From the NCBI RefSeq assembly GCF_964213995.1, contig NC_135830.1, positions 9,672,001-9,736,000 of the forward strand: a stretch of DNA of 64,000 bases, in the 5' to 3' direction. The notes under the pieces were generated by a model. That model had not been told where the DNA came from and ran no database searches. It saw only the letters and a list, made by a program, of their open reading frames with translations. A program made the translations under genes and the position numbers. Positions within the stretch are counted from its first letter, which is position 1; the number at the start of each line of letters is the position of its first letter. Positions 1 through 64,000 of the stretch are shown here, in pieces. The DNA comes from Mustelus asterias. Its lineage: Eukaryota.

Positions 1-318
1 AGCACTGACTTACTCTGAGTGTAACAAATACAATGTTTGTTCAAATAATAAGTCATGTTGCAGTATGTTAGCGAACACAGCATTGGATCCAATGTAATGG
101 TAATACAGTCAGTATCTCGTGCACCATAACCAAAGTTTCGGTTTCATTTGATAGTGTGAGTGAGTCATGGTCTATTGATATAATGTATTTAAATTCCGAT
201 GTGTGTTACTCTGCCACTGTCAGTATCAGACAATAACCTGTCTGTTACTCCAATTCTGCTGTATTCTACAACTGCAGTTTCAGTGTCTCTGAGGTCATTT
301 TAACTGCAGGTAATCTGA

Positions 319-643
319 CACGGTAGCGCAGTGGTTAGCACTGCTGCTTCACAGCTCCAGGGTCCCGGGTTCGATTCCCGGCTCGGGTCACTGTCTGTGT
401 GGAGTTTGCACATTCTCCTCGTGTCTGCGTGGGTTTCCTCCGGGTGCTCCGGTTTCCTCCCACAGTCCAAAGATGTGCGGGTTAGGTTGATTGACCAGAT
501 TAAAAATTGCCCCTTAGAATCCTAAAATGCGTAGGTTAGAGGGATTAGCAGGTAAATATGTGGGGGTAGGGCCTGGGTGGGATTGTGGTCGGTGCAGACT
601 CGATGGGCCGAATGGCCTCCTTCTACACTGTAGGGTTTCTATG
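319..643 (+). mobile_element. tRNA-derived SINE, HE1/V-SINE-like, full length
   Basis: A box (GTGGTTAGC) and B box (GGTTCGATTCC), central TGTGTGGAGTTTGCACATTCTCC...GGGTTTCCTCCGGGTGCTCCGGTTTCC core, CR1-like tail GGGCCGAATGGCCTCCTTCT; about 12 copies in the window. Confidence 0.9.
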
Positions 644-1469
644 ACATTAATGGAGACAAGAGGCCCAACAAACATTTGATTATAATAGGAGGACAAAGTG
701 TAAGGGAGCAATGATATTTTAAGGCGTCTGTGTTGTGGTGAGTGTCACTGGGAGGTGAGTGATAAAATACAAGTGGAAACATCATGACAGAGACACATGT
801 GACTGACTCGGCCTGACTGAGAGCTGTTATACTCGAGGCGAGAATATTGAGGACATGGGGAACTCCTGAGATTTCTGATATCTGAGGTGTATCTGTTAGA
901 GGAACTGAAAATAATCAGTTCCTCCTCATGGTCATCTCCAGTTCTCAAGTTACACAGACACACAGGAAAGAGATCTGACAGCTCATCAAACACAATATTT
1001 TAATCTTCTGTTTGAGACACATTATAACCGAAAAGATCAAATCTTAAAACCTTAGGAGAGAAACATTCAGAATGTCACAAAGATGAGTGAACTGTCCAAT
1101 TAATCCCATTCACCATAACTCTGCCAATTTACCTTCTGCAAGTATTTATCCAATTCCCTTTGAAAGCTACTATTAAACCTGCTTCTAGCACTTGTCAGTT
1201 TGTGCATTCCAGATCATATCAAGTTATTGTGTAAAACATTCTCCTTATCACCCCCTCCAGTTCTGTTGTTAATTGAATTAAATCTCTGTGTTCTCTGCTT
1301 ACAGACCCTCCTGCACCTAGCAAATCGATTCTCTCCATCGACAAACCCTCCTGCTCCTGGGAGATAATTTCTCTCCATTGACACTATCATAAATCATTTG
1401 TCATTTTAAACACCTCTATTAAATCTCCCCATCACATTCCCTCATCTAAGATGGATAACGCATGTTTTT

Positions 1470-1568
1470 CCTGCCCTGAAGAATTATATGGACTCAAAAT
1501 GTTAACTGTTTCTCTCTGAACAGATGCCGCCGGACCTGCCGGGTTTTTCTGCTTTTCTCCCTGTTTTT
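1470..1568 (+). mobile_element. Degenerate Penelope-like terminal fragment (family 2) with decayed hammerhead
   Basis: CTGAAGAA...GACTC-AAAATGTT followed by TCTCTC..CAGATGC..GACCTGC; homologous to the reverse complement of the 20830-20930 and 44695-44784 copies. Confidence 0.55.
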
Positions 1569-1578
1569 CCCTCTGTAA

Positions 1579-1913
1579 TCATAGAATCATAGAAACCCTA
1601 CAGTGCAGAAGGAGGCCATTCGGCCCATCGAGTCTGCACCGACCACAATCCCACCCAGGCCCTACCCCCACATATTTACCCGCTAATCCCTCTAACCTAC
1701 ACAGGACTCGAAGGGGCAATTTTTAACCTGGCCAATCAACCTAACCCGCACATCTTTGGACTGTGGGAGGAAACCGGAGCACCCGGAGGAAACCCACGCC
1801 GACACAAGGAGAATGTGCAAACTCCACACAGACAGTGACCCGAGCCGGGAATCGAACCCAGGACCCTGGAGCTGTGAAGCAGCAGTGCTAACCACTGTAC
1901 TACTGTGCCGCCC
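1579..1913 (-). mobile_element. HE1/V-SINE-like SINE
   Basis: Near-complete reverse complement of 319-643. Confidence 0.9.
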
Positions 1914-2759
1914 AATCAGAAATTCTTCATGATTTTGAACATCTCGATTAAATAGGAACACACAGAGACTGAGAGAGATACAGAGGAAAGGAGAGACAGA
2001 AAGACTGAGAGAAAAATTGAGAAAGATTTTAAAAAGCAGAAAGTTGAGGTGGTCAAAGATAAAAGCTGAGAAATAGAGGAAACAAGCAATACAGAGAGAA
2101 TGATATAAAATATAAGGGAGCAGGCTATCAGTTCCCAGCTATGGGGAGCAGAGGGAACTCAGTAACTGATCCACAGACACAGCTGGTTATATCTGAGAAT
2201 GGAAACTCTGAACAGAAATAACTGGCTCATTTGTAAATGTCACCACAATGTGACCTGTGAGACTCTGCCCTGACTCTGTGGACAGATATCGGTCACATTG
2301 ACAGATGTTCTCACCAGATTGTTGTGCCTGGATTTATTTTCTGCTCAGAAATGAGAAGTGCGTTTTTGAACCGGCAGCAGAGAAACAGGAAGTTGTGTTA
2401 CCCGAGAATGAAACAGCCGGTGTCAGTTTGATGTTATCACCGTGAACAGTCTTCCTGTCTGTGAGGGTGAACTCACTCTGACAGCATCAAGAACAACCAC
2501 ACAGATTGCTGCCGCTCTCAGCATTACATTCACCTCCATTCCCATTTTAAACAATAAAGAAAGGAGATTATTTGGGTTTTTAACATTCACTGAATTGGGA
2601 GATTGACTGAGGGTCATCACTGGGAGAAATGAGGAGGAATTAGAGAACAAATGAGTTTTCCCAAAGAGGGTTATTAGAAAAGAGGAGATTTAAAGTGAGT
2701 CAGGGCCTGTCAGAGGCAGTGGTAGAGAGAAGCAGGGAGGATTGAATCTCCATCAATTA

Positions 2760-3130
2760 GATGTTTTCTCAGACAGCGAAGAGAGATGAAGTTTGTTTGT
2801 GCCTTTTCAGAGAGAGGTAACGAGAGAGAGAAAACAATGAATAAGTTTAAGCAGATCTGAAATAGGAAGGTTAAATGAGTGAGTGTTTGAAAGAAAGATA
2901 GAGAGACATTAAGTGATGAACACAGTATCTGAGAGGGAAGAGGTTAAGTGAATGAGAGAGGAGTGAGGTTAGAATGTAAGAGAGATGGAAGGTAACGTGT
3001 GAGTGAATGCCTGGAGAGAGAGAGAGAGAGAGATGTTCAGTGAGTGTTAGAGAGATGAGAGAGGTTAAGTGATTGAGTTTCTGAGAGAGAGGAGATGTTG
3101 AGTGAGTGAATGTCTGAAAGAGAGGAGAGC
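2760..3130. repeat. GA-rich low-complexity tract including a (GA)n microsatellite
   Basis: Purine-rich degenerate GAGAGAGG...GTTAAGTGAGTGA units; (GA)n near 3014-3032. Confidence 0.7.
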
Positions 3131-4042
3131 AGGTTCACACCCAGGGGTCACTGAGAATGATCAAAATAAGGAGATCACCCAGAAAACTACCAACAGGAAA
3201 CTTCAGCTGAACACATCACTCATTCTTAAATGGTCAGTCAGGGCTCTGTTGCTGCTCAGCTTCTCTCTGTTCTGTTTATAATGGTTAAAGGCTGATAGGA
3301 GTGAGGTTTATTTAAAAGGATAGTGTATGGGAAGCACACATCAACAAAACTGAGAATTCTTGGACACACACTGCAGCTCCTTCTCTATCTGGGAATCAAA
3401 TTGTTGTCTAATTGTCCCAGCAGTTAACAGGCTCCTTTGAACTTCTCCAGCTGCTACTTTAATGCAGACTTCCACCAATTTATTTGAAGCCAGTTTCTGT
3501 TCAATAAACCAGGACTGACACACACACATTAAAATGTTTTACACTTTTCTTCATTCTAAGTCTGGAAACCTAAACCTGCCGTTTCACTCTCAGTCAGGAA
3601 TAGATCCCAGTTTTACACCAATCTTTGACAGCACGTTTCCCGCATTCACCATTGTTCTTCCTGACTCTAAACACAGTTGTAAAGGAGCTTCTGTTCTGTG
3701 TCTGGGAGCTCGGAACCATGGAAAAGAACGACTGGGACACATTTCTCACACACCTCAGGATTCATCCACACGGGGACTTTGCTGTCAGTGAAAAGTGACG
3801 AAAAAGACCAAAGTGCTGTTTGTCCCTCTCAGCGTGACCCTGAAGGACTGTGTCAAGAATGAAGTTCTGTTCCTACTGTATGATCCTCCCTCAGATTGCC
3901 CTTTCTGAGCTCCAGCCTGGTGACGTTAAACACTCAAATGGAAAAGACAAAAATCTACAACAATGATTCAATCAAATGTCTATTTCACATTTATTCAGAA
4001 TATCAAACCTCAACAGAAGAAAAAAGTCAGAGTGAAGATGAT

Positions 4043-5173
4043 TCAGACCTGGATATGATTAACAGCATCAATAAGTGTAGAATCCAAACCTTGCAGTCCC
4101 TTGTGAACTCGCCGGTGTGTTAGCAGGTGGGATGACTGAATAAATCCCTTTCCACAGACATTACAGGTGAATGGCCTCTCCCCAGTGTGAACTCGCTGGT
4201 GTTTCAGAAGATAAGATAAATGAGAAAATCCCTTCCCACAGACAGAGCAGGTAAATGGCCTCTCCCCACTGTGAACTCTCTGATGTGTCAGCAGGTTGGA
4301 TGACTGACTGAATCCCTTCCCACACATGGAGCAGGTGAACGGCCTCTCCCCAGTGTGAACTCGCTGGTGATTCAATAGGTTGGATGAACGAGTGAATCCC
4401 TTCCCACACACGGAGCAAGTGAATGGCCTCTCCTCACTGTGAACCTGCTGGTGTGTCAGAAGGTTGTATGAACGGGTGAATCTCTTCCCACATTCAGAGC
4501 AGGTGAACGGTCGATCCCCTGTATGGAGCTGCTGGTGTATCAGAAGGTTGGATGAATTAATGAATCCCTTCCCACAGTCTGAGCAGGTGAAGGGCCTCTC
4601 CCCAGTGTGAATTCTCTGGTGGTTCAATAGGGCAGGTGGACGGCTGAATCCCTTCCCACACACACAGCAGGTGAATGGCCTCTCCCCAGCGTCAGCAGAT
4701 CCTTTTTGTTTTTAAAGCTCTTCGCACAGTGGGAACAATTAAAAAGTTTGTTATCAGAGTGAACAAGTTGATGTGTCTGCAGGTGGGATGACTGAATGAA
4801 TCCTTTCCCACACAGAGCAGGTGAATGGTCTCTCCCCAGTGTGAATACGTTGGTGCGTCAGCAGATCTTTTTTGCATTTAAAACTCTTCTCACAGTCAGA
4901 ACATGTAAACATTCTCTCATCTGTGTGAACAAGTTGGTGTGTCACAATGTGGGATGAGCGAGTGAATCCCTTCCCACACACAGGGCAGGTGAACGGCCTC
5001 TCCCCAGTGTGAACCCGTCGGTGAGTCAGAAGGTTGTATGAATGGGTGAATCCCTTCCCACAAACAGAGCAGGTGAACGGTCTCTCCCCAGTGTGACTGC
5101 GCCGATGAACTTCCAGTTGTGATGGGAAACCGAATCCTTTCCCGCACTCCACACATTTCCACGGTTTCTCCAT
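4043..5173 (-). pseudogene. C2H2 zinc-finger array A, about 13 fingers, frameshifted (or a truncated 4-finger product)
   Basis: accATG-EKPWKC start at 5173; 4 intact fingers, a 2-nt TG loss near 4810 (TCT GTG TGG GAA) giving a stop at 4754, a second deletion near 4690, then 7 intact fingers (ORF 4043-4663); acceptor TTTTTACAG|GATAT at 5526/5525. Confidence 0.85.
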
Positions 5174-6069
5174 GGTGCCCTTGTGTTTCTCCAGGTTGGA
5201 TGATCAGTTCAAGCCACATCCACACACACAACATACACGTAGTTTCACCCTGCTGTGAACTGTGATGTTTTTTCAGGCTGTGTAACTGGTTAAAGCTCTT
5301 TCCACATTCAGTTCACTGGAACACTCTCACTCGGGTGTGTGTTTGTCTCGATGCTTTTCCGGTCATACTGATGTTTAATTTATTTGCCCACAGGCAGAAC
5401 AGACAAATATTTCTCTTTCTATATTCAAAGACCGATGATATTCAGCTCCGAAGGAACTGAATGACTTTGTCAGATGTGATGTCCGGTTTGAGTTTTCTGT
5501 CTGCCAATCTTTCACTTCCAATATCCTGTAAAAACAGTTTAGAAAAGTCATCACTGTCAGAACACGATACAAACTCTGAACAGACAATTCTAGTTTCTCT
5601 GGAACATTTTTTCCTTTCTTGTTCCCCCAAATCAGTAAATCCCCGTCCCACACACTCTCCCTCCTCCCTGGGCTGAAATCCAAACCCATCTCACCATTTC
5701 TTTCCTCCACTCCCAGTTTTCTCCCTCCCTCTCCTCTATCTGGATTCAGTTCTCCAGCTCCTGTCTGCAGACTGACAATAAAACCAATGGGTCTTACTGG
5801 GGGTGTTGGGGCCTCCAGCGGGTGTTTGTGAATCCTCCCCGCCCACCTCCCAGGGTTTCCTTCCTTCCCAGAGATCAGAGTCCTCATTGATTTGAGGCCA
5901 AAGTGTAACCTCTTATTTATTGTCCCCCTCCCCCATCCTCTGATGTGAACCATCCTCCAGTGGCTGAGCCAGGATGGGGCCGTTAACCTGGGCCTGTTCC
6001 CGGGAGGGAGGGAGGGAGGGAGAAGCCCCGCAGCTGCAAACCAGGGAGCTGACAATGATTCTGAAGGGT

Positions 6070-6500
6070 TTGCGGATCCACAAAGTGTTTCCAAATCCTC
6101 CCAGCCACCGCCTAACGCTGACTCCGCTTCTCCGGGACAAACAAGCGCCAAGGACAGCAATGACACTGCGCATGCTCCACATCACAATGCCCGGGGACTG
6201 ATTGACGGCAGCTCCGGACCAATAGGAAGAGGGGTCGGGGCTGGGGGACCGAACGGGAGCGGCTGGTCCTCCAACCAATCGGAGTGAATGAGGGGCGGGA
6301 CTGGAGGACCGAATGGGAGCGGCTGGTCCTCCAACCAATCGGAATGAATGAGGGGCGGGACCTGAAGCATGCGCAGTGCGGGTGAACCAGATAAACTGTT
6401 GGACTTTAACCTGGTGTTGTTTGACTTGTTGCTGTGTTTACCCCAGTCCAACGCCGGCATCTCCACATCACTGCGGGTAATGGCGACGGACGGCCGGTTT
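6070..6500. promoter_or_regulatory. CpG-rich, probably bidirectional promoter module P1
   Basis: CCAAT at 6219, 6275 and 6335; GGGGCGGG boxes; 60-bp tandem duplication 6241-6361; NRF1-like GCGCATGC at both ends; YY1-like TAATGGCG near 6478; lies between divergent genes A and B. Confidence 0.7.
6384..6471 (+). mobile_element. Penelope-like family 1 3'-terminal fragment inserted in promoter P1
   Basis: Matches the reverse complement of 7145-7220 and 30336-30420; flanked by TGCGGGT direct repeat (6377-6383, 6472-6478); the paralogous promoter near 29900 lacks it. Confidence 0.75.
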
Positions 6501-6742
6501 TAGTTTGGAAGCGAGATCAATACGAGGTAGAGGGCGGCGTGCGGGGAATGATAAATGTGGCGGGTGGGTCGAGAGGCTTTGTAAACATGTAGTTCAAACC
6601 CAAACCCCGGAAATGAACTTCCCGGTTCCCCCCCTTTGTACCAAATGGAGCGGCAGCTTGTAGTGTTAGACCCGGGCTGACTGCCGCCATTGAGGCTGCA
6701 TGTGGGAGGCCGGCAGGGATTGTGATCGGAGAGTGAAGCCCC

Positions 6743-6936
6743 GACGTCACAATGGAATGGCTGAGGGTGTGACGTCACAATGGAATGGGTGAGGGTGTGA
6801 CGTCACAATGGAATGGGTGAGGGTGTGACGTCACCATGGAATGGGTGAGGGTGTGACATCACAATGGAATGGGTGAGGGTGTGACGTCACAATGGAATGG
6901 GTGAGGGTGTGAGGTCACAATGGAATGGGTGAGGGT
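6743..6936. repeat. 28-bp minisatellite, 7 copies, carrying the CRE palindrome
   Basis: Unit GACGTCACAATGGAATGGGTGAGGGTGT starting at 6743, 6771, 6799, 6827, 6855, 6883 and 6911. Confidence 0.95.
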
Positions 6937-6988
6937 TCCAGATGAGCTGAGACTGGGCTGGAGTCGGGCGATGGCACTGACATGTGGC

Positions 6989-7148
6989 CCGGTGGCACAG
7001 TGGTTAGTGCAGCTGCTTAACAGCGCCAGGGACCCGGGTTCAATTCCAGCCTCGGGTCACTGTCTGTGCAGAGTTTCTACATTCTCCCCGTGTCTGTGTG
7101 GGTTTCTTCCGGATGTTCCGGTTTTCCTTCCACAGTCCAAAGATGTGC
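6989..7148 (+). mobile_element. HE1/V-SINE-like SINE, 3'-truncated at a Penelope-like fragment
   Basis: Head and core present up to CAGTCCAAAGATGTGC. Confidence 0.85.
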
Positions 7149-7527
7149 CGGCGTTGGACTGGGGTAAGCACAGTAAGTAATCTCACAACACCAGGTTAAA
7201 ATCCAACAGGTTTATTTGGTAGCACAAGCCACAAGCTTTCAGAGCACTGCCCCTTCATCAGGTGAGTGGGAGTTCTGTTCACAAACAGGGCATATAAAGA
7301 CACAAACTCAATTTACAAGATAATGGTTGGAATACGAGTCTTTAAACGTAATCAAGTCTTAAAGGTACAGACAATGTGAGTGGAGAGAGGGTTAAGCACA
7401 GGTTAAAGAGATGTGTATTGTATCCAGCCAGGACAGTTAGTGAGATTTTGCAAGCCCAGGCAAGTCGTGGGGGTTACAGATAGTGTGACATGAACCCAAG
7501 ATCCCGGTTGAGGCCGTCCTCATGTGT
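7145..7527 (-). mobile_element. Penelope-like element family 1, 3' portion
   Basis: Near-identical to 30345-30727, which is contiguous with a GIY-YIG coding remnant. Confidence 0.8.
7229..7267 (-). ncRNA. Minimal type I hammerhead ribozyme motif
   Basis: Minus strand CUCAC-CUGAUGA-A-GGGGC-AGU-GCUCU-GAAA-GC-UU-GUGG: core boxes, stem II, palindromic AGCU stem III, stem I. Confidence 0.7.
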
Positions 7528-7654
7528 GATTGACAGATCCATGCTCACTGCTTCTTGCCCTGGATGCAGAGAGCTGAAAATTTCCATGCAGGATGCCAGA
7601 CAGATAAATGTCTACATTACTGGAGTAAAAATGTGTGGAATATACAGACCGAAT

Positions 7655-8335
7655 TCACTTCATTTCCTTCAGTTGCTGCAAGTCCCCAACTTCCCCCAGA
7701 ATGAGAAAAGAAATGGAAAGGGGGAAACATTGATTTCCTCCCAGATGTTGAACAGAGGAGGGAGTTTCACTCTGAAGCTCATTGGACAACTTCCGCATTG
7801 TGACGTCACAATAGTGTCCTGCCTGAATCAGCCAATAGGAATCACTCTGCTTCGCGGTGACGTCTCCGGGTTCCAGTTCTCAGGCCCGGGCGCGCGGACC
7901 CAGGAGCCCCGCCCCCACCCATTGTTCCCCTCCCCCTACACCTCCTTGAACCAAGGTTTCCAGGCAACCGGCTGATGGCTCCAGCAAGAGCGAGAAGCCG
8001 CTCAGTGAACTCTCCCTCCCCCCGGCCCAGGACTCCACATGTGCGAGGGAGAGGGGAAGCTGCGCATGTGCGGGGGAGAACCCACCCTCTGATCTTCATG
8101 CTGAGGTGTTGACCAATGGGAAGAGTTGGAGGACCGGAAGGACTCTGGTCTTCCAGCCAATCAGAGTGTGGGCTTTGTGTGAATGAAGATTGATCTTCAG
8201 ACAGACTCAAACTTCCTCCTGTCTCAAACATCTGTGAGTAAAACACTTTCTCTTCAACCCCCTTTCCATTTCTTTTCTCATTCTGGGGGAAATTGGGGAC
8301 TTGCAGCAACTGAAGAGAAAGGAAGTGAATCCAGT
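7655..8335. promoter_or_regulatory. Second CpG-rich promoter module P3 flanked by inverted arms; probable exon 1 of gene B
   Basis: ATTGG/CCAAT boxes, 16-bp palindrome ATTGTGACGTCACAAT (7797-7812), GC box, GCGCATGTGCG, donor GTGAGT at 8234; arms ~7655-7770 and ~8205-8330 are reverse complements. Confidence 0.6.
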
Positions 8336-8389
8336 GAGGGTGCAGACTCTGGAAAGGTTGGCCCAGGTTTCTCGCTCTCTCGAACCAGA

Positions 8390-9575
8390 AAATGATCCAT
8401 TTCTGCCCACTGTTTGCTGTTAGCCAATCTTCTATCCACGCCAATATGTTATCCCCACAGCATGAACTTTTATTTGCTGCAATAACCTTTGATGTGGCAC
8501 CTCATCAAATGTCTTCTGGAAATCTGAGTACAGCACATCCACCGGTTTCCCTTTATCCAATGCCCGATGGGGAATTTTAGAAAATTGAACAACACATCAA
8601 CGATCTCACTCTGTTAAGACCCGAGAATGAAGCCCAGCAGGACCCGAGGACTCATCAGCCCACAGCTCCAACAGTTTGCTGAGGACCACTTCCCTGGGAA
8701 TTGTGCTTTTTCAGAGTTCATCCCACACTTCTGTTTTCTGATTTCCAGCTGTTTCTGAGTTTTAACTGTAACCTCTATTGTGAACACCGAGGCAAAATAC
8801 TTGTTCAATTCATCTCCCAGCTCCTTATTTTTCATTATCAATTCCTGGACTCACTTTCTATTAGACAGTTAAGAAATGAGGTGGAGCAAGTGACTGAAGT
8901 GTCAGTCAGGGAGCACTATTGGGAGCACCAATAGTTTCAAAATAGTTCAGGAAAAAGATAGGACAGGTCCACAGGTCAAGGCCCTAAACTGGAGCAGGGC
9001 CACTTTTGTGGGCATTAGGCAGGATCGAGCAGATGTCGATTAGGTGAGTTTGTTTGAAGGGAAAGGAATGACTGGCAAATGGGAGGTTTTAAAAGTGTGA
9101 TATCAAGAATCCAGGGGCAGTATATTCCTGTTAAGATGAAGGGAAAGAATGGTAAATTTAAGGATCTCTGGCAGACAAGGGACATTGAGGCTCTGGTCAG
9201 GTAAAAGAAGGAAGCATACATTGGGTTTAGGCAATCGGGGACAAGTGAATCACTCTGACTATAAAAAGTGTAAGAAAATACTGAGGAGGGAAATCAGGAG
9301 GACAAAAAGAGGGTATGATATGGATCTGGCAGGTAAGATTAAAGAAAATTCCAAGAGGTTCTATAGCTATATTAAGAGTAAGACGGTGGCTAGAGAGAGA
9401 ATAGATCCCCTTAAAAATCAGTATGGCCATCTGTGTGTGGAGCTACAGGAGATGGGTGAGATTTTTAATGAATACTTCTCCTCTGTGTTTACTGCGGAGA
9501 GCACCATGGGGGCTAAAGAAATAAGGGAAACAAGTGGTGATGTCTTGGGCACACGCTCGTTACTTGGGAGGAGGT
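8390..9575. mobile_element. Degenerate CR1-clade LINE ORF2 fragments (minus ~8390-8860, plus ~8870-9575)
   Basis: LNKYFASVFT and KENSKRFYSYIKSK...IFNEYFSSVFT motifs, typical of the CR1 endonuclease-RT linker. Confidence 0.8.
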
Positions 9576-9589
9576 ATCTGTAGCCTTAT

Positions 9590-9774
9590 AAAAGCAAATT
9601 ACTGCGGATGCTGGCGTCTGAAGCCAAGGGAGAAAATGCTGGAAAATCTCAGCAGGTCTAGCAGCATCTGTAAGGAGAGAAAAGAGCTGATGTTTCTTGA
9701 CGAAATGACCCTTTGTCAAAGCTCTGAAACATCAGTTCTTTTCTCTCCATCCAGGTGCTGCCAGACCTGCTGAG
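9590..9774. mobile_element. Penelope-like family 2 terminal fragment in inverted (fold-back) configuration
   Basis: ~49-bp inverted arms (9647-9696, 9726-9774) around a decayed hammerhead core (minus strand UUGACAA-GGGUC...GAAA). Confidence 0.65.
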
Positions 9775-10256
9775 AATGGGGAGAGAGTGTGTGGGATGGA
9801 GATTTACAGCTTTTGGGGAATGAGAGAGGAAAGAATGTTCCATAGAAATTGTTCTGAATTTCTATCCTGTACTGACACTGATGACTTTTGGAAACTCATT
9901 TTCAGGATATTGAAAGAGGAATCACAGGCCGAAATCTCAAACGTCATGTCTCGGCGTGACAGAATCGTGTTCCTTGGGACCTCAATATCATCGGACTTTG
10001 AATCCAGAAGGAGAAATGATTGTCCAGTCTGTCGATTTGAAAAGATTTGAAATGTCAGTGTGAGTGAAAAAGCATCAACACACTGCCACACTTGAGTGAG
10101 AGTGTTCCAATGCACTGACTAAAGAGCTTTAACCAGTTACACAGTCTGAATAAATATCACACCATTCACAGCGGGTAGAGACTGTAATCTTGTCCTGTGT
10201 GTGGACGAAGTTTCAACTGATTGTCCACCCAAGAGTGAGGCAAGGAAACCTGCACC

Positions 10257-10931
10257 ATGGAGAAACCATGGAAATGTGGGGACTGTGGGAAGGGATACAG
10301 AGCCCCATGTCTGCTGGAAGCTCATCGGCGCAGCCACACTGGGGAGAGGCTGTTCATCTGCCCTCAGTGTGAGAAGGGATTTAATCAGTTCTCCAGCTTA
10401 CGGACACACCAACGAGTTCACACTGGGGAGAGACCATTCACCTGCTCTCAATGTGGGAAGGGATTCATTCAGTCATCCCACCTGCGGACACACCAGCGAG
10501 TTCACACTGGGGAGAGGCCATTCACCTGCTCTCAGTGTGGGAAGGGATTCACTCAGTTATCCAGCCTGCAGACACACCAGCGAGTTCACACTGGGGAGAG
10601 GCCATTCACCTGCTCTCAGTGTGGGAAGGGATTCACTCAGTTATCCAGCCTGCAGACACACCAGCGAGTTCACACTGGGGAGAGGCCGTTCACCTGCTCT
10701 CAGTGTGGGAAGGGATTCACTCGGTTACCCGACCTGCGGACACACCAGCGAGTTCACACAGGGGAGAAACCATTCACCTGCTCTCAGTGTGGGAAGGGCT
10801 TCACTCGGTCATCCACCCTGCGGACACATCAGCCAGTTCACACTGGGGAGAGGCCATTCACCTGCTCTCAGTGTGGGAAGGGTTTCAGCGTTTCATCCCG
10901 GCTGCTGAGACACCAGCGAGTTCACGAGTGA
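10257..10931 (+). CDS. C2H2 zinc-finger protein B, 8 fingers, no effector domain seen
   Basis: Intact 224-aa ORF, accATGG context, TGERPF linkers; acceptor TTTTCAG|GATAT at 9905/9906; fingers 4 and 5 identical. Confidence 0.9.
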
Positions 10932-11184
10932 TGACAGGGGTTGGATTCTGCTGTTATTGTTTCTGCTCTCAGTTGCATCCAGGATTGCATTTTGTTCATT
11001 CTCACAGTTGGTCAATGGGAAGGGTCAGAGGGTTTCTTTGTGCTGGACTGGCCGGTCTCAGCCTCCAGTGGGCTGATGCTCTTTGAACCTTTTTGTGAAT
11101 ACCTGGTTTCAAATGTCACAAGGATCACAGAGTGACAGGGTGTTAGGAAGTTTAGAGATATTGAGTCAGAAGAAAACAGAGGTT

Positions 11185-12212
11185 GGCAGTGCAAAGGTAC
11201 ATTTCTGAATGGAGGGCTGTGACAAGTGACGTTCCTCAGGGATCAGTGCTGGGACTTTTGCTGTTTGTAATATATATAAATGATTTGGAGGAAAATGTAA
11301 CTGGTTTGATTGGTAAGTTTGTGGACGACACAAAGGTTGGTGGAATTGCGGATAGCGATGGGGACTGGCAGAGGATACAGCAGGATATAGATCAGTTGGA
11401 GACTTGGGCAGAGAGATGGCAGATGAAGTTTAATCCGGACAAATGTGAGGTAATGCATTTTGGAAGGTCTAATACAGATGGGAAATATACAGTCAATGGA
11501 GAACCCTTCAGAGTATTCATAGGCAGAGGGATCTGGGTGTACAGGTGCACAGGTTATTGAAAGTGGCAATGAGGTGGAGAAGATAATCAAGAAGGCATAC
11601 GGCATGCTTGCCTTCTTCGGCCGGGGCATTGAGTTTAAAAATTGGTAAGTCATGTTGCAGCTTTATAGAACCTTAGTTAGACCGCACGTGGAATCTAGTG
11701 TTCATTTCTGGTCACCACACTACCAGAAGGAAGTGGGGGCTTTGGAGAGGGTATGGAAAATATTTACCAGGATGTTGCCTGGTAGCATTAGCTATGAGGA
11801 GAGGTTGGAGAAACTTGGTTTGTTCTCACTGGAACAACGGAGGTTGAGGGGGGCGACCTGATAGAAGTCTACAAGATTATGAGGGTCATGGACAGAGTGG
11901 ATAATCAGACGCTTTTTCCCAGGGTGGAAGAGTCAATTACGAGAGGCATAGGTTTAAGGTGCGGGGGGCAAGGTTTAAAGGAGATGTACAAGGCAGGTTT
12001 TTTACACAGAGCGTGGTGGGTGCCTGGAACCCGTTGCCGGGGAAGGTAGTGGAAGCAGATACGGCAGTGACTTTTAAGATGTGTCTTGACAAATATATGA
12101 ATAGCATAGGAACAGAGGGATATGGTCCCCGGAAAGGTAGGGGGTTTTAGTTCAGACGGGCAGCATGGTTGCTCCAGGCTTGGAGGGCCAAAGGGCTTGT
12201 TCCTGTGCTGTA
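11185..12212 (+). mobile_element. CR1-clade LINE 3' fragment (RT domain and 3' UTR)
   Basis: VPQGSVLG, FVDDTK, W-Q-M-x-FN-x-DKC motifs; frameshifted. Confidence 0.9.
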
Positions 12213-12239
12213 ATTTTCTTTGTTCTTCATTCTGTTTGG

Positions 12240-12580
12240 AACATCCCAAATGCCCATCCAATTTCCTTTTTAATTGTTTATTGTCGCTACTTCCTCCACC
12301 CTCGTAGGCAGCGAGTTCCAGGTCATCACCATTCACTGCATCAGAATATTCTTCCTCACATCTCCACCGCCCCCCCCCCCCCGCCCCCCACTCCCCCTCT
12401 CTTGCATCTCTGACCCAAAACAAGAAATCTGTGTCCCCCCTCGTCCTTGTCCCATCAGCTAATGGGAACAGCTTTTCTTTGTCCACCTTATCTAAACCTG
12501 TCAGAACCTTGTCCACCTCTATCAAATCTCCCCTCAACCTCCTTTGCTCCAAGGAAAACAACACCAGCCTGACATTGACA
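12240..12580 (-). mobile_element. Old CR1 3' fragment
   Basis: FSLEQRRLRGDLIEV...LFPL; also present in the inverted paralog at 22150-22320. Confidence 0.75.
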
Positions 12581-12994
12581 ATAAAGAACAAACTAACAGA
12601 ATATGTTACTGTCTGAAATCAAATGGGAATGTTTAATTTCTGTTTTAAAGATATTGTGAATATATTGTCCTGGACAATAAAGGAATTGGAATAACTCACC
12701 TTGGGTGTGGTTGAATGGAATATGTCAATCTGATATCCACCTACAGTCTAGTGAAAGTCTGGAATATGTAGCTGGAACTCCCTTCCTAACAGCACTGTGG
12801 GTGTACGTACACCTCAGGCATTGCAGCAGTTCAAGAAGGCACCCTTGGGGTTGGGGTTGACCATGGCCAAGGCAGCTACATACAGCCACATATTCTGTTA
12901 TAATTGAAGGACTGCAGATTGAATGTGAGGCATTGTGGGACTGGACTATCTTGACCATATTCCTGAGACTGCCCGGAAACTTGTGTCTATTTTA

Positions 12995-14430
12995 AAGAAC
13001 AAAGAACAATACAGCACAGGAACAGGCCCTTCGGCCCTCCAAGCCTGCACCGATCATGTGTTCCGAACGAGACCATCCGTTTGTATCCCTCTATTCCCAG
13101 TCTGTTCATATGGTTATCATTAAAATACGTCCCCTGCATATCTGTATTGAACCTTGCCCCCCCTTACCTTGAACTTGTGACCCCTTCTGTTTGTCGTTTC
13201 TGACCTGGGAAAAAGCTTCCAACTGTTCACCCTATCTATGCCCTTCATAATTTTATAAACTTCTATTAGGCCGCCCCTCCACCTCTGTTTTTCCAGGGAG
13301 AACAACCCTAGTTTACTCAATCTCTCCTCATAGCTAATACCCTCCATACCAGGCAACATCCTGGTTAACCTTTTCTGCACTCTCTCCAAAGCCTCCACGT
13401 CCTTCTGGTAGTGTGGCGACCAGAACTGGACGCAGTATTCCAAATGCGGCCGAACCAACGTTCTATACATCTGCACCATCAGACCCCAACTTTTATACTC
13501 TATGCCCCGTCCAATAAAAGCAAGCATGCCATATGCCTTCTTCACCACCCTTTCCACCTGTGTTGCCACCTTTAAGGTTCTGTGGACTTGCACATCCAGA
13601 TCCCTCTGCGTGTCTATACTCCTGATGGTTCTGCCATTTATTGTATAGCTCCCCCTGCATTAGATCTACTAAAATGCATCACTTCGCATTTATCTGGATT
13701 AAGTTCCATCTGCCATTTCTCCGCCCAATTTTCCAGCCTATCTATGTCCTGCTGTATTCTCTGACAATGTTCATCACAATCCACAACTCCAGCAATCATT
13801 GTGTCGTCCGCAAACTTACTAATCAGACTTGCTACATCTTCTTCCAAATCATTTATATATATCACAAACAGCAGAGGTCCCAATACAGAGCCCTGCGGAA
13901 CACCACTAGTCACAGACCTCCAATCAGAAAAAGACCCCTCCGCTGCTACCCTCTGTCTTCTATGGCCAAACCAGTTCTGTACCCATCTAGCGAGCTCACC
14001 TTTGATCCCGTGAGATTTAACCTTTTGCACCAGCCTGCCATGAGGGACCTTGTCAAATGCTTTACTAAAATCCATGTAGACGACATCCACGGCCCTTCCC
14101 TCGTCAGTCATTTTTGTCACCGCCTCAAAAAACTCAACCAAATTTGTGAGGCATGACCTCCCTCGCACAAAACCATGTTGTCTATTGCTAATGAGGTTAT
14201 TCAGTTCTAAATGTGTATAGATCCTATCTCTAAGAATCTTCTCCAACAATTTCCCTACCACGGACGTCAAGCTCACTGGCCTATGATTACCCGGGTTATC
14301 CTTGCTACCCTTCTTAAATAACGGGACCACATTTGCTATTCTCCAATCCTCTGGGACCTCACCTGTGTCCAATGAAGAAACAAAGATTTCTGTTAGAGGC
14401 CCAGCAATTTCATCTCTTGTCTCTCTCAGT
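12995..14430 (-). mobile_element. CR1-clade LINE (HER1-like) 5'-truncated RT fragment
   Basis: VPEDWRIANV, QHGF, DFSKAFDKV, GVPQGSVLGP, FADDT, RPHLEYCVQFWSP; AAAGAAC-type tail at 12994-13010. Confidence 0.92.
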
Positions 14431-15969
14431 AACTGGAAGTCCCTCCCTAACAGCACTGTGGGTGTACGTACACCTCAGGCATTGCAGCAGTTCAAGAAGG
14501 CACCCTTGGGGTTGACCATGGCCAAGGCAGCTACATACAGCCACATATTGTGTTATAATTGAAGAACTGCAGATTGAATGTGAGGCATTGTGGGACTGGA
14601 CTATCTTGACCATATTCCTGTGACTGCCCGGAAACTCATGTGTCTATTTTAGTTTAAAATTGAGGATTTCTGGGAATAATGTCTCAGATGGAGGCCAGAT
14701 TATCAAATTCAGTTCTCTCAAATAATTCATAGACAAGAAACAAGTATCTCCAAGAGAAAACTGTCACCTCATTCATCTCATCGAGACTTCCCTTTCACTC
14801 AAATCTTCATAAACACCCAAATGTATGGATTCCTTTAAACTACACTTTCAGGAGTTCTCGAGAATCTTTAGAGTTAAATAAATCATTAAATATTCTCATA
14901 ATATCTTTTAACAGAAACCAAACATTTCTGTTTGATTCCAGGCATTATCAACTTTGTTCTTTCCCTTAAACACCAGGTAATTTCCATTTTAAATGCTTGA
15001 AATAGCAACTCACATCAGATATTTATCAATTCCAATCTCAAAAGCAGGCTTGTTGGCTTTCTGAAAAGTAAAGTCTTTTATTCTCTGCTTTAATTCTCAA
15101 AACTGCTGCCTTCACTCGGATTGTTTGTGAGTGAAACCGTCATCACCTGTTTAAAAAAACCCCATAAACAATCCATCTGGCTCTGGCCAAGATCCCAGTG
15201 AGTTAATGTGTCCAATCACAGGTTACATTAAAAAACAAAGGCTGTGTGGAGATTTATAAAAATGAGCTGTCTGCTGAAAGGGTTAACTTCTCTGTGGAAC
15301 CGAGAGAGGCGGGGAGTGGGCAGAGGAAACTTGGCAATTCCATCAACTTACATAATTTAAAAAACTTCTCTCGTGTTATTTTCTTCAATTTTGTTCAAAT
15401 TTCATCTCTTTTATCTATCCTTTTTTGAACACCAATTTCAATTTTCAATATTTGCTACTTAATCAAAGTTGAAAGAAATACTTTGTGAAATGTGTTGTTA
15501 ACTGAATCTCAACAATTTTAACTCAAATGTTTTGGAAAGTTGGAACTGGTTTGCTGCCAAACTGCAGCCTTATCTTTCTGTTTTGGGAGCAAATTGTCCT
15601 TCACAATTCTAACCTTGAACAAGTTAATTTCAAACCCAAATACATTCCTTTCACATTTTAGTACAGTCTGAATTTATTTCAAACAGAAACTCACGGCTGT
15701 TCAAATTAAATTAATTTTTATTCCCTTTCCAAACTAATTCTTCGAATCTGTGATGCCTGCAAACAACGCCCTGCCTCAACAATTATGACTCAAATGTACG
15801 GTATTCCTTCAACTGAGCAAACCAACTTGGAGTAAGCGTTGTGGATCATGACGGTGCAAAGGTCATGGCTAACCTCACACACCTGCATTCCCTTATCACA
15901 CAGGAGAGGCAGAGGAGAGGGAGGAGTGCTTTCAGTGATTCTTTTTTTGGAGAAAACAACTACATCTGC

Positions 15970-16490
15970 TCACTGGTGACTGATTTGTGTCTCAGGTTGT
16001 TTGATGTTAGCTAAACATTGGGAGTGGTCTGCTTCAGGGGAGGTGTCACTTTGTGGCTGAATTACCTTTCTCAAAGTCCCCATGGCATCTTCTAACTCTT
16101 CACTTGATTTGATATTTTCTGATTGTAAATCAATATCTTGTTCCAGAGTTTGGCCGAACAGCAGTAGATTTTTCTGAGCTCCACTCACCCTATCATCTGC
16201 CCCCTGTTCCCAATGTAACTGATTGTCCAGGTCAGACGTGCTCTCCTGCCAGCAATCAGCTCCATTCTGCAGCTTATCCACCAGTTCCCTCAACTCTTTA
16301 TATTTTGTACTCAGCTGTGAGGCAACAGGTTTCCAATGTAACTGTAAATTAATTTATTCTGGACTTTTTCCAACTCGCTATTTCCTTTCTGAATCTCTTT
16401 AGAAAACCTATCAAGGACCCGCTCGTAATCTCCGTCAAATTCTTCTCCACCTCCCAGGGTATCTTTTATTCCTGATGCCGTTGACTCCAT
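15970..16490 (-). pseudogene. Disrupted coiled-coil-like ORF remnant, possibly retroelement gag/ORF1
   Basis: Two consecutive E/Q/L-rich reading frames separated by a stop and frameshift; no recognisable motif. Confidence 0.25.
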
Positions 16491-16599
16491 TGTCAAACTG
16501 TCAGTCACATTGTAGCAGATGCCAAAGCCATTGTTGTATTTGCTTTTTTGAGGCAGCAGTGCTAACCACTGTGCCACTGGATGGAATGCTGGCCCAGTG

Positions 16600-16810
16600 G
16601 AGAGATACATAGAAACTAGAAGCAGGAGAAGGCCATTCGGCCCCTTGAGCCTGTTCCACCACTCATCTTCATCATGGCTGATCATCGAATTCAATTTCCT
16701 GATTCCACCCCCCCACCGCCCGCCCGCCTCCCATATCCCTTGATCCCGTTAGCCCCAAGAGTATATCTCATATCTTCTTGAAATCAGACAATGTTTTGGC
16801 CTCAACTATA
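16600..16810 (-). mobile_element. CR1 3' end fragment
   Basis: Reverse complement resembles 60960-61158. Confidence 0.75.
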
Positions 16811-17167
16811 GGGTGACATGGTGGCACAGTGGTTAGCACTGCTGCCTCACAGCGCCAGGCATTTAATTCCAGCCTTGGGTGAGTGTCTGTGTGGAGTTTG
16901 CATGTTCTCCCTGTGTCTGCATGGGCTTCCTCCGGGTGCTCCAGTTTCCACCCACAGACCAAAGATGCCCAGGTGCGGTGGATTTGCAATGTTGAATTCC
17001 CTCTTAGTATCCCAAGCTGTGTGGGTTAGATCGGTTAGCCATGGTAAATGTGTGAGATTACAGGGATAGGGCAGGGGAGAGGGCCTGGGTAAGGTGCTCT
17101 GTTAGAGAGATGGTGCAGACTCGATGGTCCGAATGGTCCCTTCTGCACTGGAGGGATTCTATGATTC
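16811..17167 (+). mobile_element. HE1/V-SINE-like SINE
   Basis: Head, core and tail present. Confidence 0.85.
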
Positions 17168-17597
17168 AATGAACACAGGAATGGTCAGAATTATTTCACA
17201 TGTCCCAAATTTTAAATAACCATTACAATTAAAACTCTCTCATACTCACATGTGTGAGTTTGAATCCGGATTAAAATTCCCACATGTTTAGCAAAGTATC
17301 CTGGAATCATGTCTCTGGCCAGTAAATGTGGCTCTAGGTTCACAACTTTTGTGAAAAAAAGCTTTATTAATTACACGTCCTTGATTTAAATCTGTTTGAC
17401 ATGTGAGTATGAGAGAGTTTTAATTGTAATGGTTATTTAAAATTTGGGACATGTGAAATAATTCTGACCATTCCTGTGTTCATTGAATCATAGAATCCCT
17501 CCAGTGCAGAAGGGACCATTCGGACCATCGAGTCTGCACCATCTCTCCAACAGAGCACCTTACCCAGGCCCTCTCCCCTGCCCTATCCCTGTAATCT
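17055..17597. repeat. 199-bp near-perfect inverted repeat (17055-17253 and 17399-17597)
   Basis: Arms are reverse complements with one mismatch seen; each spans a SINE tail plus unique flank. Confidence 0.9.
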
Positions 17598-17974
17598 GTT
17601 TGATTTAAATCACAGACAGAAAACCTGAAAGCTTGAAGCATTCAACCCACAAATATCATCCATGCACAAGCAGAGAAACTTAGCATGTGCTTTACAACAA
17701 CGACGACCAAAATTAATTCCTTAAGCGTTCTTGTGGTTCTGTTTCGAAACTTCCAGAAATGCCTTCAATTAAAGACTCAAGATAAGGTTAATTCCCCAGA
17801 AAGATAAACCTTAACAAATGTAGCCCAAAACAATGATAAAACACATCTACAAACATCCACATGAAACAAATGAAACACACAGGTTCTCACAGCTCGTAAA
17901 TTTCAAACAATGAATCCTCAGCATTCTCTCTCACAGCGATAGCTTCTTGAAGCGACAGAGCACTACAAACGTTT

Positions 17975-18895
17975 CACAATGTACATTAATGATTTGGAAG
18001 ATGGAACTGAAGGCACTGTTGCTAAGTTTGCAGATGATACAAAGATATGTGGAGGGACAGGTAGTATTGAGGGAGCAGGGGGGCTGCAGAAGGACTTTGA
18101 TGGGCTCGGAGAGTGGGCAAAGTGGCAGATGGAATACAATGTGGAAAAGTGTGAGATTATGCACTTGGGTAGGAGGAATGGAGTCATCGACTATTTTCTA
18201 AATGGGGAAATGCTTCGGCAATCAGAAGCACAAAGGGACTTGGGAGTCATTGTTCAAGATTCTCTTAAAGTTAACGTGCAGGTTTAGTTGGCAGTTCGGA
18301 AGGCAGATGCAATGTTAGCATTCATGTCAAGAGGGTTAGAATACAAGAGTAGGAATGTACTTCTGAGGCTGTATAAGGCTCTGGTCAGACCCCATTTGGA
18401 GTATTGTGAGCAGTTTTGAGCCCCACATCTAAGGAAGGATATGCTGGTCTTGGAAAGGATCTGGAGGAGCTTCACAAGAATGATCTCTGGAATGAAGAGC
18501 TTGTCGTATGAAGAATGGTTGAGGACTCCGGGCCTGCACTCATTGGAGTTTAGAAGGATGAGGGGAGATCTTATTGAAACTTAGTAGGAAAAAACTAGAA
18601 CTAGAGGGCACAACCTCAGGCTAAAGGGATGATCCTTTAAAACAGAGATGAGGAGGAGTTTCTTCAGCCAGAGAGTGGTGAATCTTTGGAACTCTTTGCC
18701 GCAGAAGGCTGTGAAGGTCAGTTCGTTGAGTGTCTGTAAGACAGAGATAGATAGGTTCTTGATTAATAAGGGGATCAGGGGTTATGGGGAAAAGGCAGGA
18801 GAATGGGGATGAGAAAAATATCAGCCATGATTGAATAGCGGAGAAGACTCGATGGGTCTGGTGGCCTATTTCTGCTCCTATGTCTTATGGTCTAA
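17975..18895 (+). mobile_element. CR1 LINE 3' fragment
   Basis: YINDL...KFADDTK, WQMEYNVEKC, 3' UTR. Confidence 0.9.
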
Positions 18896-19694
18896 GTTCA
18901 CAACTCCTTGATTAAAATAAGACACAAGATCCTTCATTCCCCTTCATTATAACTTAAACTTTTTTTTAGCCAACTTCCAAGGCCTGATTTTATCGGAAAC
19001 ATCAAGTCTTTGTTGATTTAAAATCCCAAACATGTTGCCAGCTGCAAAATCTTTGTTCTTTATCTGGGGTTGAGGTGACAACACGATAAAATCCTCACAG
19101 TTCTTCCAAATTCCTCCAGGCTCCGCTTAAAATTTCCACGTTTCACTGGTTCCCATAAATCCTCAATCAAAAACTAAAATAGACACATGAGTTTCCAGGT
19201 GATTTACAAAGAAATGAACTGTCTGCTGAAAGGGTTAACTTTTCTACAGAACCTAAAGGGGTCGGGAGTGAGCAGAAAAAACTTGGCCCACAATTACTTC
19301 ACTTTACATATGATGGGGGTTTTTCTCGGAGGCTAAGTATTGAGCTGAACTCAGTTAATACAAAGATTTGCAAAAGACAGTATACTGGTTAAAGGCATTA
19401 CTTATTGAGAAAGGCAGCTGGGCAGTCCAATTCCTTTCTAAAGTTACAATACATTGGCCATGTAGTTATACTATTTTGAAAGTTCATTTCATCCTCCCAC
19501 TCTGCCATCCTAACTGGATGCTCCAATCATGTTCATGCACAATATTTACCTTGGCCAATAACATCCTATCTTCTGGAAGAATGGGAATTCATTGGTCTGT
19601 AGAATCTGAAAGTTCCTGCCCACTGTTACTTTGCAACATTCACTTACGTAGGTCCAGAGGGTTCAAAGGTTGCTTTCTAACTGACTCTCAGCAC

Positions 19695-20003
19695 GGGCGA
19701 CACAGTGGCACAGTGGTTAGCACTGCTGCCTCACAGCGCCAGGGACCCGAGTTCGATTCCCGGCTTGGGTCACTGTCTGTGTGGAGTTTGCACATTCTCC
19801 CCGTGTCTGCGTGGGTTTCCTCTGGGTGCTCAGGTTTTCTCCCACAATCCAAAGATGTGCCGGTTAAGTGGATTAGACATGCTAAATTGCCCCTTAGTGT
19901 CAGGCGGACTAGCTAGGGTAAATGGGGATAGGGCCTGGGTGGGATTCTGGTTGGTGCAGATTTGATGGGCCAAATGGCCTCCTTCTGCACTGTAGGATTC
20001 TGT
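19695..20003 (+). mobile_element. HE1/V-SINE-like SINE
   Basis: Head, core and tail present. Confidence 0.9.
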
Positions 20004-20829
20004 AACTCTGTGATAACTTCTATTACAGAGCTTATAGGGTTCAAAAGTTCCTTTCCACTGTCTGCTGAGCCATCCCTTATCAGTAAAAAATGAATAATTC
20101 TATTCATTCTAATGTCTGGGAAGCAAGTATTTTCTATAACTCATACTGATAAAAACTGTGTTCTGTGGCTTCACCGTTCTGAAAGAATGTGGCCTGTCTC
20201 ACTCAGCTTTTATCCCATTATGCTTTAGGGCAGTCTGCAGTTTGGCCAAGGTATACATTTTAGTACAAAAAGTATATTTAAATCTGAAATACATGTTTAA
20301 ATTCTCTACCAGTGGTTATATGTGTCTCTATGCAGACAGTACCTTTGTATAATATAAATAAGGCACATTGTGGTCCTTATTCTACATTAGTCTAAGTCAG
20401 TCCACCCTGTTTCAATAGCCTTTATTAGTTTTTAATCTCAAGGTATTCTGAACCCCTCTAACAAAATAACTTTAAAAAATTTAAAGTTTATAATTAGTCT
20501 CAAGTAAGCTTACATTAACACTGCAATGAAGTTACTGTAAAAAATCCCCTCTCTAACAACAAAAGAAACTTGATTTTAAACTTCATCTATGAATTTTTTT
20601 GTTATATTCTCAACCTATTTTAATTTGATCAGTTTTTGTTAGGGATGGGTAATTTCTGTTCTTTATAAACTGGTTCACTCATTTTGTTAATTCTACATGG
20701 GCTCGGAGAATCAGAACCCAGACTCTATCATCCATATCCTTTTTCTCCTTTTGCCACCACTTTCTCTCTGTTTTGCGGGAGGATCGTGGGGATTCCAATC
20801 AGACCGAATCATTTATTATAAAAGTAAAA

Positions 20830-20972
20830 CAAAAACAGAAAATGCTGGAAAATCCCAGCAGATCTGACAGTATCTGTAGGGAGAGAATCGAGCCAACGTT
20901 TCAAGTCTGGAAGACCCTTCATCAGAGCTCCTATGAAGTGTCACCTCGACTCAAAATGTTGGCTCTATTCTC
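20830..20972 (-). mobile_element. Penelope-like family 2 terminal fragment plus a short inverted copy
   Basis: CAGAAAATGCTGGAAAATC...TCAGAGCTC, followed by an opposite-strand decayed copy ending TGTTGGCTCTATTCTC. Confidence 0.7.
20890..20930 (-). ncRNA. Minimal type I hammerhead ribozyme motif
   Basis: Minus strand GAGCU-CUGAUGA-A-GGGUC-UUCCA-GACUU-GAAA-CG-UU-GGCUC; stem I GAGCU/GGCUC, palindromic ACGU stem III. Confidence 0.75.
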
Positions 20973-21334
20973 AAATCGTTTTATCGTTAAGTTTCTTGTT
21001 CTTAGTTTCCAAAAGACAGGTAAGAAATCTGTCTGGTGCCCACTCGAGCTCTGATTTGTCACTGGCCATGCTTGGGTAAGATTATAACCATTAGAATCCA
21101 CTCTTAGAGGTCCACTTTTCAGTCCAGTGCTACTTGGAGTGTACCGTCACTTCACCGACTACCGGGTCACAAGACCTTCACAGTTCTTATCACAAATTTA
21201 TGATAAAATAATGTAAACATGCCTGAAAACGCTTCACTTCTTCGCTACCTACCACTGTTTATTGATTAGTCAGCCCCCTTTTTTACAGATTCCAGGATCT
21301 CAGCTGCTGAACACCAGCCGGTCCCGCAATAATC

Positions 21335-21656
21335 TCATAGAATCTCGACAGTGCAGAAGGAGGCCATTCGGCCCATCAAGTTTGCACCAACCACAGTCCC
21401 ACCAACCCTATCCCCATAATCCCATTCATTTACCCTAGCTAGTCCCCCTGACACTAAGGGGCAATTTAGCATGGCCAATCCATCTAACCTGCACTTCTTT
21501 GGACTGTGGGAGGAAACCGGAGCACCTGGAGGAAACCTACACAGACACGGGGAGAATGTGCAAACTCCACACAGACTGTGACCCAAGCTGGGAATCGAAC
21601 CCGGGTTCCTTGCGCTGTGAGGCAGCAGTGCTAACCACTGTGCCACGTGCCACCCC
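21335..21656 (-). mobile_element. HE1/V-SINE-like SINE
   Basis: Reverse-complement copy. Confidence 0.9.
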
Positions 21657-22424
21657 AGTTTAATTCTAACTCATTCTGAGTAAATATTCTCACCAGGTCC
21701 TCTGTTGGGGCCCTGCTGAGCAGCTTTAATGGTCCGTGATTGCAGAAACTGAGCAGTCACAGGAATGTGGTCAAGATAGTCCAGTCCCATAATGCCTCAC
21801 ATTCAATCTGCAGTCCTTCAATTATAACAGAATATGTGGCTGTATGTAGCTGCCTCGGCCGTGGTCAACCCCAACACTGCCTTCCTGAACTGCTACAATG
21901 CCTGAGGTGTAAGTACACCCACAGTGCTGTTAGGGAGGGATTTCCAGCTACACATTCCAGACTTTCACTAGACTGTAGGTGGATATCAGATTGATATATT
22001 CCATTCAACCACACCCAAGATGAGTTATTCCAATTCCTTTATTGTCCAGGACAATATATTCACAATATCTTTAAAACAGAAATTAAACATTCCCATTTGA
22101 TTTCAGGTATTAACATATTCTGTTAGTTTGTTCTTTATTGTCAATGTCAGGCTGGGGTTGTTCCCTTGGAGCAAAGGAGGTTGAGGGGAGATTTGATAGA
22201 GGTGGACAAGATTCTGACAGGTTTAGATAAGGTGGACAAAGAAAAGCTGTTCCCATTAGCTGATGGGACAAGGATGAGGGGGACACAGATTTATGGTTTT
22301 GGGTCAGAGATGCAGGGGGGTCACCCTTCGACCCTCCCCATTGACCAACTGTGAGAATGAACAAAATGCAGTCCTGGGTGTAATTGAGAGCAGAAACAAT
22401 AACAGCAGAATCCAACCTCTGAAA

Positions 22425-23015
22425 TCACTCGTGAACTCGCTGGTGTCTCAACAGGTGGGATGACTGAGCGAATCCCTTCCCACACTGAGGGCAGGTGAAT
22501 GGCCTCTCCCCAGTATGAATGTGCTCATGTGCCCGCAGGTTGGATGAACAAGCGAATCCCTTCCCACACTGAGAGCAGATGAATGGCCTCTCCCCAGTGT
22601 GAACTCGCTGGTGTATCCGCAGGTCAGATGACCGAGTGAATCCCTTCCCACACTGAGAGCAGGTGAATGGCTTCTCCCCAGTGTGAACTCGCTGGTGCCT
22701 CCGCAGGCTGGATAAATGACTGAATCCCTCCCCACACTGAAAACACGTGAACAGCCTCTCCCCAGTGTGAACTCGCTGGTGTGTCAGCAGGTTGAATGAC
22801 TGAATGAATCCCTTCCCACACTGAGAACACATGAACGGTCTCTCCCCAGTGTGAACTCGCTGGTGTCTCTGCAGGTTGAATGACTGAGTGAATCCCTCCC
22901 CACACTGAGAGCACATGAATGGTCTCTCCCCAGTGTGGTTGCGCCGATGAGCTTCCAGCTCATTTGGGTATCTGTATCTCTTCCCACAGTCTGCACATTT
23001 CCATGGTTTCTCCAT
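22425..23015 (-). CDS. C2H2 zinc-finger protein C, 7 fingers; inverted paralog of B
   Basis: accATG at 23015 (MEKPWKC), intact ORF; acceptor CACAG|GACAT at 23366/23365; flanks homologous to those of B. Confidence 0.9.
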
Positions 23016-24119
23016 GGTGCAGGTGTCCTTGCCTCTCTCTTGTGTGGACAATCCGTTGAAGCCTCGTCCACACACAGAACACGGGTACAGTCTCTCGCTG
23101 CTGTGAATGATGTGATATTTATTCAGGCTGTGTAACTGGTTAAAGCTCTTTAGTCAGTGCGCTGGAACACTCTCACTCGAGTGTGGCAGTGTGTTGGTGC
23201 TTTTCCAGTCACACTGATGTTTGAAATCTTTTCAAATCAACAGACCGGACAATCATTTCTCCTTCGAGATTCAAAGTCCGATGATATTGAGCTCCCAAGG
23301 AATATGACTCTGTCAGATCTGACATGACGTTTGAGATTTCGGGCTGTGATTCCTCTTTCAATGTCCTGTGAAATTAGTTTACAAAAGTCATCAGTGTCAG
23401 TACAGGATAGAAAGTCAGAACAGGATTCTATTTAAAAATGAAAGTGGATGGGCACTTGAAGGAAATAAACTTTCAGGAGAATGGGGATATAGAGTGGGAA
23501 TGGGACTGGAATGTTATACAGAGAGTCAGCATGGACTCGAGTTACCAAATGTATTCCTTCTGTGCTGTAATGACTTTATGACTGGAAATGTATAACATCG
23601 CTACAGCATTATATTACAATGCAAGAAATAATAATAAATACAGAAACATAAATAATTTATCTAATCTGGGTACCATATAATAACACTAGACATATCTCTG
23701 TCCTATATTAATTTACTGTCCCCTTAAATATCAGCCATCTCCTGCCCTTTAATTGTGAACATTAGGAAAGAGACCATCCTTTTAGACAGAAAGAAGATTA
23801 ACGTTTCAGGGTGGGCAGAATGAATTACAGGGAATAAAAATGAATCAGATTTTGTTGGTTAATATAAGCTCAGAAGTGGAAGGGAAATGATCTCCAGTGG
23901 AAGAGAAACAGTTCCTGAACATTGTAAGACTAAGCTGGTCACTCAGCAGTGAATAGAGTTGTGAAGTGGTAAAAACCTCATCAAGACATAGCTTGTGGAA
24001 ATAATAGTTAAAATACACCCATTATTAGAGGCAGAGGAAGGTAGACAATGGCAGAGAGCTGATCAGGGAGGGCAGAGGTGAAACAGAGAAATGGATGGTC
24101 GTTTAAAAATTCATAAAAA

Positions 24120-25370
24120 GCATGGTTAGCAAGTTTGCAGACGATACTAAATTAGGAGGAATCGCTGATAGTGAAGAAGGTTATCAAAAATTACAGGGGG
24201 ATCTTGATCAGTTGTTCGGTTAGGAAAGTGGGCCAATGATTGGCAAATGGATTTCAGTACAGATAATACAGAGTACAGAGGCACAACCTCAGGCTATAGG
24301 GACGATCCTTTAAAACAGAGATAAGGAGGAATTTCTTCAGCCAGAGAGTGGTGAATTTGTGGAACTCTTTGCCGCAGAAGGCTGTGGAGGCCAGGTCATT
24401 GACTGTCTTTAAGACAGAGATATATAGGTTCTTGATTAATAAGGAGATCTGGGGTTATGGGAAAAAGGCAGGAAAATGGGGATGAGAAAAATATCAGCCA
24501 TGATTGAAGGGCGGAGCAAACTCGATGGGCCGAGTGGCCTATTTCTGCTCCTATCTCTTATGGTCTTAAGTGTGAGTGTTGCATTTTGGAAAGTCAAACC
24601 AGGGTAGGACTTGTACAGTGAATGGTAAGGCACTGGGGAGTGTTGAGGAACAGAGGAACACAGGAATACAAGTACATAGTTCATTGAAAGTGGCGGCACA
24701 GGTAAACAGAGTGGTGAAGAAGGCATTTAGCACACTGGCCTTCATCAGTCAGGGCACTGAGTATAGGAGTTGGGACATTATGTTATAGTTGTATAAGTCA
24801 TTGGTGAGGCTGCACTTGGAGTACTGTGTACAGTTTTTGTAACCCTGTTACAGGAAAGACATTGATAAACTGGAAAGAGTGCAAAGAAGATTTATGAGGA
24901 TGTTGCCGGGACTAATGGGCCTGAATGATCGTGTGAGGTTGGATAGGCTAGGGCTTTATTCCTTTGAATGTAGGAGAATGTGGGGTGACTATATTGAGGT
25001 GTATTAAATCATGAGGGGCATAGATAGGATGAACCCACATTGTCTTTTTGCCAGGGTAAGAGAATTGAAAACTAGAGGGCATGGGTTTAAGATGAGAGGG
25101 GAAAGATTAAAAGGGACCTGAGGGGCAACTTCTTCATGCAAAGGGTGGTGTGTACATGGAATGAGCTGCCAGAGAAAGTGGTTGAGGCAGGTTCAAACAG
25201 CAGGTTTAAACATTTTTAAAAGCATTTGGATAATTACATGAATTGGAAAGGATTAGAGGGATATGAGCCAAACATGGACAACTGGGACTAGCTGGGAGGG
25301 CACCATGGTTGGCATGGATCAGTTGGGCCCAAGGGCCAGATTCCGTGCTATATTGCTCTATGACTCTATG
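24120..25370 (+). mobile_element. CR1 3' fragment with a second CR1 3' end nested at ~24270-24567
   Basis: KFADDTK...W-Q-M reading is interrupted and resumes at AAGTGTGAG...CATTTTGG. Confidence 0.85.
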
Positions 25371-25733
25371 TGTTGGCTGCATCAGCATCTATTGCCCATA
25401 ACTCATTGCCCTTGAACTGAGTGGTTTGCATTGCTGGGGGATGTGGTAATTTCCTTCTTTAAAGGACATTATTAAATTGGATGGATTTTTACAACAATTG
25501 TCATCAATGGACTTCTAAGTCTAGATTTTTACTGAATTCAAATTTCAACATCTGCCGTTGTGGGATTCGAACCCAGGGTTCACAGTGCATTGACCTGGAT
25601 CCCTGTATTACTAATCCAATAACACTATCACTGCACCATTGCCTCCCCATCCATGGTAAAGGAGTCACAATAGCCCGAGATCCATGGAATCAGAGCATGC
25701 TCTAAATTTAAATTAATGCTCACTAACACTCAC

Positions 25734-25838
25734 CTCAAAACAATTTCACTGTTTTCACATTTTAAAATCTGCAGCAGCTGAAAAGATCTCAGAGAGATTG
25801 ATGTCCGGGAAAAATTTTGCAATCTTCAAATCTTCTCC
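25734..25838 (-). other. Probable non-coding 5' exon of gene C
   Basis: TTTACAG|GGAGAAGATTTGAAGA...GAAAACAGTGAAATTGTTTTGAG|GTGAGT; homologous to 45399-45515 with both splice sites kept. Confidence 0.55.
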
Positions 25839-26197
25839 CTGTAAATGAGGAAAGTTATAGGTGTAATTCAAGGTTAGAAATTCAAGACAGACAAACATTT
25901 CTTTTGGTCTGAGTTTGCTGTGTGTAAATCTTTCCCTTCTAATCCCCTGTAAAAGGAGTTTCCAAAATCCATCAGCATCTGTCCAGGATAGAGATTCAAA
26001 ACATTCACTCCTCCTTTAACCTGGCACAGAATTACTTCAGCTGGGACAAAATTGCAGTGGAGGCAGTTCAGAGAAGATCCAGTTGGTTGATTCCTGAAAT
26101 GAGGAGTTTTATCTTTCAGGTTGAGCAGCTTGGGCCTCTACTTTTTGGAGTTCAGAAGACTGAGAAGTAATCTTAATGAAACATCTGGGAATTTAAG

Positions 26198-26513
26198 GGC
26201 GGAACAGTGGTTAGCACTGCTGCCTCACAGCACCAGGGTCCCAGGTTCAATTCCGGCCTTGGGTCACTGTCTGTATGGAGTTTGCACATTCTCCCCATGT
26301 CTGCGTGGGTTTCCTCCGGGTGCTCTGGTTTCCTCCCACAGTTCAAAGATGTGTGGGTTAGGTGGATTGGCTATGCTAAATTGACCCTAGTGTCAGGGGG
26401 ATTAGCAGGGTAAATGCATGGGGTTGTGGGGCTGGGGCCTGGGTGGGATTGTGGTCGGTACAGACCTGATGGGCCAAATGGCCTCATTCTGCACTGTAGG
26501 GATTCTATGATTC
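26198..26513 (+). mobile_element. HE1/V-SINE-like SINE
   Basis: Head, core and tail present; sits within degenerate CR1 (26050-26820). Confidence 0.88.
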
Positions 26514-26821
26514 ATATGATATAAGGTGCTTGACAAGGTAGATGCTGAGAGGATGTTTCCTCTGGTGTGGAAATCAAGTAAAAATAAAGGATCTCAAATT
26601 TAAGATGAAGAGAGATCTTTTCTCTCAGCGGGTTGTTGATCTTTGGAACTCTGTCTTCACCAGTGAGTATTGGAGGCAGGTCATTGAATATATTCAAAGC
26701 TGAGGTTTTGATCCACAAGAAAGCCAAGGGTATGGACGGGGTGGGGGTAGCAAAGTAGACATGATCTTATTGAATGATGCAGCAGGCTCGATGGGCCCAA
26801 TGACTGGCTCCTGTTCTTGGA

Positions 26822-27275
26822 TAGCTGCGCATGCGCCCTGCTACCTATTGTCCCTCTGAAGATCGAGGTTCTGAACCAACCCCTGAAACCACGCCCATTA
26901 TGACCCGTCACAGACAGCAGCGCATGCGCCCTCCGTCTCCGCTGAAACAAGATGGCGGCCGATAACCGGGGCCTGTTCCAGGGATAAAAGCCTGGGAGCT
27001 GTAAACTCGGGACCTGCAGGGTCTATTCGGGCCGTGCGGCCTACAGCGGGTGTTTCGAAGCCATACCTCCCTCCCTATCCCGACTCCCGGCTCCATTTCT
27101 CCCACAGCCCAACCGACTCACCCGCAGAAAAATGTGCCAACTCCCGCACTCGCAAGACTCCGAGCAAAGTGACATTGCGCACGCTCCAGATATAGCACTG
27201 CGCCTGCGCAATAGGCTCCTGTGGAATGAATAGGACACTGTCACACCCGCAGGGGCAGCTGGGAATTAACGGCGT
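26822..27275. promoter_or_regulatory. CpG-rich promoter module P2
   Basis: GCGCATGCGC twice (NRF1-like), AAGATGGCGGCC (YY1-like) near 26949, minus-strand donor CGG|GTGAGT near 27121; inverted homolog at 44110-44480. Confidence 0.7.
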
Positions 27276-27759
27276 CATTGTCAAAGACGATAATAGAAAA
27301 TTATCTTGTGCAATTAAGATCAAATAATTTAAAAAAATGTATTCCTCGGAATTTGTGCACTGCCATTCTCCATTTCTAAAATTGATTTAAACCAGTGCTC
27401 TCCTGTGGGAATACCCCGAGTTTTAAAAACTTTTCCCACTGGTTTCTTCCCCTCTCTGCTCTCCTGAAGGTGCTCATACTGGTTGGGTAAATCCCACAGA
27501 GACTGGTTTCTTTCACTTTCTTTCCCCTGATGCTGAATATTCTGTTTTATGGAATGATACATCACAGATGGAAACCATTTTGCTCATCCTGCCCAATCGG
27601 GCTGTCTTTAAGATCTATCCAATTAATCCCACAGCCTTGCTGGCAGAGTGAGAACAATATCTATATACTGCAGCAGTGCAGGAGGTGAATGGAAAATGTT
27701 TTCCAGTTGCACACCTCTCAGACACACTCACCCCTAGAAAGATAAATTGGCCTGTGTAC

Positions 27760-27970
27760 TAAGAACAAAGAAAATTACAGTACAGGAACAGGCCCTTTGG
27801 CCCTCCAAGCCTGCACCAACCATGCTGCCCGATTTAAGTAAAACCCCCTACCCTTCTGGGAACCATATCACTCTATTCCCAAAGTATTCATGTACTTGTC
27901 AAGACGCCCCTTAAAAGTCACTACCGTACCTGCTTCCACTACCTCCCCCGAGTTCCAGGCACCCACCACT
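27760..27970 (-). mobile_element. CR1 3' end fragment
   Basis: Reverse complement of 11975-12225. Confidence 0.85.
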
Positions 27971-28420
27971 CCCCGCTGTGAATGCTGCGATGTATTTTCA
28001 GGCTGTGTAACTGGTTAAAGCTCTTTCCACACTCAGTGCACTGGAACACTCTCACTCGGGTGTGTGTCTCGGTGCTTTTCCAGTCACACTGAAATTTAAA
28101 ATCTCCTGAAGCAGACTGAACAGAGAAACATTTCCATTCTGGATTCAAAGGTCGATAATATTCAGGTCCCGACGAATTGAGGACTCTGTCAGATATTGAT
28201 GTGACGTTTGGTTTGAGATTTCTGTCTGTAAATCCTCACCTTCTAATATCCTGTAAAAGGAATTTACAAAAGTCATCAATGTCAGTACAAGATAGAAATT
28301 CAGAACAGACAGTTCAAGTTTCTATGGAACATTCTTTCCTCTCTCATTCCCCAAAAGCTGTAAATCTCCATCCCACACACTCTCTCTCCATTCTCACTCT
28401 GCTGTATCTAATATTCACCC
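27971..28420 (-). pseudogene. Zinc-finger gene relic D (acceptor module and dead-finger leader only)
   Basis: Acceptor TTTTACAG|GATAT at 28251/28250; [26 protein letters not shown], then CR1; the array is absent. Confidence 0.75.
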
Positions 28421-28732
28421 TCCCAATTCTCCTAAAGATGCTAATTGAGGCTGATTGACAGATCCATGCTCACTGCTTCCTGTCCTGGACACAGGGAGCT
28501 GAAAATCTCCATGCAGGCTGCCAGACAGATGTCTATAATACTGGATAAAAGTGTAATATACAGGACATTATTTGAATAGTGACAGAGCAGGGATTTGAGG
28601 AAGATTTATACTTGGGTAGGGAGAGCACATGCTCTGGAACTCGCTGCCTAAAAGGATGGTGGAACAGAAGATGAATGGGAAATACATCTCATGATATAGT
28701 GGGATCTGGAAAGCAGAATTTATTTCCCTTTC

Positions 28733-28828
28733 CAAAAGAGAAAATGCTGGAAAATCTCTGCAGGTCTGGCAGCATCTGTGAGGAGAGAAAAGAGCTGACA
28801 TTGAGGCCGGATGACCCTTTGTCAAAGC
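28733..28828 (-). mobile_element. Penelope-like family 2 terminal fragment with 12-bp target-site duplication
   Basis: TATTTCCCTTTC at 28721-28732 and 28829-28840; decayed hammerhead core. Confidence 0.75.
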
Positions 28829-28984
28829 TATTTCCCTTTCTTTCCTTCTCTGCCACCGCTCTGCCTCATCAATAAGACATTGGGACTCAGAGGGTTGATG
28901 CAGTTTGATGGACAAGTTGTCTCCATTCTGAACAATGGGGAACAAGCTCCTCCCACTCAATGACAACATTGCCCCCTAAAAGGA

Positions 28985-30090
28985 TGACGGCTGTGCATGC
29001 GCCTTCTTGCATATTGCCCCCAATAAAGATGGCGGCCGTGAGCGCGGCCCGAACATGAGGAGCTGCGGTACCGCTCGGTACAAACTGGGTCCGTTGGAGG
29101 TCCCTCTACGGAGGGATCTCCCCCAATTACGTCGGGGACCTGGGGTGGAGGGTGATGCATGCAGCAGTTCCGCACAACCGTAGGATTCACTGGTTCACGG
29201 GCTCCGAAGACTGCCCTTTCTGCGGCCTTGTGGAGTCCATGGACTATGTCTATGTTGAGTGTCTTAGGCTGCACTCCCTTTATGTTTTCCTAAAGAGCCT
29301 TTTGTTGATGTTTTGTCTGCATTTCAGTCCCACGCTCCTGATCTACGGACACCTGGTGCGGAGAGGGGAGGGTCGGGATGGCGACCTCCTTGTGAACCTG
29401 CTCCTGGGCCTGGCGAAACGCGCCATTTACTGGTCCAGGCTGCGGGCGATCGAGGGGGCCGTCCATCCTGACTGTCTTCCCCTCTACCGCGGCTACGTTC
29501 ACGGCCAGGTGTCCCTGGAGAGGGAGCATGCGGTGTCCACGGGCGAGGTTGACGCTTTCCGCGCCCGCTGGGCACCGCAGGGGTTGGGGTGCATTATTGA
29601 CCCTAATAATCACATTTTAATTTGATGTTTTTAAGTTTCCTTTGTACTTTGATTTCTGTTCGGGCTGTTCCCCCTCCTTTTTGGGGAGCTGCCCCTTTTA
29701 CTTTGTCCTGAATTAATCTGAGTTTGTTTACTTGGTTTGGTTTGACCTAAAAAGAGGACAAACTGGGTCCGTGAAGCTCTTTACCGAGGTTCACGGCTGA
29801 CACAACCTGCTTACGCAGCGTTTCCGTCCACCCGCGAGATCCCTCGCCCCCTCCGTACCGTCAATCACCGCTAACCTATCTCCGAGCCGAAAAAACAGCC
29901 CCGTCTCCGTCGCCATTACCCACACTGCGCATGCCCCAGTCAGAGCGGGCCCCGCCCCTCATTCACTGTGATTGGTTGGAGGACCAGCCTCTCCCACTCG
30001 GACCTCCAACCGCGCCCCTTGTCTCCCCATTGGTCCACGCTGCCGTCAATCAGCCGGGCATTGTGACGGTGACTTGCTGCTTGTCCAATA
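28985..30090. promoter_or_regulatory. CpG-rich promoter region containing an inverted P1 copy (29890-30090), split by the Tx1-like insertion
   Basis: GTCGCCATTACCCACACTGCGCATGC...CCCGCCCCTCATTCAC.GTGATTGGTTGGAGGACCAG matches the reverse complement of 6190-6490; AAGATGGCGGCC near 29026. Confidence 0.65.
29095..29757 (+). mobile_element. L1/Tx1-like LINE 3' end, 5'-truncated
   Basis: C-terminal CPFCG..ES....EC zinc motif (ORF 29152-29625), T-rich 3' UTR, short A tail, 15-bp TSD ACAAACTGGGTCCGT (29080-29094, 29758-29772). Confidence 0.8.
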
Positions 30091-30103
30091 ATAAGTGACA
30101 GAG

Positions 30104-30275
30104 TCTCAGTGTAACAATGACACACACAGGCTCCAATACAATCAGAGTGGGGATGGAGCACAGAGACAACACAGCAAAGCACTGACTTACTCTCAGTGTA
30201 ACAATGACACACACAGGCTCCAATACAATCAGAGTGGAGATGGAGCACAGAGACAACACAGCAAAGCACTGACTT
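30104..30275. repeat. 87-bp tandem duplication (2 copies)
   Basis: TCTCAGTGTAACAATGACACAC... at 30104 and 30191; the junction sequence recurs at positions 1-26. Confidence 0.9.
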
Positions 30276-30335
30276 CAAAACAGAAAATGCTGCAAAACCT
30301 CAGCAAGTCTGACAGCAACTGTGGAGAGAGATTCC

Positions 30336-31160
30336 ATGAAGTGGAGATGCCGGCGTTCGACTGGGGTAGGCCCAGTAAGAAGTCTCACAACACCAGGTTA
30401 AAGTCCAACAGGTTTATTTGGTAGCACAAGCCATAAGCTTTCGGAGCGCTGCCCCTTCATCAGATGAGTGGGAGTTCTGTTCACAAACAGGGCATATAAA
30501 GACACAAACCCAATTTACAAAATAATGGTTGGAATGCAAGTCTTTACAGGTAATCAAGTCTTAAAGGTACAGACAACGTGAGTGGAGAGAGCATTAAGCA
30601 CAGGTTAGAGATGTGTATTGCCTCCAGCCAGGACAGAAAGTGAGATTTTGCAAGTCCAGGCAAGTTGTGGGGGTTACAGATAGTGTGACATGAACCCAAG
30701 ATCCTGGTTGAGGCCGTCCTCATGTGTGCGGAACTTAGCTATCAGTCCCTGCTCAGCGACTCTGCGTTGTTGTGTGTCATGAAGGCCGTCTTGGAGAACG
30801 CTTACCCGAAGATCAGAGGCCGAATTCTATGAATGCCTGTGACTGTTGAAGTGTTCCCCAACAGGAAGAGAACACTCTTGCCTGGTGATTGTCGAGCGCT
30901 GTTCATTCATCCGTGGTCGTCTCGTCTGCATAGTCTCCCCAATGTACCATGCCTCGGGACATCCTTTCCTGCAACGTATCAGGCAGACAACGTTGGCTGA
31001 GTTGCAAGTGTATGTACCGTGTACCTGGTGGATGGTGTTCTCACGTGAGATGATGGCAGCCGTGTTGATGATCCGGCACGTCTTGCAGAGGTTGCTGTGG
31101 CAGGGTTGTGTGGTGTCGTGGTCACTGTTCTCCTGAAGGCTGGGGAGTTTGTGAGACTTA
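30336..31160 (-). mobile_element. Penelope-like element family 1, 3' fragment with GIY-YIG endonuclease remnant, nested in a family 2 fragment (30277-31208)
   Basis: CKTC...CNSANVVCLIRC..C...YIGET...R..E.........PVGEHF; AGAGATTC direct repeat at both sides. Confidence 0.88.
30431..30468 (-). ncRNA. Minimal type I hammerhead ribozyme motif (best preserved copy)
   Basis: Minus strand CUCAU-CUGAUGA-A-GGGGC-AGC-GCUCC-GAAA-GC-UU-AUGG; same strand as the GIY-YIG frame. Confidence 0.8.
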
Positions 31161-31329
31161 CAAAGAGATTCTAGCCAACATTTCGAGTCTGGATGACCCT
31201 TCGTCATGGATTGGCTTAGTTTACTTACTCTGGATTTAACAAACATAGTGTTTATTCCAAATATAAGTCAGGCTGCAGTGTGTCAGTGAACACAGTATTG
31301 GATCCAATGTAATGATAGGGCAGACAGTA

Positions 31330-31626
31330 TAGAATCCCTACAGTGCAGAAGGAGGTCACTGAGCCTATACCAACAACGATCTCACCCCCAGCCCTATCCC
31401 CGTCACCCATGTAGTTATCCTGCTAATCCCCGACACTAAGGGCCAATTTAGCATGGCCAATCAATCTAATCTGCACATTTTTGGAGTGTGGGAGTAAATA
31501 AGAGCACCCGGAGGAAACCCACACAGATACAGGGAGAATGTGCAGACTCCACACAGTCAGCTGAGGCACGAATTGAACCCGGGTTCCTGGCACTGTGAGG
31601 CAGCAATGCTAACCACTGTGCTGCCA
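31330..31626 (-). mobile_element. HE1/V-SINE-like SINE, diverged
   Basis: Reverse-complement head, core and tail. Confidence 0.82.
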
Positions 31627-33174
31627 GGCTGCCTGTGTTTTAAGAAATCTCATTAAAATCTGGAACTCAGATGGGGATATGGGTTGGTGTTAGGTGGGAA
31701 TCAGATTTACAGAATTTCAGAATGGATTCCTGTAATATCAGCAATCCAATTGCTATATGTTGGTAAGACTGAGGGAAGTATTTAAAGTGGAGACCATCGG
31801 TGTGTTTAAAGGTCGTGATGGAATTTATGAACTGAGAAAATATGTGAGAGCAAAGAAATCAATCTAGAAAATTGTAGTCACTTCACGTTGTTCCAGGAGA
31901 AGTGGCGTCTGGTTGTGGAGATGTCAGGTTTTACACAGCACATGGTCATTCTGAATGGAGAATCTCTGAGTTGTACAATTCACATCATTCAGGGGCCAGA
32001 TTGTCTGCTCAGAAAGAGGAAGGTTTCTGTGACACCAATGAAAAGCAACACACACACTCACAGACACCCTCACACACAGAGTCTCACACCCTGCAAATTA
32101 TCTCCTGTCACTTTATTGTTTTTAGTCTTTTTGAAATAAATCCTGAATGAACTATAAAATCATACATAAGTACTTGTTGAGATTCCCCTGAAAGACATCT
32201 ATACTGTTCATTTCACTCCCTGTAGTTGTGATTTCCATATTCTCGCCACTCTTTGTGTAGAGAAATTTATCCTGGATTTCCGATTGGATTTCTTAGTGAC
32301 TGTTTTATATTGATTGTCTCCAGTTTCCCAGTAACTTCACTGCAGTGTTAATCTAAGCCTACTTGTGACTAGTAAATAAACTTTACTTTTTGCTCTTCCC
32401 CACAAGAGGAAACACTATTTCTGTATCTAAACCTTTTATAATTTTGAAGACCTCTGCTCAGGTTACCCCTCAGCCTTCATTTCTCAAGAAAGAAGAACTA
32501 GCCTGTCAATCCTTTCCTGATAAAAAAACCACACACGTTTTGAAAATCATTTATGGGATGTGGGCATTGCGAGCTTGGCCAGCATTTATGGCTAATCCCT
32601 GATTGCCCTTGAGAAGGTGGTGGTGAGCTGCCTTCTACATTAAAATCTCATCATTAAAATCTTCTCTGCACCCTTTCCAGTGCCTGGATATATTTTTAAA
32701 TAAAATGGTGACCAGAATGGTGTGCAGTGGTCAGTAAGATTCTTGATCAGAGAGTCACAGATTTTCCAAAAGTGGTTCGAGCTTATCCATGGTTTTAAAT
32801 TAGATTCTTAGGAAGCAACAATTTTAAAATGATGCATAATAAACAGGGGAAAAAAAACAAGACCCATGGCAGGTGAGTAACTGAGGCCCCAGCACTGATC
32901 CTGCGTTACCCAAATAGTCACTGCCTGCCAGTTGGAAAAAGACCCGTTTAATCCGACTCTTTGTCTCCTGTCTGCCAATCAGTTTTCTACCCATCTCAGT
33001 ACAACAGCCCCAATCCCATGTGCTTTACTTTTTGTGAAGAAGTTGCTGTGTTGGTGGACGAGGGGAATCGGGTTCACGTTATCTATCTCAGGGCATAATC
33101 ATCAACAACTTGTATTTACACAGAGTGTTGTGGGGCTGGAGCAGGTTACTGAGATACTGAGGAACTTTGTTGTA

Positions 33175-33520
33175 TTCATTTTTACGGGATGTAGGCGTCA
33201 CTGGCTGGGCCAGCATTTCTTGCCCATCCCTAACTGCCCTCCATTTAAGAGGGCATTTGAGAGTCAACCACATTGCTGTGGGTCTGGAGTCACATGTAGG
33301 CCTGACCAGGTAAAGACGGCAGGTTTCCTTTTCTAAAGGACGTTACTGAACCAAATGGGTTTTTACGACAATTGACAATGGTTAAGGTTTGTCATTAGAC
33401 TTTTAATCCAAGATTTTAATTGAATACAAATTTCACCATCGACTGTGGTGGGATTCGAACCTGGGTCCCCAGAGCCTTACCCTGAGTCCAGTGATAATTC
33501 CACTGTGCCGCTGCCTCCCC
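33175..33520 (-). mobile_element. Second tRNA-derived SINE family (related pieces at 25390-25650 and 60455-60730; same tail at 32545-32635 and 41620-41745)
   Basis: Minus-strand B box GGTTCGAATCCC; tail GGGATGGGCAA.AAATGCTGGCC.AGCCAGTGACGCC; family not assigned. Confidence 0.65.
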
Positions 33521-33582
33521 TATTCATCCAATTGTTATTGTTTATCTCAGGGCGCAGAAACAACAGAATCCAACGTTGCCGG

Positions 33583-34788
33583 TCACACATGAAGTCGTCT
33601 ATGTTTCAGCAGGCTGTAATACTGATTAAATCCCTTCCCACATATGGAGCAGTTGAAAGGTTTTGCCCCAGTGTGAACTCGCTGGTGTCTCTGCAGGCGG
33701 GATGGATCAGTGAATCCCTTCCCACACAGGGAGCAGGTGAACGGTTCTGTCGCAGTGTGAGCTCGCTGGTGTTTCAGCATATAGGATGAATCAGTGAATC
33801 CCTTCCCACACACAGAGCAGGTGAACGGCTTCTCCCCGGTGTGAATGCGTTGGTGTCTCAGCAGGCCAGTGGACTGAGCGAATCCCTTTCCACACACAGA
33901 GCACAGGAACGGCCTCTCCCCGGTGTGAATGCGTTTGTGTTTCAGCAGATCATCACTTCTTTTAAAGGTCTTATTGCATTCTGAGCATTGAAAAGGTCTC
34001 TTATCAGAGTGAATGTGTTGGTGTTGATTGCAGTAGGAAAACTGAGCAAATCTTTTGCCGCAAATGGAGCAGGAGAATGGCTTCTCCCCTGTGTGAATGC
34101 GGCGGTGTCTCCGGAGGCTGGATGACTCCGTGAAAGCCTTCCCACACACGGAGCAGATGAATCCCCTCTCCCCGGTGTGAATAGGCCGGTGGCTTAGGAG
34201 ATGCTGCAAACAAGTAAATGCTTTCCCACACACAGGGCAAACGTATGGCCTCTCCCCAGTGTGAGTGCCCTGGTGTCTCAGCAGACTAATCCTTCTTTTG
34301 AAGGTCTTCTCACATTTAAAGCATTTGAAATGTCTCTTCTGAAAATGAATCTGTTGGTGAACGGTGCAGTGGGAGGACTGAATGAATCTCTTCCCACACT
34401 GGGAGCAGCTGAATGGCCTGTCCTTGGTGTGAACTTGTTGGTGCTCAGTGAGATGCACTGAGTCGCTGAACGACTCCCCACAGTGGGAGCAGCTGAACGG
34501 TCTCTCGTGTGTGTGAAGGAGCTGGTGCTCTCCAAGGTGGGAGGACTGGCTGAACCTCTTCCCGCAGTGGGAGCAGCTGAACGGTCTCTCGTCAGTGTGA
34601 AGGAGCTGGTGTTGGGCCTGTTCCTCAGAGGTTTCAATGCTTTCCCCAGAGTCAGAGCTTTGAAGAGGCTTCTGAATAATATGATCGAGTTGGTGAGCCA
34701 GCAGGTTGGACGAACACATGAATTTCTTCCCACACACGGAGCAGGTGAATGAACTCTCACTATTGTGAGTTCGCTGTCGTGTCAGCAT
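33583..34788 (-). CDS. C2H2 zinc-finger protein E, 13 intact fingers plus degenerate ones
   Basis: Long open frame 33583-34854 whose track start is TTG; first ATG at 34788; acceptor TTTTGCAG|GAAAT at 34972/34971. Confidence 0.85.
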   Translation of the reverse strand: MLTRQRTHNSESSFTCSVCGKKFMCSSNLLAHQLDHIIQKPLQSSDSGESIETSEEQAQHQLLHTDERPFSCSHCGKRFSQSSHLGEHQLLHTHERPFSCSHCGESFSDSVHLTEHQQVHTKDRPFSCSQCGKRFIQSSHCTVHQQIHFQKRHFKCFKCEKTFKRRISLLRHQGTHTGERPYVCPVCGKAFTCLQHLLSHRPIHTGERGFICSVCGKAFTESSSLRRHRRIHTGEKPFSCSICGKRFAQFSYCNQHQHIHSDKRPFQCSECNKTFKRSDDLLKHKRIHTGERPFLCSVCGKGFAQSTGLLRHQRIHTGEKPFTCSVCGKGFTDSSYMLKHQRAHTATEPFTCSLCGKGFTDPSRLQRHQRVHTGAKPFNCSICGKGFNQYYSLLKHRRLHV

Positions 34789-35002
34789 GTTTTCCAGCTG
34801 TATCAATCCCTCCCCACAGGAGGAGCAAGGAAACAGATTCTCACCAGTTTCCAACTGAGATGGTCAATTAAATCCCTTCAGATGTACAAATCTTCAACTC
34901 CCAATGAATTGATTGACTCTGTCTGACGTGAGATTTGATTGTCCAGACTGCAAATCCTCCTCTTCTATTTCCTGCAAAATAAGTTTACAAAGAATTACGT
35001 GG

Positions 35003-35343
35003 CTGGCACAGTGGTTAGTACTCCTGCCTCACAGCGCCAGGGACCTGGGTTCGATTCCGGCCTTGGTTACCTGTCTGTGTGGAGTTTACACAGTCAGGAG
35101 TCCAACAACACCAGGTTAACGTCCAACAGGTTTATTTGGTAGCAAACGCCACTAGCTTTCAGTCCAAAGGTTAGGTGGATTGGCCATGCTAAATTATCCA
35201 TTCTTACCCCAGGATGTGTAGGTTAGGGAGATTAGTGGGGTAAATAAGTTGGGTTATGTTGTTGGGGCCTTGGTGGGATGCTCTGTCGGAGAGTTGACTT
35301 GATGGGCCAAATAGCCTCCTTCCGAACTGTGGAATTCTATGAA
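35003..35343 (+). mobile_element. HE1-like SINE with its core replaced by a Penelope-like family 1 fragment (35095-35160)
   Basis: SINE head, then CAACACCAGGTTAA..TCCAACAGGTTTATTTGGTAGC...AGCTTTC, then SINE tail. Confidence 0.75.
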
Positions 35344-36289
35344 TATATCTATCCTGGACTGACAGTGATGACTTTTGTAAATTCCCTTTACAGGATAATG
35401 GAAAGGAGGATTTACAGCAAGAAAACACAAACCAAACATCACGTTGAGATCTGACAGTCACTCGGATCATTAGGAGCTGATTGTTATTGTCTTTGAACAG
35501 GGAAGGAGAATTGTTTGTTCTGTCTGTGACAATACACAAACAGGCCATTCGGTTTATCGAGTCTGTACTGGAGTTTATACTCCACATGAGTCTCCTCTCA
35601 TTCTGATCACCACATCTCAGCTTTTCACTTGATTTTTCCAATCCCTTTTCGCTCATAGACTCATATATTTTCCTTTTGAAAGCATCTAAAGTATTTGTGT
35701 CAACCACTTCCAGTCGCAGTGAGTTCCAAATTCTAACAACTGTCTGAAGAAAGAAACATCTCCTATTTTCCTGTTTGATTTATTTGTTGTCTGTTCATGG
35801 TTCCCAGTAATGGAAAAACCAACAAGTGAAAACATTCCATTCACATCTCCCTACTTATCCCATTCAGAAAGCCCATATCAGAAGAGACAACATTTTCTCT
35901 TGGTTTGAGCTTGTTGTGTGTAAATCCTCCCTTTCTAACCCCCTGTAACAAAAAATATCCAAAATTCATCACGATAGAAAATCCAGGTACAAGTAATTCA
36001 GAAAGCTATTATTTGTTATGAGGGGAATGGAGTAAAAGCAGGGAAGTTATGTTTCAGTTGCACACAGTGAGTCTGTATCTGGAGCAATGTGTACATTATC
36101 GGTTTCCTTATTTAAGGAAAAATATAAATGCATTAGAAGTTCATAGAAGGTTTAGTCGACTAACACCTGGAATAGGTGGATAGTCTGATGAGGAGCAGTG
36201 AGACAGTCTCTGCTCGAGTTTAAAAGAGTAAGAGGCAACTTAATGTAAACCTTTCAGATCCTGAAAGGTCTTGGATGTGGAGAGGAGTC

Positions 36290-37620
36290 ACACAGTCATC
36301 GAGGTTTATAGCACGGAAACAGGCCCTTCAGCCCAACTTGTCCATGCTGCCCCTTTTTTAAATCCCGAAGCTAGTCCCAATTGCCCGCATTTGGCCCATA
36401 TCCCTCTATACCCATCATACCCGTGTAACTGTCTAAATGCTTTTTAAAAGACAAAATTGTACCTGCCTCTACTACTACCTCTGGCTGTTTGTTCAAGACA
36501 CTCGCCACCCTCTGTATGAAAATATTGCCCCTCTGGGCACTTTGTATCTCTCCCCTCTCACCTGAAATCTATGCCCTCTAGTTTTAGACTCCCATACCTT
36601 TGGGAAAAGATATTGACTATCTAGCTGATCTACGTCCCTCATTATTTTATAGACCTCTATAAGATCGCCCCTATGCCTCCTGCGCTCCAGAAAAAAAAGT
36701 CCCAGTCTATCCAGTCTCTCCTTATAACAATCAAATCCCAGTAGCATCCCAGTAAATCTTTTCTGCACTCTTTCTCGTTTAATAACATCCTTTCTATAAT
36801 AGGGTGACCAGAATTGCACACAGTATTCCAAGTGTGGCCTTACCAATGTCTTGTACAACTTCAACAAGACGTACCAACTCCTGTATTCAATGTTCTGACC
36901 AATGAAACCAAGCATGCCGAATGCCTTCTTCGCCACTCTACCTATGAACCTGTACCCCTCGATCTCTTTGTTCTATAACTCTCCCCAATGCCCTACAATT
37001 AACTGAGTAAGTCCTGTCCTGGTTCGATCTACCAAAATGCATCACCTCGCATTTATCAAAATTAAACTCCATCTGCCATTCACCAGCCCACTGGCCCAAT
37101 TGATCAAGATCCCGATGCAATCCTAGGTAACCTTCTTCACTGTCCACTATGCCACCAATCCTGGCTTCATCTGCAAACTTACTAACCATGCCTACTAAAT
37201 TCTCATCCACATCATTAATATAAATGACAAATAACAGTGGACCCAACACCGATCCCTGAGGTACACTGCTGGTCACAGGCCACCAGTTTGAAAAACAACC
37301 ATCTACAACCACCCTCTGTCTTCTGTCATCAAGCCAATTTTGTACCTAGTTGGCTACCTCATCCTGGATCCCGTGAGATTACCCTTATGCAACAACTTAC
37401 CATTTGATACCTTGTCAAAGGCCTTGCTAAAGTCCATGTAAAGAACATCAACTGCACTGCCCTCATCTACCTTCTTGGTTACCCATTCAAAAAACTCAAT
37501 CTCAATCAAATTTGTGAGACATGATTTTCCACTGCAAAGCCATGCTGACTGTTTCTAATCAGTCCTTGCCTCTCTGCATGCCTGTAGATCCTGTCTCTCA
37601 AAATACCTTCCAACAACTTG
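36290..37620 (-). mobile_element. CR1 LINE RT fragment within older plus-strand CR1 remains (36000-36290, 37640-37910)
   Basis: VPQGSVLGP, FADEA, RPHLEYCVQFWSP. Confidence 0.9.
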
Positions 37621-38165
37621 TTGGAACTGTTGTTTACTCTTATGGGAGAATCTTGGGGTCACTGTTTAAACAAGTGTTGCCATAGAGACAGAGATTAGAT
37701 ATTTTTCTCTCAGTGGGTCGTGAATCTTTGGATCTCCATTCCTCAAAAGTGGGAGTAGAGTAGATATATATCTCTTGGGGCCAAAGGGATATTATGGGGG
37801 GATGGGTGGGACAAGGGTATTGAATTTGAGGATCAACCATGACCATAATGAATGGCAGGGAATGTTGAAAGGGCTGAATGGTCTCCTTCCGCTTCTATTT
37901 TCTATGTAAACATGAGGAGCCTGGGGCTGAAGTGTAACCAAGTGTAAAGGCCATAAGACATAGGAGCAGAATTAGGCCACTCGGCCCATCGAGTCTGCTT
38001 CACCATTCAGTCATGGGCTGATATTTTTCTCATCCCCATTCTCCTCCCTTTTCCCCATAACCCCTGATCCACTTATTAATCAAGAACTTATCTATTGAGG
38101 TCACTCAATGACCTGGCCTCCATAGCCTTCCGCAGCAAAGAGTTCCACAGATTCACCACTCTCTG

Positions 38166-39008
38166 GTGGGCCAGTGGGCTGACGAATGGCAGATGGAGTT
38201 TAATTCAGACAAATGCGAGGTGATGCATTTTGGTAGATTGAACCAGGGCAGGACTTACTCAGTTAATGGCAGGGCGTTGGGGACAGTTACAGAACTAAGA
38301 GATCTAGGGGTACATGTTCATAGCTCCTTGAAAGTGGAGTCACAGGTGGACAGAGTGGTGAAGAAGGCATCTGGCATGCTTGGTTTCATCGGTCAGAACA
38401 TTGAATACAGGAGTTGGGACGTCTTGTTGAAGTTGTAGAAGACATTGGTAAGGCCAGACTTAGAATACTGTGTGTAATTCTGGTCACCCTATTATACAAA
38501 GGATATTATTAAACTAGAAAGAGTGCAGAAAATATTTACTAGGATGCTACCGGGACTTGATGGATTGAGTTATAAGGAGAGGCTGAATAGACTGGGACTT
38601 TTTTCTCTGGAGCGTAGGAGGCTGAGGGCTGACCTTATAGAAGTCTATAAAATAATGAGGGGCATAGACAAGGTAGATCGTCAATATCTTTTCCCAAAGG
38701 TAGGGGAGTCTAAAACTAGAGGGCATAGGTTTAAGGTGAGAGGGGAGAGATACAAAAGTGACCACAGGGGCAATATTTTCACACAGAAGGTGGTGAGCGT
38801 CTGGAACAAGCTGCCAGAGGTAGTAGTCGAGGTGAGTACAATTTTATCTTTTAAAAAGCATTTAGATAGTTACATGGGTATGATGGGAATAGAGGGATAT
38901 GGGCCAAATGCAGGCAATTGGGATTAGCTTTAGGGGTTTTAAAGAAAAGGGCGGCATGGACAAGTTGGGCCGAAGGGCCTGTTTCCAAGCTGTAAACCTC
39001 TATGACTC
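38166..39008 (+). mobile_element. CR1 3' fragment nested in a minus-strand CR1 3' end (37950-38165, 39009-39170)
   Basis: WQMEFNSDKC...GPNAGNWD; the host element resumes after a repeated CTCTGG. Confidence 0.88.
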
Positions 39009-39171
39009 TGGCTGAAGAAATTCTTCCTCATCTCTGTTTTAAAGGATCGTCCCTTTAGTCTGAGGTTGTGCCCTCTGGTTCTAGTTTTTCCTACGAGTGG
39101 AAACATCCTCTCCACGTCCACTCTGTCCAGGCCTCGCTGTACCCTATAAGTTTCAATAAGTTCCTCCTCAA

Positions 39172-39470
39172 CCGTGGCATCCATTCCTGCAGCGTATCAG
39201 GTAGACAACGTTGGCCGAGTTGCAAGAGTAGGTACCGTGTACCAGGTAGATGGTGTTCTCACGTGAGATGATGGCATCCGTGTCGATGATCCGGCACGTC
39301 TTGCAGAGGTTGCTGTGGCAGGGCTGTGTGGTGTCGTGGTCACTGTTCTCCTGAAGGCTGGTTAGTTTGCTGCGGACAATGGTCTGTTTGAGGTTGTGCG
39401 GTTGTTTGAAGGCAAGAAGTGGGGGTGTGGGGATGGTCTTGGCGAGATGTTCGTCTTCATCAATGACATG
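39172..39470 (-). mobile_element. Penelope-like family 1 internal fragment
   Basis: Highly similar to 30955-31150 and extends further upstream. Confidence 0.85.
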
Positions 39471-40069
39471 TCATTGATCAGAACTGAATCCAGACAGAGG
39501 AGAGGGAGGGAGAAAACTGGGAATGGAGGAAAAGAATGTTGGAGATGATGAGATGGGTTTGGATTTCAGCCCAGGGAGGAGGGAGTGTGTGTGGGACGGG
39601 AATTTACAGATTTGGGGGAACAAGCGGAAAAAATGTTCCAGAGAAACTAGAATTGTCTGTTCAGAATTTCTATCCTGGACTGACAGTAGTTTTGTTATCT
39701 TCTTTTGCAGGATATTTGAAGGGGAAGATTTACAGACTGGAAACTCAAATCAAATTTCATACGAATATTTTACAATCATTTGATTTATCAGCACCTAAAC
39801 TCAATTAGCCTTTGAATGTGGAAGGAAAAATGTTTGTTCTGCCTGTGGGAAAAGATTTCAAACATCAGTGTGACTGGAGAAGCATCGAGACACATGCACA
39901 CACTGGAGTGAGACTGTTCCAGTGAACTGACTGTGGAAAGAGCTTTACCCAGTTACGCAGCCTGAAAAACATCACACCATTCACTGTCAGGTGAAACCGT
40001 ACACGCGTTCTGTGTGGACGAGGATTTAACAGATCATCCAACCTGGAGAGACACAAAGACACCAGCACC

Positions 40070-41428
40070 ATGGAGAAACAGTGGAAATGTGAAGACTGTG
40101 GAAAAGTATGTACAACCCCATCTCAGCTGGAAATTCATCGACGCAGTCACACTGGGGAGAGACCATTCATCTGTTGTATGTGTGGTAAAGGATTCGCTCA
40201 GTCATTTAGCCTGGTGTCACACCAGCGAGTTCACACTGAGGACAGACCGTTTAAATGCTCTGACTGTGGGAACAGTTTTAAGAGTTCTGAGGGTTTAATT
40301 CACCATCAACGGGTTCACACTGGCGAGAGACCATTCAATTGCTCTCAATGTGGGAAGAACTTCAGGCAAGTATCTCACCTCACTGAACACCTACGTGTTC
40401 ACACTGGGGAGAAACCCTTCACCTGCTCCATGTGTGGGAAGGGATTCACTTGTGCTTCCCACCTCACTGAACACAAGCGTGTTCACACTGGGGAGAGACC
40501 ATTCAGCTGCTCTCAGTGTGGGAAACATTTCAGGCAGTATTCCACCCTCACTGAACACAAGCGTGTTCACACTGGGGAGAGACCATTCAGCTGCTCTCAG
40601 TGTGGGAAACATTTCAGGCAGTATTCCACCCTCACTGAACACAAGCGTGTTCACACTGGGGAGAGACCATTTGTTTGCTCCTTTTGTGGGAAAGGATTTG
40701 TTAAATCATCCCATCTTTTTAGACACCAGCGCATCCACACTGGAGAGAGACCATTCACCTGCGCTGAGTGTGGGAAGAGATTCACTACAACATCTCATCT
40801 CAGTGAACACCAGAGTCTTCACACTGGGGAGAAACCTTTCACCTGCTGCCTATGTGGCAAGGGATTCACATGTTTATCCTACCTCAGAAGACACAAAATT
40901 GTTCACTCCGATGAGAGACCCTGTAAATGTTCTGACTGTGGGAAGAGGTTTAAAAGCAGAAATGAACTGATGAAACACCAGCCTCTTCACACAGGGGAGA
41001 GGCCGTTTGCTTGCTCTGTGTGTGGGAAGGGATTCACTCAGTCATCACAGCTCAGCAACCATCAGCTTGTTCACACTGATAAGAGACCGTTTAAATGCTC
41101 TGACTGTGGAAAGAGCTTTAAAAGTGCAGGGAATCTGCAGAGACACCAAACCACTCCCACTGAGAGAGGCTGTTCAGCTGCTCTTCATCTGGGAACTGAT
41201 TCACTACTTCATCCCAAATCACTGGACACCTGCGGGTTCACACTGGTGGGAGGCCATTCCTCTGATTTGAGTGTGGGAAGGGATTCACTGTCATCCAGCC
41301 TGCTAAAACACCGGTGCACTCCCACTGAGGGAGCATGTTCACCTGCTCCGTGTGAGACAAGGGATTCAATCAGTTCAGCAGCTTTATTTCACATCAACTT
41401 GTTCAGACCGAAAAATAAATGGTTTTGA
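40070..41428 (+). CDS. C2H2 zinc-finger protein F, 12 intact fingers plus a frameshifted tail from decayed fingers
   Basis: accATG-EKQWKC; 452-aa ORF; fingers 6 and 7 identical; acceptor TTTTGCAG|GATAT at 39710/39711; finger debris continues to ~41620. Confidence 0.88.
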   Translation: MEKQWKCEDCGKVCTTPSQLEIHRRSHTGERPFICCMCGKGFAQSFSLVSHQRVHTEDRPFKCSDCGNSFKSSEGLIHHQRVHTGERPFNCSQCGKNFRQVSHLTEHLRVHTGEKPFTCSMCGKGFTCASHLTEHKRVHTGERPFSCSQCGKHFRQYSTLTEHKRVHTGERPFSCSQCGKHFRQYSTLTEHKRVHTGERPFVCSFCGKGFVKSSHLFRHQRIHTGERPFTCAECGKRFTTTSHLSEHQSLHTGEKPFTCCLCGKGFTCLSYLRRHKIVHSDERPCKCSDCGKRFKSRNELMKHQPLHTGERPFACSVCGKGFTQSSQLSNHQLVHTDKRPFKCSDCGKSFKSAGNLQRHQTTPTERGCSAALHLGTDSLLHPKSLDTCGFTLVGGHSSDLSVGRDSLSSSLLKHRCTPTEGACSPAPCETRDSISSAALFHINLFRPKNKWF

Positions 41429-41742
41429 TGTTCTGATTGTGACGAGATTTAAAAGTGCAATGGATCTGCTGCAACACAAGCACAACACTGAGCAGAGGCT
41501 GTTTACCTGCTCCATGTGTGGGAAGGGATTCACTCAGTCATTGTATCTCAGTGAACATCAACTTGTTCACAATGAGAAAAGACTGTTTAAATGCTTGGAC
41601 TGTGAGAAGAGGTTTAAAAGCTCCCTCCCTAACAGCACCGTGTACCTGCACCATAGGGACTGCAGTGATTGAAGAAGGCAGCTCACCACCACCTTCACAA
41701 GAGTAATGAGGAAGGGGCAATAAATGCTGGCCTGAGCGTTTG

Positions 41743-42993
41743 AAAAATGGATAGAAGTCATCGGTGATTTTTCACTCAGTTATTAAGAAGCAACGGTTTA
41801 GATATGATACATAAAAGACATAAAACCTGTAATAGGTAAGATCCCGGATGAAGGAAATACTGATCTCCGCTGATCGCTGGAGGTGATATTCTCCTCGGAA
41901 TGGGATGCGGACAGAGATGCCCACATCCTGTAAATTAATATGAAAAAAGTAATCTGCTGAGACACCAACCCACAGATACTGGAGAGGCCTTTCACCTGCA
42001 GTGTGAGAGAGAAGCAATTTATTCTCATTCACCCTGCAGACACACCAGTGAGATAACAAGTGATTCCAGGGGTTGGATTCTGCTTTAATCACATCCGGGA
42101 CTCAACTGTGTTCATTCTGATATTTGGAGTTTTTTTTTCAGTTGATGTTAATAATCCCTGGAACTGGGCTGGAGTTTAATAACCTGTATATAATTAAATC
42201 AGCTTTGTGACAAACTCAGTGTCGGAGTCCTTGATTTCACTAAGAGGAGACTGATTGATGTCCTGTTACTGACTGTTCCATGGTTGGGTCTTTTCTCCTT
42301 TTTTAATGGAAGATTTATATTTGTAATAGCACCTTTCACAACTTCAGGATGTCCCAAAGTGCTTTACAGCCAATGAAGTTCTTTGAAGTGTAATCAATGC
42401 CTTAGTGTAGGAAATGCAGTCCCCAAATTGTGCACAGCAAGATCCCACGCACAAATGTGATTGTGAGCAGAGAATCTGTTCAGTGATGATTGTTGAGGGA
42501 TAAATATTAAGCAATAAACTTCTCTGCTCTTTGGAATAACATCCTGGGAAGTTTTACACCCAACTAAGAGGGCAGATGGGTCCATGGTTGAAGGTCTCAT
42601 CTGGAAGATGGGACCTGTGACAGTGCAGTGCTCCCTCAGAACTGCATCAGAATATCAGCCTGGATTTGATGCTGATGTTTCTGGATGTGGATTTGAACCC
42701 TCAACCTCCTGACTCAGAGATAAGAATGTAACCACTGAGGCACAACTAACTGATCATTATTCTAGATTATTTCAGTTACTCTCATGGAAGAGTGTAAGGT
42801 TTTAGTCTGGGGATTATAGATGACCAGAAATACCCAAAAAATGGATAGAAGTCACCGGTGATTTTTCACTCAGTTATTAAGAAGCAACAGTTTAGATATG
42901 ATACATAAAAGACATACAACCTGTAATAGGTAAGATCCCGGATGAAGGAAATACTGATCTCAGCGTCTGGAGGTGATATTCTCCTCGGAATGG
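41743..42993. repeat. ~160-bp direct repeat pair (41743-41903 and 42836-42993)
   Basis: AAAAATGGATAGAAGTCA...GGTGATATTCTCCTCGGAATGG occurs twice. Confidence 0.85.
42312..42750 (-). mobile_element. DeuSINE-like (SacSINE1/AmnSINE-type) SINE with L2-like tail
   Basis: Minus-strand tRNA head GCCTCAGTGGTT...GGTTCAAATCC, CTGAGGGAGCACTGCACTGTC Deu-like domain, tail TAAAGCACTTTGGGACATCCTGA...AAAGGTGCTAT. Confidence 0.7.
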
Positions 42994-43187
42994 TTTGCTG
43001 ATCCCGGATCAGAAGGATGCCGATCTCCTGTCTCAGTTACCTTTAACCACTTTGAGAAGCTCTTATTTCTGTGGCGGGGGTCGGGGGGTTGGTGGGTGGC
43101 TAGTGTTGGTGTTTATGTCAATCATTTATTTAATTATCATTTGCAAGGGACAGATGTTCAGTGAATTCCCTGCTATTTCCATTCGAG

Positions 43188-43730
43188 TCATAGAGGTTTA
43201 AGCATGGAAACAGGCCCTTTGGCCCAACTTGTTCATGTTGCCCCTTTTTTTAACCATAAAGCTAGTCCCAGTTGCCCACATTTGGCCCATATCCCTCTAT
43301 ACCCATCTTACCCATGTAACCGCTTTTTAAAAGACAAAATTGTACCCGCCTCTATTACTACCTCTGGCAGCTTGTTCCAGTCACTCACCACCCTCTGTGT
43401 GAAATGATTGCCCCTCTGGACACTTTTGTATCTCTCCTCTCTCACATTAAACCTATGCCCTCTAGTTTGAGACTCCCCTACATTTGGGAAAAGATATTGA
43501 CTATCTAGCTGATATGTGCCCCTCATTATTTTATAGACCTCGATAAGTTCACCCCTCAGCCTCCTATGCTCCAGAGAAAAAAGTCCCATCTATCCAGCCT
43601 CTCCTTATAACTCAATCCATCAAGTCCCGGTAGCATCCGAGTAAATCTTTTCTGCAATCTTTCTAGTTTAATAATATCCTTTCTATAATAGGGTGACCAG
43701 AATTGCACACAATATTCCAAATGGGGTCTT
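43188..43730 (-). mobile_element. CR1 3' fragment
   Basis: RPHLEYCVQFWSPYYRKD; similar to 36290-36840. Confidence 0.88.
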
Positions 43731-44109
43731 ATTGTTCTGACTTTGCCAACAGGGCTATGGAATTTATTGGATAGATCTTCCAAAGGCCAGCACAGGCATA
43801 CTGAGCTGAATGGTTTCCATCTGTGCTGTATCATTCTGTAAAACAACGAATATTCAGAATCAGGAAGAGACAGAACGAGAGGAACCAGTGACTGTGCGAT
43901 TGAATCCAGCCAGAGTCAGCACCATCAGGGAAGTGGAAAGAGAGGAGACAGTGTAAAAGCTTCTAAATTTCTGTGTAGTTCCACAGGAGAACTTTGAGAA
44001 ATTTAACATAGCATATCATCAATTCGCAATAATTTGCGTTTTTAAAAAATTAATTTATCTCAATAGCTAACAATGTTATTTTATATTCATTGTTTGAGGT
44101 TACAATGGC

Positions 44110-44580
44110 GCTGCTGTTAACCACCATTCCCTGCGGATGTGAAAGTACCCTATTCCCTCCACAGGAGCCCACTGCGCAGGCGCGGTGCTGTATGTGACGC
44201 ATGCACAATGTCACTTTGTTCGGAGCCCTGCCGGTGCCGGAGTCGCTTTTTTCAACGGGTGAGAGTGTGTGGGGCGGAGGGAGGAATGGAGCCGGGAGTC
44301 AGGGTGGGGAGGGAGTGGAGGCTTCACAAACACCCGCTGTGGGCCGCAAGGTCCGAATAAGAGCCTGCGGGTCCCGGGTTTGCAGCTGCGGGGATTTTAT
44401 CCGGGATCAGGCCCAGTGCCGCGGCCGCCATCTTTGTTCCGCGGGGAGCAGAGCGCATGCGCGGCCAGTAGGCGGTGCTTCAGGCTCCCGGTGACCAGGA
44501 GAGGAAAGGTTTGACTCATTGACTGACAGGGCGGGTTAATTGGCGCTCTCTTCAGAGAGGGAAGGTGCTGCAGGGCGAAT
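44110..44580. promoter_or_regulatory. Promoter module P2 (inverted copy); probable exon 1 of gene H
   Basis: TGCGCAGGCGC, donor CGG|GTGAGA near 44259, GGCCGCCATCTTT (YY1-like, minus strand), GCGCATGCGCG. Confidence 0.7.
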
Positions 44581-44743
44581 GTGCAGCCATCCGAATAACA
44601 GAAGAAAATATAATCAGAATTAGGAGTATGAGGAGGCCATTCGACCCATCAAGGTTGCTCTGCGATTCAATAAACTCATGGCTCATCTGATCAAGAAAAT
44701 GCTGGAAAATCTCAGGTGTGACAGCATCTGTGGAGAGAGAATA

Positions 44744-44784
44744 GAGCTAAAGTTTCAAGTCTGGATGACCCTTCGTCAGAGCTC
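44744..44784 (-). ncRNA. Hammerhead motif in a Penelope-like family 2 fragment (44695-44784); stem III palindrome mutated
   Basis: GAGCU-CUGACGA-A-GGGUC-AUCCA-GACUU-GAAA-CU-UU-AGCUC. Confidence 0.65.
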
Positions 44785-45398
44785 GTCTGTTCATTGTCAT
44801 AACTCAGTTTTCCTCCAGCCTCTCTCACCCTTAACTCCCTTGGAGGTGAAACTCCCGGTGCGAACACAGCCTTGAATATACTCAATGACCAATCTCCACT
44901 GCCCACTGGGGGAGAGAACTCCACGGGCTACTGGCCCTCTGAGAGATGCAATTGCTCCTCAGCTCTGTCCCTTTTTTTAAACTGTCCCTGCAATTTTTGA
45001 TTCCCTGATATGGGGAAACAGCACTTACCCTGTCAAGTACCCTCAGAATCATATGTGCTTCAGTTAGATCTCCTCTCATTTATCTAAAATCCAATGAGTA
45101 TCGACGCACCCTGTTAACCTTTCCTTAATAAACAAACTTCTTTATGCCAGGAACTATCGTAGTGGACCTTGTCTGAACTGCAACCTATGTCACCATTTCA
45201 ATCTTAAATAATCCTGTGCTAGGAAACAGAAGGAGAGGTGTTATGAATTTATATTCTGGACTAACTAATGGATTTTGGAAACTCCTTTTACGGTTAGAAG
45301 GGGAGGATTTATACACAGCAATCTCAAACCAAGAAAAATGTTTATCTCTTAATCTCTAACCACTGTTGACACATGACTCTTGTAATCTCCTTTCACAG

Positions 45399-45515
45399 GG
45401 AATTAGAAGATTTGAAGACTGCAATTGTTGTCCGACTCCAGTGCTTCTGGCATCTTTCCAGCTGCAGGCTCCAGCAGGAGGTTTTAAATTTGAAAACAGT
45501 GAAATTGTTCCAGAG
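45399..45515 (+). other. Probable non-coding 5' exon of gene H
   Basis: TTTCACAG|GG...GAG|GTGAGT; homologous to 25734-25838. Confidence 0.55.
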
Positions 45516-45609
45516 GTGAGTATTATTGCGCATTCATCTACAGTTTAGAGTTTTTAGTGCTTTGCTCTGTTATCTGCGAGAGGTTTCATGGCTCTGGGAC
45601 TGGTGTGAT

Positions 45610-45780
45610 TCACCAGCGAGTTCACACTGGGGAGAGGCTGTTCACCTGCATTGTGTGTGGGAAGGGATTCAGTCAGTCATCCACCTGCTGAGACACCAGC
45701 GAGTTCACAAGTGGTTGCAGGGGTTGGATTTTGCTGTTTTGCTGCTGTTAAATCACATTCAGGATTGAACCATGTTCATT
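45610..45780 (+). pseudogene. Zinc-finger 3'-end relic (last finger and tail)
   Basis: [23 protein letters not shown], frameshift, then [18 protein letters not shown]. Confidence 0.75.
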
Positions 45781-46234
45781 CATCTGAATTATCGATGCAG
45801 ATTTGATGGGCTGAATAGTCTCTTTCTGCACTGTAGGGGTTCCACGGATTCTTAAAATTCTGTCCGAATTGAAGATAATTTCACTATTTCTGATTTCCGT
45901 ACATCTGGAGATAAATTCCACTCCTTTGTGAGCATTTTGATTGATTTGATGGCTCGCAATGATGTTTCAAATTCATTATTCACTCTAAGCCAGTGAGGAA
46001 AGAGTGTTCCACAGCAACTAGAATTGTCTGTTCTCAGTTTCTGAGCTGTACTGACTGTGATGACATTTGTAAACTCCTTTTACAGGATATTAAAAGGGGA
46101 GGATTTGCCAGAAGAAATCTCAAATGAAACTTCACGTCAAGCTCTGACAGAGTCACTCATTAGGACGGGGAAAACCATCACCCATTTTACCATCAGAGTG
46201 ACAGGAAAAGCACCAAGACGCAGTCACCCACACC

Positions 46235-47083
46235 ATGGGAAAACCATGGAAATGTGGGGATTGTGGAAAGGGATTCAGATCCCCATCTGAGCTGGAAACA
46301 CATCGACGCAGTCACACTGGGGAGAGGCCATTCACCTGCTATCAGTGTGGAAAGAGATTTACTAATTCATCCGACCTGCTTACACACCAGCGAGTTCACA
46401 CTGGGGAGAGGCCATTCACCTGCTCTGATTGTGGGAAGAAATTTAGTATTTCATCCAATCTAGTGAGACACCGTCGAGTTCACTCTGGGGAGAGACCATT
46501 CACCTGCTCAGTGTGTGGAAAAAGATGCAGAGATTCATCCACCCTGCTGGTACACCAGCAAGTTCACACCAAGGAGAGGCTGTTCACTTGTTCTGAGTGT
46601 GGGAAGGGATTCACTCGGTTATCCAGTCTGCAGAGACACCATCGCGTTCACACTGGGGAGAGACCATTCACCTGCTCAGAGTGTGGGAAAGGATTCAGAG
46701 ATTCATCTGACCTGCTGGCACATCAGCGAGTTCACACTGGAGAGAGGCCGTTCATCTGCTCCGTGTGTGGGAAAGGATTTGGAGATTCCTCCACCCTGCT
46801 GACACACCAGCGAGTTCACACTGGGGAGAGGCCGTTCACCTGCTCCAATTGTGGGAGGGGATTCAGTCAGTTAGCCAATCTGCTGAGACACCAGCAAATT
46901 CACAGCGGGGACAGGGAGAGGCCTTTCACCTGCTCGGAGTGTGAGAAGCGATTCAGTGATTTACCTACCCTGCAGACACACCAGCGAGTCCACACTGGGG
47001 AGAGACCATTCACCTGCTCTGACTGTGGGAAGGGATTCACTCAGTCATCCCACCTGCTGAGACACCAGCGAGTTCACAAGTGA
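46235..47083 (+). CDS. C2H2 zinc-finger protein H, 10 fingers
   Basis: accATGG-GKPWKC, intact 282-aa ORF; acceptor TTTTACAG|GATAT at 46085/46086. Confidence 0.9.
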
Positions 47084-47869
47084 TGACTGGGGTTGTATTC
47101 TGCTCTTATTGCTGCTGTTAATCACATCCGGAACTGAACCATGTTCATTCTGACAGTTGGTGAAGTGTGGGGGTCAGAGGGTTTCTTGCTGTTGGACTGG
47201 CCGGTCTCTCAATTTTCATTCCAGTGGCTGATTCTCTTTGAGCGAGGGCACATTTCCACTGAAATGATCCACAAAAACAGATGTCAGATGAGACTGAGAT
47301 GAGGAAAAAATTCTGAACTCAAAGGACAGTGAACTTGTGGAATTCTCCACCACAGACGGCTGTGGAATCCAAGTCACTGAATATATTCAAGGAAGAGATG
47401 GATTTTATTTTAGATTTTAATGGCTTCAAGCGGTGTGGGGAGAATATGGCATTGAGATCGAGGATCAGCCATGATCATATTGAATGGTGGAGCAGACTCG
47501 AATGGCCTGCTCCAAGTTTCTATAGAGTACATTAATTTTATCCTGGATAGTAAATAGTCTTTTTCCTCCCACTACAGGTGTCTTGTCGCTCATCCGTCCT
47601 CGTTCTGAGGGTTGGCCGCGCTCTGAACAATCTTTCTCCACTGATTTCTCAGCTGCTCTCACTGCCTGTCCCATCGAGAGGCCGGTCCACATTCTGATAC
47701 TATCCACCCGTGCCATCTCGGGCCTTCCTTGTACACATTTTCCAGGTGTTTTGTCTCGCATTGGTCAATAAAAATGCCTTTCACCAGGATGCTGTGTCAC
47801 AAGTCTTTGTATTAGCTAAAGTTTTGGCAATACTTTGTCTCTGAAAGAAACCCCGTAACAGCCCTGAAC

Positions 47870-48048
47870 ATCACTGGCCTTTGAATGTGGAAGGAGCAAT
47901 GTTACATCTATTCTGTCCATGGGATAAGATTTCAGATATAGTTGTGACTGGAAAAGCACTGAGACACACACACCCGAGTGAGAGTGTTCCAGTGAACTGA
48001 GTGTGGAAAGAGCTTTAACCAGTTACACAGCCTGAAAATACATCACAC
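47870..48048 (+). pseudogene. Orphan dead-finger leader relic, cut off at a SINE
   Basis: CACACCCGAGTGAGAGTGTTCCAG...GGAAAGAGCTTTAACCAGTTACACAGCCTGAAAATACATCACAC. Confidence 0.7.
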
Positions 48049-48049
48049 T

Positions 48050-48393
48050 ATAGAAACATAGAAACCCTACAGTGCAGAAGGAGGCCATTCGGCCCATCGA
48101 GTCTGCACCGACCACAATCCCACCCAGGCCCTACCCCCACATATTTTACCCGCTAATCCCTCTAACCTACACATCCCAGGACTCTAAGGGGCAATTTTTA
48201 ACCTGGCCAATCAACCTATCCCGCACATCTTTGGACTGTGGGAGGAAACCGGAGCACCCGGAGGAAACCCACGCAGACACGAGGAGAATGTGCAAACTCC
48301 ACACAGACAGTGACCCGAGCCGGGAATCGAACTCAGGACCCTGGACCCTGGAGCTGTGAAGCAGCAGTGCTAACCACTGTGCTACCGTGCCGC
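48050..48393 (-). mobile_element. HE1/V-SINE-like SINE
   Basis: Very similar to 1579-1913. Confidence 0.9.
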
Positions 48394-48754
48394 TATAGGG
48401 TAAGTAGATGGGAACGTCGGAATGATAAAGTATAATTTGGGGAAAAAGGTTATCCGCATTGTTGGGAAGAATAGAAAATCAGCATTTTATTTAAATAGAG
48501 AGGCTGCAGAATTCCACAGTGGTCTCCTCGATGAGGGATATACTCAGCATGACCACTGTGACTGTGTCCTGTCGATGTACAGCTGCATTGCAGGGTCAGG
48601 ATCATCTCTGAAGGAGCTGCCGGTTAGTCCCTTTTCCTCAGAGCCTTCACTACAATTAGAGAATGATGACAGCAAACAAAGAGGTCATTCAGCCCATCGT
48701 GTTCACACCCACACCAGCTTTCTGAGAGAGTGACACAGCCAGTCCCACTCCCCA

Positions 48755-49100
48755 ACCTCTCCCTCGGTCACACCCCGGCCTCACCCTCACTCCCTCCCTG
48801 GCCTCTCCCTCGATCCCTCCCTGGACTCTCCCTCGGTCACTCCCCGGCCTCTCCCTCGGTCACTCCCCGGCCTCACCCTCGATCCCTCCCCAGCCTCACC
48901 CTCGATCCCTCCCTGGCCTCTCCTTCGGTCAGTGCACGGCCTCTCCCTCGGTCACTCCCCGGCCTCTCCCTCGGTCAGTGCACGGCCTCTCCCTCGATCC
49001 CTCCCCGTCCTTTCCCTCGGTCACTCCCCGGCCTCTCCCTCGGTCACTCCCGTCCTTTCCCTCGATCCCTCCCCGGCCTCTCCCTCGGCCAGTGCACAGT
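48755..49100. repeat. 23-bp pyrimidine-rich minisatellite, about 15 variant units
   Basis: GGCCTCTCCCTC followed by GGTCACTCCCC, GATCCCTCCCC or GGTCAGTGCAC. Confidence 0.85.
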
Positions 49101-50862
49101 CTTTCTCTCGTAATCCTGAACATTTTTTTTTCTCTTCAGATAATTATTGAGTTGTGTTTTGAAATCTTGTTTGAACCTTCCTCCTCCCCACACTGGGTCA
49201 GTGCACGCCGGGTTCTAACCACTCACTCTGGAAACAGGATTTCCTCAAATCACCATTGCTTATTTCACAAATCACCTTTAATCTGTGTCCTCTGCTTCTT
49301 GACCTTTTTGCCAATCAGAATAGTTTCTTCCGATCTACTCTGTCCAAATCCCTCTTGATTTTGAATATTTCTATCGAACCTCCTCTTCTCTATAGAGATC
49401 AGCCCCAGCTTTGCCGATCTACCCTCATAACTGAAGTTTCTCATCCCTGGAACCAGTCCCATGAATTTTTTCTGCATCCTCTACAATGTCTTGACCTCCT
49501 TCCTATAGCGATCTATCCGGAGTTGGCCACAATGCTCCAGTTGAAGCTGAACCAATGTTTTATTCTGGTTCATCACAACTTCCTTGTTATTCTCGAGTAT
49601 TTGGACATCAGCCTTTCTCCTGTCAATATACAGCTGCCTTATGGGGTTGTGGTCACACATTTGAAAGAGCTGCCCATCAGCCCCACTCCCCTCCCCTTTC
49701 CCCAGAGCCCTGCTAACTTTACCTTCAACTGGAGATCCAATTCACTTCAGAAAGATGTATCTGAATCTGCTTCCATCCCCTTTCAGGCAGAACATTCCAG
49801 AACAGAATTAATTGAGAAATGAATGCCCCCAGTGGATTTTTCCCAATTATTTGATGCGACGTATTTAATTGTTGATCTTCTGTTTAATACATTTCCAGAG
49901 CAGATTTAAGGGAAAATGTTCATGACATCTCAGAGATGAACCACACGAAACACTGTCTGTTTGAAACAAAGCTGATTTATTTGATGCATTAAAATATTAA
50001 ACTCCAGCCACATTACAGGAGTTAACATCAGCAAAATAAAGGCCAGAATTAATGTGATTCAATCCTAAATATGATCAACAGCAGCAACAAAAGCAGAATC
50101 CAACTCCTCTAGAGACACTGTCTGAGAGTCAGTGCAGACTCGATGGGCTGAATGGCCTCCTTCTGCACTGTAGGGATTCTATGAAAAGTAAAGTCAAGAT
50201 TAAAATAAATAAAGATTCTTCAGCTAGTCACTAATCAGCCTTTTCCATTTTCCTGAAGTCACCTTATAATTATTTATCTCCTAAATTTGATGAATTAAAC
50301 ATTGTCTGCAATTATATGATAAATTATCGGTTTTATACAAATTAATGAATCATGTCTTACTTTATAGTTGGATGATGCAGTGACCAGAACTGTGCTCAGT
50401 ATTCTAGCTGTGTTCTAACTCGTCTTTTATCAGTTCTAACATAATCTCCCTGCTCTTATATTCCAGGCCTCAGACAGGAAAGTGTCCCAAATGCCTCCTT
50501 GACCATCTGATCTACATGTGCAGCCATCTTCAGGGATCAGTGGATATGCACTCCAAAGTCCTTCTGTTCCTCTATAATTCTCAACATCATCCCATGTTCA
50601 TTCCCTTGTCTTGTTTACTCTCCCAAATTCAATCTCTCTCATTGATCCAGATTGAATTCTATTTGCTATTTTTGTGTTGACGAACCCCCCAGTCCATTAA
50701 TATCTTCCTGCTGTCCACAGCTTTATTCCTCATCGTCAACCATGGGAGCAACTTTTGTATCAGATGCAAACTTAGCAATCATTTTCCACACAGTTGAGCC
50801 AAAATTATTGACACATACCAGAAAACTGTGAACACCGCTGGAAACAGGCATCTTGGCATCAT

Positions 50863-52011
50863 TCAGTCCTGGGTGTGATTAACAGCAGCAATAACAGCAG
50901 AATCCAACCCTTGCTGTTGCCTGTGAACTTGCTGGTGTTTCAGCAGGTTGTTTGACTGAGCGAATCCCTTCCCACACATGGAGCAGTTGAACGGCCTTAC
51001 CCCAGTGTGAACTCGCTGGTGTTTCAGCAGATTCTGTTTACTTTTAAATCTCTTCTCACAATCAGAACACTCAAAAGGTCTCTGGTCAGTGTGAACAAGT
51101 TGGTGTGTAGTCAGGTGGGATGACTGAGTGAATCTCTTGCCGCACAGGGGGCAAGTGTAAGGTCTCTCTCCAGTGTGAACTCGCCGGTGTATCAGAAGGT
51201 CAGATGCATCAATGAATTCCTGACAACACACAGGGCAGGTGAATGGCCTCTCCCCAGTGTGAACTCGATGGTGTCTCAGAAGGTGAGCTAATCGAGTGAA
51301 TCCCTTCCCACAGAGAGAGCAGATGAATGGTCTCTCCCCAGTGTGAGTGTGCTGGTGTTTCAGAAGATCCTTTTTGCTTTTAAATGTTTTATCACATTCA
51401 GAACAATTGATAGGTCTCTGATCAGTGTGAACAAATCGATGTTTCAGGAGCTGGGATGAACAAGTGAATCCCTTCCCACACACGGAGCAGATGAACGGCC
51501 TCTCCCCAGTGTGAGTGCGCTGATGAATCAATAAATCCTTTTTACTTTTAAAGTTCTTCTCACAGTCAGAACATTGAAATGGTCTCTGATCAGTGTGAAC
51601 ACTTTGGTGTGTCAGGAGGTGGGATGACTGAGTGAATCCATTCCCACACACGGAGCAGATGAAAGGCCTCTCCCCAGTGTGAGTGCGTTGGTGAATCAAC
51701 AAATCCTTTCTGCTTTTAAAGCTCTTCCCACACTCACAACATTTAACCGGTCTCTGATCAGAGTGAACCTGGTGGTGAGTCCGGAGGTTTGATAAAGCAT
51801 TAAATCCCTTTCCACATTGAAGACAGGTGAATGGCCTCTCACCAGTATGGACATGTTGGTGTGTGTACAGGCTGGATGACTGAGTGAATCCCTTCCCACA
51901 CACAGAGCAGGTGAATGGTCTCTCCCCAGTGTGAATACGTCGATGGGTTTCCAATTCAGATGGGTAATTGAATCCCGTCCCACAGTCCGCACATTTCCAC
52001 GGTTTCTCCAT
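50863..52011 (-). CDS. C2H2 zinc-finger protein J, 13 fingers plus [16 protein letters not shown] tail
   Basis: Intact 382-aa ORF from ATG (MEKPWKC). Confidence 0.9.
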
Positions 52012-52137
52012 GATTATTGACAGGCTATCGGGTGTAGGCGGGATGCAGATTTGAGCTCACTATCAGATCAGCCATGATGTTATTAAATGGCGGAACTGGC
52101 CCGTGGGGCCGAATGGCCTATTGCTGCTCCTTGTTCA
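52012..52137 (+). mobile_element. CR1 3'-UTR fragment inserted at the start codon of gene J
   Basis: GATCAGCCATGAT...AATGGCGGA...GGCCGAATGGCCTA; CATG duplicated at both ends. Confidence 0.75.
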
Positions 52138-53091
52138 CATGGTGCCGGTGTCCTCATGTCTCTCCAGGTTATAGAATCAGTTGAAACCAGGTCCACACAA
52201 AGAACACGTGTACGGTGTCTACCTGATGTAAATGTGCTATTTCTTTTCACACTGTGTGACTGGTTAAAGCTCTGTTCCAGCTGACTGTGGAAAAATAACT
52301 GAGATGTCTGTGTCTCGGGGCTTTTCCAGTCACACTGATGTTGAATAATTTCCCAAAGACAAAATAGGCAAACGTTTCTCCTTCCACATTCATAGGCCTT
52401 TGATATTCAGATCCTGAAGAATCATGTGACACTGTCAGATCCCGAGATGTTTGGTTTGAATCGCCCGTCTGCAGATATTCTGGAAAAGGAGTTTACATTG
52501 AATTACTTTGAATACACAAGACATAAACAAGCCATTCAGTTCAACTCTTTATACTTGACACATCTTCTCCTGTCCCATAGACCTCATCTCAGCCTTTCAA
52601 TTGATTTTTCTATTTCTTTTTCTCTCGTGTGCTTCTCTCATTTTCTTTTGAAACAATCTCAGCACTTTCCTCAACTCATTTCTATGGTGATTCTAAACCT
52701 GTGAGTGAAGAAATTTGTCCTTATTGCCTTCTTGGATTTATTAGTAACTATCTTGTATTTATGACTCTTTGTCTATTGATCGTTCCTTCTTTTAGACTCT
52801 GTCACAAGTGGAACATTCTCTCCACATTTCCCCTGTCCAAGCCACGAATAATTTTAAAGACTTTTATCAGGTCACTGCTCTACAAGAAAAAACTTCAATC
52901 CATTTAATCTTTCCTGAAAGCTGTAATCTCTGTTTACAAACATCATCACAGTCAATGCAGAATAGAAATCACAGACAGACAAACATTTCTCTTGGGGTTG
53001 TGTGAAATTCATCGACTTGTAACCGTGTGTAAAAGCAGTTTTCAAACATCTATCAGTGTCAGTCCACAATAGAAATGCTGAACAGACAATT

Positions 53092-54240
53092 TTCTTTCCT
53101 CCACTCCCAGTTTTCTCCCTCCCTCTCCTCTGTCTGGGTTCAGTTCTCCAGCTCCTGTTTGCAGACTGACAATAAAACCAATGGGTCTTATTGGCGTGTT
53201 GGGGCCTCCAGCGGGTGTTTGTGAATCCTCCCCGCCCACCTCCCAGGGTTTCCTTCCTTCCCAGAGATCAGAGTCCTCATTGATTTGAGGCCAAAGTGTA
53301 ACCTCTTATTTATTGTCCCCATCCTCTGATGTGAACCATCCTCCAGTGGCTGAGCCAGGATGGGGCCGTTAACCTGGGCCTGTTCCCGGGAGGGAGGGAG
53401 GGAGAAGCCCCGCAGCTGCAAACCAGGGAGCTGACAATGATTCTGAAGGGTTTGCGGATCCACAAAGTGTTTCCAAATCCTCCCTAATGTCCAGCTGCCA
53501 GCTCAGTGCTCCCCGGGCCTGTCCCCACAGTAAAGTGGGGGCCTGCGGCCTAGGCCAGAAGTTGGTGCTGTTTCCAGTGCAGCCGTGGTTTCCATTCCCA
53601 CCCTGTGCTCACAATCTCCTCCCGAACCCGCTCCAACACCATGACTGACACTGAGCATGCTCAGAGCGCACACCCACACCACCTGATGTGGAGATGCCGG
53701 TGTTGGACTGGGTGAGTCACCTGATGAAGGGGCGGAGCTCCGAAAGCTCCTGATTCCAAATAAACCTGTTGGACTTTCACCTGGTGTTGTGACTTCTTAC
53801 TGTGCTCACCACACCTGCGCAGTCCGTTCCCAGGCTCCCCAGCGCCTGATCATCTTTGCGCATGCTCCACTCCCAGCCTGGACCCGCCTCTCATTCACTC
53901 CGATTGGTTGGAGGACCAGCCGCTCCGGCTCAGTCCTCCAGACCCGCCCCCTCTTCCTATTGGTCCGGAGCTGCCGTCAATCAGTCCCCGGGCATTGTGA
54001 TGTGGAGCATGCGCAGTGTCATTGCTGTCCTTGGCGCTTGTTTGTCCCGGAGAAGCGGAGTCAGCGTTAGGCGGTGGCTGGGAGGATTTGGAAACACTTT
54101 GTGGATCCGCAGGCGGGAAGGAGCTCGAGCCGGCGGGTTTTCAATGGCCCGGATCCAGAGCCCGAAAGAAAACCGGAAACATAAATGGATCCGGGCGGTG
54201 AGGCTTCATAAACACCCGGTGTCGGCCAGATGCCGGATCT
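53092..54240. promoter_or_regulatory. Rearranged copy of the P1 promoter region between divergent genes J and K
   Basis: 53092-53484 is a direct match to 5696-6102; ~53885-54111 is an inverted match to 6071-6300. Confidence 0.75.
53714..53756 (+). ncRNA. Hammerhead motif in a Penelope-like family 1 fragment (53684-53810)
   Basis: GAGUCAC-CUGAUGA-A-GGGGC-GGA-GCUCC-GAAA-GC-UC-CUGAUUC; one C-C mismatch at the base of stem I. Confidence 0.7.
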
Positions 54241-54241
54241 C

Positions 54242-54798
54242 GGGCAGGGTGACACAGTGGTTAACACTGCTGCTTCACAGCGCCAGGGACCCGGGTTCAA
54301 TTCCCAGCCTGGGTCACTGTCTGTGCGGAGTCTGCACATTCTCCCCGTGTGATGCGCTATCAATAAGGCGAAAGACTACTGATATGCCAATATAAGTGTA
54401 GGCTTTTATTCACAACAGAATCAGGAGCAGATCCCAACAAATAACCGACCTGGACTAAACAATAGGGAGGAGACAGCCACCTTTATACTAGGTGCTGAGG
54501 GGAGGACCCAAACTGGAAGGGGATGTGTCCAGGTATGACAAGCACACACAACGGTGGTCCATATAGGACAAAGGCACAATTGAGGTCCACCACACCGTGT
54601 CTGCGTGGGTTTCCTCCGGGTGCTCCGGTTTCCTCCCACAGTCTGAAAGACGTGCTGGTTCGGGTGCATTGACCCGTGCTAAATTCTCCCTCAGTGTAAC
54701 CCGAACAGGTGCCGGAGTATGGCGACTAGGGGGATTTCACAGTAACTTAATTGCAGTGTTAATGTAAGCCTACTTGTGACACTAATAATTAAACTTTA
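54242..54798 (+). mobile_element. V-SINE-like SINE with an alternative tail, interrupted by a solo LTR; second copy at 55022-55270
   Basis: Same head and core; tail CAGTGTTAATGTAAGCCTACTTGTGACACTAATAA. Confidence 0.8.
54350..54594 (-). mobile_element. Solo LTR, 245 bp
   Basis: TG...CA termini, 5-bp TSD CCGTG (54345-54349, 54595-54599), minus-strand TATAAA followed by AATAAA. Confidence 0.8.
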
Positions 54799-55274
54799 AT
54801 CCCTCAATTTGCGAGGCAAAATCCTCAGACGTTAACATCTGCCACCTTTATTAAGGGCAAAACCAAACGGATAACCCAAATGGATTTTTGTAAACAGCAG
54901 ACAAAAACATCAGAGATAGAGTTTGTTGTGAAATCAGTGGATTGTAAAACAGGAGGTCAGAGTTACAGCCAGCAACAATTTCTATTTATAACATCATAAA
55001 TCATCCCAGTGCACTTCACACAGGTGGCACAGTGGTTAGCACTGCTGCCTCACAGCGCCAGGGTTCAATTCCCGGCTTGTGTCACTGTGGAGTTTGCATG
55101 TTCTCCCCGTGTCTGCGTGGGTTTCTTCCAGGTACTACAATTTCCTCACGCAGTTGTAGGTGCATTGACCCAAACAGGTGCCGGAGCGTGACAACTAGGG
55201 GAATTTCACAGTAACTTCATTGTAGTGTTAATGTAAGTCTTAATAAGTCTGTGACTAATACATAAACTTTAAGG

Positions 55275-56020
55275 AACATTATCAAACAAAGTGAGATTCC
55301 CAGATACATCAGGAGATATCAGGACAGATGACCAAAAACTTGGACAAGGAGGTGAGTTTTAAAGAGAGTCTTAAAGGAGGAAAGTGAGGTAGAGACAGAG
55401 AGATGTAGGGAGGGAATTCAGATCCTGGGACTGAAGAACTGAACCTACGACCACCAGTGCTGGAGCAATTATTGTAGGGAATGTACAAGAGGCCAGAATT
55501 AGAGCAGCACTGATATCTCGGATGGTTGTGGGAAGGTTACGGAGATCGGGAGGGCTGAAGCCATGGAAGGATTTGAAAACAAGGATGAGAATTTTATAAT
55601 CAAGGTATTGCATGACTGAGAGCCAAGGCAAGTCTGGGAGGACAGGGGTGATCAGGGAACAGGACTTGCTGTTAATTAGGAAAGTGGTAGCAGACTTTTG
55701 GATGACTTCACCTTTCCACGGGTAAAATGTGGGAGACCTGCAAGAGTGCGATGGAACAGTTGAGTTTGGAGGTAACAATGGCCTGAATGAGGGTTTGAGT
55801 GCCAGATGCACTGAGGTAGAGCTGAGGTCATGTGATGTTACCGAGGTGGAAATAGGTGGTCCCAGAAACCTGGGATCAAATGGGACACCGAGGTTATGAA
55901 CAAACTGGCTTAATTTCAGACATTTGCCAGGAAGAGGGATTGAGTGGATTGCAAAGGAACAAGACTTGGAAGGGGGACCAAAAACAGTGGCTTCAGTATT
56001 CTTGATATTTAATTGAGGTT
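55275..56020 (-). mobile_element. Degenerate L2-clade LINE 3' region
   Basis: ITPVL..L.WL.V....YKILILVFKS.HG..P..L motif typical of the L2 ORF2 C-terminus. Confidence 0.65.
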
Positions 56021-56825
56021 AATTAGTCAGCAGAAAGAGAACCAGAAAGCAGAATGGGCCCCGAGACTGAAACCAGGTTTAACTTAGTTAGAGAGGGCGG
56101 TTTAGAGAAACCCCCTTCACAATTTCTCATCAAATCTCTAAACAGTCAGTTCTGGACACAAAGTTACCATCTGCTATTCTGACTGATCGGGTCAGGGTGA
56201 TTCAGATTGATGTTTTCTCATGTTTTTTGAATGAAGTGAATCATCAAAAATACTATCTCTAGTTGTACACATTTTTTAAAAGGATACTGAAATAATTATC
56301 TGTCAATTTATTTGGATTTCAGTTCAGGGAGGAGGGAGAGTGTGTGGGATGGGGATCTGCAACTGTGGGGTTTCGAGAGGAAAAAATTCCAGAGAAACTA
56401 GAATTGTCTGTTGAGAATTTCTATCCTGGACTGTCAGTGATGAGTTTTATTGACGGTTTTTACAGGTATTAGAAGTTGAGGATTGCAGACGGGAATCTCA
56501 AACCAGACATCACATCAAGATCTGACAGAATCACTTGATTCATTAGGACCTGGATATCATCATACTTGGAATGTGGAAGGAGAAATCTTTGTTTGTTTTG
56601 TCTGTGGGAAAAGATTTCAAACATCAGTGTGACTGGAAAAGCACCGAGACACTCACACACCCGAGTGAGAGTGTTCCAGTGAACTGACTGGAAAGAGCTT
56701 TAACCAGTTACACAGCCTGAAAAAAACATCACCATTCACAGAGGGGAGAAACTGTACACGTGTTGTGTGTGTGGACGAGGCTTCAACTGATCATCAACCT
56801 GGAGAGAGATGATGACACCGACACC

Positions 56826-57498
56826 ACGGAGAAACCGTGGATATGTGGGGACTGTGGGAAAGCATTCACTTGCCCATCCAAACTGGAAACTCATCGACGC
56901 ACCCACACTGGGGAGAGACCTTTCACCTGCTCCATGTGTGGGAAGGATTTCACTCAGTCATCCAACCTGGTATTACATCAGTGTGTTCACACTGGAGAGA
57001 GGCCGTTCAGCTGCTCTGTGTGTGGGAAAAGGTTCATTCAGTCATACAATCTAGCGTTACACCAGCGGGTTCACACTGGGGAGAGGCCGTTCACCTGCTC
57101 CGTGTGTGGGAAGGGATTCATTAATTCCTCTAACCTAGTGGCACACCGGCGAGTTCACACCGGGGAGAGGCCATTCACCTGCTCCGTATGTGGAAAGGGA
57201 TTCACTCGGTCATCCCACCTATTGACACACCAGCTTATTCACACTCGGGAGAGACCTTTTAAATGCTCAGACTGAGAAGTGCTATAAAAGTTCTGGTGAA
57301 CTGATGTCCCATCAACGTGTTCACACTGATGAGAGACCGTTCAGGTGCTCTCACTGTGAGGCTGGGTTCAGGCGATCATGTAGCCTCATTGTCCATCAGC
57401 GAGTTCACACCGGAGAAAGGCCATTCACCTGCTCCGAGTGTGGGAATGGATTCACTCAGTCATCCTACCTGCTTAAACACCAAAGAATTCACAAGTAA
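56826..57498 (+). pseudogene. C2H2 zinc-finger array K, 8 fingers, start ATG>ACG and frameshift
   Basis: accACG-GAGAAACCGTGG at 56826; 5 intact fingers, then a 2-nt loss (GAC TGA GAAG) giving a stop at 57275, then 2 more intact fingers; acceptor at 56465/56466. Confidence 0.82.
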
Positions 57499-60114
57499 CA
57501 CAGTGATTGGAATCTGCTGTTAATCCTGTCCATGACTGTAATATGTTCATTGGGTTTGTTTTTGTTGATGTTAATGAACTCCAGCCAGTTGTACTGTTTA
57601 ACATTCTGAATAAAAGTCAAATAAATTATCTTTGTGTTCAATGCTATGTTGAATCTTTTTAATATCATCAACACAATTGAATTCCTTTTGTGGTGCTCTC
57701 CCGTTGATCTTCCTCTATCTTCACCTCCCCACAAGTGCTCATGGAGGAGAAACTCATGATCTTCTTTGTCACTAGGATTGGGACAATCCAATCAGCTGCC
57801 TCTGCTGCTTCCCTCCTTCCCCTAACCCACTGAACCAAACCTCCTCTAACGCTCCCTTTTGCCTGCGCTCTGAACTCTGAACTCTGATCTTTCTGCAGTT
57901 TCTCTCCCACCTCCCCTCGTGTCCTCTTAGAGCTCATCTTGTCGATGAGTCCCATCTCCTGATCCTTCAGTCCTATTCCCACTGAACTACTGACAGCACG
58001 ACTTCTCCATAATAGCTGCTATTGTTAATAGCTCCCTCCTTCAAATCCAATATCATCATCCACTTCTCTCCAAAATATCCTTGACACATGCCCTTGTAAA
58101 CTACCATTCAATCTCCCCTTCCTCATATTGTGAATTGTTGTACCTTTCTCACAGGTGTATAGAAAAGTTTATTTTGTTTGTTCAGAATCTGTGGAATTTT
58201 GTGCCTTTATTCACTTGTGAAGTATCTTGAATATCCACCTTTATCTATTTTATACAAACTCATCCAAATCTAAAAGCAGTTTAGTGGGAATTGGGTGAAT
58301 GGAACAGAAGGTGGGTCTCCTGGACACGATGAGCTGCTGAGAGGAGATAGAGTGTTACAATCCCAGCTGATGTTACTATTGGACAGGAAGTCCCAGAATA
58401 TAACCCTGGCTCAAGTGACCATAACTTTTACCTTTTTGTTTTAGAAATGTGGATGAACAGAGTCACTGGACGGCCAATTAGCTTTTAACAAAACATCTAT
58501 TAAACATGAAAAGATTGACAATAACTGAAGACTTTTTCATCCCACCCTCCTCCTGCTGCAGCGAACACAGTGAGGGAGCTCCCTCTTGTGGTGCTGTGAG
58601 ATAATTGGTCTCTACCTGGGAGATCACTGAATTCTCAGATGACGAAAGGATCTTATTGGAGAATTGTGCTGCCGTAATTTTCTTGTTGCTATTATTTTTC
58701 ATTTTAATATACTTTAATACAGATGGACCTATTCACAAATCGATAACAATCTCAGAAACAGTAACAGGCAAACTCGCAGACACACAAACACATTGACAGA
58801 CACTGGGAAACTCACAAACATATCTCTAGATATACATAATCTCAGACAAACATCTACAGGCAAACTGGCAGACAAACACATTCACAGACATGCAGACGAA
58901 AAAATATTCAGACTTACACAAACACATGCACAGACATACACATTATCACACACACTCTCACAAACACGGAGACTGAGACCATGAAGGGTTGATGTTAATG
59001 TCATTCTAATATCCACCTGCTGGACACTAAAATAATAACAGAAGCAAATCTGAGGCTCAGTGTGTGGGTTTTACTATGAAATGAGATAATGTATAAATAT
59101 ATCCCCTATTGCTCAGGGTGGGAGTGGAATTGATGATTTATCTGCTGTCTGTGATTGCCTTGAACAAATAGTAAATTGTAGAGATTATAAAGTTTGAATT
59201 GTAATATCTAATGGTGTAAAGTATCTGGGAGCAGAGTGGATGTGGTAAAGGCTGGAATACAGACTGGGGGAATGAGGGTGAAACTGCTGTGCTGAGTGAA
59301 TGGTTCTTGTTTTAGGGAGGGATGGATGGAGAGAGAGAGAGAGAGAGGAAGTGTGAGGTGGATTGTGGGAGAGATGGATGGATGGGGGTGAATGTGAGAA
59401 GCTGAAGTTTACATTTGAAGAGGTTCCCAGTGCCTCTGAGCAGCTGAACTGGGGAAGCTTTTGGCCAGACTGTGCTGCTGCTGCTGCAGTTTCCCCTGCT
59501 GGCCACGAAGGAACGCTGTAACTCTACCGGCCATTGCTGTTCCCACTGTCACCTCTTGCCGGCTCCAGCCCGCCCGCAGCTCATACAGGAACTCACTGAC
59601 TACAGGAACTCACTGACCAGGAGCGGAGTGGAATTGGAGGTGATCAATGATTCCAAAATGAAACTGGATGGATGATTGAAATTGATTTGAAGGAAATCAA
59701 CTTGCAGGGGAATTGGAATCTAGAAGGGGAATAGGATTGACAGGATTGCTCTACAGAGAGTCGTCATGGACTCGAGTTGCCAACTCGACCTCTAACTATT
59801 GCAGAACATGTTGTAGGAATGAAAGAAAACAGATGCTCACAGGGTTGTAAAAGGATAGAACTGAGTCTAAAACACCAATATGTTTTCATGGTCGTACATT
59901 TAAAATCAGATTATTGGAGATTAAAACTAAACCAATGGCATTGCTAAAGATGTTGGTGTTTCTCCTGCGAAGGTTGCAGCAAAGGAGGAAGCTTGTCAGA
60001 AATCAGTACCTTCTAATGTATTTATGATGGGTGAAAATAGAGACATGAGGGATTATGAAGGAATTGTAAATTCCACCTTGTCCTATACAGTATATAACAC
60101 ATTTTTCTTCTCTT

Positions 60115-60250
60115 TAGTTCTGAAAGAGTCACACAGATTTGAAACATTATCTCTATTTTCTTCCTACAGTTGTTGCCAAACCTGCAGAGTTTTTCCAGCA
60201 TTCTCTGTTTTTGTTTCAGAATCCATCATCCACAGAATTTTGCTTTTATG
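60115..60250 (+). mobile_element. Old Penelope-like family 2 terminal fragment
   Basis: CTGAAAGAGTCACACAGATTTGAAACATT...TTTTCCAGCATTCTCTGTTTTTG. Confidence 0.5.
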
Positions 60251-60849
60251 AAGCATTTATATTTGAAGGGGAAATCACTCCATTTTTGCCCAAGAGCCTA
60301 GAAAGATTGTTATCCTGTGAGATACTGCCTCAGTTCAGGGTTTATTGGGAAAAGATTTAGACTTTTCCAAAAGTTCTCTGAAACAAAATGTATTGATTTT
60401 GGAGCATTGATTGGAAGTGTCTGTCTATCCCATTGTGTAGATTTTTAAAAAAAATTCATTTATCAGATGTGTGCATCACTGGCTGCACCAGCATTTATTT
60501 CCCATCCCTAATTGCCCTCCGTTTCAGAGGACATCTAAGAGTCAACCACATTTCTGTGGCTCTGGAGTTGCATGTGGACCAGACCAGGTAAGGATGGCAG
60601 ATTTCCTTCCCGAAAGGACATTACTGAACCAGATGGAGTTTTTCCGATAATCGACAATGGTTTCATGGTCATCAGTAGATTCTTAATTCTCCATTTTTTT
60701 ATTGCATTCAAATTTCACCAGCTGCTGTGATGGGAAGTGTGTGTGACATTCAGGAGAGTGAACTTAAACTACACTTTGGTCATTGATTTGAATTGTGTGT
60801 CTATCTCATTTGTGTAGAGTTAAAACTACAATTTGGGTATTGATGGAGT

Positions 60850-61160
60850 CCAGAACTAGGGGTCATAGATTGAGGATAAGGGGTAAAGCTTTTACACCTT
60901 TTTGAGGTGAGGAGAAATTTCTTTACCTAGAAGGTGGTGAATGTGTTGAATTCATCATCACAAAATATAGTTGAGGCCAAAATGTTGTCTGATTTCAAGA
61001 AGAAATCAGATATAGCTCTTGGGGCTAAAGGGATCAAGGGATATGGGGGGAAGGGGATCAGGATATTGAGTTTGATGATCAGCCATGAGCAAAATGAATG
61101 GCGGAGCAGGCTCGAAGGGTTGAATGGCCTACTCCTGCTTCTAGTTTCTATGTTTCTAAA
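60850..61160 (+). mobile_element. CR1 3' end
   Basis: RTRGH...FF..VVN.. reading and GAATGGCGGAGCAGGCTCGAAGGG..GAATGGCCT tail. Confidence 0.8.
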
Positions 61161-61374
61161 TGTGTGTCTATCATTGTGCAGTGTAAATTTAAACTACGCT
61201 TTAATAAAGGGGACAGTTATCGGCTTACTGATTAGAGATTTTATAGTGGGGAATTATATAGTCGGTGATATTGTTTTTCATGTTCTGAAACCATGTTCAC
61301 GGTTCAGAAGATGTTCCTGTGAGTAAAACAATCCCTCATCTATTTGTGCTCCAGTGAAGCAACAAATTTCTTCA

Positions 61375-61933
61375 CCCAGAGGTGCCTCTACTTTCTCAGA
61401 AGACGAAGGAAACTTGACATATCAGCTACGACTCTCACCAACGTTTACAGATGCACCATAGAAAGCATTCTTTCTGGTTGTATCACAGCTTGGTATGGCT
61501 CCTGCTCTGCCCAAGACCGCAAGAACTACAAAGGGGGTTGTGAATGAAACCCAGTCCATCACGCAAACCAGCCTCCCATCCATTGAGTGTCAACACTTCC
61601 CGCTGCCTCGGAAAAGCAATCTGCATAATTAAGGACCCCACGCACCCCGGACATTCTCTCTCCCACCTTCTTCTGTCAGAAAAAGATACAAAAGTCTGAG
61701 GTCCCATACCAACCGACTCAAGAACAGCCTCTTTCCTGCTGCCATCAGACTTTTGAATGGACCTACCTCACACTAAGTTGATCTTTTGCTACACTCTAGC
61801 TATGACTGTAACACTACATTTTGCACACACTCCTTTCCTTCTCTATGAATGGTATGCCTTGTCTGTATAGTGCACAAGAAACAATACTTTTCACTGTATA
61901 TTAGTACATGTGACAATAATAAATCAAATCAAA
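61375..61933 (+). mobile_element. Rex1/Babar-like LINE 3' end
   Basis: LYFLRR...TNVYRCTIESILSGCITAWYG; TGACAATAATAAATCAAATCAAA tail. Confidence 0.78.
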
Positions 61934-63182
61934 CTAACATGAGTAAAGATATTGATATCCACCCTGGTAATGGACAATGCAGAGGCAGGAAAAGTGCTGG
62001 AAACATTTCAAGATAAAAGTCCACCACCAGAGGAAATAAGACCTCAAATAGTGAATGACAATTGACACTGAGTAGCTGCTATTGCTGAGACAGAACAAGA
62101 AATAACAACAACAGGAGTTCAGAGAAATGGACAAATTATTTTAAAAAAAATATTTAAACCCCCCCCAATGATTGGAATGAGTAGTTTGTGAGTGATGAGG
62201 AAGATTCAAAATGTTAGAAAACAAAATGAAAGTCCAGAATGAAGAAGCTTCGACATCGCTGGAAAGAAATTAAATAAAACTCAATCTGAATTAGATCAGG
62301 AGAAACTCCAGGATTATGAAATGTTCAAAGAACAAACAGGAGCAGCAAACCATTTTGCTTAAACATCAGAAGTATTTGAATGACATTCTGGAAATGGTGA
62401 AGAAAATTTGGACCAATGACCTACAGCAGATTAGCGTGTGGAATGAGAACAAAAGTCTGACCATTTATAGACAGGGGCTGGTAAATGAAAGTTTTACCTT
62501 GGAGAATAACTGGAGCTGAGGAGAATTCTCCCAAGGGACAGTGGTATGTTTATTGTGGTCTAGACAGAAATAAATAACTTCCAGATTGTGCCTTGTGAGA
62601 GAATCTGGGCATGTAAAAAGTAAACCTGAACACATCACACACAGTTATAAATAATAGTGTTAAATTAAAAGAATTAAAACAAAATAGTATTATGTACAAT
62701 AAAGTTCATTTTGGTAAAAAGAATTGTGTAGCTTTGTTGGTTTAAAGAAGGTATTCAGCTTTCTTTAATGAGGAAGTGACAATGCCAAGGCCGGACCTTG
62801 TTTCCTCCTTGGTCGAAATGTAACCCCTGTCCACATCTCCACTTCATTCTTCCACTGGTCTTATGGTTCAGACTCCGAGAACATCGGTGGGAAATCAGAC
62901 CCTGACAATTCCCACTCACTTTCAGCCATCCTCACAAAAGCTGCTGGGATTGTAATCTTCTGCCTGAAATTTTATTTTTCTTGAGTTTCCAACATTCAGC
63001 AAGAATTCTGTGACCATCTATTATTCCTGACAGTCTTATGGTGAAGGAAGAAACTGGAGCCAATCTTTACTTGGAATAGATTTATTCAGAGTGAAACATG
63101 ACAGGTGTATACCTCCTAAAGTAACTCGTTGTTAGTCTCCCTTTCTATGTAGTCGCTCAATTGATGCGATTAACAGCCACAG

Positions 63183-64000
63183 TCAGAGCATCGAATCACT
63201 GTAACTGCCTTGGTGTCTCAGCAGTTTGGATGAACAAGTGAATCCCTGCCCACACACAGCAGGTGAATGAATCTCTGCGTTATGAAATCGTTGGTGTCTC
63301 AGTAAATTGGATAAATCATTGAATCCTTTCTCACACACGGAGCAGGTGAACGATCTCTCCCCATTGTGAACTCGCTGGTGTGTCTGCAGGTGGGATGACT
63401 GAGTGAATCCTTTCCCACACTGAGAGCAGGTGAATGGCTTCTCCCCAGTGTGAACTCGTTGGTGTCTCTGCAGGTTGGATGAATCACTGAACCCCTTCCC
63501 ACAGTCAGAACAGGTGAATGGCTTCTCCCCGGTGTGAACTCTCTGATGTCTCAGCAGATCGTATGACATTCTAAAGCTCTTTGTGCAGTGAGAGCAGCTG
63601 AACGGTCTCTCCTCAGTGTCCAGCAGCACAGATTGTATGAAGCAACTCCCACAGTCAGAGCATTTAAAATGTGTCTCATTGGTGTGGGTGCCTCGTTGTC
63701 CCAGCAGACTGTCAGACTGACTGAATCCCTTCCCACGCACGGAGCAGGTGAATGGCGTCTCCCTGGTGTGAATGCGTCGATGTCTCACCAGATTTGATGA
63801 CTGAGTGAATCCCCTCCCACAGTCAGAGCAGCTGAACGGCCTCTCCCCGGTGTGAATGCGCTGGTGTGTCAGCAGGAGGGATGAGTGAGCGAATCCCTTC
63901 CCACAGTCAGAACAGGTGAACAGCCCCTCACCGGTGTGAAAGCTCTCGTGATTCCTCAAAGCAGATGCCCGTGTGAATCCTTTCCCACACTGAGAGCAGG
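63183..64000 (-). CDS. C2H2 zinc-finger array L, 3' part (runs off the window), several damaged fingers
   Basis: Frame stays open to the window edge; about 7 intact fingers plus Cys/His-loss and in-frame deletion fingers. Confidence 0.75.
   Translation of the reverse strand, partial: CSQCGKGFTRASALRNHESFHTGEGLFTCSDCGKGFAHSSLLLTHQRIHTGERPFSCSDCGRGFTQSSNLVRHRRIHTRETPFTCSVRGKGFSQSDSLLGQRGTHTNETHFKCSDCGSCFIQSVLLDTEERPFSCSHCTKSFRMSYDLLRHQRVHTGEKPFTCSDCGKGFSDSSNLQRHQRVHTGEKPFTCSQCGKGFTQSSHLQTHQRVHNGERSFTCSVCEKGFNDLSNLLRHQRFHNAEIHSPAVCGQGFTCSSKLLRHQGSYSDSML

Follow-up and report, generated by a model that had tools for sequence, protein, structure and literature searches.

A ribozyme-bearing repeat occurs at seven loci of the 64-kb window (the whole stretch of shark DNA analysed). 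The seven short copies reported by the first-pass annotation were all recovered at their places by blastn. All seven loci contain a minimal hammerhead of Penelope type plus ~60 nt, with or without an extension of 35–40 nt. A profile made from the copies recovered these seven loci, together with two inverted arms (E from 5e-30 to 1e-7, scores that are partly circular because the copies themselves are in the profile) and no other match below E 0.6 in the window; on the reversed window no copy was found, the top match being at E 0.15. The copies had been described as non-coding, and this was upheld: tblastn of four shark Penelope proteins detected no RT or GIY-YIG at them (best E 0.70) and matched only at a neighbouring Penelope family (family 1).

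Three copies are solo. The most diverged (1472..1561, + strand), 56–65% identical to the others, extends from −4 relative to the hammerhead core to a short 3′ end at +85, between exact 9-bp TSDs (1463–1471 and 1562–1570). Of 5000 random flank pairs, 4 had an exact match of at least 9 bp, and this TSD is less secure because it is T-rich, like the element's own 3′ end. The second (28733..28828, − strand) starts at core −3/−4, has a short end at +92, and contains the U3–A8 variant and a GAAA box lacking 2 nt. Its claimed 12-bp TSD proved exact (28721–28732 and 28829–28840) and was equalled by 3 of 5000 random flank pairs. The third (44694..44780, − strand) has its core at 44779, a short end at +85, and a 13-bp TSD with 2 mismatches (44681–44693 and 44781–44793), the last 4 nt of which are helix I (microhomology). 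It sits within a repeated LINE-like 3′ end that is uninterrupted at ~52062 and ~61077, where the duplicated motif occurs once, giving empty-site support for this insertion.

The element had been said to insert alone, but head-to-head arms were found at the loci 9590 and 20830. At 9590, a tailed sense arm (9589..9725, − strand) starts at core −6 and ends at +130; its ribozyme has the U3–A8 core variant, a GUC site and a broken helix II, and no TSD was found. The inverted arm (9726..9775, + strand) runs from the GAAA box to ~+75 and is identical to the sense arm at 45 of 51 positions. MicroRNA matches of Rfam at 9647–9775 were below the gathering score, were produced by this inverted pair, and were rejected. 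At 20830, the sense arm (20819..20930, − strand; core at 20925) has a 3′ end resembling an internally deleted tail, and a possible degraded TSD; 31 of 40 positions of the inverted arm (20933..20972, + strand) agree with it, and the arm junction lies within the helix-I/core palindrome.

The pieces at 30277 and 31170 are a single copy on the − strand, split by an 829-bp family-1 insertion with an 8-bp TSD. The 5′ piece (31164..31206) begins at +1, inside the core, and the 3′ piece (30276..30334) has a short end at ~+94. The copy at 60115 is long (60066..60245, + strand; core at 60120), with a decayed hammerhead, a tail to +125 and a 13-bp TSD with 2 mismatches (60053–60065 and 60246–60258), a kind of match that arose by chance at a rate of 1.5–2.6% (44 of 3000 random pairs of flanks; 79 of 3000 upstream-flank shuffles). 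It contains a TATA-like box (60091..60098, + strand, core −29; 7 of 8 positions of TATAWAWR), after which comes a pyrimidine tract whose terminal AG is at core −3. Box and tract are a candidate pseudo-LTR (pLTR) promoter or splice acceptor.

The hammerhead motif quoted in the first-pass annotation was recognisable at the loci but is a consensus, and only two of the seven copies (those with cores at 44779 and 20925) satisfy a minimal type-I descriptor, which gave 0 matches in 30 shuffled windows. The other five have core or helix damage and are recognisable relics: those at 9590 and 28733 combine U3–A8 with a damaged helix II or GAAA, and those at 1470 and 60115 are diverged. The bulged base after A9, G10.1–C11.1, the palindromic positions 15.2–16.2 and the U3–A8 variant are as in the published PLE minimal hammerhead (PMC4209133). 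No hammerhead family was matched in an Rfam search. Covariation, by pair counting, was not above shuffles (best 52/500, with three rows misaligned). MFE folding was uninformative because the ribozyme has almost no helix III; 11 of 12 segments folded no better than shuffles, the exception being 28733 (z −2.2). Any self-cleavage would probably involve a dimer or help from a protein.

The downstream segment, reported as fixed, ends in two classes 35–40 nt apart (+85, +85, +92 and +94 versus +125 and +130; one locus ambiguous). These were read as the optional 30–40-nt 3′ tail of PLEs, often present at one end only (PMC8557442, PMC3846280, PMC11167929). Further Penelope features were the minimal type-I hammerhead of the pLTR, head-to-head inverted pLTRs with a palindromic junction (two of seven loci), and short TSDs at four of seven loci (exact ones of 12 and 9 bp, and two of 13 bp with 2 mismatches each), with none or a degraded one at the other three. 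Thus the Penelope assignment, said to depend on ribozyme type only, also has the 35–40-nt tail, the inverted arms at palindromes and the 9–13-bp TSDs behind it, together with an identical geometry in the RT/GIY-YIG-bearing family 1. The copies are very probably solo pLTR insertions of a second shark Penelope-like family (family 2), made by a Penelope RT/GIY-YIG protein.

Copies from elsewhere were obtained as 23 translated matches (P0023–P0045), of which P0038 (a repetitive false positive) and P0034 and P0039 (short exon-like fragments) were dropped, leaving 20. Thirteen of these 20 informative copies are head-to-head, and in all eight pairs with both outer ends readable the tail is on one arm only (manual reading). 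In P0028 the junction is inside the helix-I palindrome. None of the external matches had an RT or GIY-YIG linked to it.

A parent ORF with RT and GIY-YIG was neither attached to the seven loci in the window nor found in the protein searches, and the partial tandem pLTR-ORF-pLTR was absent from the 64-kb window. The genome contig collection gave 0 matches to a parent; three bacterial 23-mer matches, with no similarity past the seed, were taken as chance. The phage collection did not match the repeat. An ORF start within the element was rejected, as no protein match joins the element to RT. The term retrozyme-like was not supported, since its definition needs tandem units with at least two hammerheads, and the window has no head-to-tail unit, the cleavage site being spanned. 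A tRNA-derived SINE was also rejected: the copies begin with the ribozyme, and Rfam gave no tRNA-like match on any of them. ARAGORN found no tRNA gene in the window. ORF-less templates may have been mobilised in trans.

Family 1, the internal control, is an RT/GIY-YIG Penelope-like element matching Mustelus asterias proteins at up to 92%; its GIY-YIG fragments were not recognised by Pfam and were identified through homologues. The 5′-truncated copy within the split locus (30335..31163, − strand; TSD 31164–31171 and 30327–30334) comprises the GIY-YIG end, 3′ UTR, hammerhead (core at 30463) and tail, with a TATA-like box at core −37. Another copy (53684..53807, + strand) has an inverted tail piece followed by a sense arm that spans core −4 to +86. 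Family-1 copies start at ~−700, ~−270, −4, +21 and +45 and end at +86, +115 and +127. They share with the short copies the order of parts, similar end offsets and, once, a start at core −4, but differ in ribozyme and downstream sequence and often keep 3′ UTR and GIY-YIG. Downstream sequences of the two families share nothing significant (the highest score among eight comparisons was reached by 29 of 1000 shuffles). In upstream-bearing copies of both families a TATA-like box lies ~25–33 nt before the 5′ wall.

The 5′ ends of the short copies are sharply placed. As had been noted, most begin within a few bases of stem I: six of seven loci start at −6 to +1 nt of hammerhead core position 3, the exception being the 60115 copy, which appears to start 54 nt upstream of the core. 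For six of seven ends in a 10-nt window the upper-bound probability is ~1e-4, with ends taken as uniform over only 100 nt. The profile search placed starts downstream of the ribozyme only in one inverted arm and the split piece. The inserts span the cleavage site and none begins there. Among external copies, 19 were readable at this end (P0043 was left out because a stop hides its end): 12 start at ~−6 to +6, six at +8 to +21 and one at +36, at a resolution of ~3 nt. None was seen upstream of −6, in a set that under-samples copies with upstream sequence because these are visible only where the reading frame is open. Five external copies read antisense past the boundary have no common continuation.

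The 5′ pile-up is unlike random truncation, and the helix-I boundary may mark the start of the copied RNA. Similar shark and skate repeats continue into a longer 3′ UTR, which was counted for ordinary 5′ truncation of an autonomous Penelope, with the clustering a small-sample and detection effect. That family-1 starts are scattered, that one family-2 copy extends upstream, and that heavy 5′ truncation is typical of PLE copies (PMC8557442; PMC8969392) also favour this explanation, which is improbable in view of the ~1e-4 bound and the near-absence of starts downstream of the ribozyme. Of the proposed truncated Penelope pLTR ends, the Penelope pLTR stands, but ordinary truncation does not fit the 5′ ends, which are concentrated at helix I; a single copy goes further upstream. 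Overall, the first-pass observation was partly confirmed and its interpretation partly supported.

The mechanism that we prefer, at a little under an even chance, combines a transcription start at helix I with internally primed cDNA running off the RNA end. A pLTR promoter would start transcription at or just inside helix I, as suggested by the TATA-like box 29 nt upstream of the core in one long copy. On the model of the anole element PAc, internal RT starts would lie ~+90 or ~+128 from the core and would produce the short and the tailed ends, respectively. The cleavage site is read through in the inserts, so the template would have been uncleaved or re-joined. With priming in the 5′ pLTR, the cDNA would reach the RNA 5′ end after only 95–135 nt, and this strong-stop-like product would integrate with a 9–13-bp TSD. 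Its end would often fold back at a ribozyme palindrome, a proposed route to the head-to-head arms observed. The templates would be either full-length elements or truncated copies that still have the promoter, like 60066–60245, the latter acting in trans; the short copies would be dead ends because they are without the TATA-like box.

TATAWAWR is the TATA-box consensus, and a 7/8 match is found in 3.5% of 12-position windows, the search range having been set after seeing the data. Against the TATA argument, the 60115 copy is a single one, is old, belongs to a different subfamily and is flanked by an imperfect TSD; moreover, a 7/8 match is also present upstream of 31170, at −58, where the flanking sequence is unrelated. 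A putative TATA box was reported in a rotifer pLTR (PMC3846280). In D. virilis Penelope, if the same numbering is assumed, the start site precedes the core by ~125 nt, and the intron end, not the start site, maps to helix I (PMC2377424, PMC4209133). The boundary might be a 3′ splice site as in that element (PMC4209133), the templates being spliced or splicing-intermediate RNA; the pyrimidine tract and AG of the 60115 copy would suit this. It is very unlikely, for a spliced template should add a common first exon, none of which was seen, and introns are generally retained in PLE genomic copies (PMC8557442).

The junctions at 20930 and in P0028, both in the helix-I palindrome, raise another alternative, in which fold-back itself sets the 5′ boundary. 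Here cDNA from a long template would snap back at a palindrome (helix I, core, loop II or helix III), and the product would either gain an inverted arm by extension or be trimmed at its hairpin tip. Other junctions fit the core, loop II and helix III palindromes, the sole copy past the wall (60115) has no palindromic helix-I tetramer, and palindromes at inverted pLTR junctions have been interpreted as self-priming (PMC3846280). We consider this rather unlikely: three solo copies with a TSD and no inverted arm (1470, 28733 and 44695) have the same stop, a palindrome of 4–8 nt would hardly halt nearly all cDNAs, and two family-1 copies extend 270 and 700 nt beyond their own hammerhead.

The hard upstream wall (six of seven window loci, and 0 of 19 readable external copies beyond −6) and the lack of linked RT or GIY-YIG externally would also be expected of a self-propagating non-autonomous family, with one or more ~135-nt masters, hammerhead to tail, acting as SINE-like Penelope parasites in trans and transcribed from an internal or host promoter. 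PLE derivatives of non-autonomous type have been described (PMC8557442; 10.64898/2026.07.22.740005). This explanation is unlikely, as 60115 runs upstream with promoter-like sequence and neither a tRNA gene nor tandem units were detected in the window. Moreover, the boundary is common to several subfamilies and to the unrelated family 1, indicating a shared mechanism rather than one master.

Returning to the preferred start at helix I, its more general form is that Penelope makes strong-stop-like cDNA, priming ~90–130 nt downstream in the 5′ pLTR and running off; we hold this to be possible but doubtful. If it is true, a failed jump to the 3′ copy would leave a promoterless solo pLTR and a successful one a partial tandem, a truncated copy that keeps its promoter would be an ORF-less donor yielding a SINE-like family without a dedicated master, and thousands of shark copies would directly map the start and both priming sites.

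The repeat itself is of an expected kind, as many animals are already known to have dispersed minimal hammerheads from Penelope-like elements. What deserves further attention is how sharply the 5′ boundary is set at helix I. Pseudo-LTR tandem rebuilding and the role of the ribozyme are given as open questions (PMC2377424, PMC8557442, PMC11167929), and seven copies per 64 kb promise a large genomic sample in which ends can be compared with start and priming sites. For annotation, head-to-head pairs imitate microRNA hairpins and yield spurious ORFs in protein sets.

Among known systems, metazoan non-LTR retrozymes (PMC7229834; 10.64898/2026.07.22.740005) are likewise non-coding, with a type-I hammerhead, a proposed pLTR origin and mobilisation by PLEs; dispersed monomers exist, and they were reported from one chondrichthyan genome. 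They are head-to-tail with at least two ribozymes and yield circular RNA, whereas the shark copies are single or head-to-head, so that release of unit-length RNA would not be possible. Metazoan PLE minimal type-I hammerheads (PMC4209133) agree in core, bulge, G10.1–C11.1, U3–A8 variant and a near-absent, palindromic helix III, and occur for the most part singly and dispersed, being interpreted as truncated PLEs. The available text of Table S1 and Figure S3 of that paper names no cartilaginous fish, and the supplement of PMC8557442 contains 0 shark names.

PAc (Poseidon, Anolis carolinensis; PMC11167929) also has a hammerhead followed by internal RT starts that define the tail, on an uncleaved template. 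Its starts lie 85–92 nt past the cut, compared with ~55–65 and 95–100 nt in the shark copies, and its ORF begins in the ribozyme, whereas the shark copies have no known ORF; the available passages of that paper are silent on a 5′ wall. The pLTRs and solo pLTRs of endonuclease-bearing PLEs, namely the Pen families of Adineta vaga (PMC3846280; overview in PMC8557442), resemble the shark copies in the head-to-head inverted pLTR with a junction palindrome, the optional 30–40-bp tail at one end, TSDs of similar size and the occurrence of solo pLTRs. The shark module differs in being only 90–135 nt long, with hammerhead helix I as its 5′ end and no ORF linked, and a TSD of its own accompanies several of the shark solo copies but was absent from several solo pLTRs of A. 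vaga.

All seven hammerhead-bearing loci of the first-pass annotation (1470, 9590, 20830, 28733, 30277/31170, 44695 and 60115, here family 2) were located in the window by blastn, and the repeat was real and correctly spotted. A search of the window with a profile made from the copies themselves returned these loci and two inverted arms with nothing else below E 0.6, and the reversed-window control gave nothing below E 0.15. Pairwise identity was 56–86%, indicating that the copies were old. One group comprised 20830, 44695 and the split copy 30277/31170 and another 9590 and 28733, with 1470 and 60115 standing further off. Of the four sites in the window that fitted a minimal type-I hammerhead descriptor, two belonged to family 2 and two to another family (family 1); 30 shuffles gave none. 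A hammerhead had been claimed for every copy; by the descriptor, a complete-looking ribozyme was present at two of the seven loci but not at the other five. The motif agreed, U3-A8 variant included, with the minimal hammerhead of Penelope-like elements (PLEs) as given in PMC4209133. This variant occurred in two window copies, and A8 was also implied by four translated copies from protein sets, which cannot reveal U3. Covariation in the family-2 hammerhead alignment was not above shuffles, and 11 of 12 folded segments were no better than shuffles.

With offsets counted from hammerhead core position 3, the 5′ ends lay at −4, −6, about −5, −3/−4, −1 to −5 and +1, with −54 as the sole exception, bearing out the earlier statement that most copies start within a few bases of stem I. 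The downstream segment described as fixed was indeed shared, but its 3′ ends formed two classes (+85/+85/+92/+94 versus +125/+130); that of 20830 resembled a tailed end (the tail being an optional 3′ extension) with a deletion. The clean 12-bp target-site duplication (TSD) claimed for 28733 was found and was exact. A further exact TSD, of 9 bp, flanked 1470, and 44695 and 60115 each had a 13-bp one containing two mismatches; none convincing was found at the remaining three of the seven loci. Random flank pairs reached exact matches of at least 9 bp in 4/5000 and at least 12 bp in 3/5000 cases, and a 60115-type match arose in 44/3000 random pairs and 79/3000 shuffles. The 44695 insertion site was backed by uninterrupted copies of its host repeat. 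Insertion of the elements alone, also claimed, held for the loci without an inverted arm but not for two loci bearing head-to-head arms. One such pair (9647–9775) formed a long hairpin, matched below threshold by several microRNA families in Rfam, and probably gives rise to spurious microRNA annotations or to double-stranded RNA. Every family-2 copy also carried, about 45–70 nt past the core, a pyrimidine tract with CAG and ATG after it, an arrangement like that of a splice acceptor.

In the split copy, a family-1 element had inserted just past the ribozyme and was flanked by an 8-bp TSD. Family 1, an autonomous-type Penelope element, served as a control; its pieces, with their own hammerhead and GIY-YIG end, lay at 30335–31163, 7146–7528, 53684–53807, 35089–35162, 6386–6470 and 39171–39470. 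The GIY-YIG-like frame (30866–31168) matched shark proteins (best 92%, Mustelus asterias), some longer matches holding an RT domain, and the protein had a CxxxxCxxC motif ahead of the nuclease, as described for the Neptune and Nematis clades. The 3′ ends were at +86, +115 and +127, and the copy at 53684–53807 combined a start at −4 with an inverted tail piece. Downstream sequence in common between the two families was not significant. A family-1 TATA-like box (core −37 to −39; 30463–30502 and 7261–7300) matched at 7/8 positions on both strands, recalling the bidirectional box noted for a rotifer pseudo-LTR (pLTR) in PMC3846280.

The window was occupied by a C2H2 zinc-finger gene cluster together with LINE-type RT fragments and other repeats. 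At least nine tandem C2H2 frames, on both strands (4043–5203, 10239–10931, 22425–23153, 33583–34863, 39995–41428, 46202–47083, 50863–52056, 56721–57275 and 63183–63998), with similar upstream segments recurring around them, made the cluster dense. A high-copy repeat with a tRNA-like head (305–512, 1702–1870, 19687–19894, 26181–26388, 48177–48345, 55026–55154 and others), with a below-threshold mascRNA match at 55026, is presumably a shark SINE whose end is common to LINE 3′ ends. A 188-aa frame (29059–29625) carried a Cys/His motif and gave nothing above cut-off in Pfam; it resembles the C-terminal part of a Tx1/L1-type ORF2. Minisatellites of 28-bp and 23-bp units and a ~92-bp duplication adjoining the split copy were also seen (6715–6966, 48702–49097 and 30096–30275).

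Protein sets were searched with three-frame translations of family-2 copies, and the 23 matches (P0023–P0045) were mapped onto the window copies. P0034, P0038 and P0039 were left out of the counts, leaving 20 external copies, a sample biased to open-frame copies and resolved to about 3 nt. In P0034 and P0039 the element-like stretch began at the internal ATG, which suggests exonisation or gene-model artefacts. Head-to-head pairs were read from the mapped matches in 13 of the 20 copies, and the tail was on one arm only in all eight pairs with both outer ends readable. RT or GIY-YIG was found in none of the external copies. Among 19 readable 5′ ends, 12 were at about −6 to +6, six at +8 to +21 and one at +36, and these open-frame-biased copies shared no sequence upstream of −6. 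The fold-back junction at 20930 (locus 20830) recurred in P0028.

Penelope insertions are marked, according to PMC3846280, PMC8557442 and PMC11167929, by a tail, by its restriction to one side in inverted pairs, by junctions at palindromes and by the size of the TSD. Since these marks were present and family 1 had the same geometry, family 2 very probably represents solo pLTRs inserted by a second family of Penelope-like elements, a link that had rested on ribozyme type. Membership of the PLEs is incomplete because the search for an RT/GIY-YIG parent found no family-2 ORF in the window or the protein sets; such an element was present, but as the separate family 1. The suggested retrozyme-like family did not fit, at least within the window, the definition in PMC7229834 and 10.64898/2026.07.22.740005. 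Both solo pLTRs and scattered hammerheads of PLEs have been described before. No report of the shark family or of a 5′ wall (pile-up of copy starts) at helix I was found in the openly accessible literature, and family 2 may well be catalogued already. Of all its features, only the abrupt 5′ boundary could make an open mechanistic question testable, given genome and cap-mapping data.

Six of the seven 5′ ends fell within 10 nt, an upper-bound probability near 1e-4 even with ends uniform over 100 nt, so that the pile-up needs a cause and plain truncation of an autonomous Penelope is quite improbable. The boundary does not coincide with the cleavage site, at about +30, and stalling at the ribozyme would presumably occur on its 3′ side. 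Fold-back at a palindrome is a possible if somewhat unlikely cause, and a short self-propagating master copy is an unlikely source. A splice boundary at helix I is highly improbable, even though the D. virilis Penelope intron ends there according to PMC4209133 and PMC2377424, and a pyrimidine tract and AG in 60115 resemble that intron end. A few residues ahead of the boundary in P0024 and P0027 could encode a pyrimidine tract, and could represent a short upstream extension.

The wall may instead reflect run-off from a transcription start at helix I, the reading that we favour, though tentatively. TATA-like boxes, judged against the TATA consensus, lay at −29 in 60115, the sole long family-2 copy, and at −37 in family 1 (3.5% background each, in a search range chosen afterwards). 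Since transcription generally begins some 30 nt downstream of a TATA box, the starts would fall near +1 in family 2 and −7 in family 1, not far from the observed walls. A TATA-like box in the pLTR would thus set the start at helix I, and RT primed internally in the 5′ pLTR of uncleaved RNA would yield run-off cDNA of exactly the observed copy size. Internal RT initiation on uncleaved RNA was shown in vitro for PAc, the Poseidon PLE of Anolis carolinensis (PMC11167929), and in D. virilis the pLTR reportedly holds the promoter (PMC2377424). Two features of D. virilis Penelope speak against this reading: its transcription start precedes the ribozyme core by about 125 nt (PMC4209133 and PMC2377424), and helix I is where its intron ends.

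What the first reader, a model, noticed from the sequence alone, without database searches (positions are those of the whole stretch)
4043..64000. Cluster of effector-less tandem zinc-finger genes built on one duplicating cassette
Seen: nine arrays and three relics. Most share, in order, a ~200-bp intron end (..TTCCAGAGAAACTAGAATTGTCTGTTC..TCCTGGACTGACAGTGATGAC..TTTTACAG|GATAT), a dead-finger leader, MEKPWKC, 7-13 fingers and a common tail. No KRAB, SCAN or BTB sequence is visible, and the frame from acceptor to ATG is closed where checked. Helix residues differ strongly between copies. Established: rapidly diversifying tandem ZNF clusters (KRAB-ZFPs in tetrapods) repress transposons. Inference: this may be an independent cartilaginous-fish birth-and-death ZNF system whose proteins are naked DNA-binding arrays, possibly directed at the surrounding retroelements.
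Basis: partly seen in the sequence, partly recalled or inferred. Interest (0 to 1): 0.8.

Follow-up and report, generated by a model that had tools for sequence, protein, structure and literature searches.

The report
Shark zinc-finger genes lacking effector domains
A cluster of shark genes whose predicted proteins are bare, highly variable zinc-finger arrays without the silencing domain that similar tetrapod genes carry, with a conserved RNA-like stem hidden in their dead leader; whether they police transposons is untested.

Summary
The cluster is real: nine C2H2 arrays (89 fingers), five with unbroken ORFs, and more relics than reported. The duplicated unit is a whole gene (CpG-island promoter, small non-coding exon, one finger exon, 3' tail), and most copies are old (72-78% identical). 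The leader is closed in the finger frame in 8 of 8 copies. No KRAB, SCAN or BTB was found in 149 of 222 upstream open segments, nor in 11 of 11 related shark proteins. All 16 named leader hits are sharks of several orders, so this is a shark-wide family. Finger scaffolds are under purifying selection; contact residues run at dN/dS 0.9-1.3, not significantly above 1. New here: the otherwise neutral leader holds two blocks four times better conserved than the rest that pair into a 15-bp stem (z -2.5 to -5.8 in 6 of 8 copies; no compensatory change). Expression, splicing and transposon targeting were not shown. Large shark ZNF counts are in a published table; I found no paper on this architecture. 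The scan noted the same shared stops earlier in other genomes. Verdict: new variant of the lineage-specific tandem ZNF systems.

The parts
4043..5525 (-). Gene A finger exon: acceptor at 5525, 352-nt leader, ATG 5173; 11 canonical fingers but frameshifted after finger 4 (139-aa ORF); probable pseudogene
5697..6500 (-). CpG-island promoter and intron-1-like region of A; 96-97% identical to 53091-53484 and 53883-54111
9906..11086 (+). Gene B finger exon: leader, ATG 10257, 224 aa, 8 fingers, shared tail; intact ORF; stem 5' arm mutated
22323..23365 (-). Gene C finger exon: ATG 23015, 196 aa, 7 fingers; intact; inverted 87-88% paralog of B
25734..25838 (-). Predicted small non-coding exon of C (AG acceptor, GTGAGT donor); homologous to 45399-45515, stop in the homologous frame
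   Evidence: splicing inferred from signals only
26800..27327 (-). CpG-island promoter and predicted exon-1 donor (27122) of C, with NRF1-like and YY1-like motifs (motif names recalled)
27969..28396 (-). Relic D: intron end and leader with stem, no array
28990..30100 (.). CpG-island promoter of the A/I type, interrupted by a retrotransposon 3' fragment with a 15-bp target duplication (29080-29094, 29758-29772)
33583..34971 (-). Gene E finger exon: divergent 183-nt leader without stem, ATG 34788, 401 aa, 13 fingers; intact
35345..35528 (+). Relic acceptor and leader start
39711..41570 (+). Gene F finger exon: ATG 40070, 12 fingers in frame, then frameshift
44050..44600 (+). CpG-island promoter and predicted exon-1 donor (44258) of G; 75% identical to the promoter of C
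45399..45515 (+). Predicted small upstream exon of G; no Pfam match; its open frame does not lead into the finger frame
45606..45781 (+). Relic last finger plus shared tail
46086..47240 (+). Gene G finger exon: shortened 149-nt leader (3' stem arm deleted), ATG 46235, 282 aa, 10 fingers, tail; intact
47863..48051 (+). Relic H: leader with stem
50863..52479 (-). Gene I finger exon: ATG 52011, 382 aa, 13 fingers; intact; ~113-nt insertion at the original start codon
53091..54400 (.). CpG-island region between head-to-head genes I and J; promoter core inverted relative to its arrangement at A
56466..57620 (+). Gene J finger exon: ACG in place of ATG, stop and frameshift after finger 5; probable pseudogene
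56627..56713 (+). Conserved leader stem, best example (arms 56627-56642 and 56697-56713); also at 23130-23214(-), 28005-28089(-), 39868-39958(+), 47942-48028(+), 52254-52335(-); broken at 5280-5368(-) and 10058-10142(+)
63183..64000 (-). Gene K, 3' part of the array (7 canonical fingers, two degenerate); 5' end outside the window

Best explanation
A local slice of an old, shark-wide family of finger-only C2H2 genes. Shown: each unit is a whole gene copied at DNA level (promoter, intron pieces and tail travel with the array, in both orientations); the exon after the shared acceptor starts with a dead stretch (polar linker plus three ruined fingers) that evolves like non-coding DNA; the only long ORF starts at a Met that sits in the place of a finger linker, in a CACCATGG context in A, B, C, F, G; scaffolds are purifying, contact residues are unconstrained or diversifying; some copies are dead. 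Inferred: transcripts from CpG-island promoters splice through non-coding exons into this exon, and yield 200-450-aa bare finger arrays that bind DNA by sequence and act by occupancy or by partners that bind the fingers themselves. New specificities arise by gene duplication, finger duplication inside arrays and free change of contact residues. I put repeat/transposon DNA as the main target at about 40%. The leader stem is most likely an RNA element that tunes translation or stability of the message (about 45%); it is dispensable in single genes.
For: Closed leader in 8 of 8. Leader differs from its consensus at 0.155, like the intron end (0.167) and third codon positions (34 of 201), while first/second positions differ at 41 of 412. 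No KRAB/SCAN/BTB in 149 of 222 upstream stop-free segments of 38+ aa or in the precomputed Pfam lists of 11 of 11 shark proteins among 120 listed, where many tetrapod rows carry them. Those 11 have unrelated N-termini of 6-101 aa before the first finger; 3 start MEK(P/A)WKC. Shark models that include the leader differ from one another exactly upstream of the acceptor position (P0131, P0149, P0150, P0158), and P0003, P0004, P0005, P0135, P0160 end at the same RFQTSV stop. omega about 0.03 at C,C,F,L,H,H, about 0.5-0.6 at other scaffold sites, 1.17 at contact sites. Stem arms 8 of 212 mismatches against 302 of 1994 elsewhere, p 4e-7; z -2.5 to -5.8 in 6 of 8 copies; 0 of 62 coding-array windows reach -2.5. 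475-3586 ZNF ORFs per chondrichthyan genome in 8 of 8 rows shown (PMC10547256 supplement).
Against: No transcript of these genes was seen. Contact dN/dS 0.92-1.30, p 0.14-0.92 in all 8 comparisons with independently chosen pairs. omega at C and H is biased low because fingers were picked by those residues; the tree has 21 codons for 87 fingers and ignores gene conversion. Only 5 of the 8 complete arrays are unbroken. 73 of 222 upstream segments, all shorter segments, and anything beyond the window were not scanned; Pfam would miss an undescribed or fish-type short domain. The stem has 0 compensatory pairs, 3 one-sided changes and 5 breaks (about 40% of single changes would keep a pair by chance), was found post hoc, and is absent or broken in 3 of the 5 intact genes (B, E, G). 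B, E, F and J have no unambiguous promoter of their own in the window.
Confidence: 0.6

Rival explanations
1. Mostly neutral amplification: one truncated founder gene was multiplied by segmental duplication in repeat-rich DNA; most copies are decaying and the contact diversity is relaxed constraint. The stem is a chance fold in the founder, and the conserved 3' block is a conversion tract or a DNA-level protein site.
For: A, F, J broken and five or more relics; contact dN/dS about 1; no compensatory pairs; the 3' arm stays intact in A, B, H where the 5' arm has changed; no transcript seen.
Against: Non-contact scaffold omega 0.5-0.6 is below 1 (log-likelihood gain about 8 over omega=1); five ORFs of 196-401 aa stay open although copies are 72-78% identical while their leaders carry many stops and indels; both arms, not one, are conserved (5' arm 6 of 107, p 0.005).
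Confidence: 0.2
2. The family has an unrecognised effector: a short N-terminal module (FiNZ- or KRAB-like in role) on an upstream exon, or the polar leader peptide itself, used in a sister subfamily where it is in frame with the fingers.
For: In several shark models the leader peptide runs in frame into the array (P0131, P0145, P0148, P0149, P0150, P0158); the peptide is 67-80% identical across shark orders in the best hits; its first 47-51 codons are open in A, B, C, G; FiNZ has no similarity to known domains (PMC10547256).
Against: In the window the leader changes at the non-coding rate and carries frameshifts; the frame to the fingers is closed in 8 of 8; the N-termini upstream of the peptide share nothing; the two homologous small exons do not keep one frame; no Atlas or Pfam hit for the peptide.
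Confidence: 0.15
3. The shared TGA codons are read through or recoded, so the dead fingers are translated.
For: The TGA in TSV*LEKH is shared across copies and shark orders, and is followed by C and lies in the stem.
Against: Every copy has further stops and frameshifts between that TGA and the array; no Rfam match.
Confidence: 0.02

Closest known systems
Tetrapod KRAB-ZNF clusters
   Same: Tandem clusters, one exon holding a TGERP-linked C2H2 array, upstream small exons, variable contact residues, live and dead copies.
   Different: No KRAB found; upstream exons appear non-coding; start Met lies inside the finger exon; TRIM28 recruitment cannot apply; dN/dS above 1 not shown.
Cyprinid FiNZ-ZNFs (PMC10547256) and ray-finned fish KRAB-like ZNFs (PMC11603059)
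   Same: Lineage-specific fish expansion outside sarcopterygians, clustered in repeat-rich DNA.
   Different: Those have a conserved coding N-terminal exon (FiNZ, 28 aa) and evidence for TE repression or TRIM33 binding; here no conserved coding upstream exon was found and function is untested.
'ZNF-only' polydactyl genes of tetrapods (PMC3971581)
   Same: Arrays without BTB, SCAN or KRAB; 212-1026 models per genome in that paper's table.
   Different: Most human ZNF-only genes there are old and conserved (136 of 212 to tetrapods); here finger-only genes form the fast-turnover family itself, with a shared dead leader and stem.
RefSeq shark 'zinc finger protein 239/271/850-like' models
   Same: Same first finger, leader peptide and stop.
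   Different: Automatic names by likeness to mammalian genes; several models fuse neighbouring copies or translate the dead leader; no description of the family.

Membership tests
KRAB-ZNF | KRAB domain (PF01352) on an upstream exon in frame with the array | tested here: not met
   No hit in 149 of 222 upstream segments, in three window proteins or in 11 of 11 shark relatives; frame closed in 8 of 8. Exons outside the window not examined.
KRAB-ZNF | Single-exon tandem C2H2 array with conserved linkers, in clusters | tested here: met
SCAN-ZNF / BTB-ZNF | SCAN (PF02023) or BTB (PF00651) domain | tested here: not met
FiNZ-ZNF / KRAB-like ZNF | Conserved short acidic N-terminal domain on its own coding exon | tested here: inconclusive
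   No FiNZ or KRAB-like profile was available; no conserved coding upstream exon found, but a sister subfamily has the polar leader in frame.
Lineage-specific birth-and-death tandem ZNF family | Many paralogs of mixed age, intact and dead, restricted to one lineage | tested here: met
   16 of 16 named leader hits are sharks
Lineage-specific birth-and-death tandem ZNF family | Positive selection at contact residues -1, 2, 3, 6 | tested here: inconclusive
   dN/dS 0.9-1.3, not significant; far above scaffold
TE-silencing ZNF system | Binding to and repression of transposable elements | not testable with these tools
Expressed protein-coding genes | Spliced, translated transcripts | tested here: inconclusive
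   one guessed RNA run of another organism, contigs only, no splice joint among the rows shown
Known structured RNA (Rfam) | Match at gathering score | tested here: not met
   0 matches in the window; two chance-level hits, E 1.9 and 4.6

The most novel reading that the evidence does not exclude
Sharks run an adaptive genome-surveillance system of hundreds to thousands of bare finger arrays that silence or block repeats without any tethered repressor domain, born from one founder whose first three fingers died; the dead fingers were re-used as a shared RNA stem that lets the cell control translation of the whole repertoire at once.
Probability: 0.15. Interest if true: 0.85.

Novelty: new variant of a known kind. 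Interest (0 to 1): 0.52.

Why it matters
KRAB/TRIM28 and FiNZ or KRAB-like/TRIM33 explain ZNF expansions in bony vertebrates; cartilaginous fishes have 475-3586 ZNF ORFs per genome (PMC10547256 supplement) and are reported as depleted of KRAB families (PMC8455134), yet no accessory domain is described for them in what I could search. If these arrays work without an effector, the third gnathostome lineage solved the same problem differently. The shared leader and stem give a single handle (one morpholino, one reporter, one DNA profile) to count, silence and test the family, which makes the question directly testable.

Tried and rejected
No whole genome is held, so no genome-wide count. RNA: no listed holder is on record as RNA. 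Laying X1-X4 on 43900-46300 showed no exon-exon joint among the 15 rows shown (65 not shown); X1 contigs run unspliced across the predicted donor and intron, so it may hold DNA or pre-mRNA; no evidence either way. Summed contig depth over the acceptor core is far above that over unique stretches, but the tool states this is no copy number. Metagenome scans for more DNA copies: 0 exact matches; 3 loci of 65-68% GC with no blastn match to the window, dropped as chance; so covariation rests on 8 copies. dN/dS near 2 in close pairs vanished when pairs were chosen and scored on separate codons: rejected as a selection artefact. A conserved uORF ending in the stem: only 3 of 8 copies (B, C, I) have one; not supported. 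TGA readthrough: rejected. Four of 26 hits (P0128, P0142, P0143, P0146) look like unrelated repeats and were dropped without a name look-up. ESM Atlas gave no usable hit for the leader peptide. The covariance model found only its own 8 training copies strongly.
Full report
1. Observation. A six-frame scan finds nine C2H2 arrays between 4043 and 64000, holding 89 canonical fingers with 75 distinct contact codes. The quoted intron motif occurs 5 times against 0 in 100 shuffles. Five arrays have an unbroken ORF: B 224 aa/8 fingers, C 196/7, E 401/13, G 282/10, I 382/13; A (139 aa, 4 fingers, then frameshift), J (ACG start, stop after 5 fingers) and F (frameshift after 12) are damaged; K is cut by the window end. 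At least five relics exist. The tail motif is found behind 7 arrays or relics. No whole genome was held.

2. The unit is a whole gene. Self-comparison shows that promoters and upstream exons were copied with the arrays: 44050-44465 matches 26917-27327 at 75%, 45163-45550 matches 25700-26081 at 72%, 5697-6299 matches 53091-54111 at 96-97%. These stretches are CpG islands (o/e 0.8-0.97 against 0.37 for the window) with motifs I recall as NRF1- and YY1-like. For C and G the signals give promoter, exon-1 donor, a 105- or 117-nt exon, then the finger exon; this structure is inferred from splice signals, not seen in RNA. The two small exons do not keep a common open frame. Introns, both orientations and head-to-head pairs (A/B, E/F, I/J) indicate DNA-level duplication and inversion. 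Most pairs are 72-78% identical; B/C are 87-88%.

3. Effector-less. The finger frame from acceptor to ATG holds 2-11 stops in 8 of 8 copies. The start Met stands where a linker residue would (T-M-E-K-P-W), in CACCATGG context in A, B, C, F, G. Pfam found no KRAB, SCAN or BTB in 149 of the 222 stop-free segments of 38+ aa upstream of the genes on the gene strand (73 were left out, by hand, many of them inside LINE-like fragments). Of 120 proteins listed for the first-finger profile, 11 are from sharks (10 Heterodontus francisci, 1 Mustelus asterias); none carries PF01352, PF02023 or PF00651, while many tetrapod rows do (ranking favoured very long proteins, and several of the 11 appear to fuse neighbouring copies). 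Their N-termini before the first finger are 6-101 aa and share no domain.

4. A shark-wide, old family. A profile of the first 50 leader codons gave 5 hits and 26 hits among 1.84 billion representatives. Of the 26, 4 were dropped as unrelated repeats, 6 have no name, and 16 of 16 named are sharks: Pristiophorus, Heterodontus, Carcharodon, Scyliorhinus (2 species), Stegostoma, with Cetorhinus as a cluster member; from recall these span both main shark lineages. Five models end at the same RFQTSV stop as the window copies, so that stop is older than those lineages or arose in parallel at a CpG (inference). A sister subfamily has a shorter leader that runs in frame into the array and often starts at an MEGKS-type Met. 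Isoforms of one sawshark cluster differ exactly upstream of the acceptor position (P0131, P0149, P0150), which supports use of this acceptor with variable, unrelated upstream exons; these are automatic gene models, not curated transcripts.

5. Selection. On a finger tree, omega is about 0.03 at C,C,F,L,H,H (biased, as C and H were the selection criterion), about 0.5-0.6 at other scaffold sites, 1.17 at contact sites and about 1.5 at -2,+1,+5; neither helix class beats omega=1 significantly (87 fingers, 21 codons, conversion ignored). Close pairs first suggested dN/dS near 2, but with pairs chosen and scored on separate codons it was 0.92-1.30, p 0.14-0.92, with contact pN 0.35-0.48 against scaffold pN 0.09-0.17. 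So the arrays are kept as proteins and their contact residues are free or mildly diversifying; an arms race is not shown.

6. The leader stem. Overall the leader differs from its consensus at 0.155, as the intron end (0.167) and third codon positions (0.169) do. Two blocks break this rule: GTGTGACTGGAAAAGC and GCTTTAACCAGTTACAC, 8 of 212 mismatches, p 4e-7 against CpG-free leader sites; 5' arm alone 6 of 107, p 0.005, a post hoc test. They pair as 10 bp + 5 bp around a 1x2 internal loop, closing about 56 nt. Folding z-scores are -5.75 (J), -3.72 (C), -3.68 (F), -3.60 (I), -2.88 (D), -2.53 (H), but 0.15 (A) and -0.20 (B); F folds on the sense strand only (antisense -0.31), the other three antisense tests also fold (-2.1 to -3.5). 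None of 62 windows from coding arrays reaches -2.5, so this is not a generic property of finger DNA. 115 of 120 cells pair; three changes keep pairing on one side, five break it, none is compensatory. G has lost the 3' arm and E lacks both. Rfam has no match. Other leader windows also fold well in single copies (J 56380, C 23080) and were not followed. My reading: a constrained element, probably RNA, not needed by every gene; a sequence-specific site at the 3' block is a live alternative.

7. Expression. No RNA holder is on record; one guessed RNA run of another organism showed no splice joint among the rows displayed. This is no evidence either way.

8. Literature. PMC10547256 (Wells 2023; read parts 1-2 of 9, passages, and supplement rows): ZNF and retroelement counts correlate across animals regardless of accessory domain; the main text has 0 occurrences of shark, chondrichth-, cartilaginous, skate or catshark; its supplement lists 475-3586 ZNF ORFs for 8 chondrichthyan rows (3 supplementary files were not searched and may bear on novelty). 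PMC11603059 and PMC10380595 (passages): KRAB-like and FiNZ domains with TRIM33 in ray-finned fish; the former places the KRAB-ZNF origin in bony vertebrates. PMC8455134 (passages): families missing in cartilaginous fishes are enriched for KRAB. PMC3971581 (passages): ZNF-only genes are a known class, mostly old and conserved in human. Eight searches listed no paper on this shark family, its leader or the stem; subscription journals are largely outside the library. Earlier scan notes e1-7851811 and e1-7851862 describe shared stops in dead leaders in other genomes as inherited scars; my rates agree for the leader as a whole, and differ for the two arms.

9. Verdict. It works like a KRAB- or FiNZ-ZNF cluster in layout and turnover, but is not a member of either on the features tested. 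Best reading (0.6): shark-wide finger-only family, partly functional, with a conserved leader element. Rivals: neutral amplification (0.2), hidden effector (0.15), recoding (0.02). Novelty: new variant of a known kind. Interest 0.52; the boldest reading (effector-free surveillance under common RNA control) has probability 0.15 and would deserve 0.85.

Noticed in passing
window 29080-29772: A GC-rich ORF fragment (29059-29625, +) that I recall as the 3' end of a Tx1/L1-type element sits inside a family promoter, flanked by a perfect 15-bp duplication; no Pfam hit.
   Followed up: partly
window 52012-52140 (-): A ~113-nt repeat fragment is inserted at the start codon of gene I: the old CACCATG now heads a Met-stop, and a new ATG with A at -3 keeps the 382-aa ORF.
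   Followed up: partly
window 53091-54111 versus 5697-6299: The same promoter block (96-97%) is in one piece at A but split and partly inverted between I and J, so the core now faces J.
   Followed up: partly
window 10335-10925 and 22431-22937: Arrays B and C have near-identical finger scaffolds (0-4 of 42 non-helix bases differ for most pairs) with different helices; B fingers 4 and 5 and F fingers 6 and 7 are identical copies: minisatellite-like turnover.
   Followed up: partly
window 50922-51788: Gene I alternates two finger types with a 168-bp period (KSFK..KDLL and KGFT..SSHL); similar pairs occur in A and F.
   Followed up: no
P0003 (sawshark protein): A gene model joins histone H2A to the same leader exon, suggesting such clusters can lie beside histone genes.
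   Followed up: no
window 15970-16748 (-) and 62295-62519 (+): Open frames that read like coiled-coil protein pieces, unrelated to the fingers; no significant Pfam hit.
   Followed up: partly
window 48746-49088, 6743-6936, 6229-6361: Tandem repeats of 23, 28 and 60 bp; the 60-bp one duplicates a CCAAT/GC-box block in the promoter of A.
   Followed up: no
window 11171-14474, 24567-25367, 36291-39010, 43185-43731; 30827-31267, 39168-39470: Many LINE reverse-transcriptase fragments (RVT_1 at 13638-14474), about ten copies of one ~330-bp SINE-like repeat, and two pieces I recall as Penelope-like; one abuts the cut 5' end of F's intron.
   Followed up: no

Follow-up and report, generated by a model that had tools for sequence, protein, structure and literature searches.

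Predicted minimal type I hammerhead motifs in decaying copies of an abundant Neptune-type Penelope-like element of sharks

A 64,000-nucleotide stretch of the Mustelus asterias genome (the window; contig NC_135830.1, positions counted from its first letter) contains short motifs that resemble hammerhead ribozymes. What are these motifs, was their fold selected, and what might it do? A preliminary description had reported three hammerhead motifs, and all three were found at the positions and with the letters given there. The cores lie at 7237-7261 (minus strand, copy 1), 30439-30463 (minus strand, copy 2) and 53721-53745 (plus strand, copy 3). They are not in tandem, with 23 kb between them and one on the opposite strand. 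The core CUGANGA ... GAAA ... UH is exact in copies 1 to 3 and in two copies of a second family (family 2).

Motifs this short might be chance matches to the core in repeat-rich DNA. The bare core CUGANGA..GAAA was found 13 times in the window with 10.2 expected, which is not above chance. The covariance-model search proposed in the preliminary description did not help its case: Rfam gave no hammerhead among the ten window matches listed at E ≤ 5. The folding z-scores of seven motifs were also unremarkable (+0.58 to -1.55). In contrast, the full minimal-hammerhead descriptor, which was drawn up after the motifs had been seen, matched five times in the window versus a mean of 0.007 in 300 dinucleotide shuffles (maximum one per shuffle). 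Furthermore, the position of the motif in the Penelope-like element (PLE) is fixed, and unrelated metagenome contigs have the same layout. Short of biochemistry, the descriptor count and the cross-family covariation described below rule out chance matches, an explanation that we regard as extremely improbable. As judged from the letters, copies 1 to 3 contain genuine minimal type I hammerhead motifs of an ordinary kind, in PLE copies that are decaying. The related features of the window are as follows.

6386..6470, plus strand: copy 5, tail only.
7146..7528, minus strand: copy 1, 5'-truncated PLE fragment (last 17 ORF codons, pLTR, hammerhead, tail), 92.7% identical to 30348-30728 over 383 nt.
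7229..7265, minus strand: minimal hammerhead of copy 1, predicted cut between 7233 and 7232; pair 2.1/1.1 is C-G (7262/7232).
7477-7527, minus strand: ORF end of copy 1, tblastn match to protein P0012.
9631..9775, minus strand: degenerate family 2 copy with inverted tail, the hairpin behind sub-threshold Rfam miRNA matches.
20832..20972, minus strand: hammerhead mini-copy of family 2, core 20899-20925, with the palindrome ACGU; an inverted partial copy adjoins it on the 5' side.
28734..28829, minus strand: degenerate family 2 mini-copy between 11-nt direct repeats.
30277..30334, minus strand: tail fragment of family 2, adjacent to copy 2 on its 3' side.
30337..31151, minus strand: copy 2, 5'-truncated PLE fragment, the longest in the window.
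30337..30373, minus strand: PLE 'tail' bounded by two classes of 3' end with about 35 nt between them; loose ends fall at 30373-75 and close to 30341, the latter at the edge of the stretch compared with public-run contigs.
30431..30467, minus strand: minimal hammerhead of copy 2, predicted cut between 30435 and 30434; pair 2.1/1.1 is U-A (30464/30434).
30494..30500, minus strand: TATA-like word, followed 29 nt downstream by an initiator-like A at 30469 (putative transcription start); candidate words at the level of inspection.
30677..31150, minus strand: CX4CX2C linker zinc finger and C-terminal GIY-YIG-type endonuclease remnant with an in-frame stop, 75% identical to P0012 residues 489-643.
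31164..31206, minus strand: family 2 motif fragment adjoining the 5' end of copy 2.
35089..35162, minus strand: copy 4, 3' half of the motif (triplet CUA) and proximal tail, within a tRNA-like SINE.
39171..39470, minus strand: second coding fragment of the same PLE family, without hammerhead.
44694..44784, minus strand: family 2 hammerhead mini-copy, core 44753-44779; pair 2.1/1.1 is U-A, palindrome broken.
53684..53716, minus strand: distal tail piece in inverted orientation, fused to copy 3 at its 5' end.
53714..53813, plus strand: copy 3, mini-copy from a related subfamily, made up of hammerhead and tail; motif at 53714-53756, triplet CUC, C·C at 2.1/1.1.
60116..60216, plus strand: degenerate family 2 mini-copy.

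The window copies end at both tail sites, and inverted pieces occur at 53684, 20931 and 9725. The miRNA-like Rfam matches at 9.65-9.77 kb were assigned to a fold-back PLE copy, not to a miRNA. An origin of copies 3 and 5 from one duplicated insertion was unsupported; their tails differ and their distal flanks are unmatched.

The coding remnants identify the element. The endonuclease fragment in the window is 87-90% identical to its best relatives, which are Mustelus asterias proteins, and 75-90% identical to proteins that carry a reverse transcriptase (RT) upstream. Of 35 protein candidates, 34 were relatives at E ≤ 0.001, several with an RT domain, and the longer ones contain DKG in the alignment. 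The linker finger CX4CX2C is present in 10 of 11 aligned rows (CX5CX2C in none) and, by inspection, in P0022 and P0028. Most relatives have the CCHH endonuclease motif, with Q for the first H in copy 2 and P0020. P0001 and P0003 matched Pfam GIY-YIG at E 2.5e-4 and 7.6e-4, just under the cut-off; the window's own endonuclease fragments matched no Pfam or NCBIfam family. No PLE RT was found in the window, and the RT ORF at 13641-14474 was rejected as a candidate (best E 0.087 to P0012).

Family contigs numbered 163,784, 67,127 and 4,984 in three public runs; run X15, only guessed to be RNA, was used for letters only, and X21 (6 reads) was left out. A motif scan matched three metagenome contigs and none of the viral or genome contigs. 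The protein-based locus search gave one of nine candidates in genome contigs (L004, which ends 30 nt past the stop, before any motif) and none of 39 in viral contigs. Matches of 18-mers from the tail to 47 prokaryotic contigs and one viral contig were taken as chance matches and left unused.

Neptune PLEs (PMC8557442) share the C-terminal GIY-YIG domain, a CX2-5CxxC linker, CCHH in relatives, 5' truncation, and an adjacent inverted piece plus a 30-40 nt tail. As described by Craig (2021, PMC8557442), this linker is present in Neptune and Nematis and absent from Penelope and Poseidon; the Poseidon clade, to which the Anolis element of Frangieh et al. (2024, PMC11167929) belongs, thus lacks the linker finger, whereas the shark element has one. 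Neptune and Poseidon have been found in vertebrates (Li et al. 2026, bioRxiv 10.64898/2026.07.22.740005). By its protein sequence the element is classified as a very abundant Neptune-type PLE of sharks, the choice of Neptune over Nematis resting on the linker and the vertebrate host.

The hammerhead lies about 210 nt after the endonuclease stop, and both copies 1 and 2 have it in the pseudo-LTR (pLTR); loci L002 and L003 have a similar coding remnant upstream of the motif. This position and the anatomy support the initial assignment as minimal type I hammerheads of a PLE pLTR with a palindromic stem III word. The palindromic word 15.1-16.1 is AGCU in 5/7 motifs, ACGU in one and broken in one. 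Stem II comprises 5 bp, and an extra base (A) stands between 9 and 10.1 in all seven motifs. H17 is never G in the eight readable motifs. The family majority triplet is CUA (53-83% of depth in public runs), and that of copy 3 is CUC, not CUU. Among the rows listed, the core varies most often at the free position 7 or at CpG sites. According to standard hammerhead numbering the cut is predicted after GAAAGCUH.

Stem I of copies 1 and 2 consists of 4 bp, the last one a U·G wobble, with the outer C opposite C; over the alignment of seven motifs, 91.4% of stem I cells are paired. For copy 3 a different stem I of 6 bp had been described. Six pairs do exist, but only if the C·C mismatch at pair 2.1/1.1 is skipped. 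Its outer bases GAG (53714-16) double as the junction with the inverted tail piece. We did not accept the extra pairs as a pure junction artefact; GAG fits the inverted tail and a genuine arm alike. Stem II had been described as kept while its loop varies. The loop does differ, but the stem is inexact: in copy 1, C11.1>U turns G10.1-C11.1 into a G·U wobble by CpG decay; like this change, the AGU versus AGC contrast in the loops of copies 1 and 2 is a CpG transition. Overall the 10.1/11.1 pair is G-C in four of seven motifs and G·U in three, including copy 1.

Vienna energies, in a model that ignores core tertiary contacts, show no preference for the active fold in copies 1 and 2 (stem I probability 0.01-0.05) or for a dimer. 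With core contacts ignored, two monomers are more stable than the double-hammerhead topology, by 6.3-9.3 kcal/mol for four window motifs and by 1.9-2.5 kcal/mol for L001 and L002.

Minimal hammerheads (min-HHR) of metazoan PLE pLTRs (PMC4209133) share the type I topology, a stem I of 4-5 bp, the extra base before 10.1, G10.1-C11.1, the palindromic 15.2/16.2 without a stable stem III, and occurrence mostly as single truncated copies. Those of Schistosoma differ in a stem II of 7-8 bp (PMC4209133) versus 5 bp in the shark window. PLE minimal hammerheads were reported in fish Xena, Poseidon and Neptune, coelacanth, Xenopus and reptiles (PMC4209133); the main text of Cervera and De la Pena (2014, PMC4209133) names no sharks as far as compared, and its supplements may list them. 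Non-LTR retrozymes (Li, Clavereau, Pollet 2026, bioRxiv 10.64898/2026.07.22.740005), found in one chondrichthyan genome too, also consist of non-coding pLTR-derived units with type I hammerheads. However, they are defined as tandem arrays, whereas the window copies are dispersed monomers, two with PLE coding sequence; no tandem units with complete hammerheads occur in the window, which has one head-to-head pair at 20.9 kb. Published activity is low or absent, one of nine Xenopus dimers having been cleaved (bioRxiv 10.64898/2026.07.22.740005).

Was the fold selected? The preliminary description had pointed to a swap in stem I, and pair 2.1/1.1 beside the scissile bond is indeed C-G in copy 1 and U-A in copy 2. 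Its own caution about the statistics was justified, a single swap picked post hoc being weak evidence, and as a record of selection the swap is not established: it is a minority state, and copy 3 is broken there (C·C).

Copy 2 may derive from a minor source element with a compensated U-A pair, which would record selection on stem I; we give this slightly less than an even chance. Of 33 motif sites outside CpGs, copies 1 and 2 differ at just two, and these two pair with each other (p = 0.015 if two changes are assumed); the chance that two independent mutations give the swap is about 0.7-3%, uncorrected (0.7-2.9% from the flanking transition rate over 9-11 pairs). Family 2 has U-A or U·G at this pair. 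Non-C at 2.1 amounts to 10.0, 5.0 and 14.1% of depth in the three runs and, in two of them, exceeds the level at most other sites with a minority letter in copy 2 (0.7-15%). However, the swap was chosen among several copies, the listed rows show copy 2 with the minority letter at six or more further sites, and the U-A class makes up at most about 5.5, 5.0 and 5.9% of depth. The marginals at 2.1 and 1.1, which are unlinked frequencies per site, disagree (10.0 versus 5.5, 5.0 versus 40.9, 14.1 versus 5.9; a subfamily shorter by 7 nt may have raised the 40.9).

Just short of evenly likely, too, are two independent neutral transitions in a dead copy that fell by chance on partner bases. The motif differs at least as fast as its flanks (4 of 37 nt between copies 1 and 2 versus 22 of 344 outside), genomic copies lose the catalytic G12 at the rates of CpG sites (22, 3 and 15% of depth), and many repeats were on offer for a post hoc pick. 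Against this stand the nominal chance of 1-3% and the fact that neither change is at a CpG. Compensation without selection could also arise by fold-back copying at stem I, with one arm serving as template for the other. Inverted junctions do occur at the stem I 5' arm in three window copies and in 6 of 15 listed joints, but these joints lie 1-4 nt off the stem I register and are rare (27 and 11 contigs), and upstream of copy 2 there is normal pLTR without inversion; we consider this route improbable. The U-A pair of copy 2 goes back, at about equal likelihood, to a minor source subfamily or to two changes by chance. The genomic copies themselves show no sign of constraint after insertion and decay neutrally.

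That the structure was selected in the active element, as originally proposed, is supported by covariation across families rather than by the swap. Seven selected sequences from about five lineages were aligned (A3); the alignment omits L003, whose motif is the same as that of L001, along with copies 4 and 5 and five family 2 copies that are degenerate or partial, and L001 and L002 were recovered with a pattern fixing stem II and AGCU. Across these motifs 95.2% of cells pair, compared with 74.4 ± 3.4 after shuffling, and the covariation score was 0.687 versus 0.298 shuffled and at most 0.195 when slid. Both sides change in 7 of 12 pairs, mostly via family 2; among family-1-like motifs two pairs clearly changed on both sides. 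Four extra traits listed for PLE min-HHR (Cervera 2014, PMC4209133) are all present: the extra base 9/10.1, G10.1-C11.1, the palindromic 15.2/16.2 and compensatory changes between families. The alignment therefore supports a fold selected in active lineages.

Short copies bear on the function of this fold. Six of ten begin within 7 nt 5' of the core, which is the stem I 5' edge, and none clearly at the cut site; thus their templates would have been mostly uncut. The start of copy 5 falls downstream of the cut site, at most about 13 nt from it. In the mechanism that we propose, minimal type I hammerheads reside in the pLTR of a Neptune-type PLE, and the window copies are 5'-truncated insertions decaying neutrally. 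By analogy with the known family, the ribozyme of the source element would lack a stable stem III and may cleave slowly after GAAAGCUH when the AGCU words of two motifs pair or when the element's protein aids folding. Reverse transcription would start in the tail, 60-95 nt downstream of the cut site; consequently, copies spanning the scissile bond would come from RNA that had not been cut there or had been re-ligated. In Anolis carolinensis, the Poseidon element (PMC11167929) likewise has two RT start sites that define the tail, a hammerhead upstream of both, and uncut RNA as the main template. It differs in that its ORF starts inside the hammerhead, whereas in the shark element the ATG appears to follow the tail in a loose-end consensus.

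Alternatively, the motif may be kept mainly as a structure at the template RNA's 5' end (start site, fold-back or second-strand priming, protein binding), with in vivo cleavage incidental. The copy starts at the stem I edge and the TATA-like and initiator-like words just upstream, of which L002 has a similar pair 31 nt apart, agree with this. In the Anolis study, catalytic mutants left in vitro insertion unaffected and, as reported there, no RNA-seq reads ended at the cut site (PMC11167929). However, the Anolis motif cleaves with protein (PMC11167929), the start of copy 5 leaves room for some cut templates, and unrelated families have retained the catalytic core, the NUH rule and the palindrome, a conservation that would be needless for a purely structural role. 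We consider this alternative unlikely, at roughly one chance in four. Our preferred reading, hammerheads in the pLTR of an abundant shark Neptune-type PLE with a fold selected in active lineages and cleavage as a predicted part, is very probably correct. A more tentative, rather doubtful extension places the hammerhead at the extreme 5' terminus of the template RNA, just behind the TATA and initiator words. Priming in the first tail of uncut RNA would then give hammerhead-plus-tail mini-copies of about 100 nt with inverted junctions at the palindromic stem I 5' arm. During insertion the motif would serve, still uncut, as a 5'-terminal and priming structure, cleavage being held off until later.

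PLE hammerheads have been known in vertebrates since 2014, and compensatory changes were already reported then (PMC4209133). Their in vivo role has been called unclear (Craig 2021, PMC8557442), and cleavage is dispensable in vitro (Frangieh 2024, PMC11167929). A literature search, to which most subscription papers, Repbase/Dfam and supplements were outside the scope, found no paper on shark PLE hammerheads. The enormous copy numbers in sharks permit counting of copy starts relative to the cut site and of linked changes per subfamily. If the extended model is true, they would make the in vivo role of PLE hammerheads testable from genome sequence alone.

The preliminary description had reported three minimal type I hammerhead motifs in a Penelope-like element (PLE) family, here family 1, and these were found as described and correctly named: copy 1 (7229-7265, minus strand), copy 2 (30431-30467, minus strand) and copy 3 (53714-53756, plus strand). 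The bare hammerhead core occurred 13 times in the window with 10.2 expected, which is chance level. The full descriptor, comprising the core, both stems (I and II) and the UH rule and drawn up with the motifs already known, detected five motifs versus 0.007 on average over 300 shuffles, namely the three copies and two motifs of a second hammerhead family (family 2). H17, the base before the predicted cut, was U, C or A in 8/8 readable motifs. No hammerhead was among the 10 Rfam matches listed for the window, presumably because the motifs are without stem III. Hammerheads of this kind have been known since 2014, and those of the window are real. The family 2 motif is followed by a pyrimidine run ending in CAG (e.g., 44735-44755, minus strand), which resembles a 3' splice site. 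Introns are known in PLE pLTRs.

Three metagenome contigs shared the motif layout with other stem I arms, UUCAC/GUGAA in L001 and L003 and UUCUC/GAGAA in L002, the second stem I pair being changed on both sides between them. All three are marine and carry Neptune-like PLE pieces; that of L002 seemingly lies within unrelated AT-rich sequence, and this contig may be chimeric. Family 2 differs in stems I and II and has the palindrome ACGU in place of AGCU. Over seven motifs, chosen by pattern from about five lineages and leaving out eight partial, degenerate or duplicate copies, 95.2% of cells were paired versus 74.4 ± 3.4 after shuffling. Two-sided changes, owed mostly to the contrast between the families, occurred at 7/12 pairs, and the covariation score was 0.687 versus 0.298 for shuffled motifs and at most 0.195 for slid controls. 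This cross-family pairing is better evidence for the fold than the C-G/U-A swap flagged between copies 1 and 2. Core variation among the rows listed affected the free position 7 (16-35%) and the CpG at C11.1-G12 (G12>A, 3-22%), and is decay of dead copies.

Copies 1 and 2 differ at 4/37 motif sites versus 22/344 flanking sites; thus, the motif was unprotected once inserted. Two of the four motif differences are CpG transitions (loop AGC/AGU and C11.1>U). Stem II had been described as kept while its loop varied; the loop indeed changes, but C11.1>U weakens the conserved first stem II pair of copy 1. The other two differences constitute the swap at pair 2.1/1.1, the stem I pair at the scissile bond. 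The U-A of copy 2 is with equal probability a subfamily mark or the chance result of two independent changes. For two independent changes to strike partner bases p is 0.015, and the flank substitution rate gives 0.7-2.9% for such hits, which speaks for a subfamily mark. Against this, the swap was singled out after the fact, and in copy 3 the pair is C·C. In contig counts weighted by depth and taken from other samples (three runs; per site, without linkage; 40 of 198 rows listed), the majority base was C at 2.1 (90, 95, and 86%) and G at 1.1 (94.5, 59, and 94%, the 59% possibly skewed by a subfamily that is 7 nt shorter). By these counts a U-A class could make up no more than 5-6% of depth; the marginals of 2.1 and 1.1 disagreed. 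The swap, proposed as a sign of selected structure, is present but a minority state, and adds little.

Copy 2 represents a PLE 3' end with the following coding remnant:

30677-31150, minus strand: CX4CX2C linker and GIY-YIG-type endonuclease, interrupted by a stop

This endonuclease fragment was matched by 34/35 candidate proteins, several with an RT domain, and the longer relatives contain the DKG motif. The nearest named relatives came from Mustelus asterias (87-90%), followed by Scyliorhinus, Heptranchias and Chiloscyllium, pointing to a probable shark host. According to Craig 2021, the linker finger rules out Penelope/Poseidon; therefore, the element is assigned, by this finger, as a putative Neptune-type PLE. 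Contigs of three public runs stacked on 30340-30720 (163,784; 67,127; 4,984). Their loose ends formed two clusters, one at 30373-75 and one near 30341 at the edge of the stretch compared, and the 3' ends of window copies fall at both 30373-75 and ~30341. These two clusters agree with the 30-40 nt tail separating two RT start sites in Frangieh 2024. Family 2 pieces flank copy 2, a motif fragment 5' (31164-31206, minus strand) and a tail fragment 3' (30277-30336, minus strand), as though copy 2 had landed within a copy of family 2. A 1.3-kb PLE fragment in a bacterial symbiont assembly (L004) is probably host contamination.

The window is a repeat-rich C2H2 zinc-finger gene cluster of vertebrate type (Pfam) with these further features:

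4043-5312, 10150-11086, 22425-23153, 33583-34863, 39995-41428, 46202-47083, 50863-52056, 56721-57500, 63200-64000: C2H2 zinc-finger exons, 84-bp periodicity (3 by Pfam, others by similarity)
13641-14474, minus strand: reverse transcriptase frame, 278 aa (RVT_1, E 1.8e-39)
313-650, 1573-1916, 6982-7151, 16814-17178, 19695-20017, 21327-21655, 26198-26520, 31329-31629, 35004-35348, 48050-48393, 54243-55154: tRNA-headed SINE, ~330 nt, many copies
6743-6936, 30096-30275, 48746-49110: minisatellite-like tandem repeats (window self-comparison)

The reverse transcriptase frame was rejected as a PLE RT, being unrelated by comparison; it resembles a CR1/L2-type LINE. The SINE, presumably HE1-like, adjoins or encloses copies 1 and 4 (copy 4: 35089-35162, minus strand, 3' half of the motif plus tail). 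Within ~300 nt of each of three paralogous CCAAT/GC-rich promoter-like blocks (6071-6470, 29918-30422, 53684-54111) lies a family 1 insertion, in differing arrangements, possibly reflecting target preference or open-chromatin bias.

Lacking a stable stem III, the motifs would need two copies pairing their palindromes, or a helper, for activity. Cervera 2014 and the review PMC6765202 describe stem III as unstable and measured rates as low. Frangieh 2024 reports that the Anolis motif cut only with the element's protein and that cleavage was dispensable for in vitro insertion, and Li 2026 reports cleavage in only 1/9 Xenopus dimers. Copies 1, 2, and 4 carry a 7-nt tandem duplication directly after the core (7219-7236 and 30421-30438, minus strand); other subfamilies are without it (loose ends at 30431 in public-run contigs). 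The duplication is predicted to form a hairpin that would sequester the palindrome together with the 3' stem I arm. This may represent an off-state or simply a by-product. Because of this rival hairpin, the active fold of copies 1 and 2 is not favoured by the calculated energies (P(stem I) 0.01-0.05), and the double-hammerhead topology is calculated to lie 6-9 kcal/mol above two monomers, in an energy model taking no account of core contacts. Since the copies are widely separated and not arranged in tandem, there is no reason to suppose action in place.

Six of ten short copies of both families start no more than 7 nt upstream of the core (53.7k, 20.9k, 9.7k, 28.8k, 44.8k, 60.1k), the other four within or downstream of the motif. 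This clustering has p ≤ 3e-4 under a uniform null, post hoc and with boundaries set by eye. An inverted piece precedes 3/6 of the copies starting at the core, an 11-nt direct repeat flanks 1/6, and family 2 copies have no upstream sequence in common. Strand switches ending at 30467-30471 made up 6 of the 15 joints listed (of 150), in 27 and 11 contigs. A putative promoter pair consists of a TATA-like word and, 29 nt further downstream, an initiator-like A at position 30469; in L002 the two words of a comparable putative pair are 31 nt apart. Arkhipova 2013 (PMC3846280) describes rotifer pLTRs with TATA and TCACT and palindromes at inverted junctions, and PMC2377424 an internal TATA-less promoter in Drosophila Penelope. 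The simplest reading of these sequence features is that the RNA of such elements would start at the hammerhead and be copied uncut.
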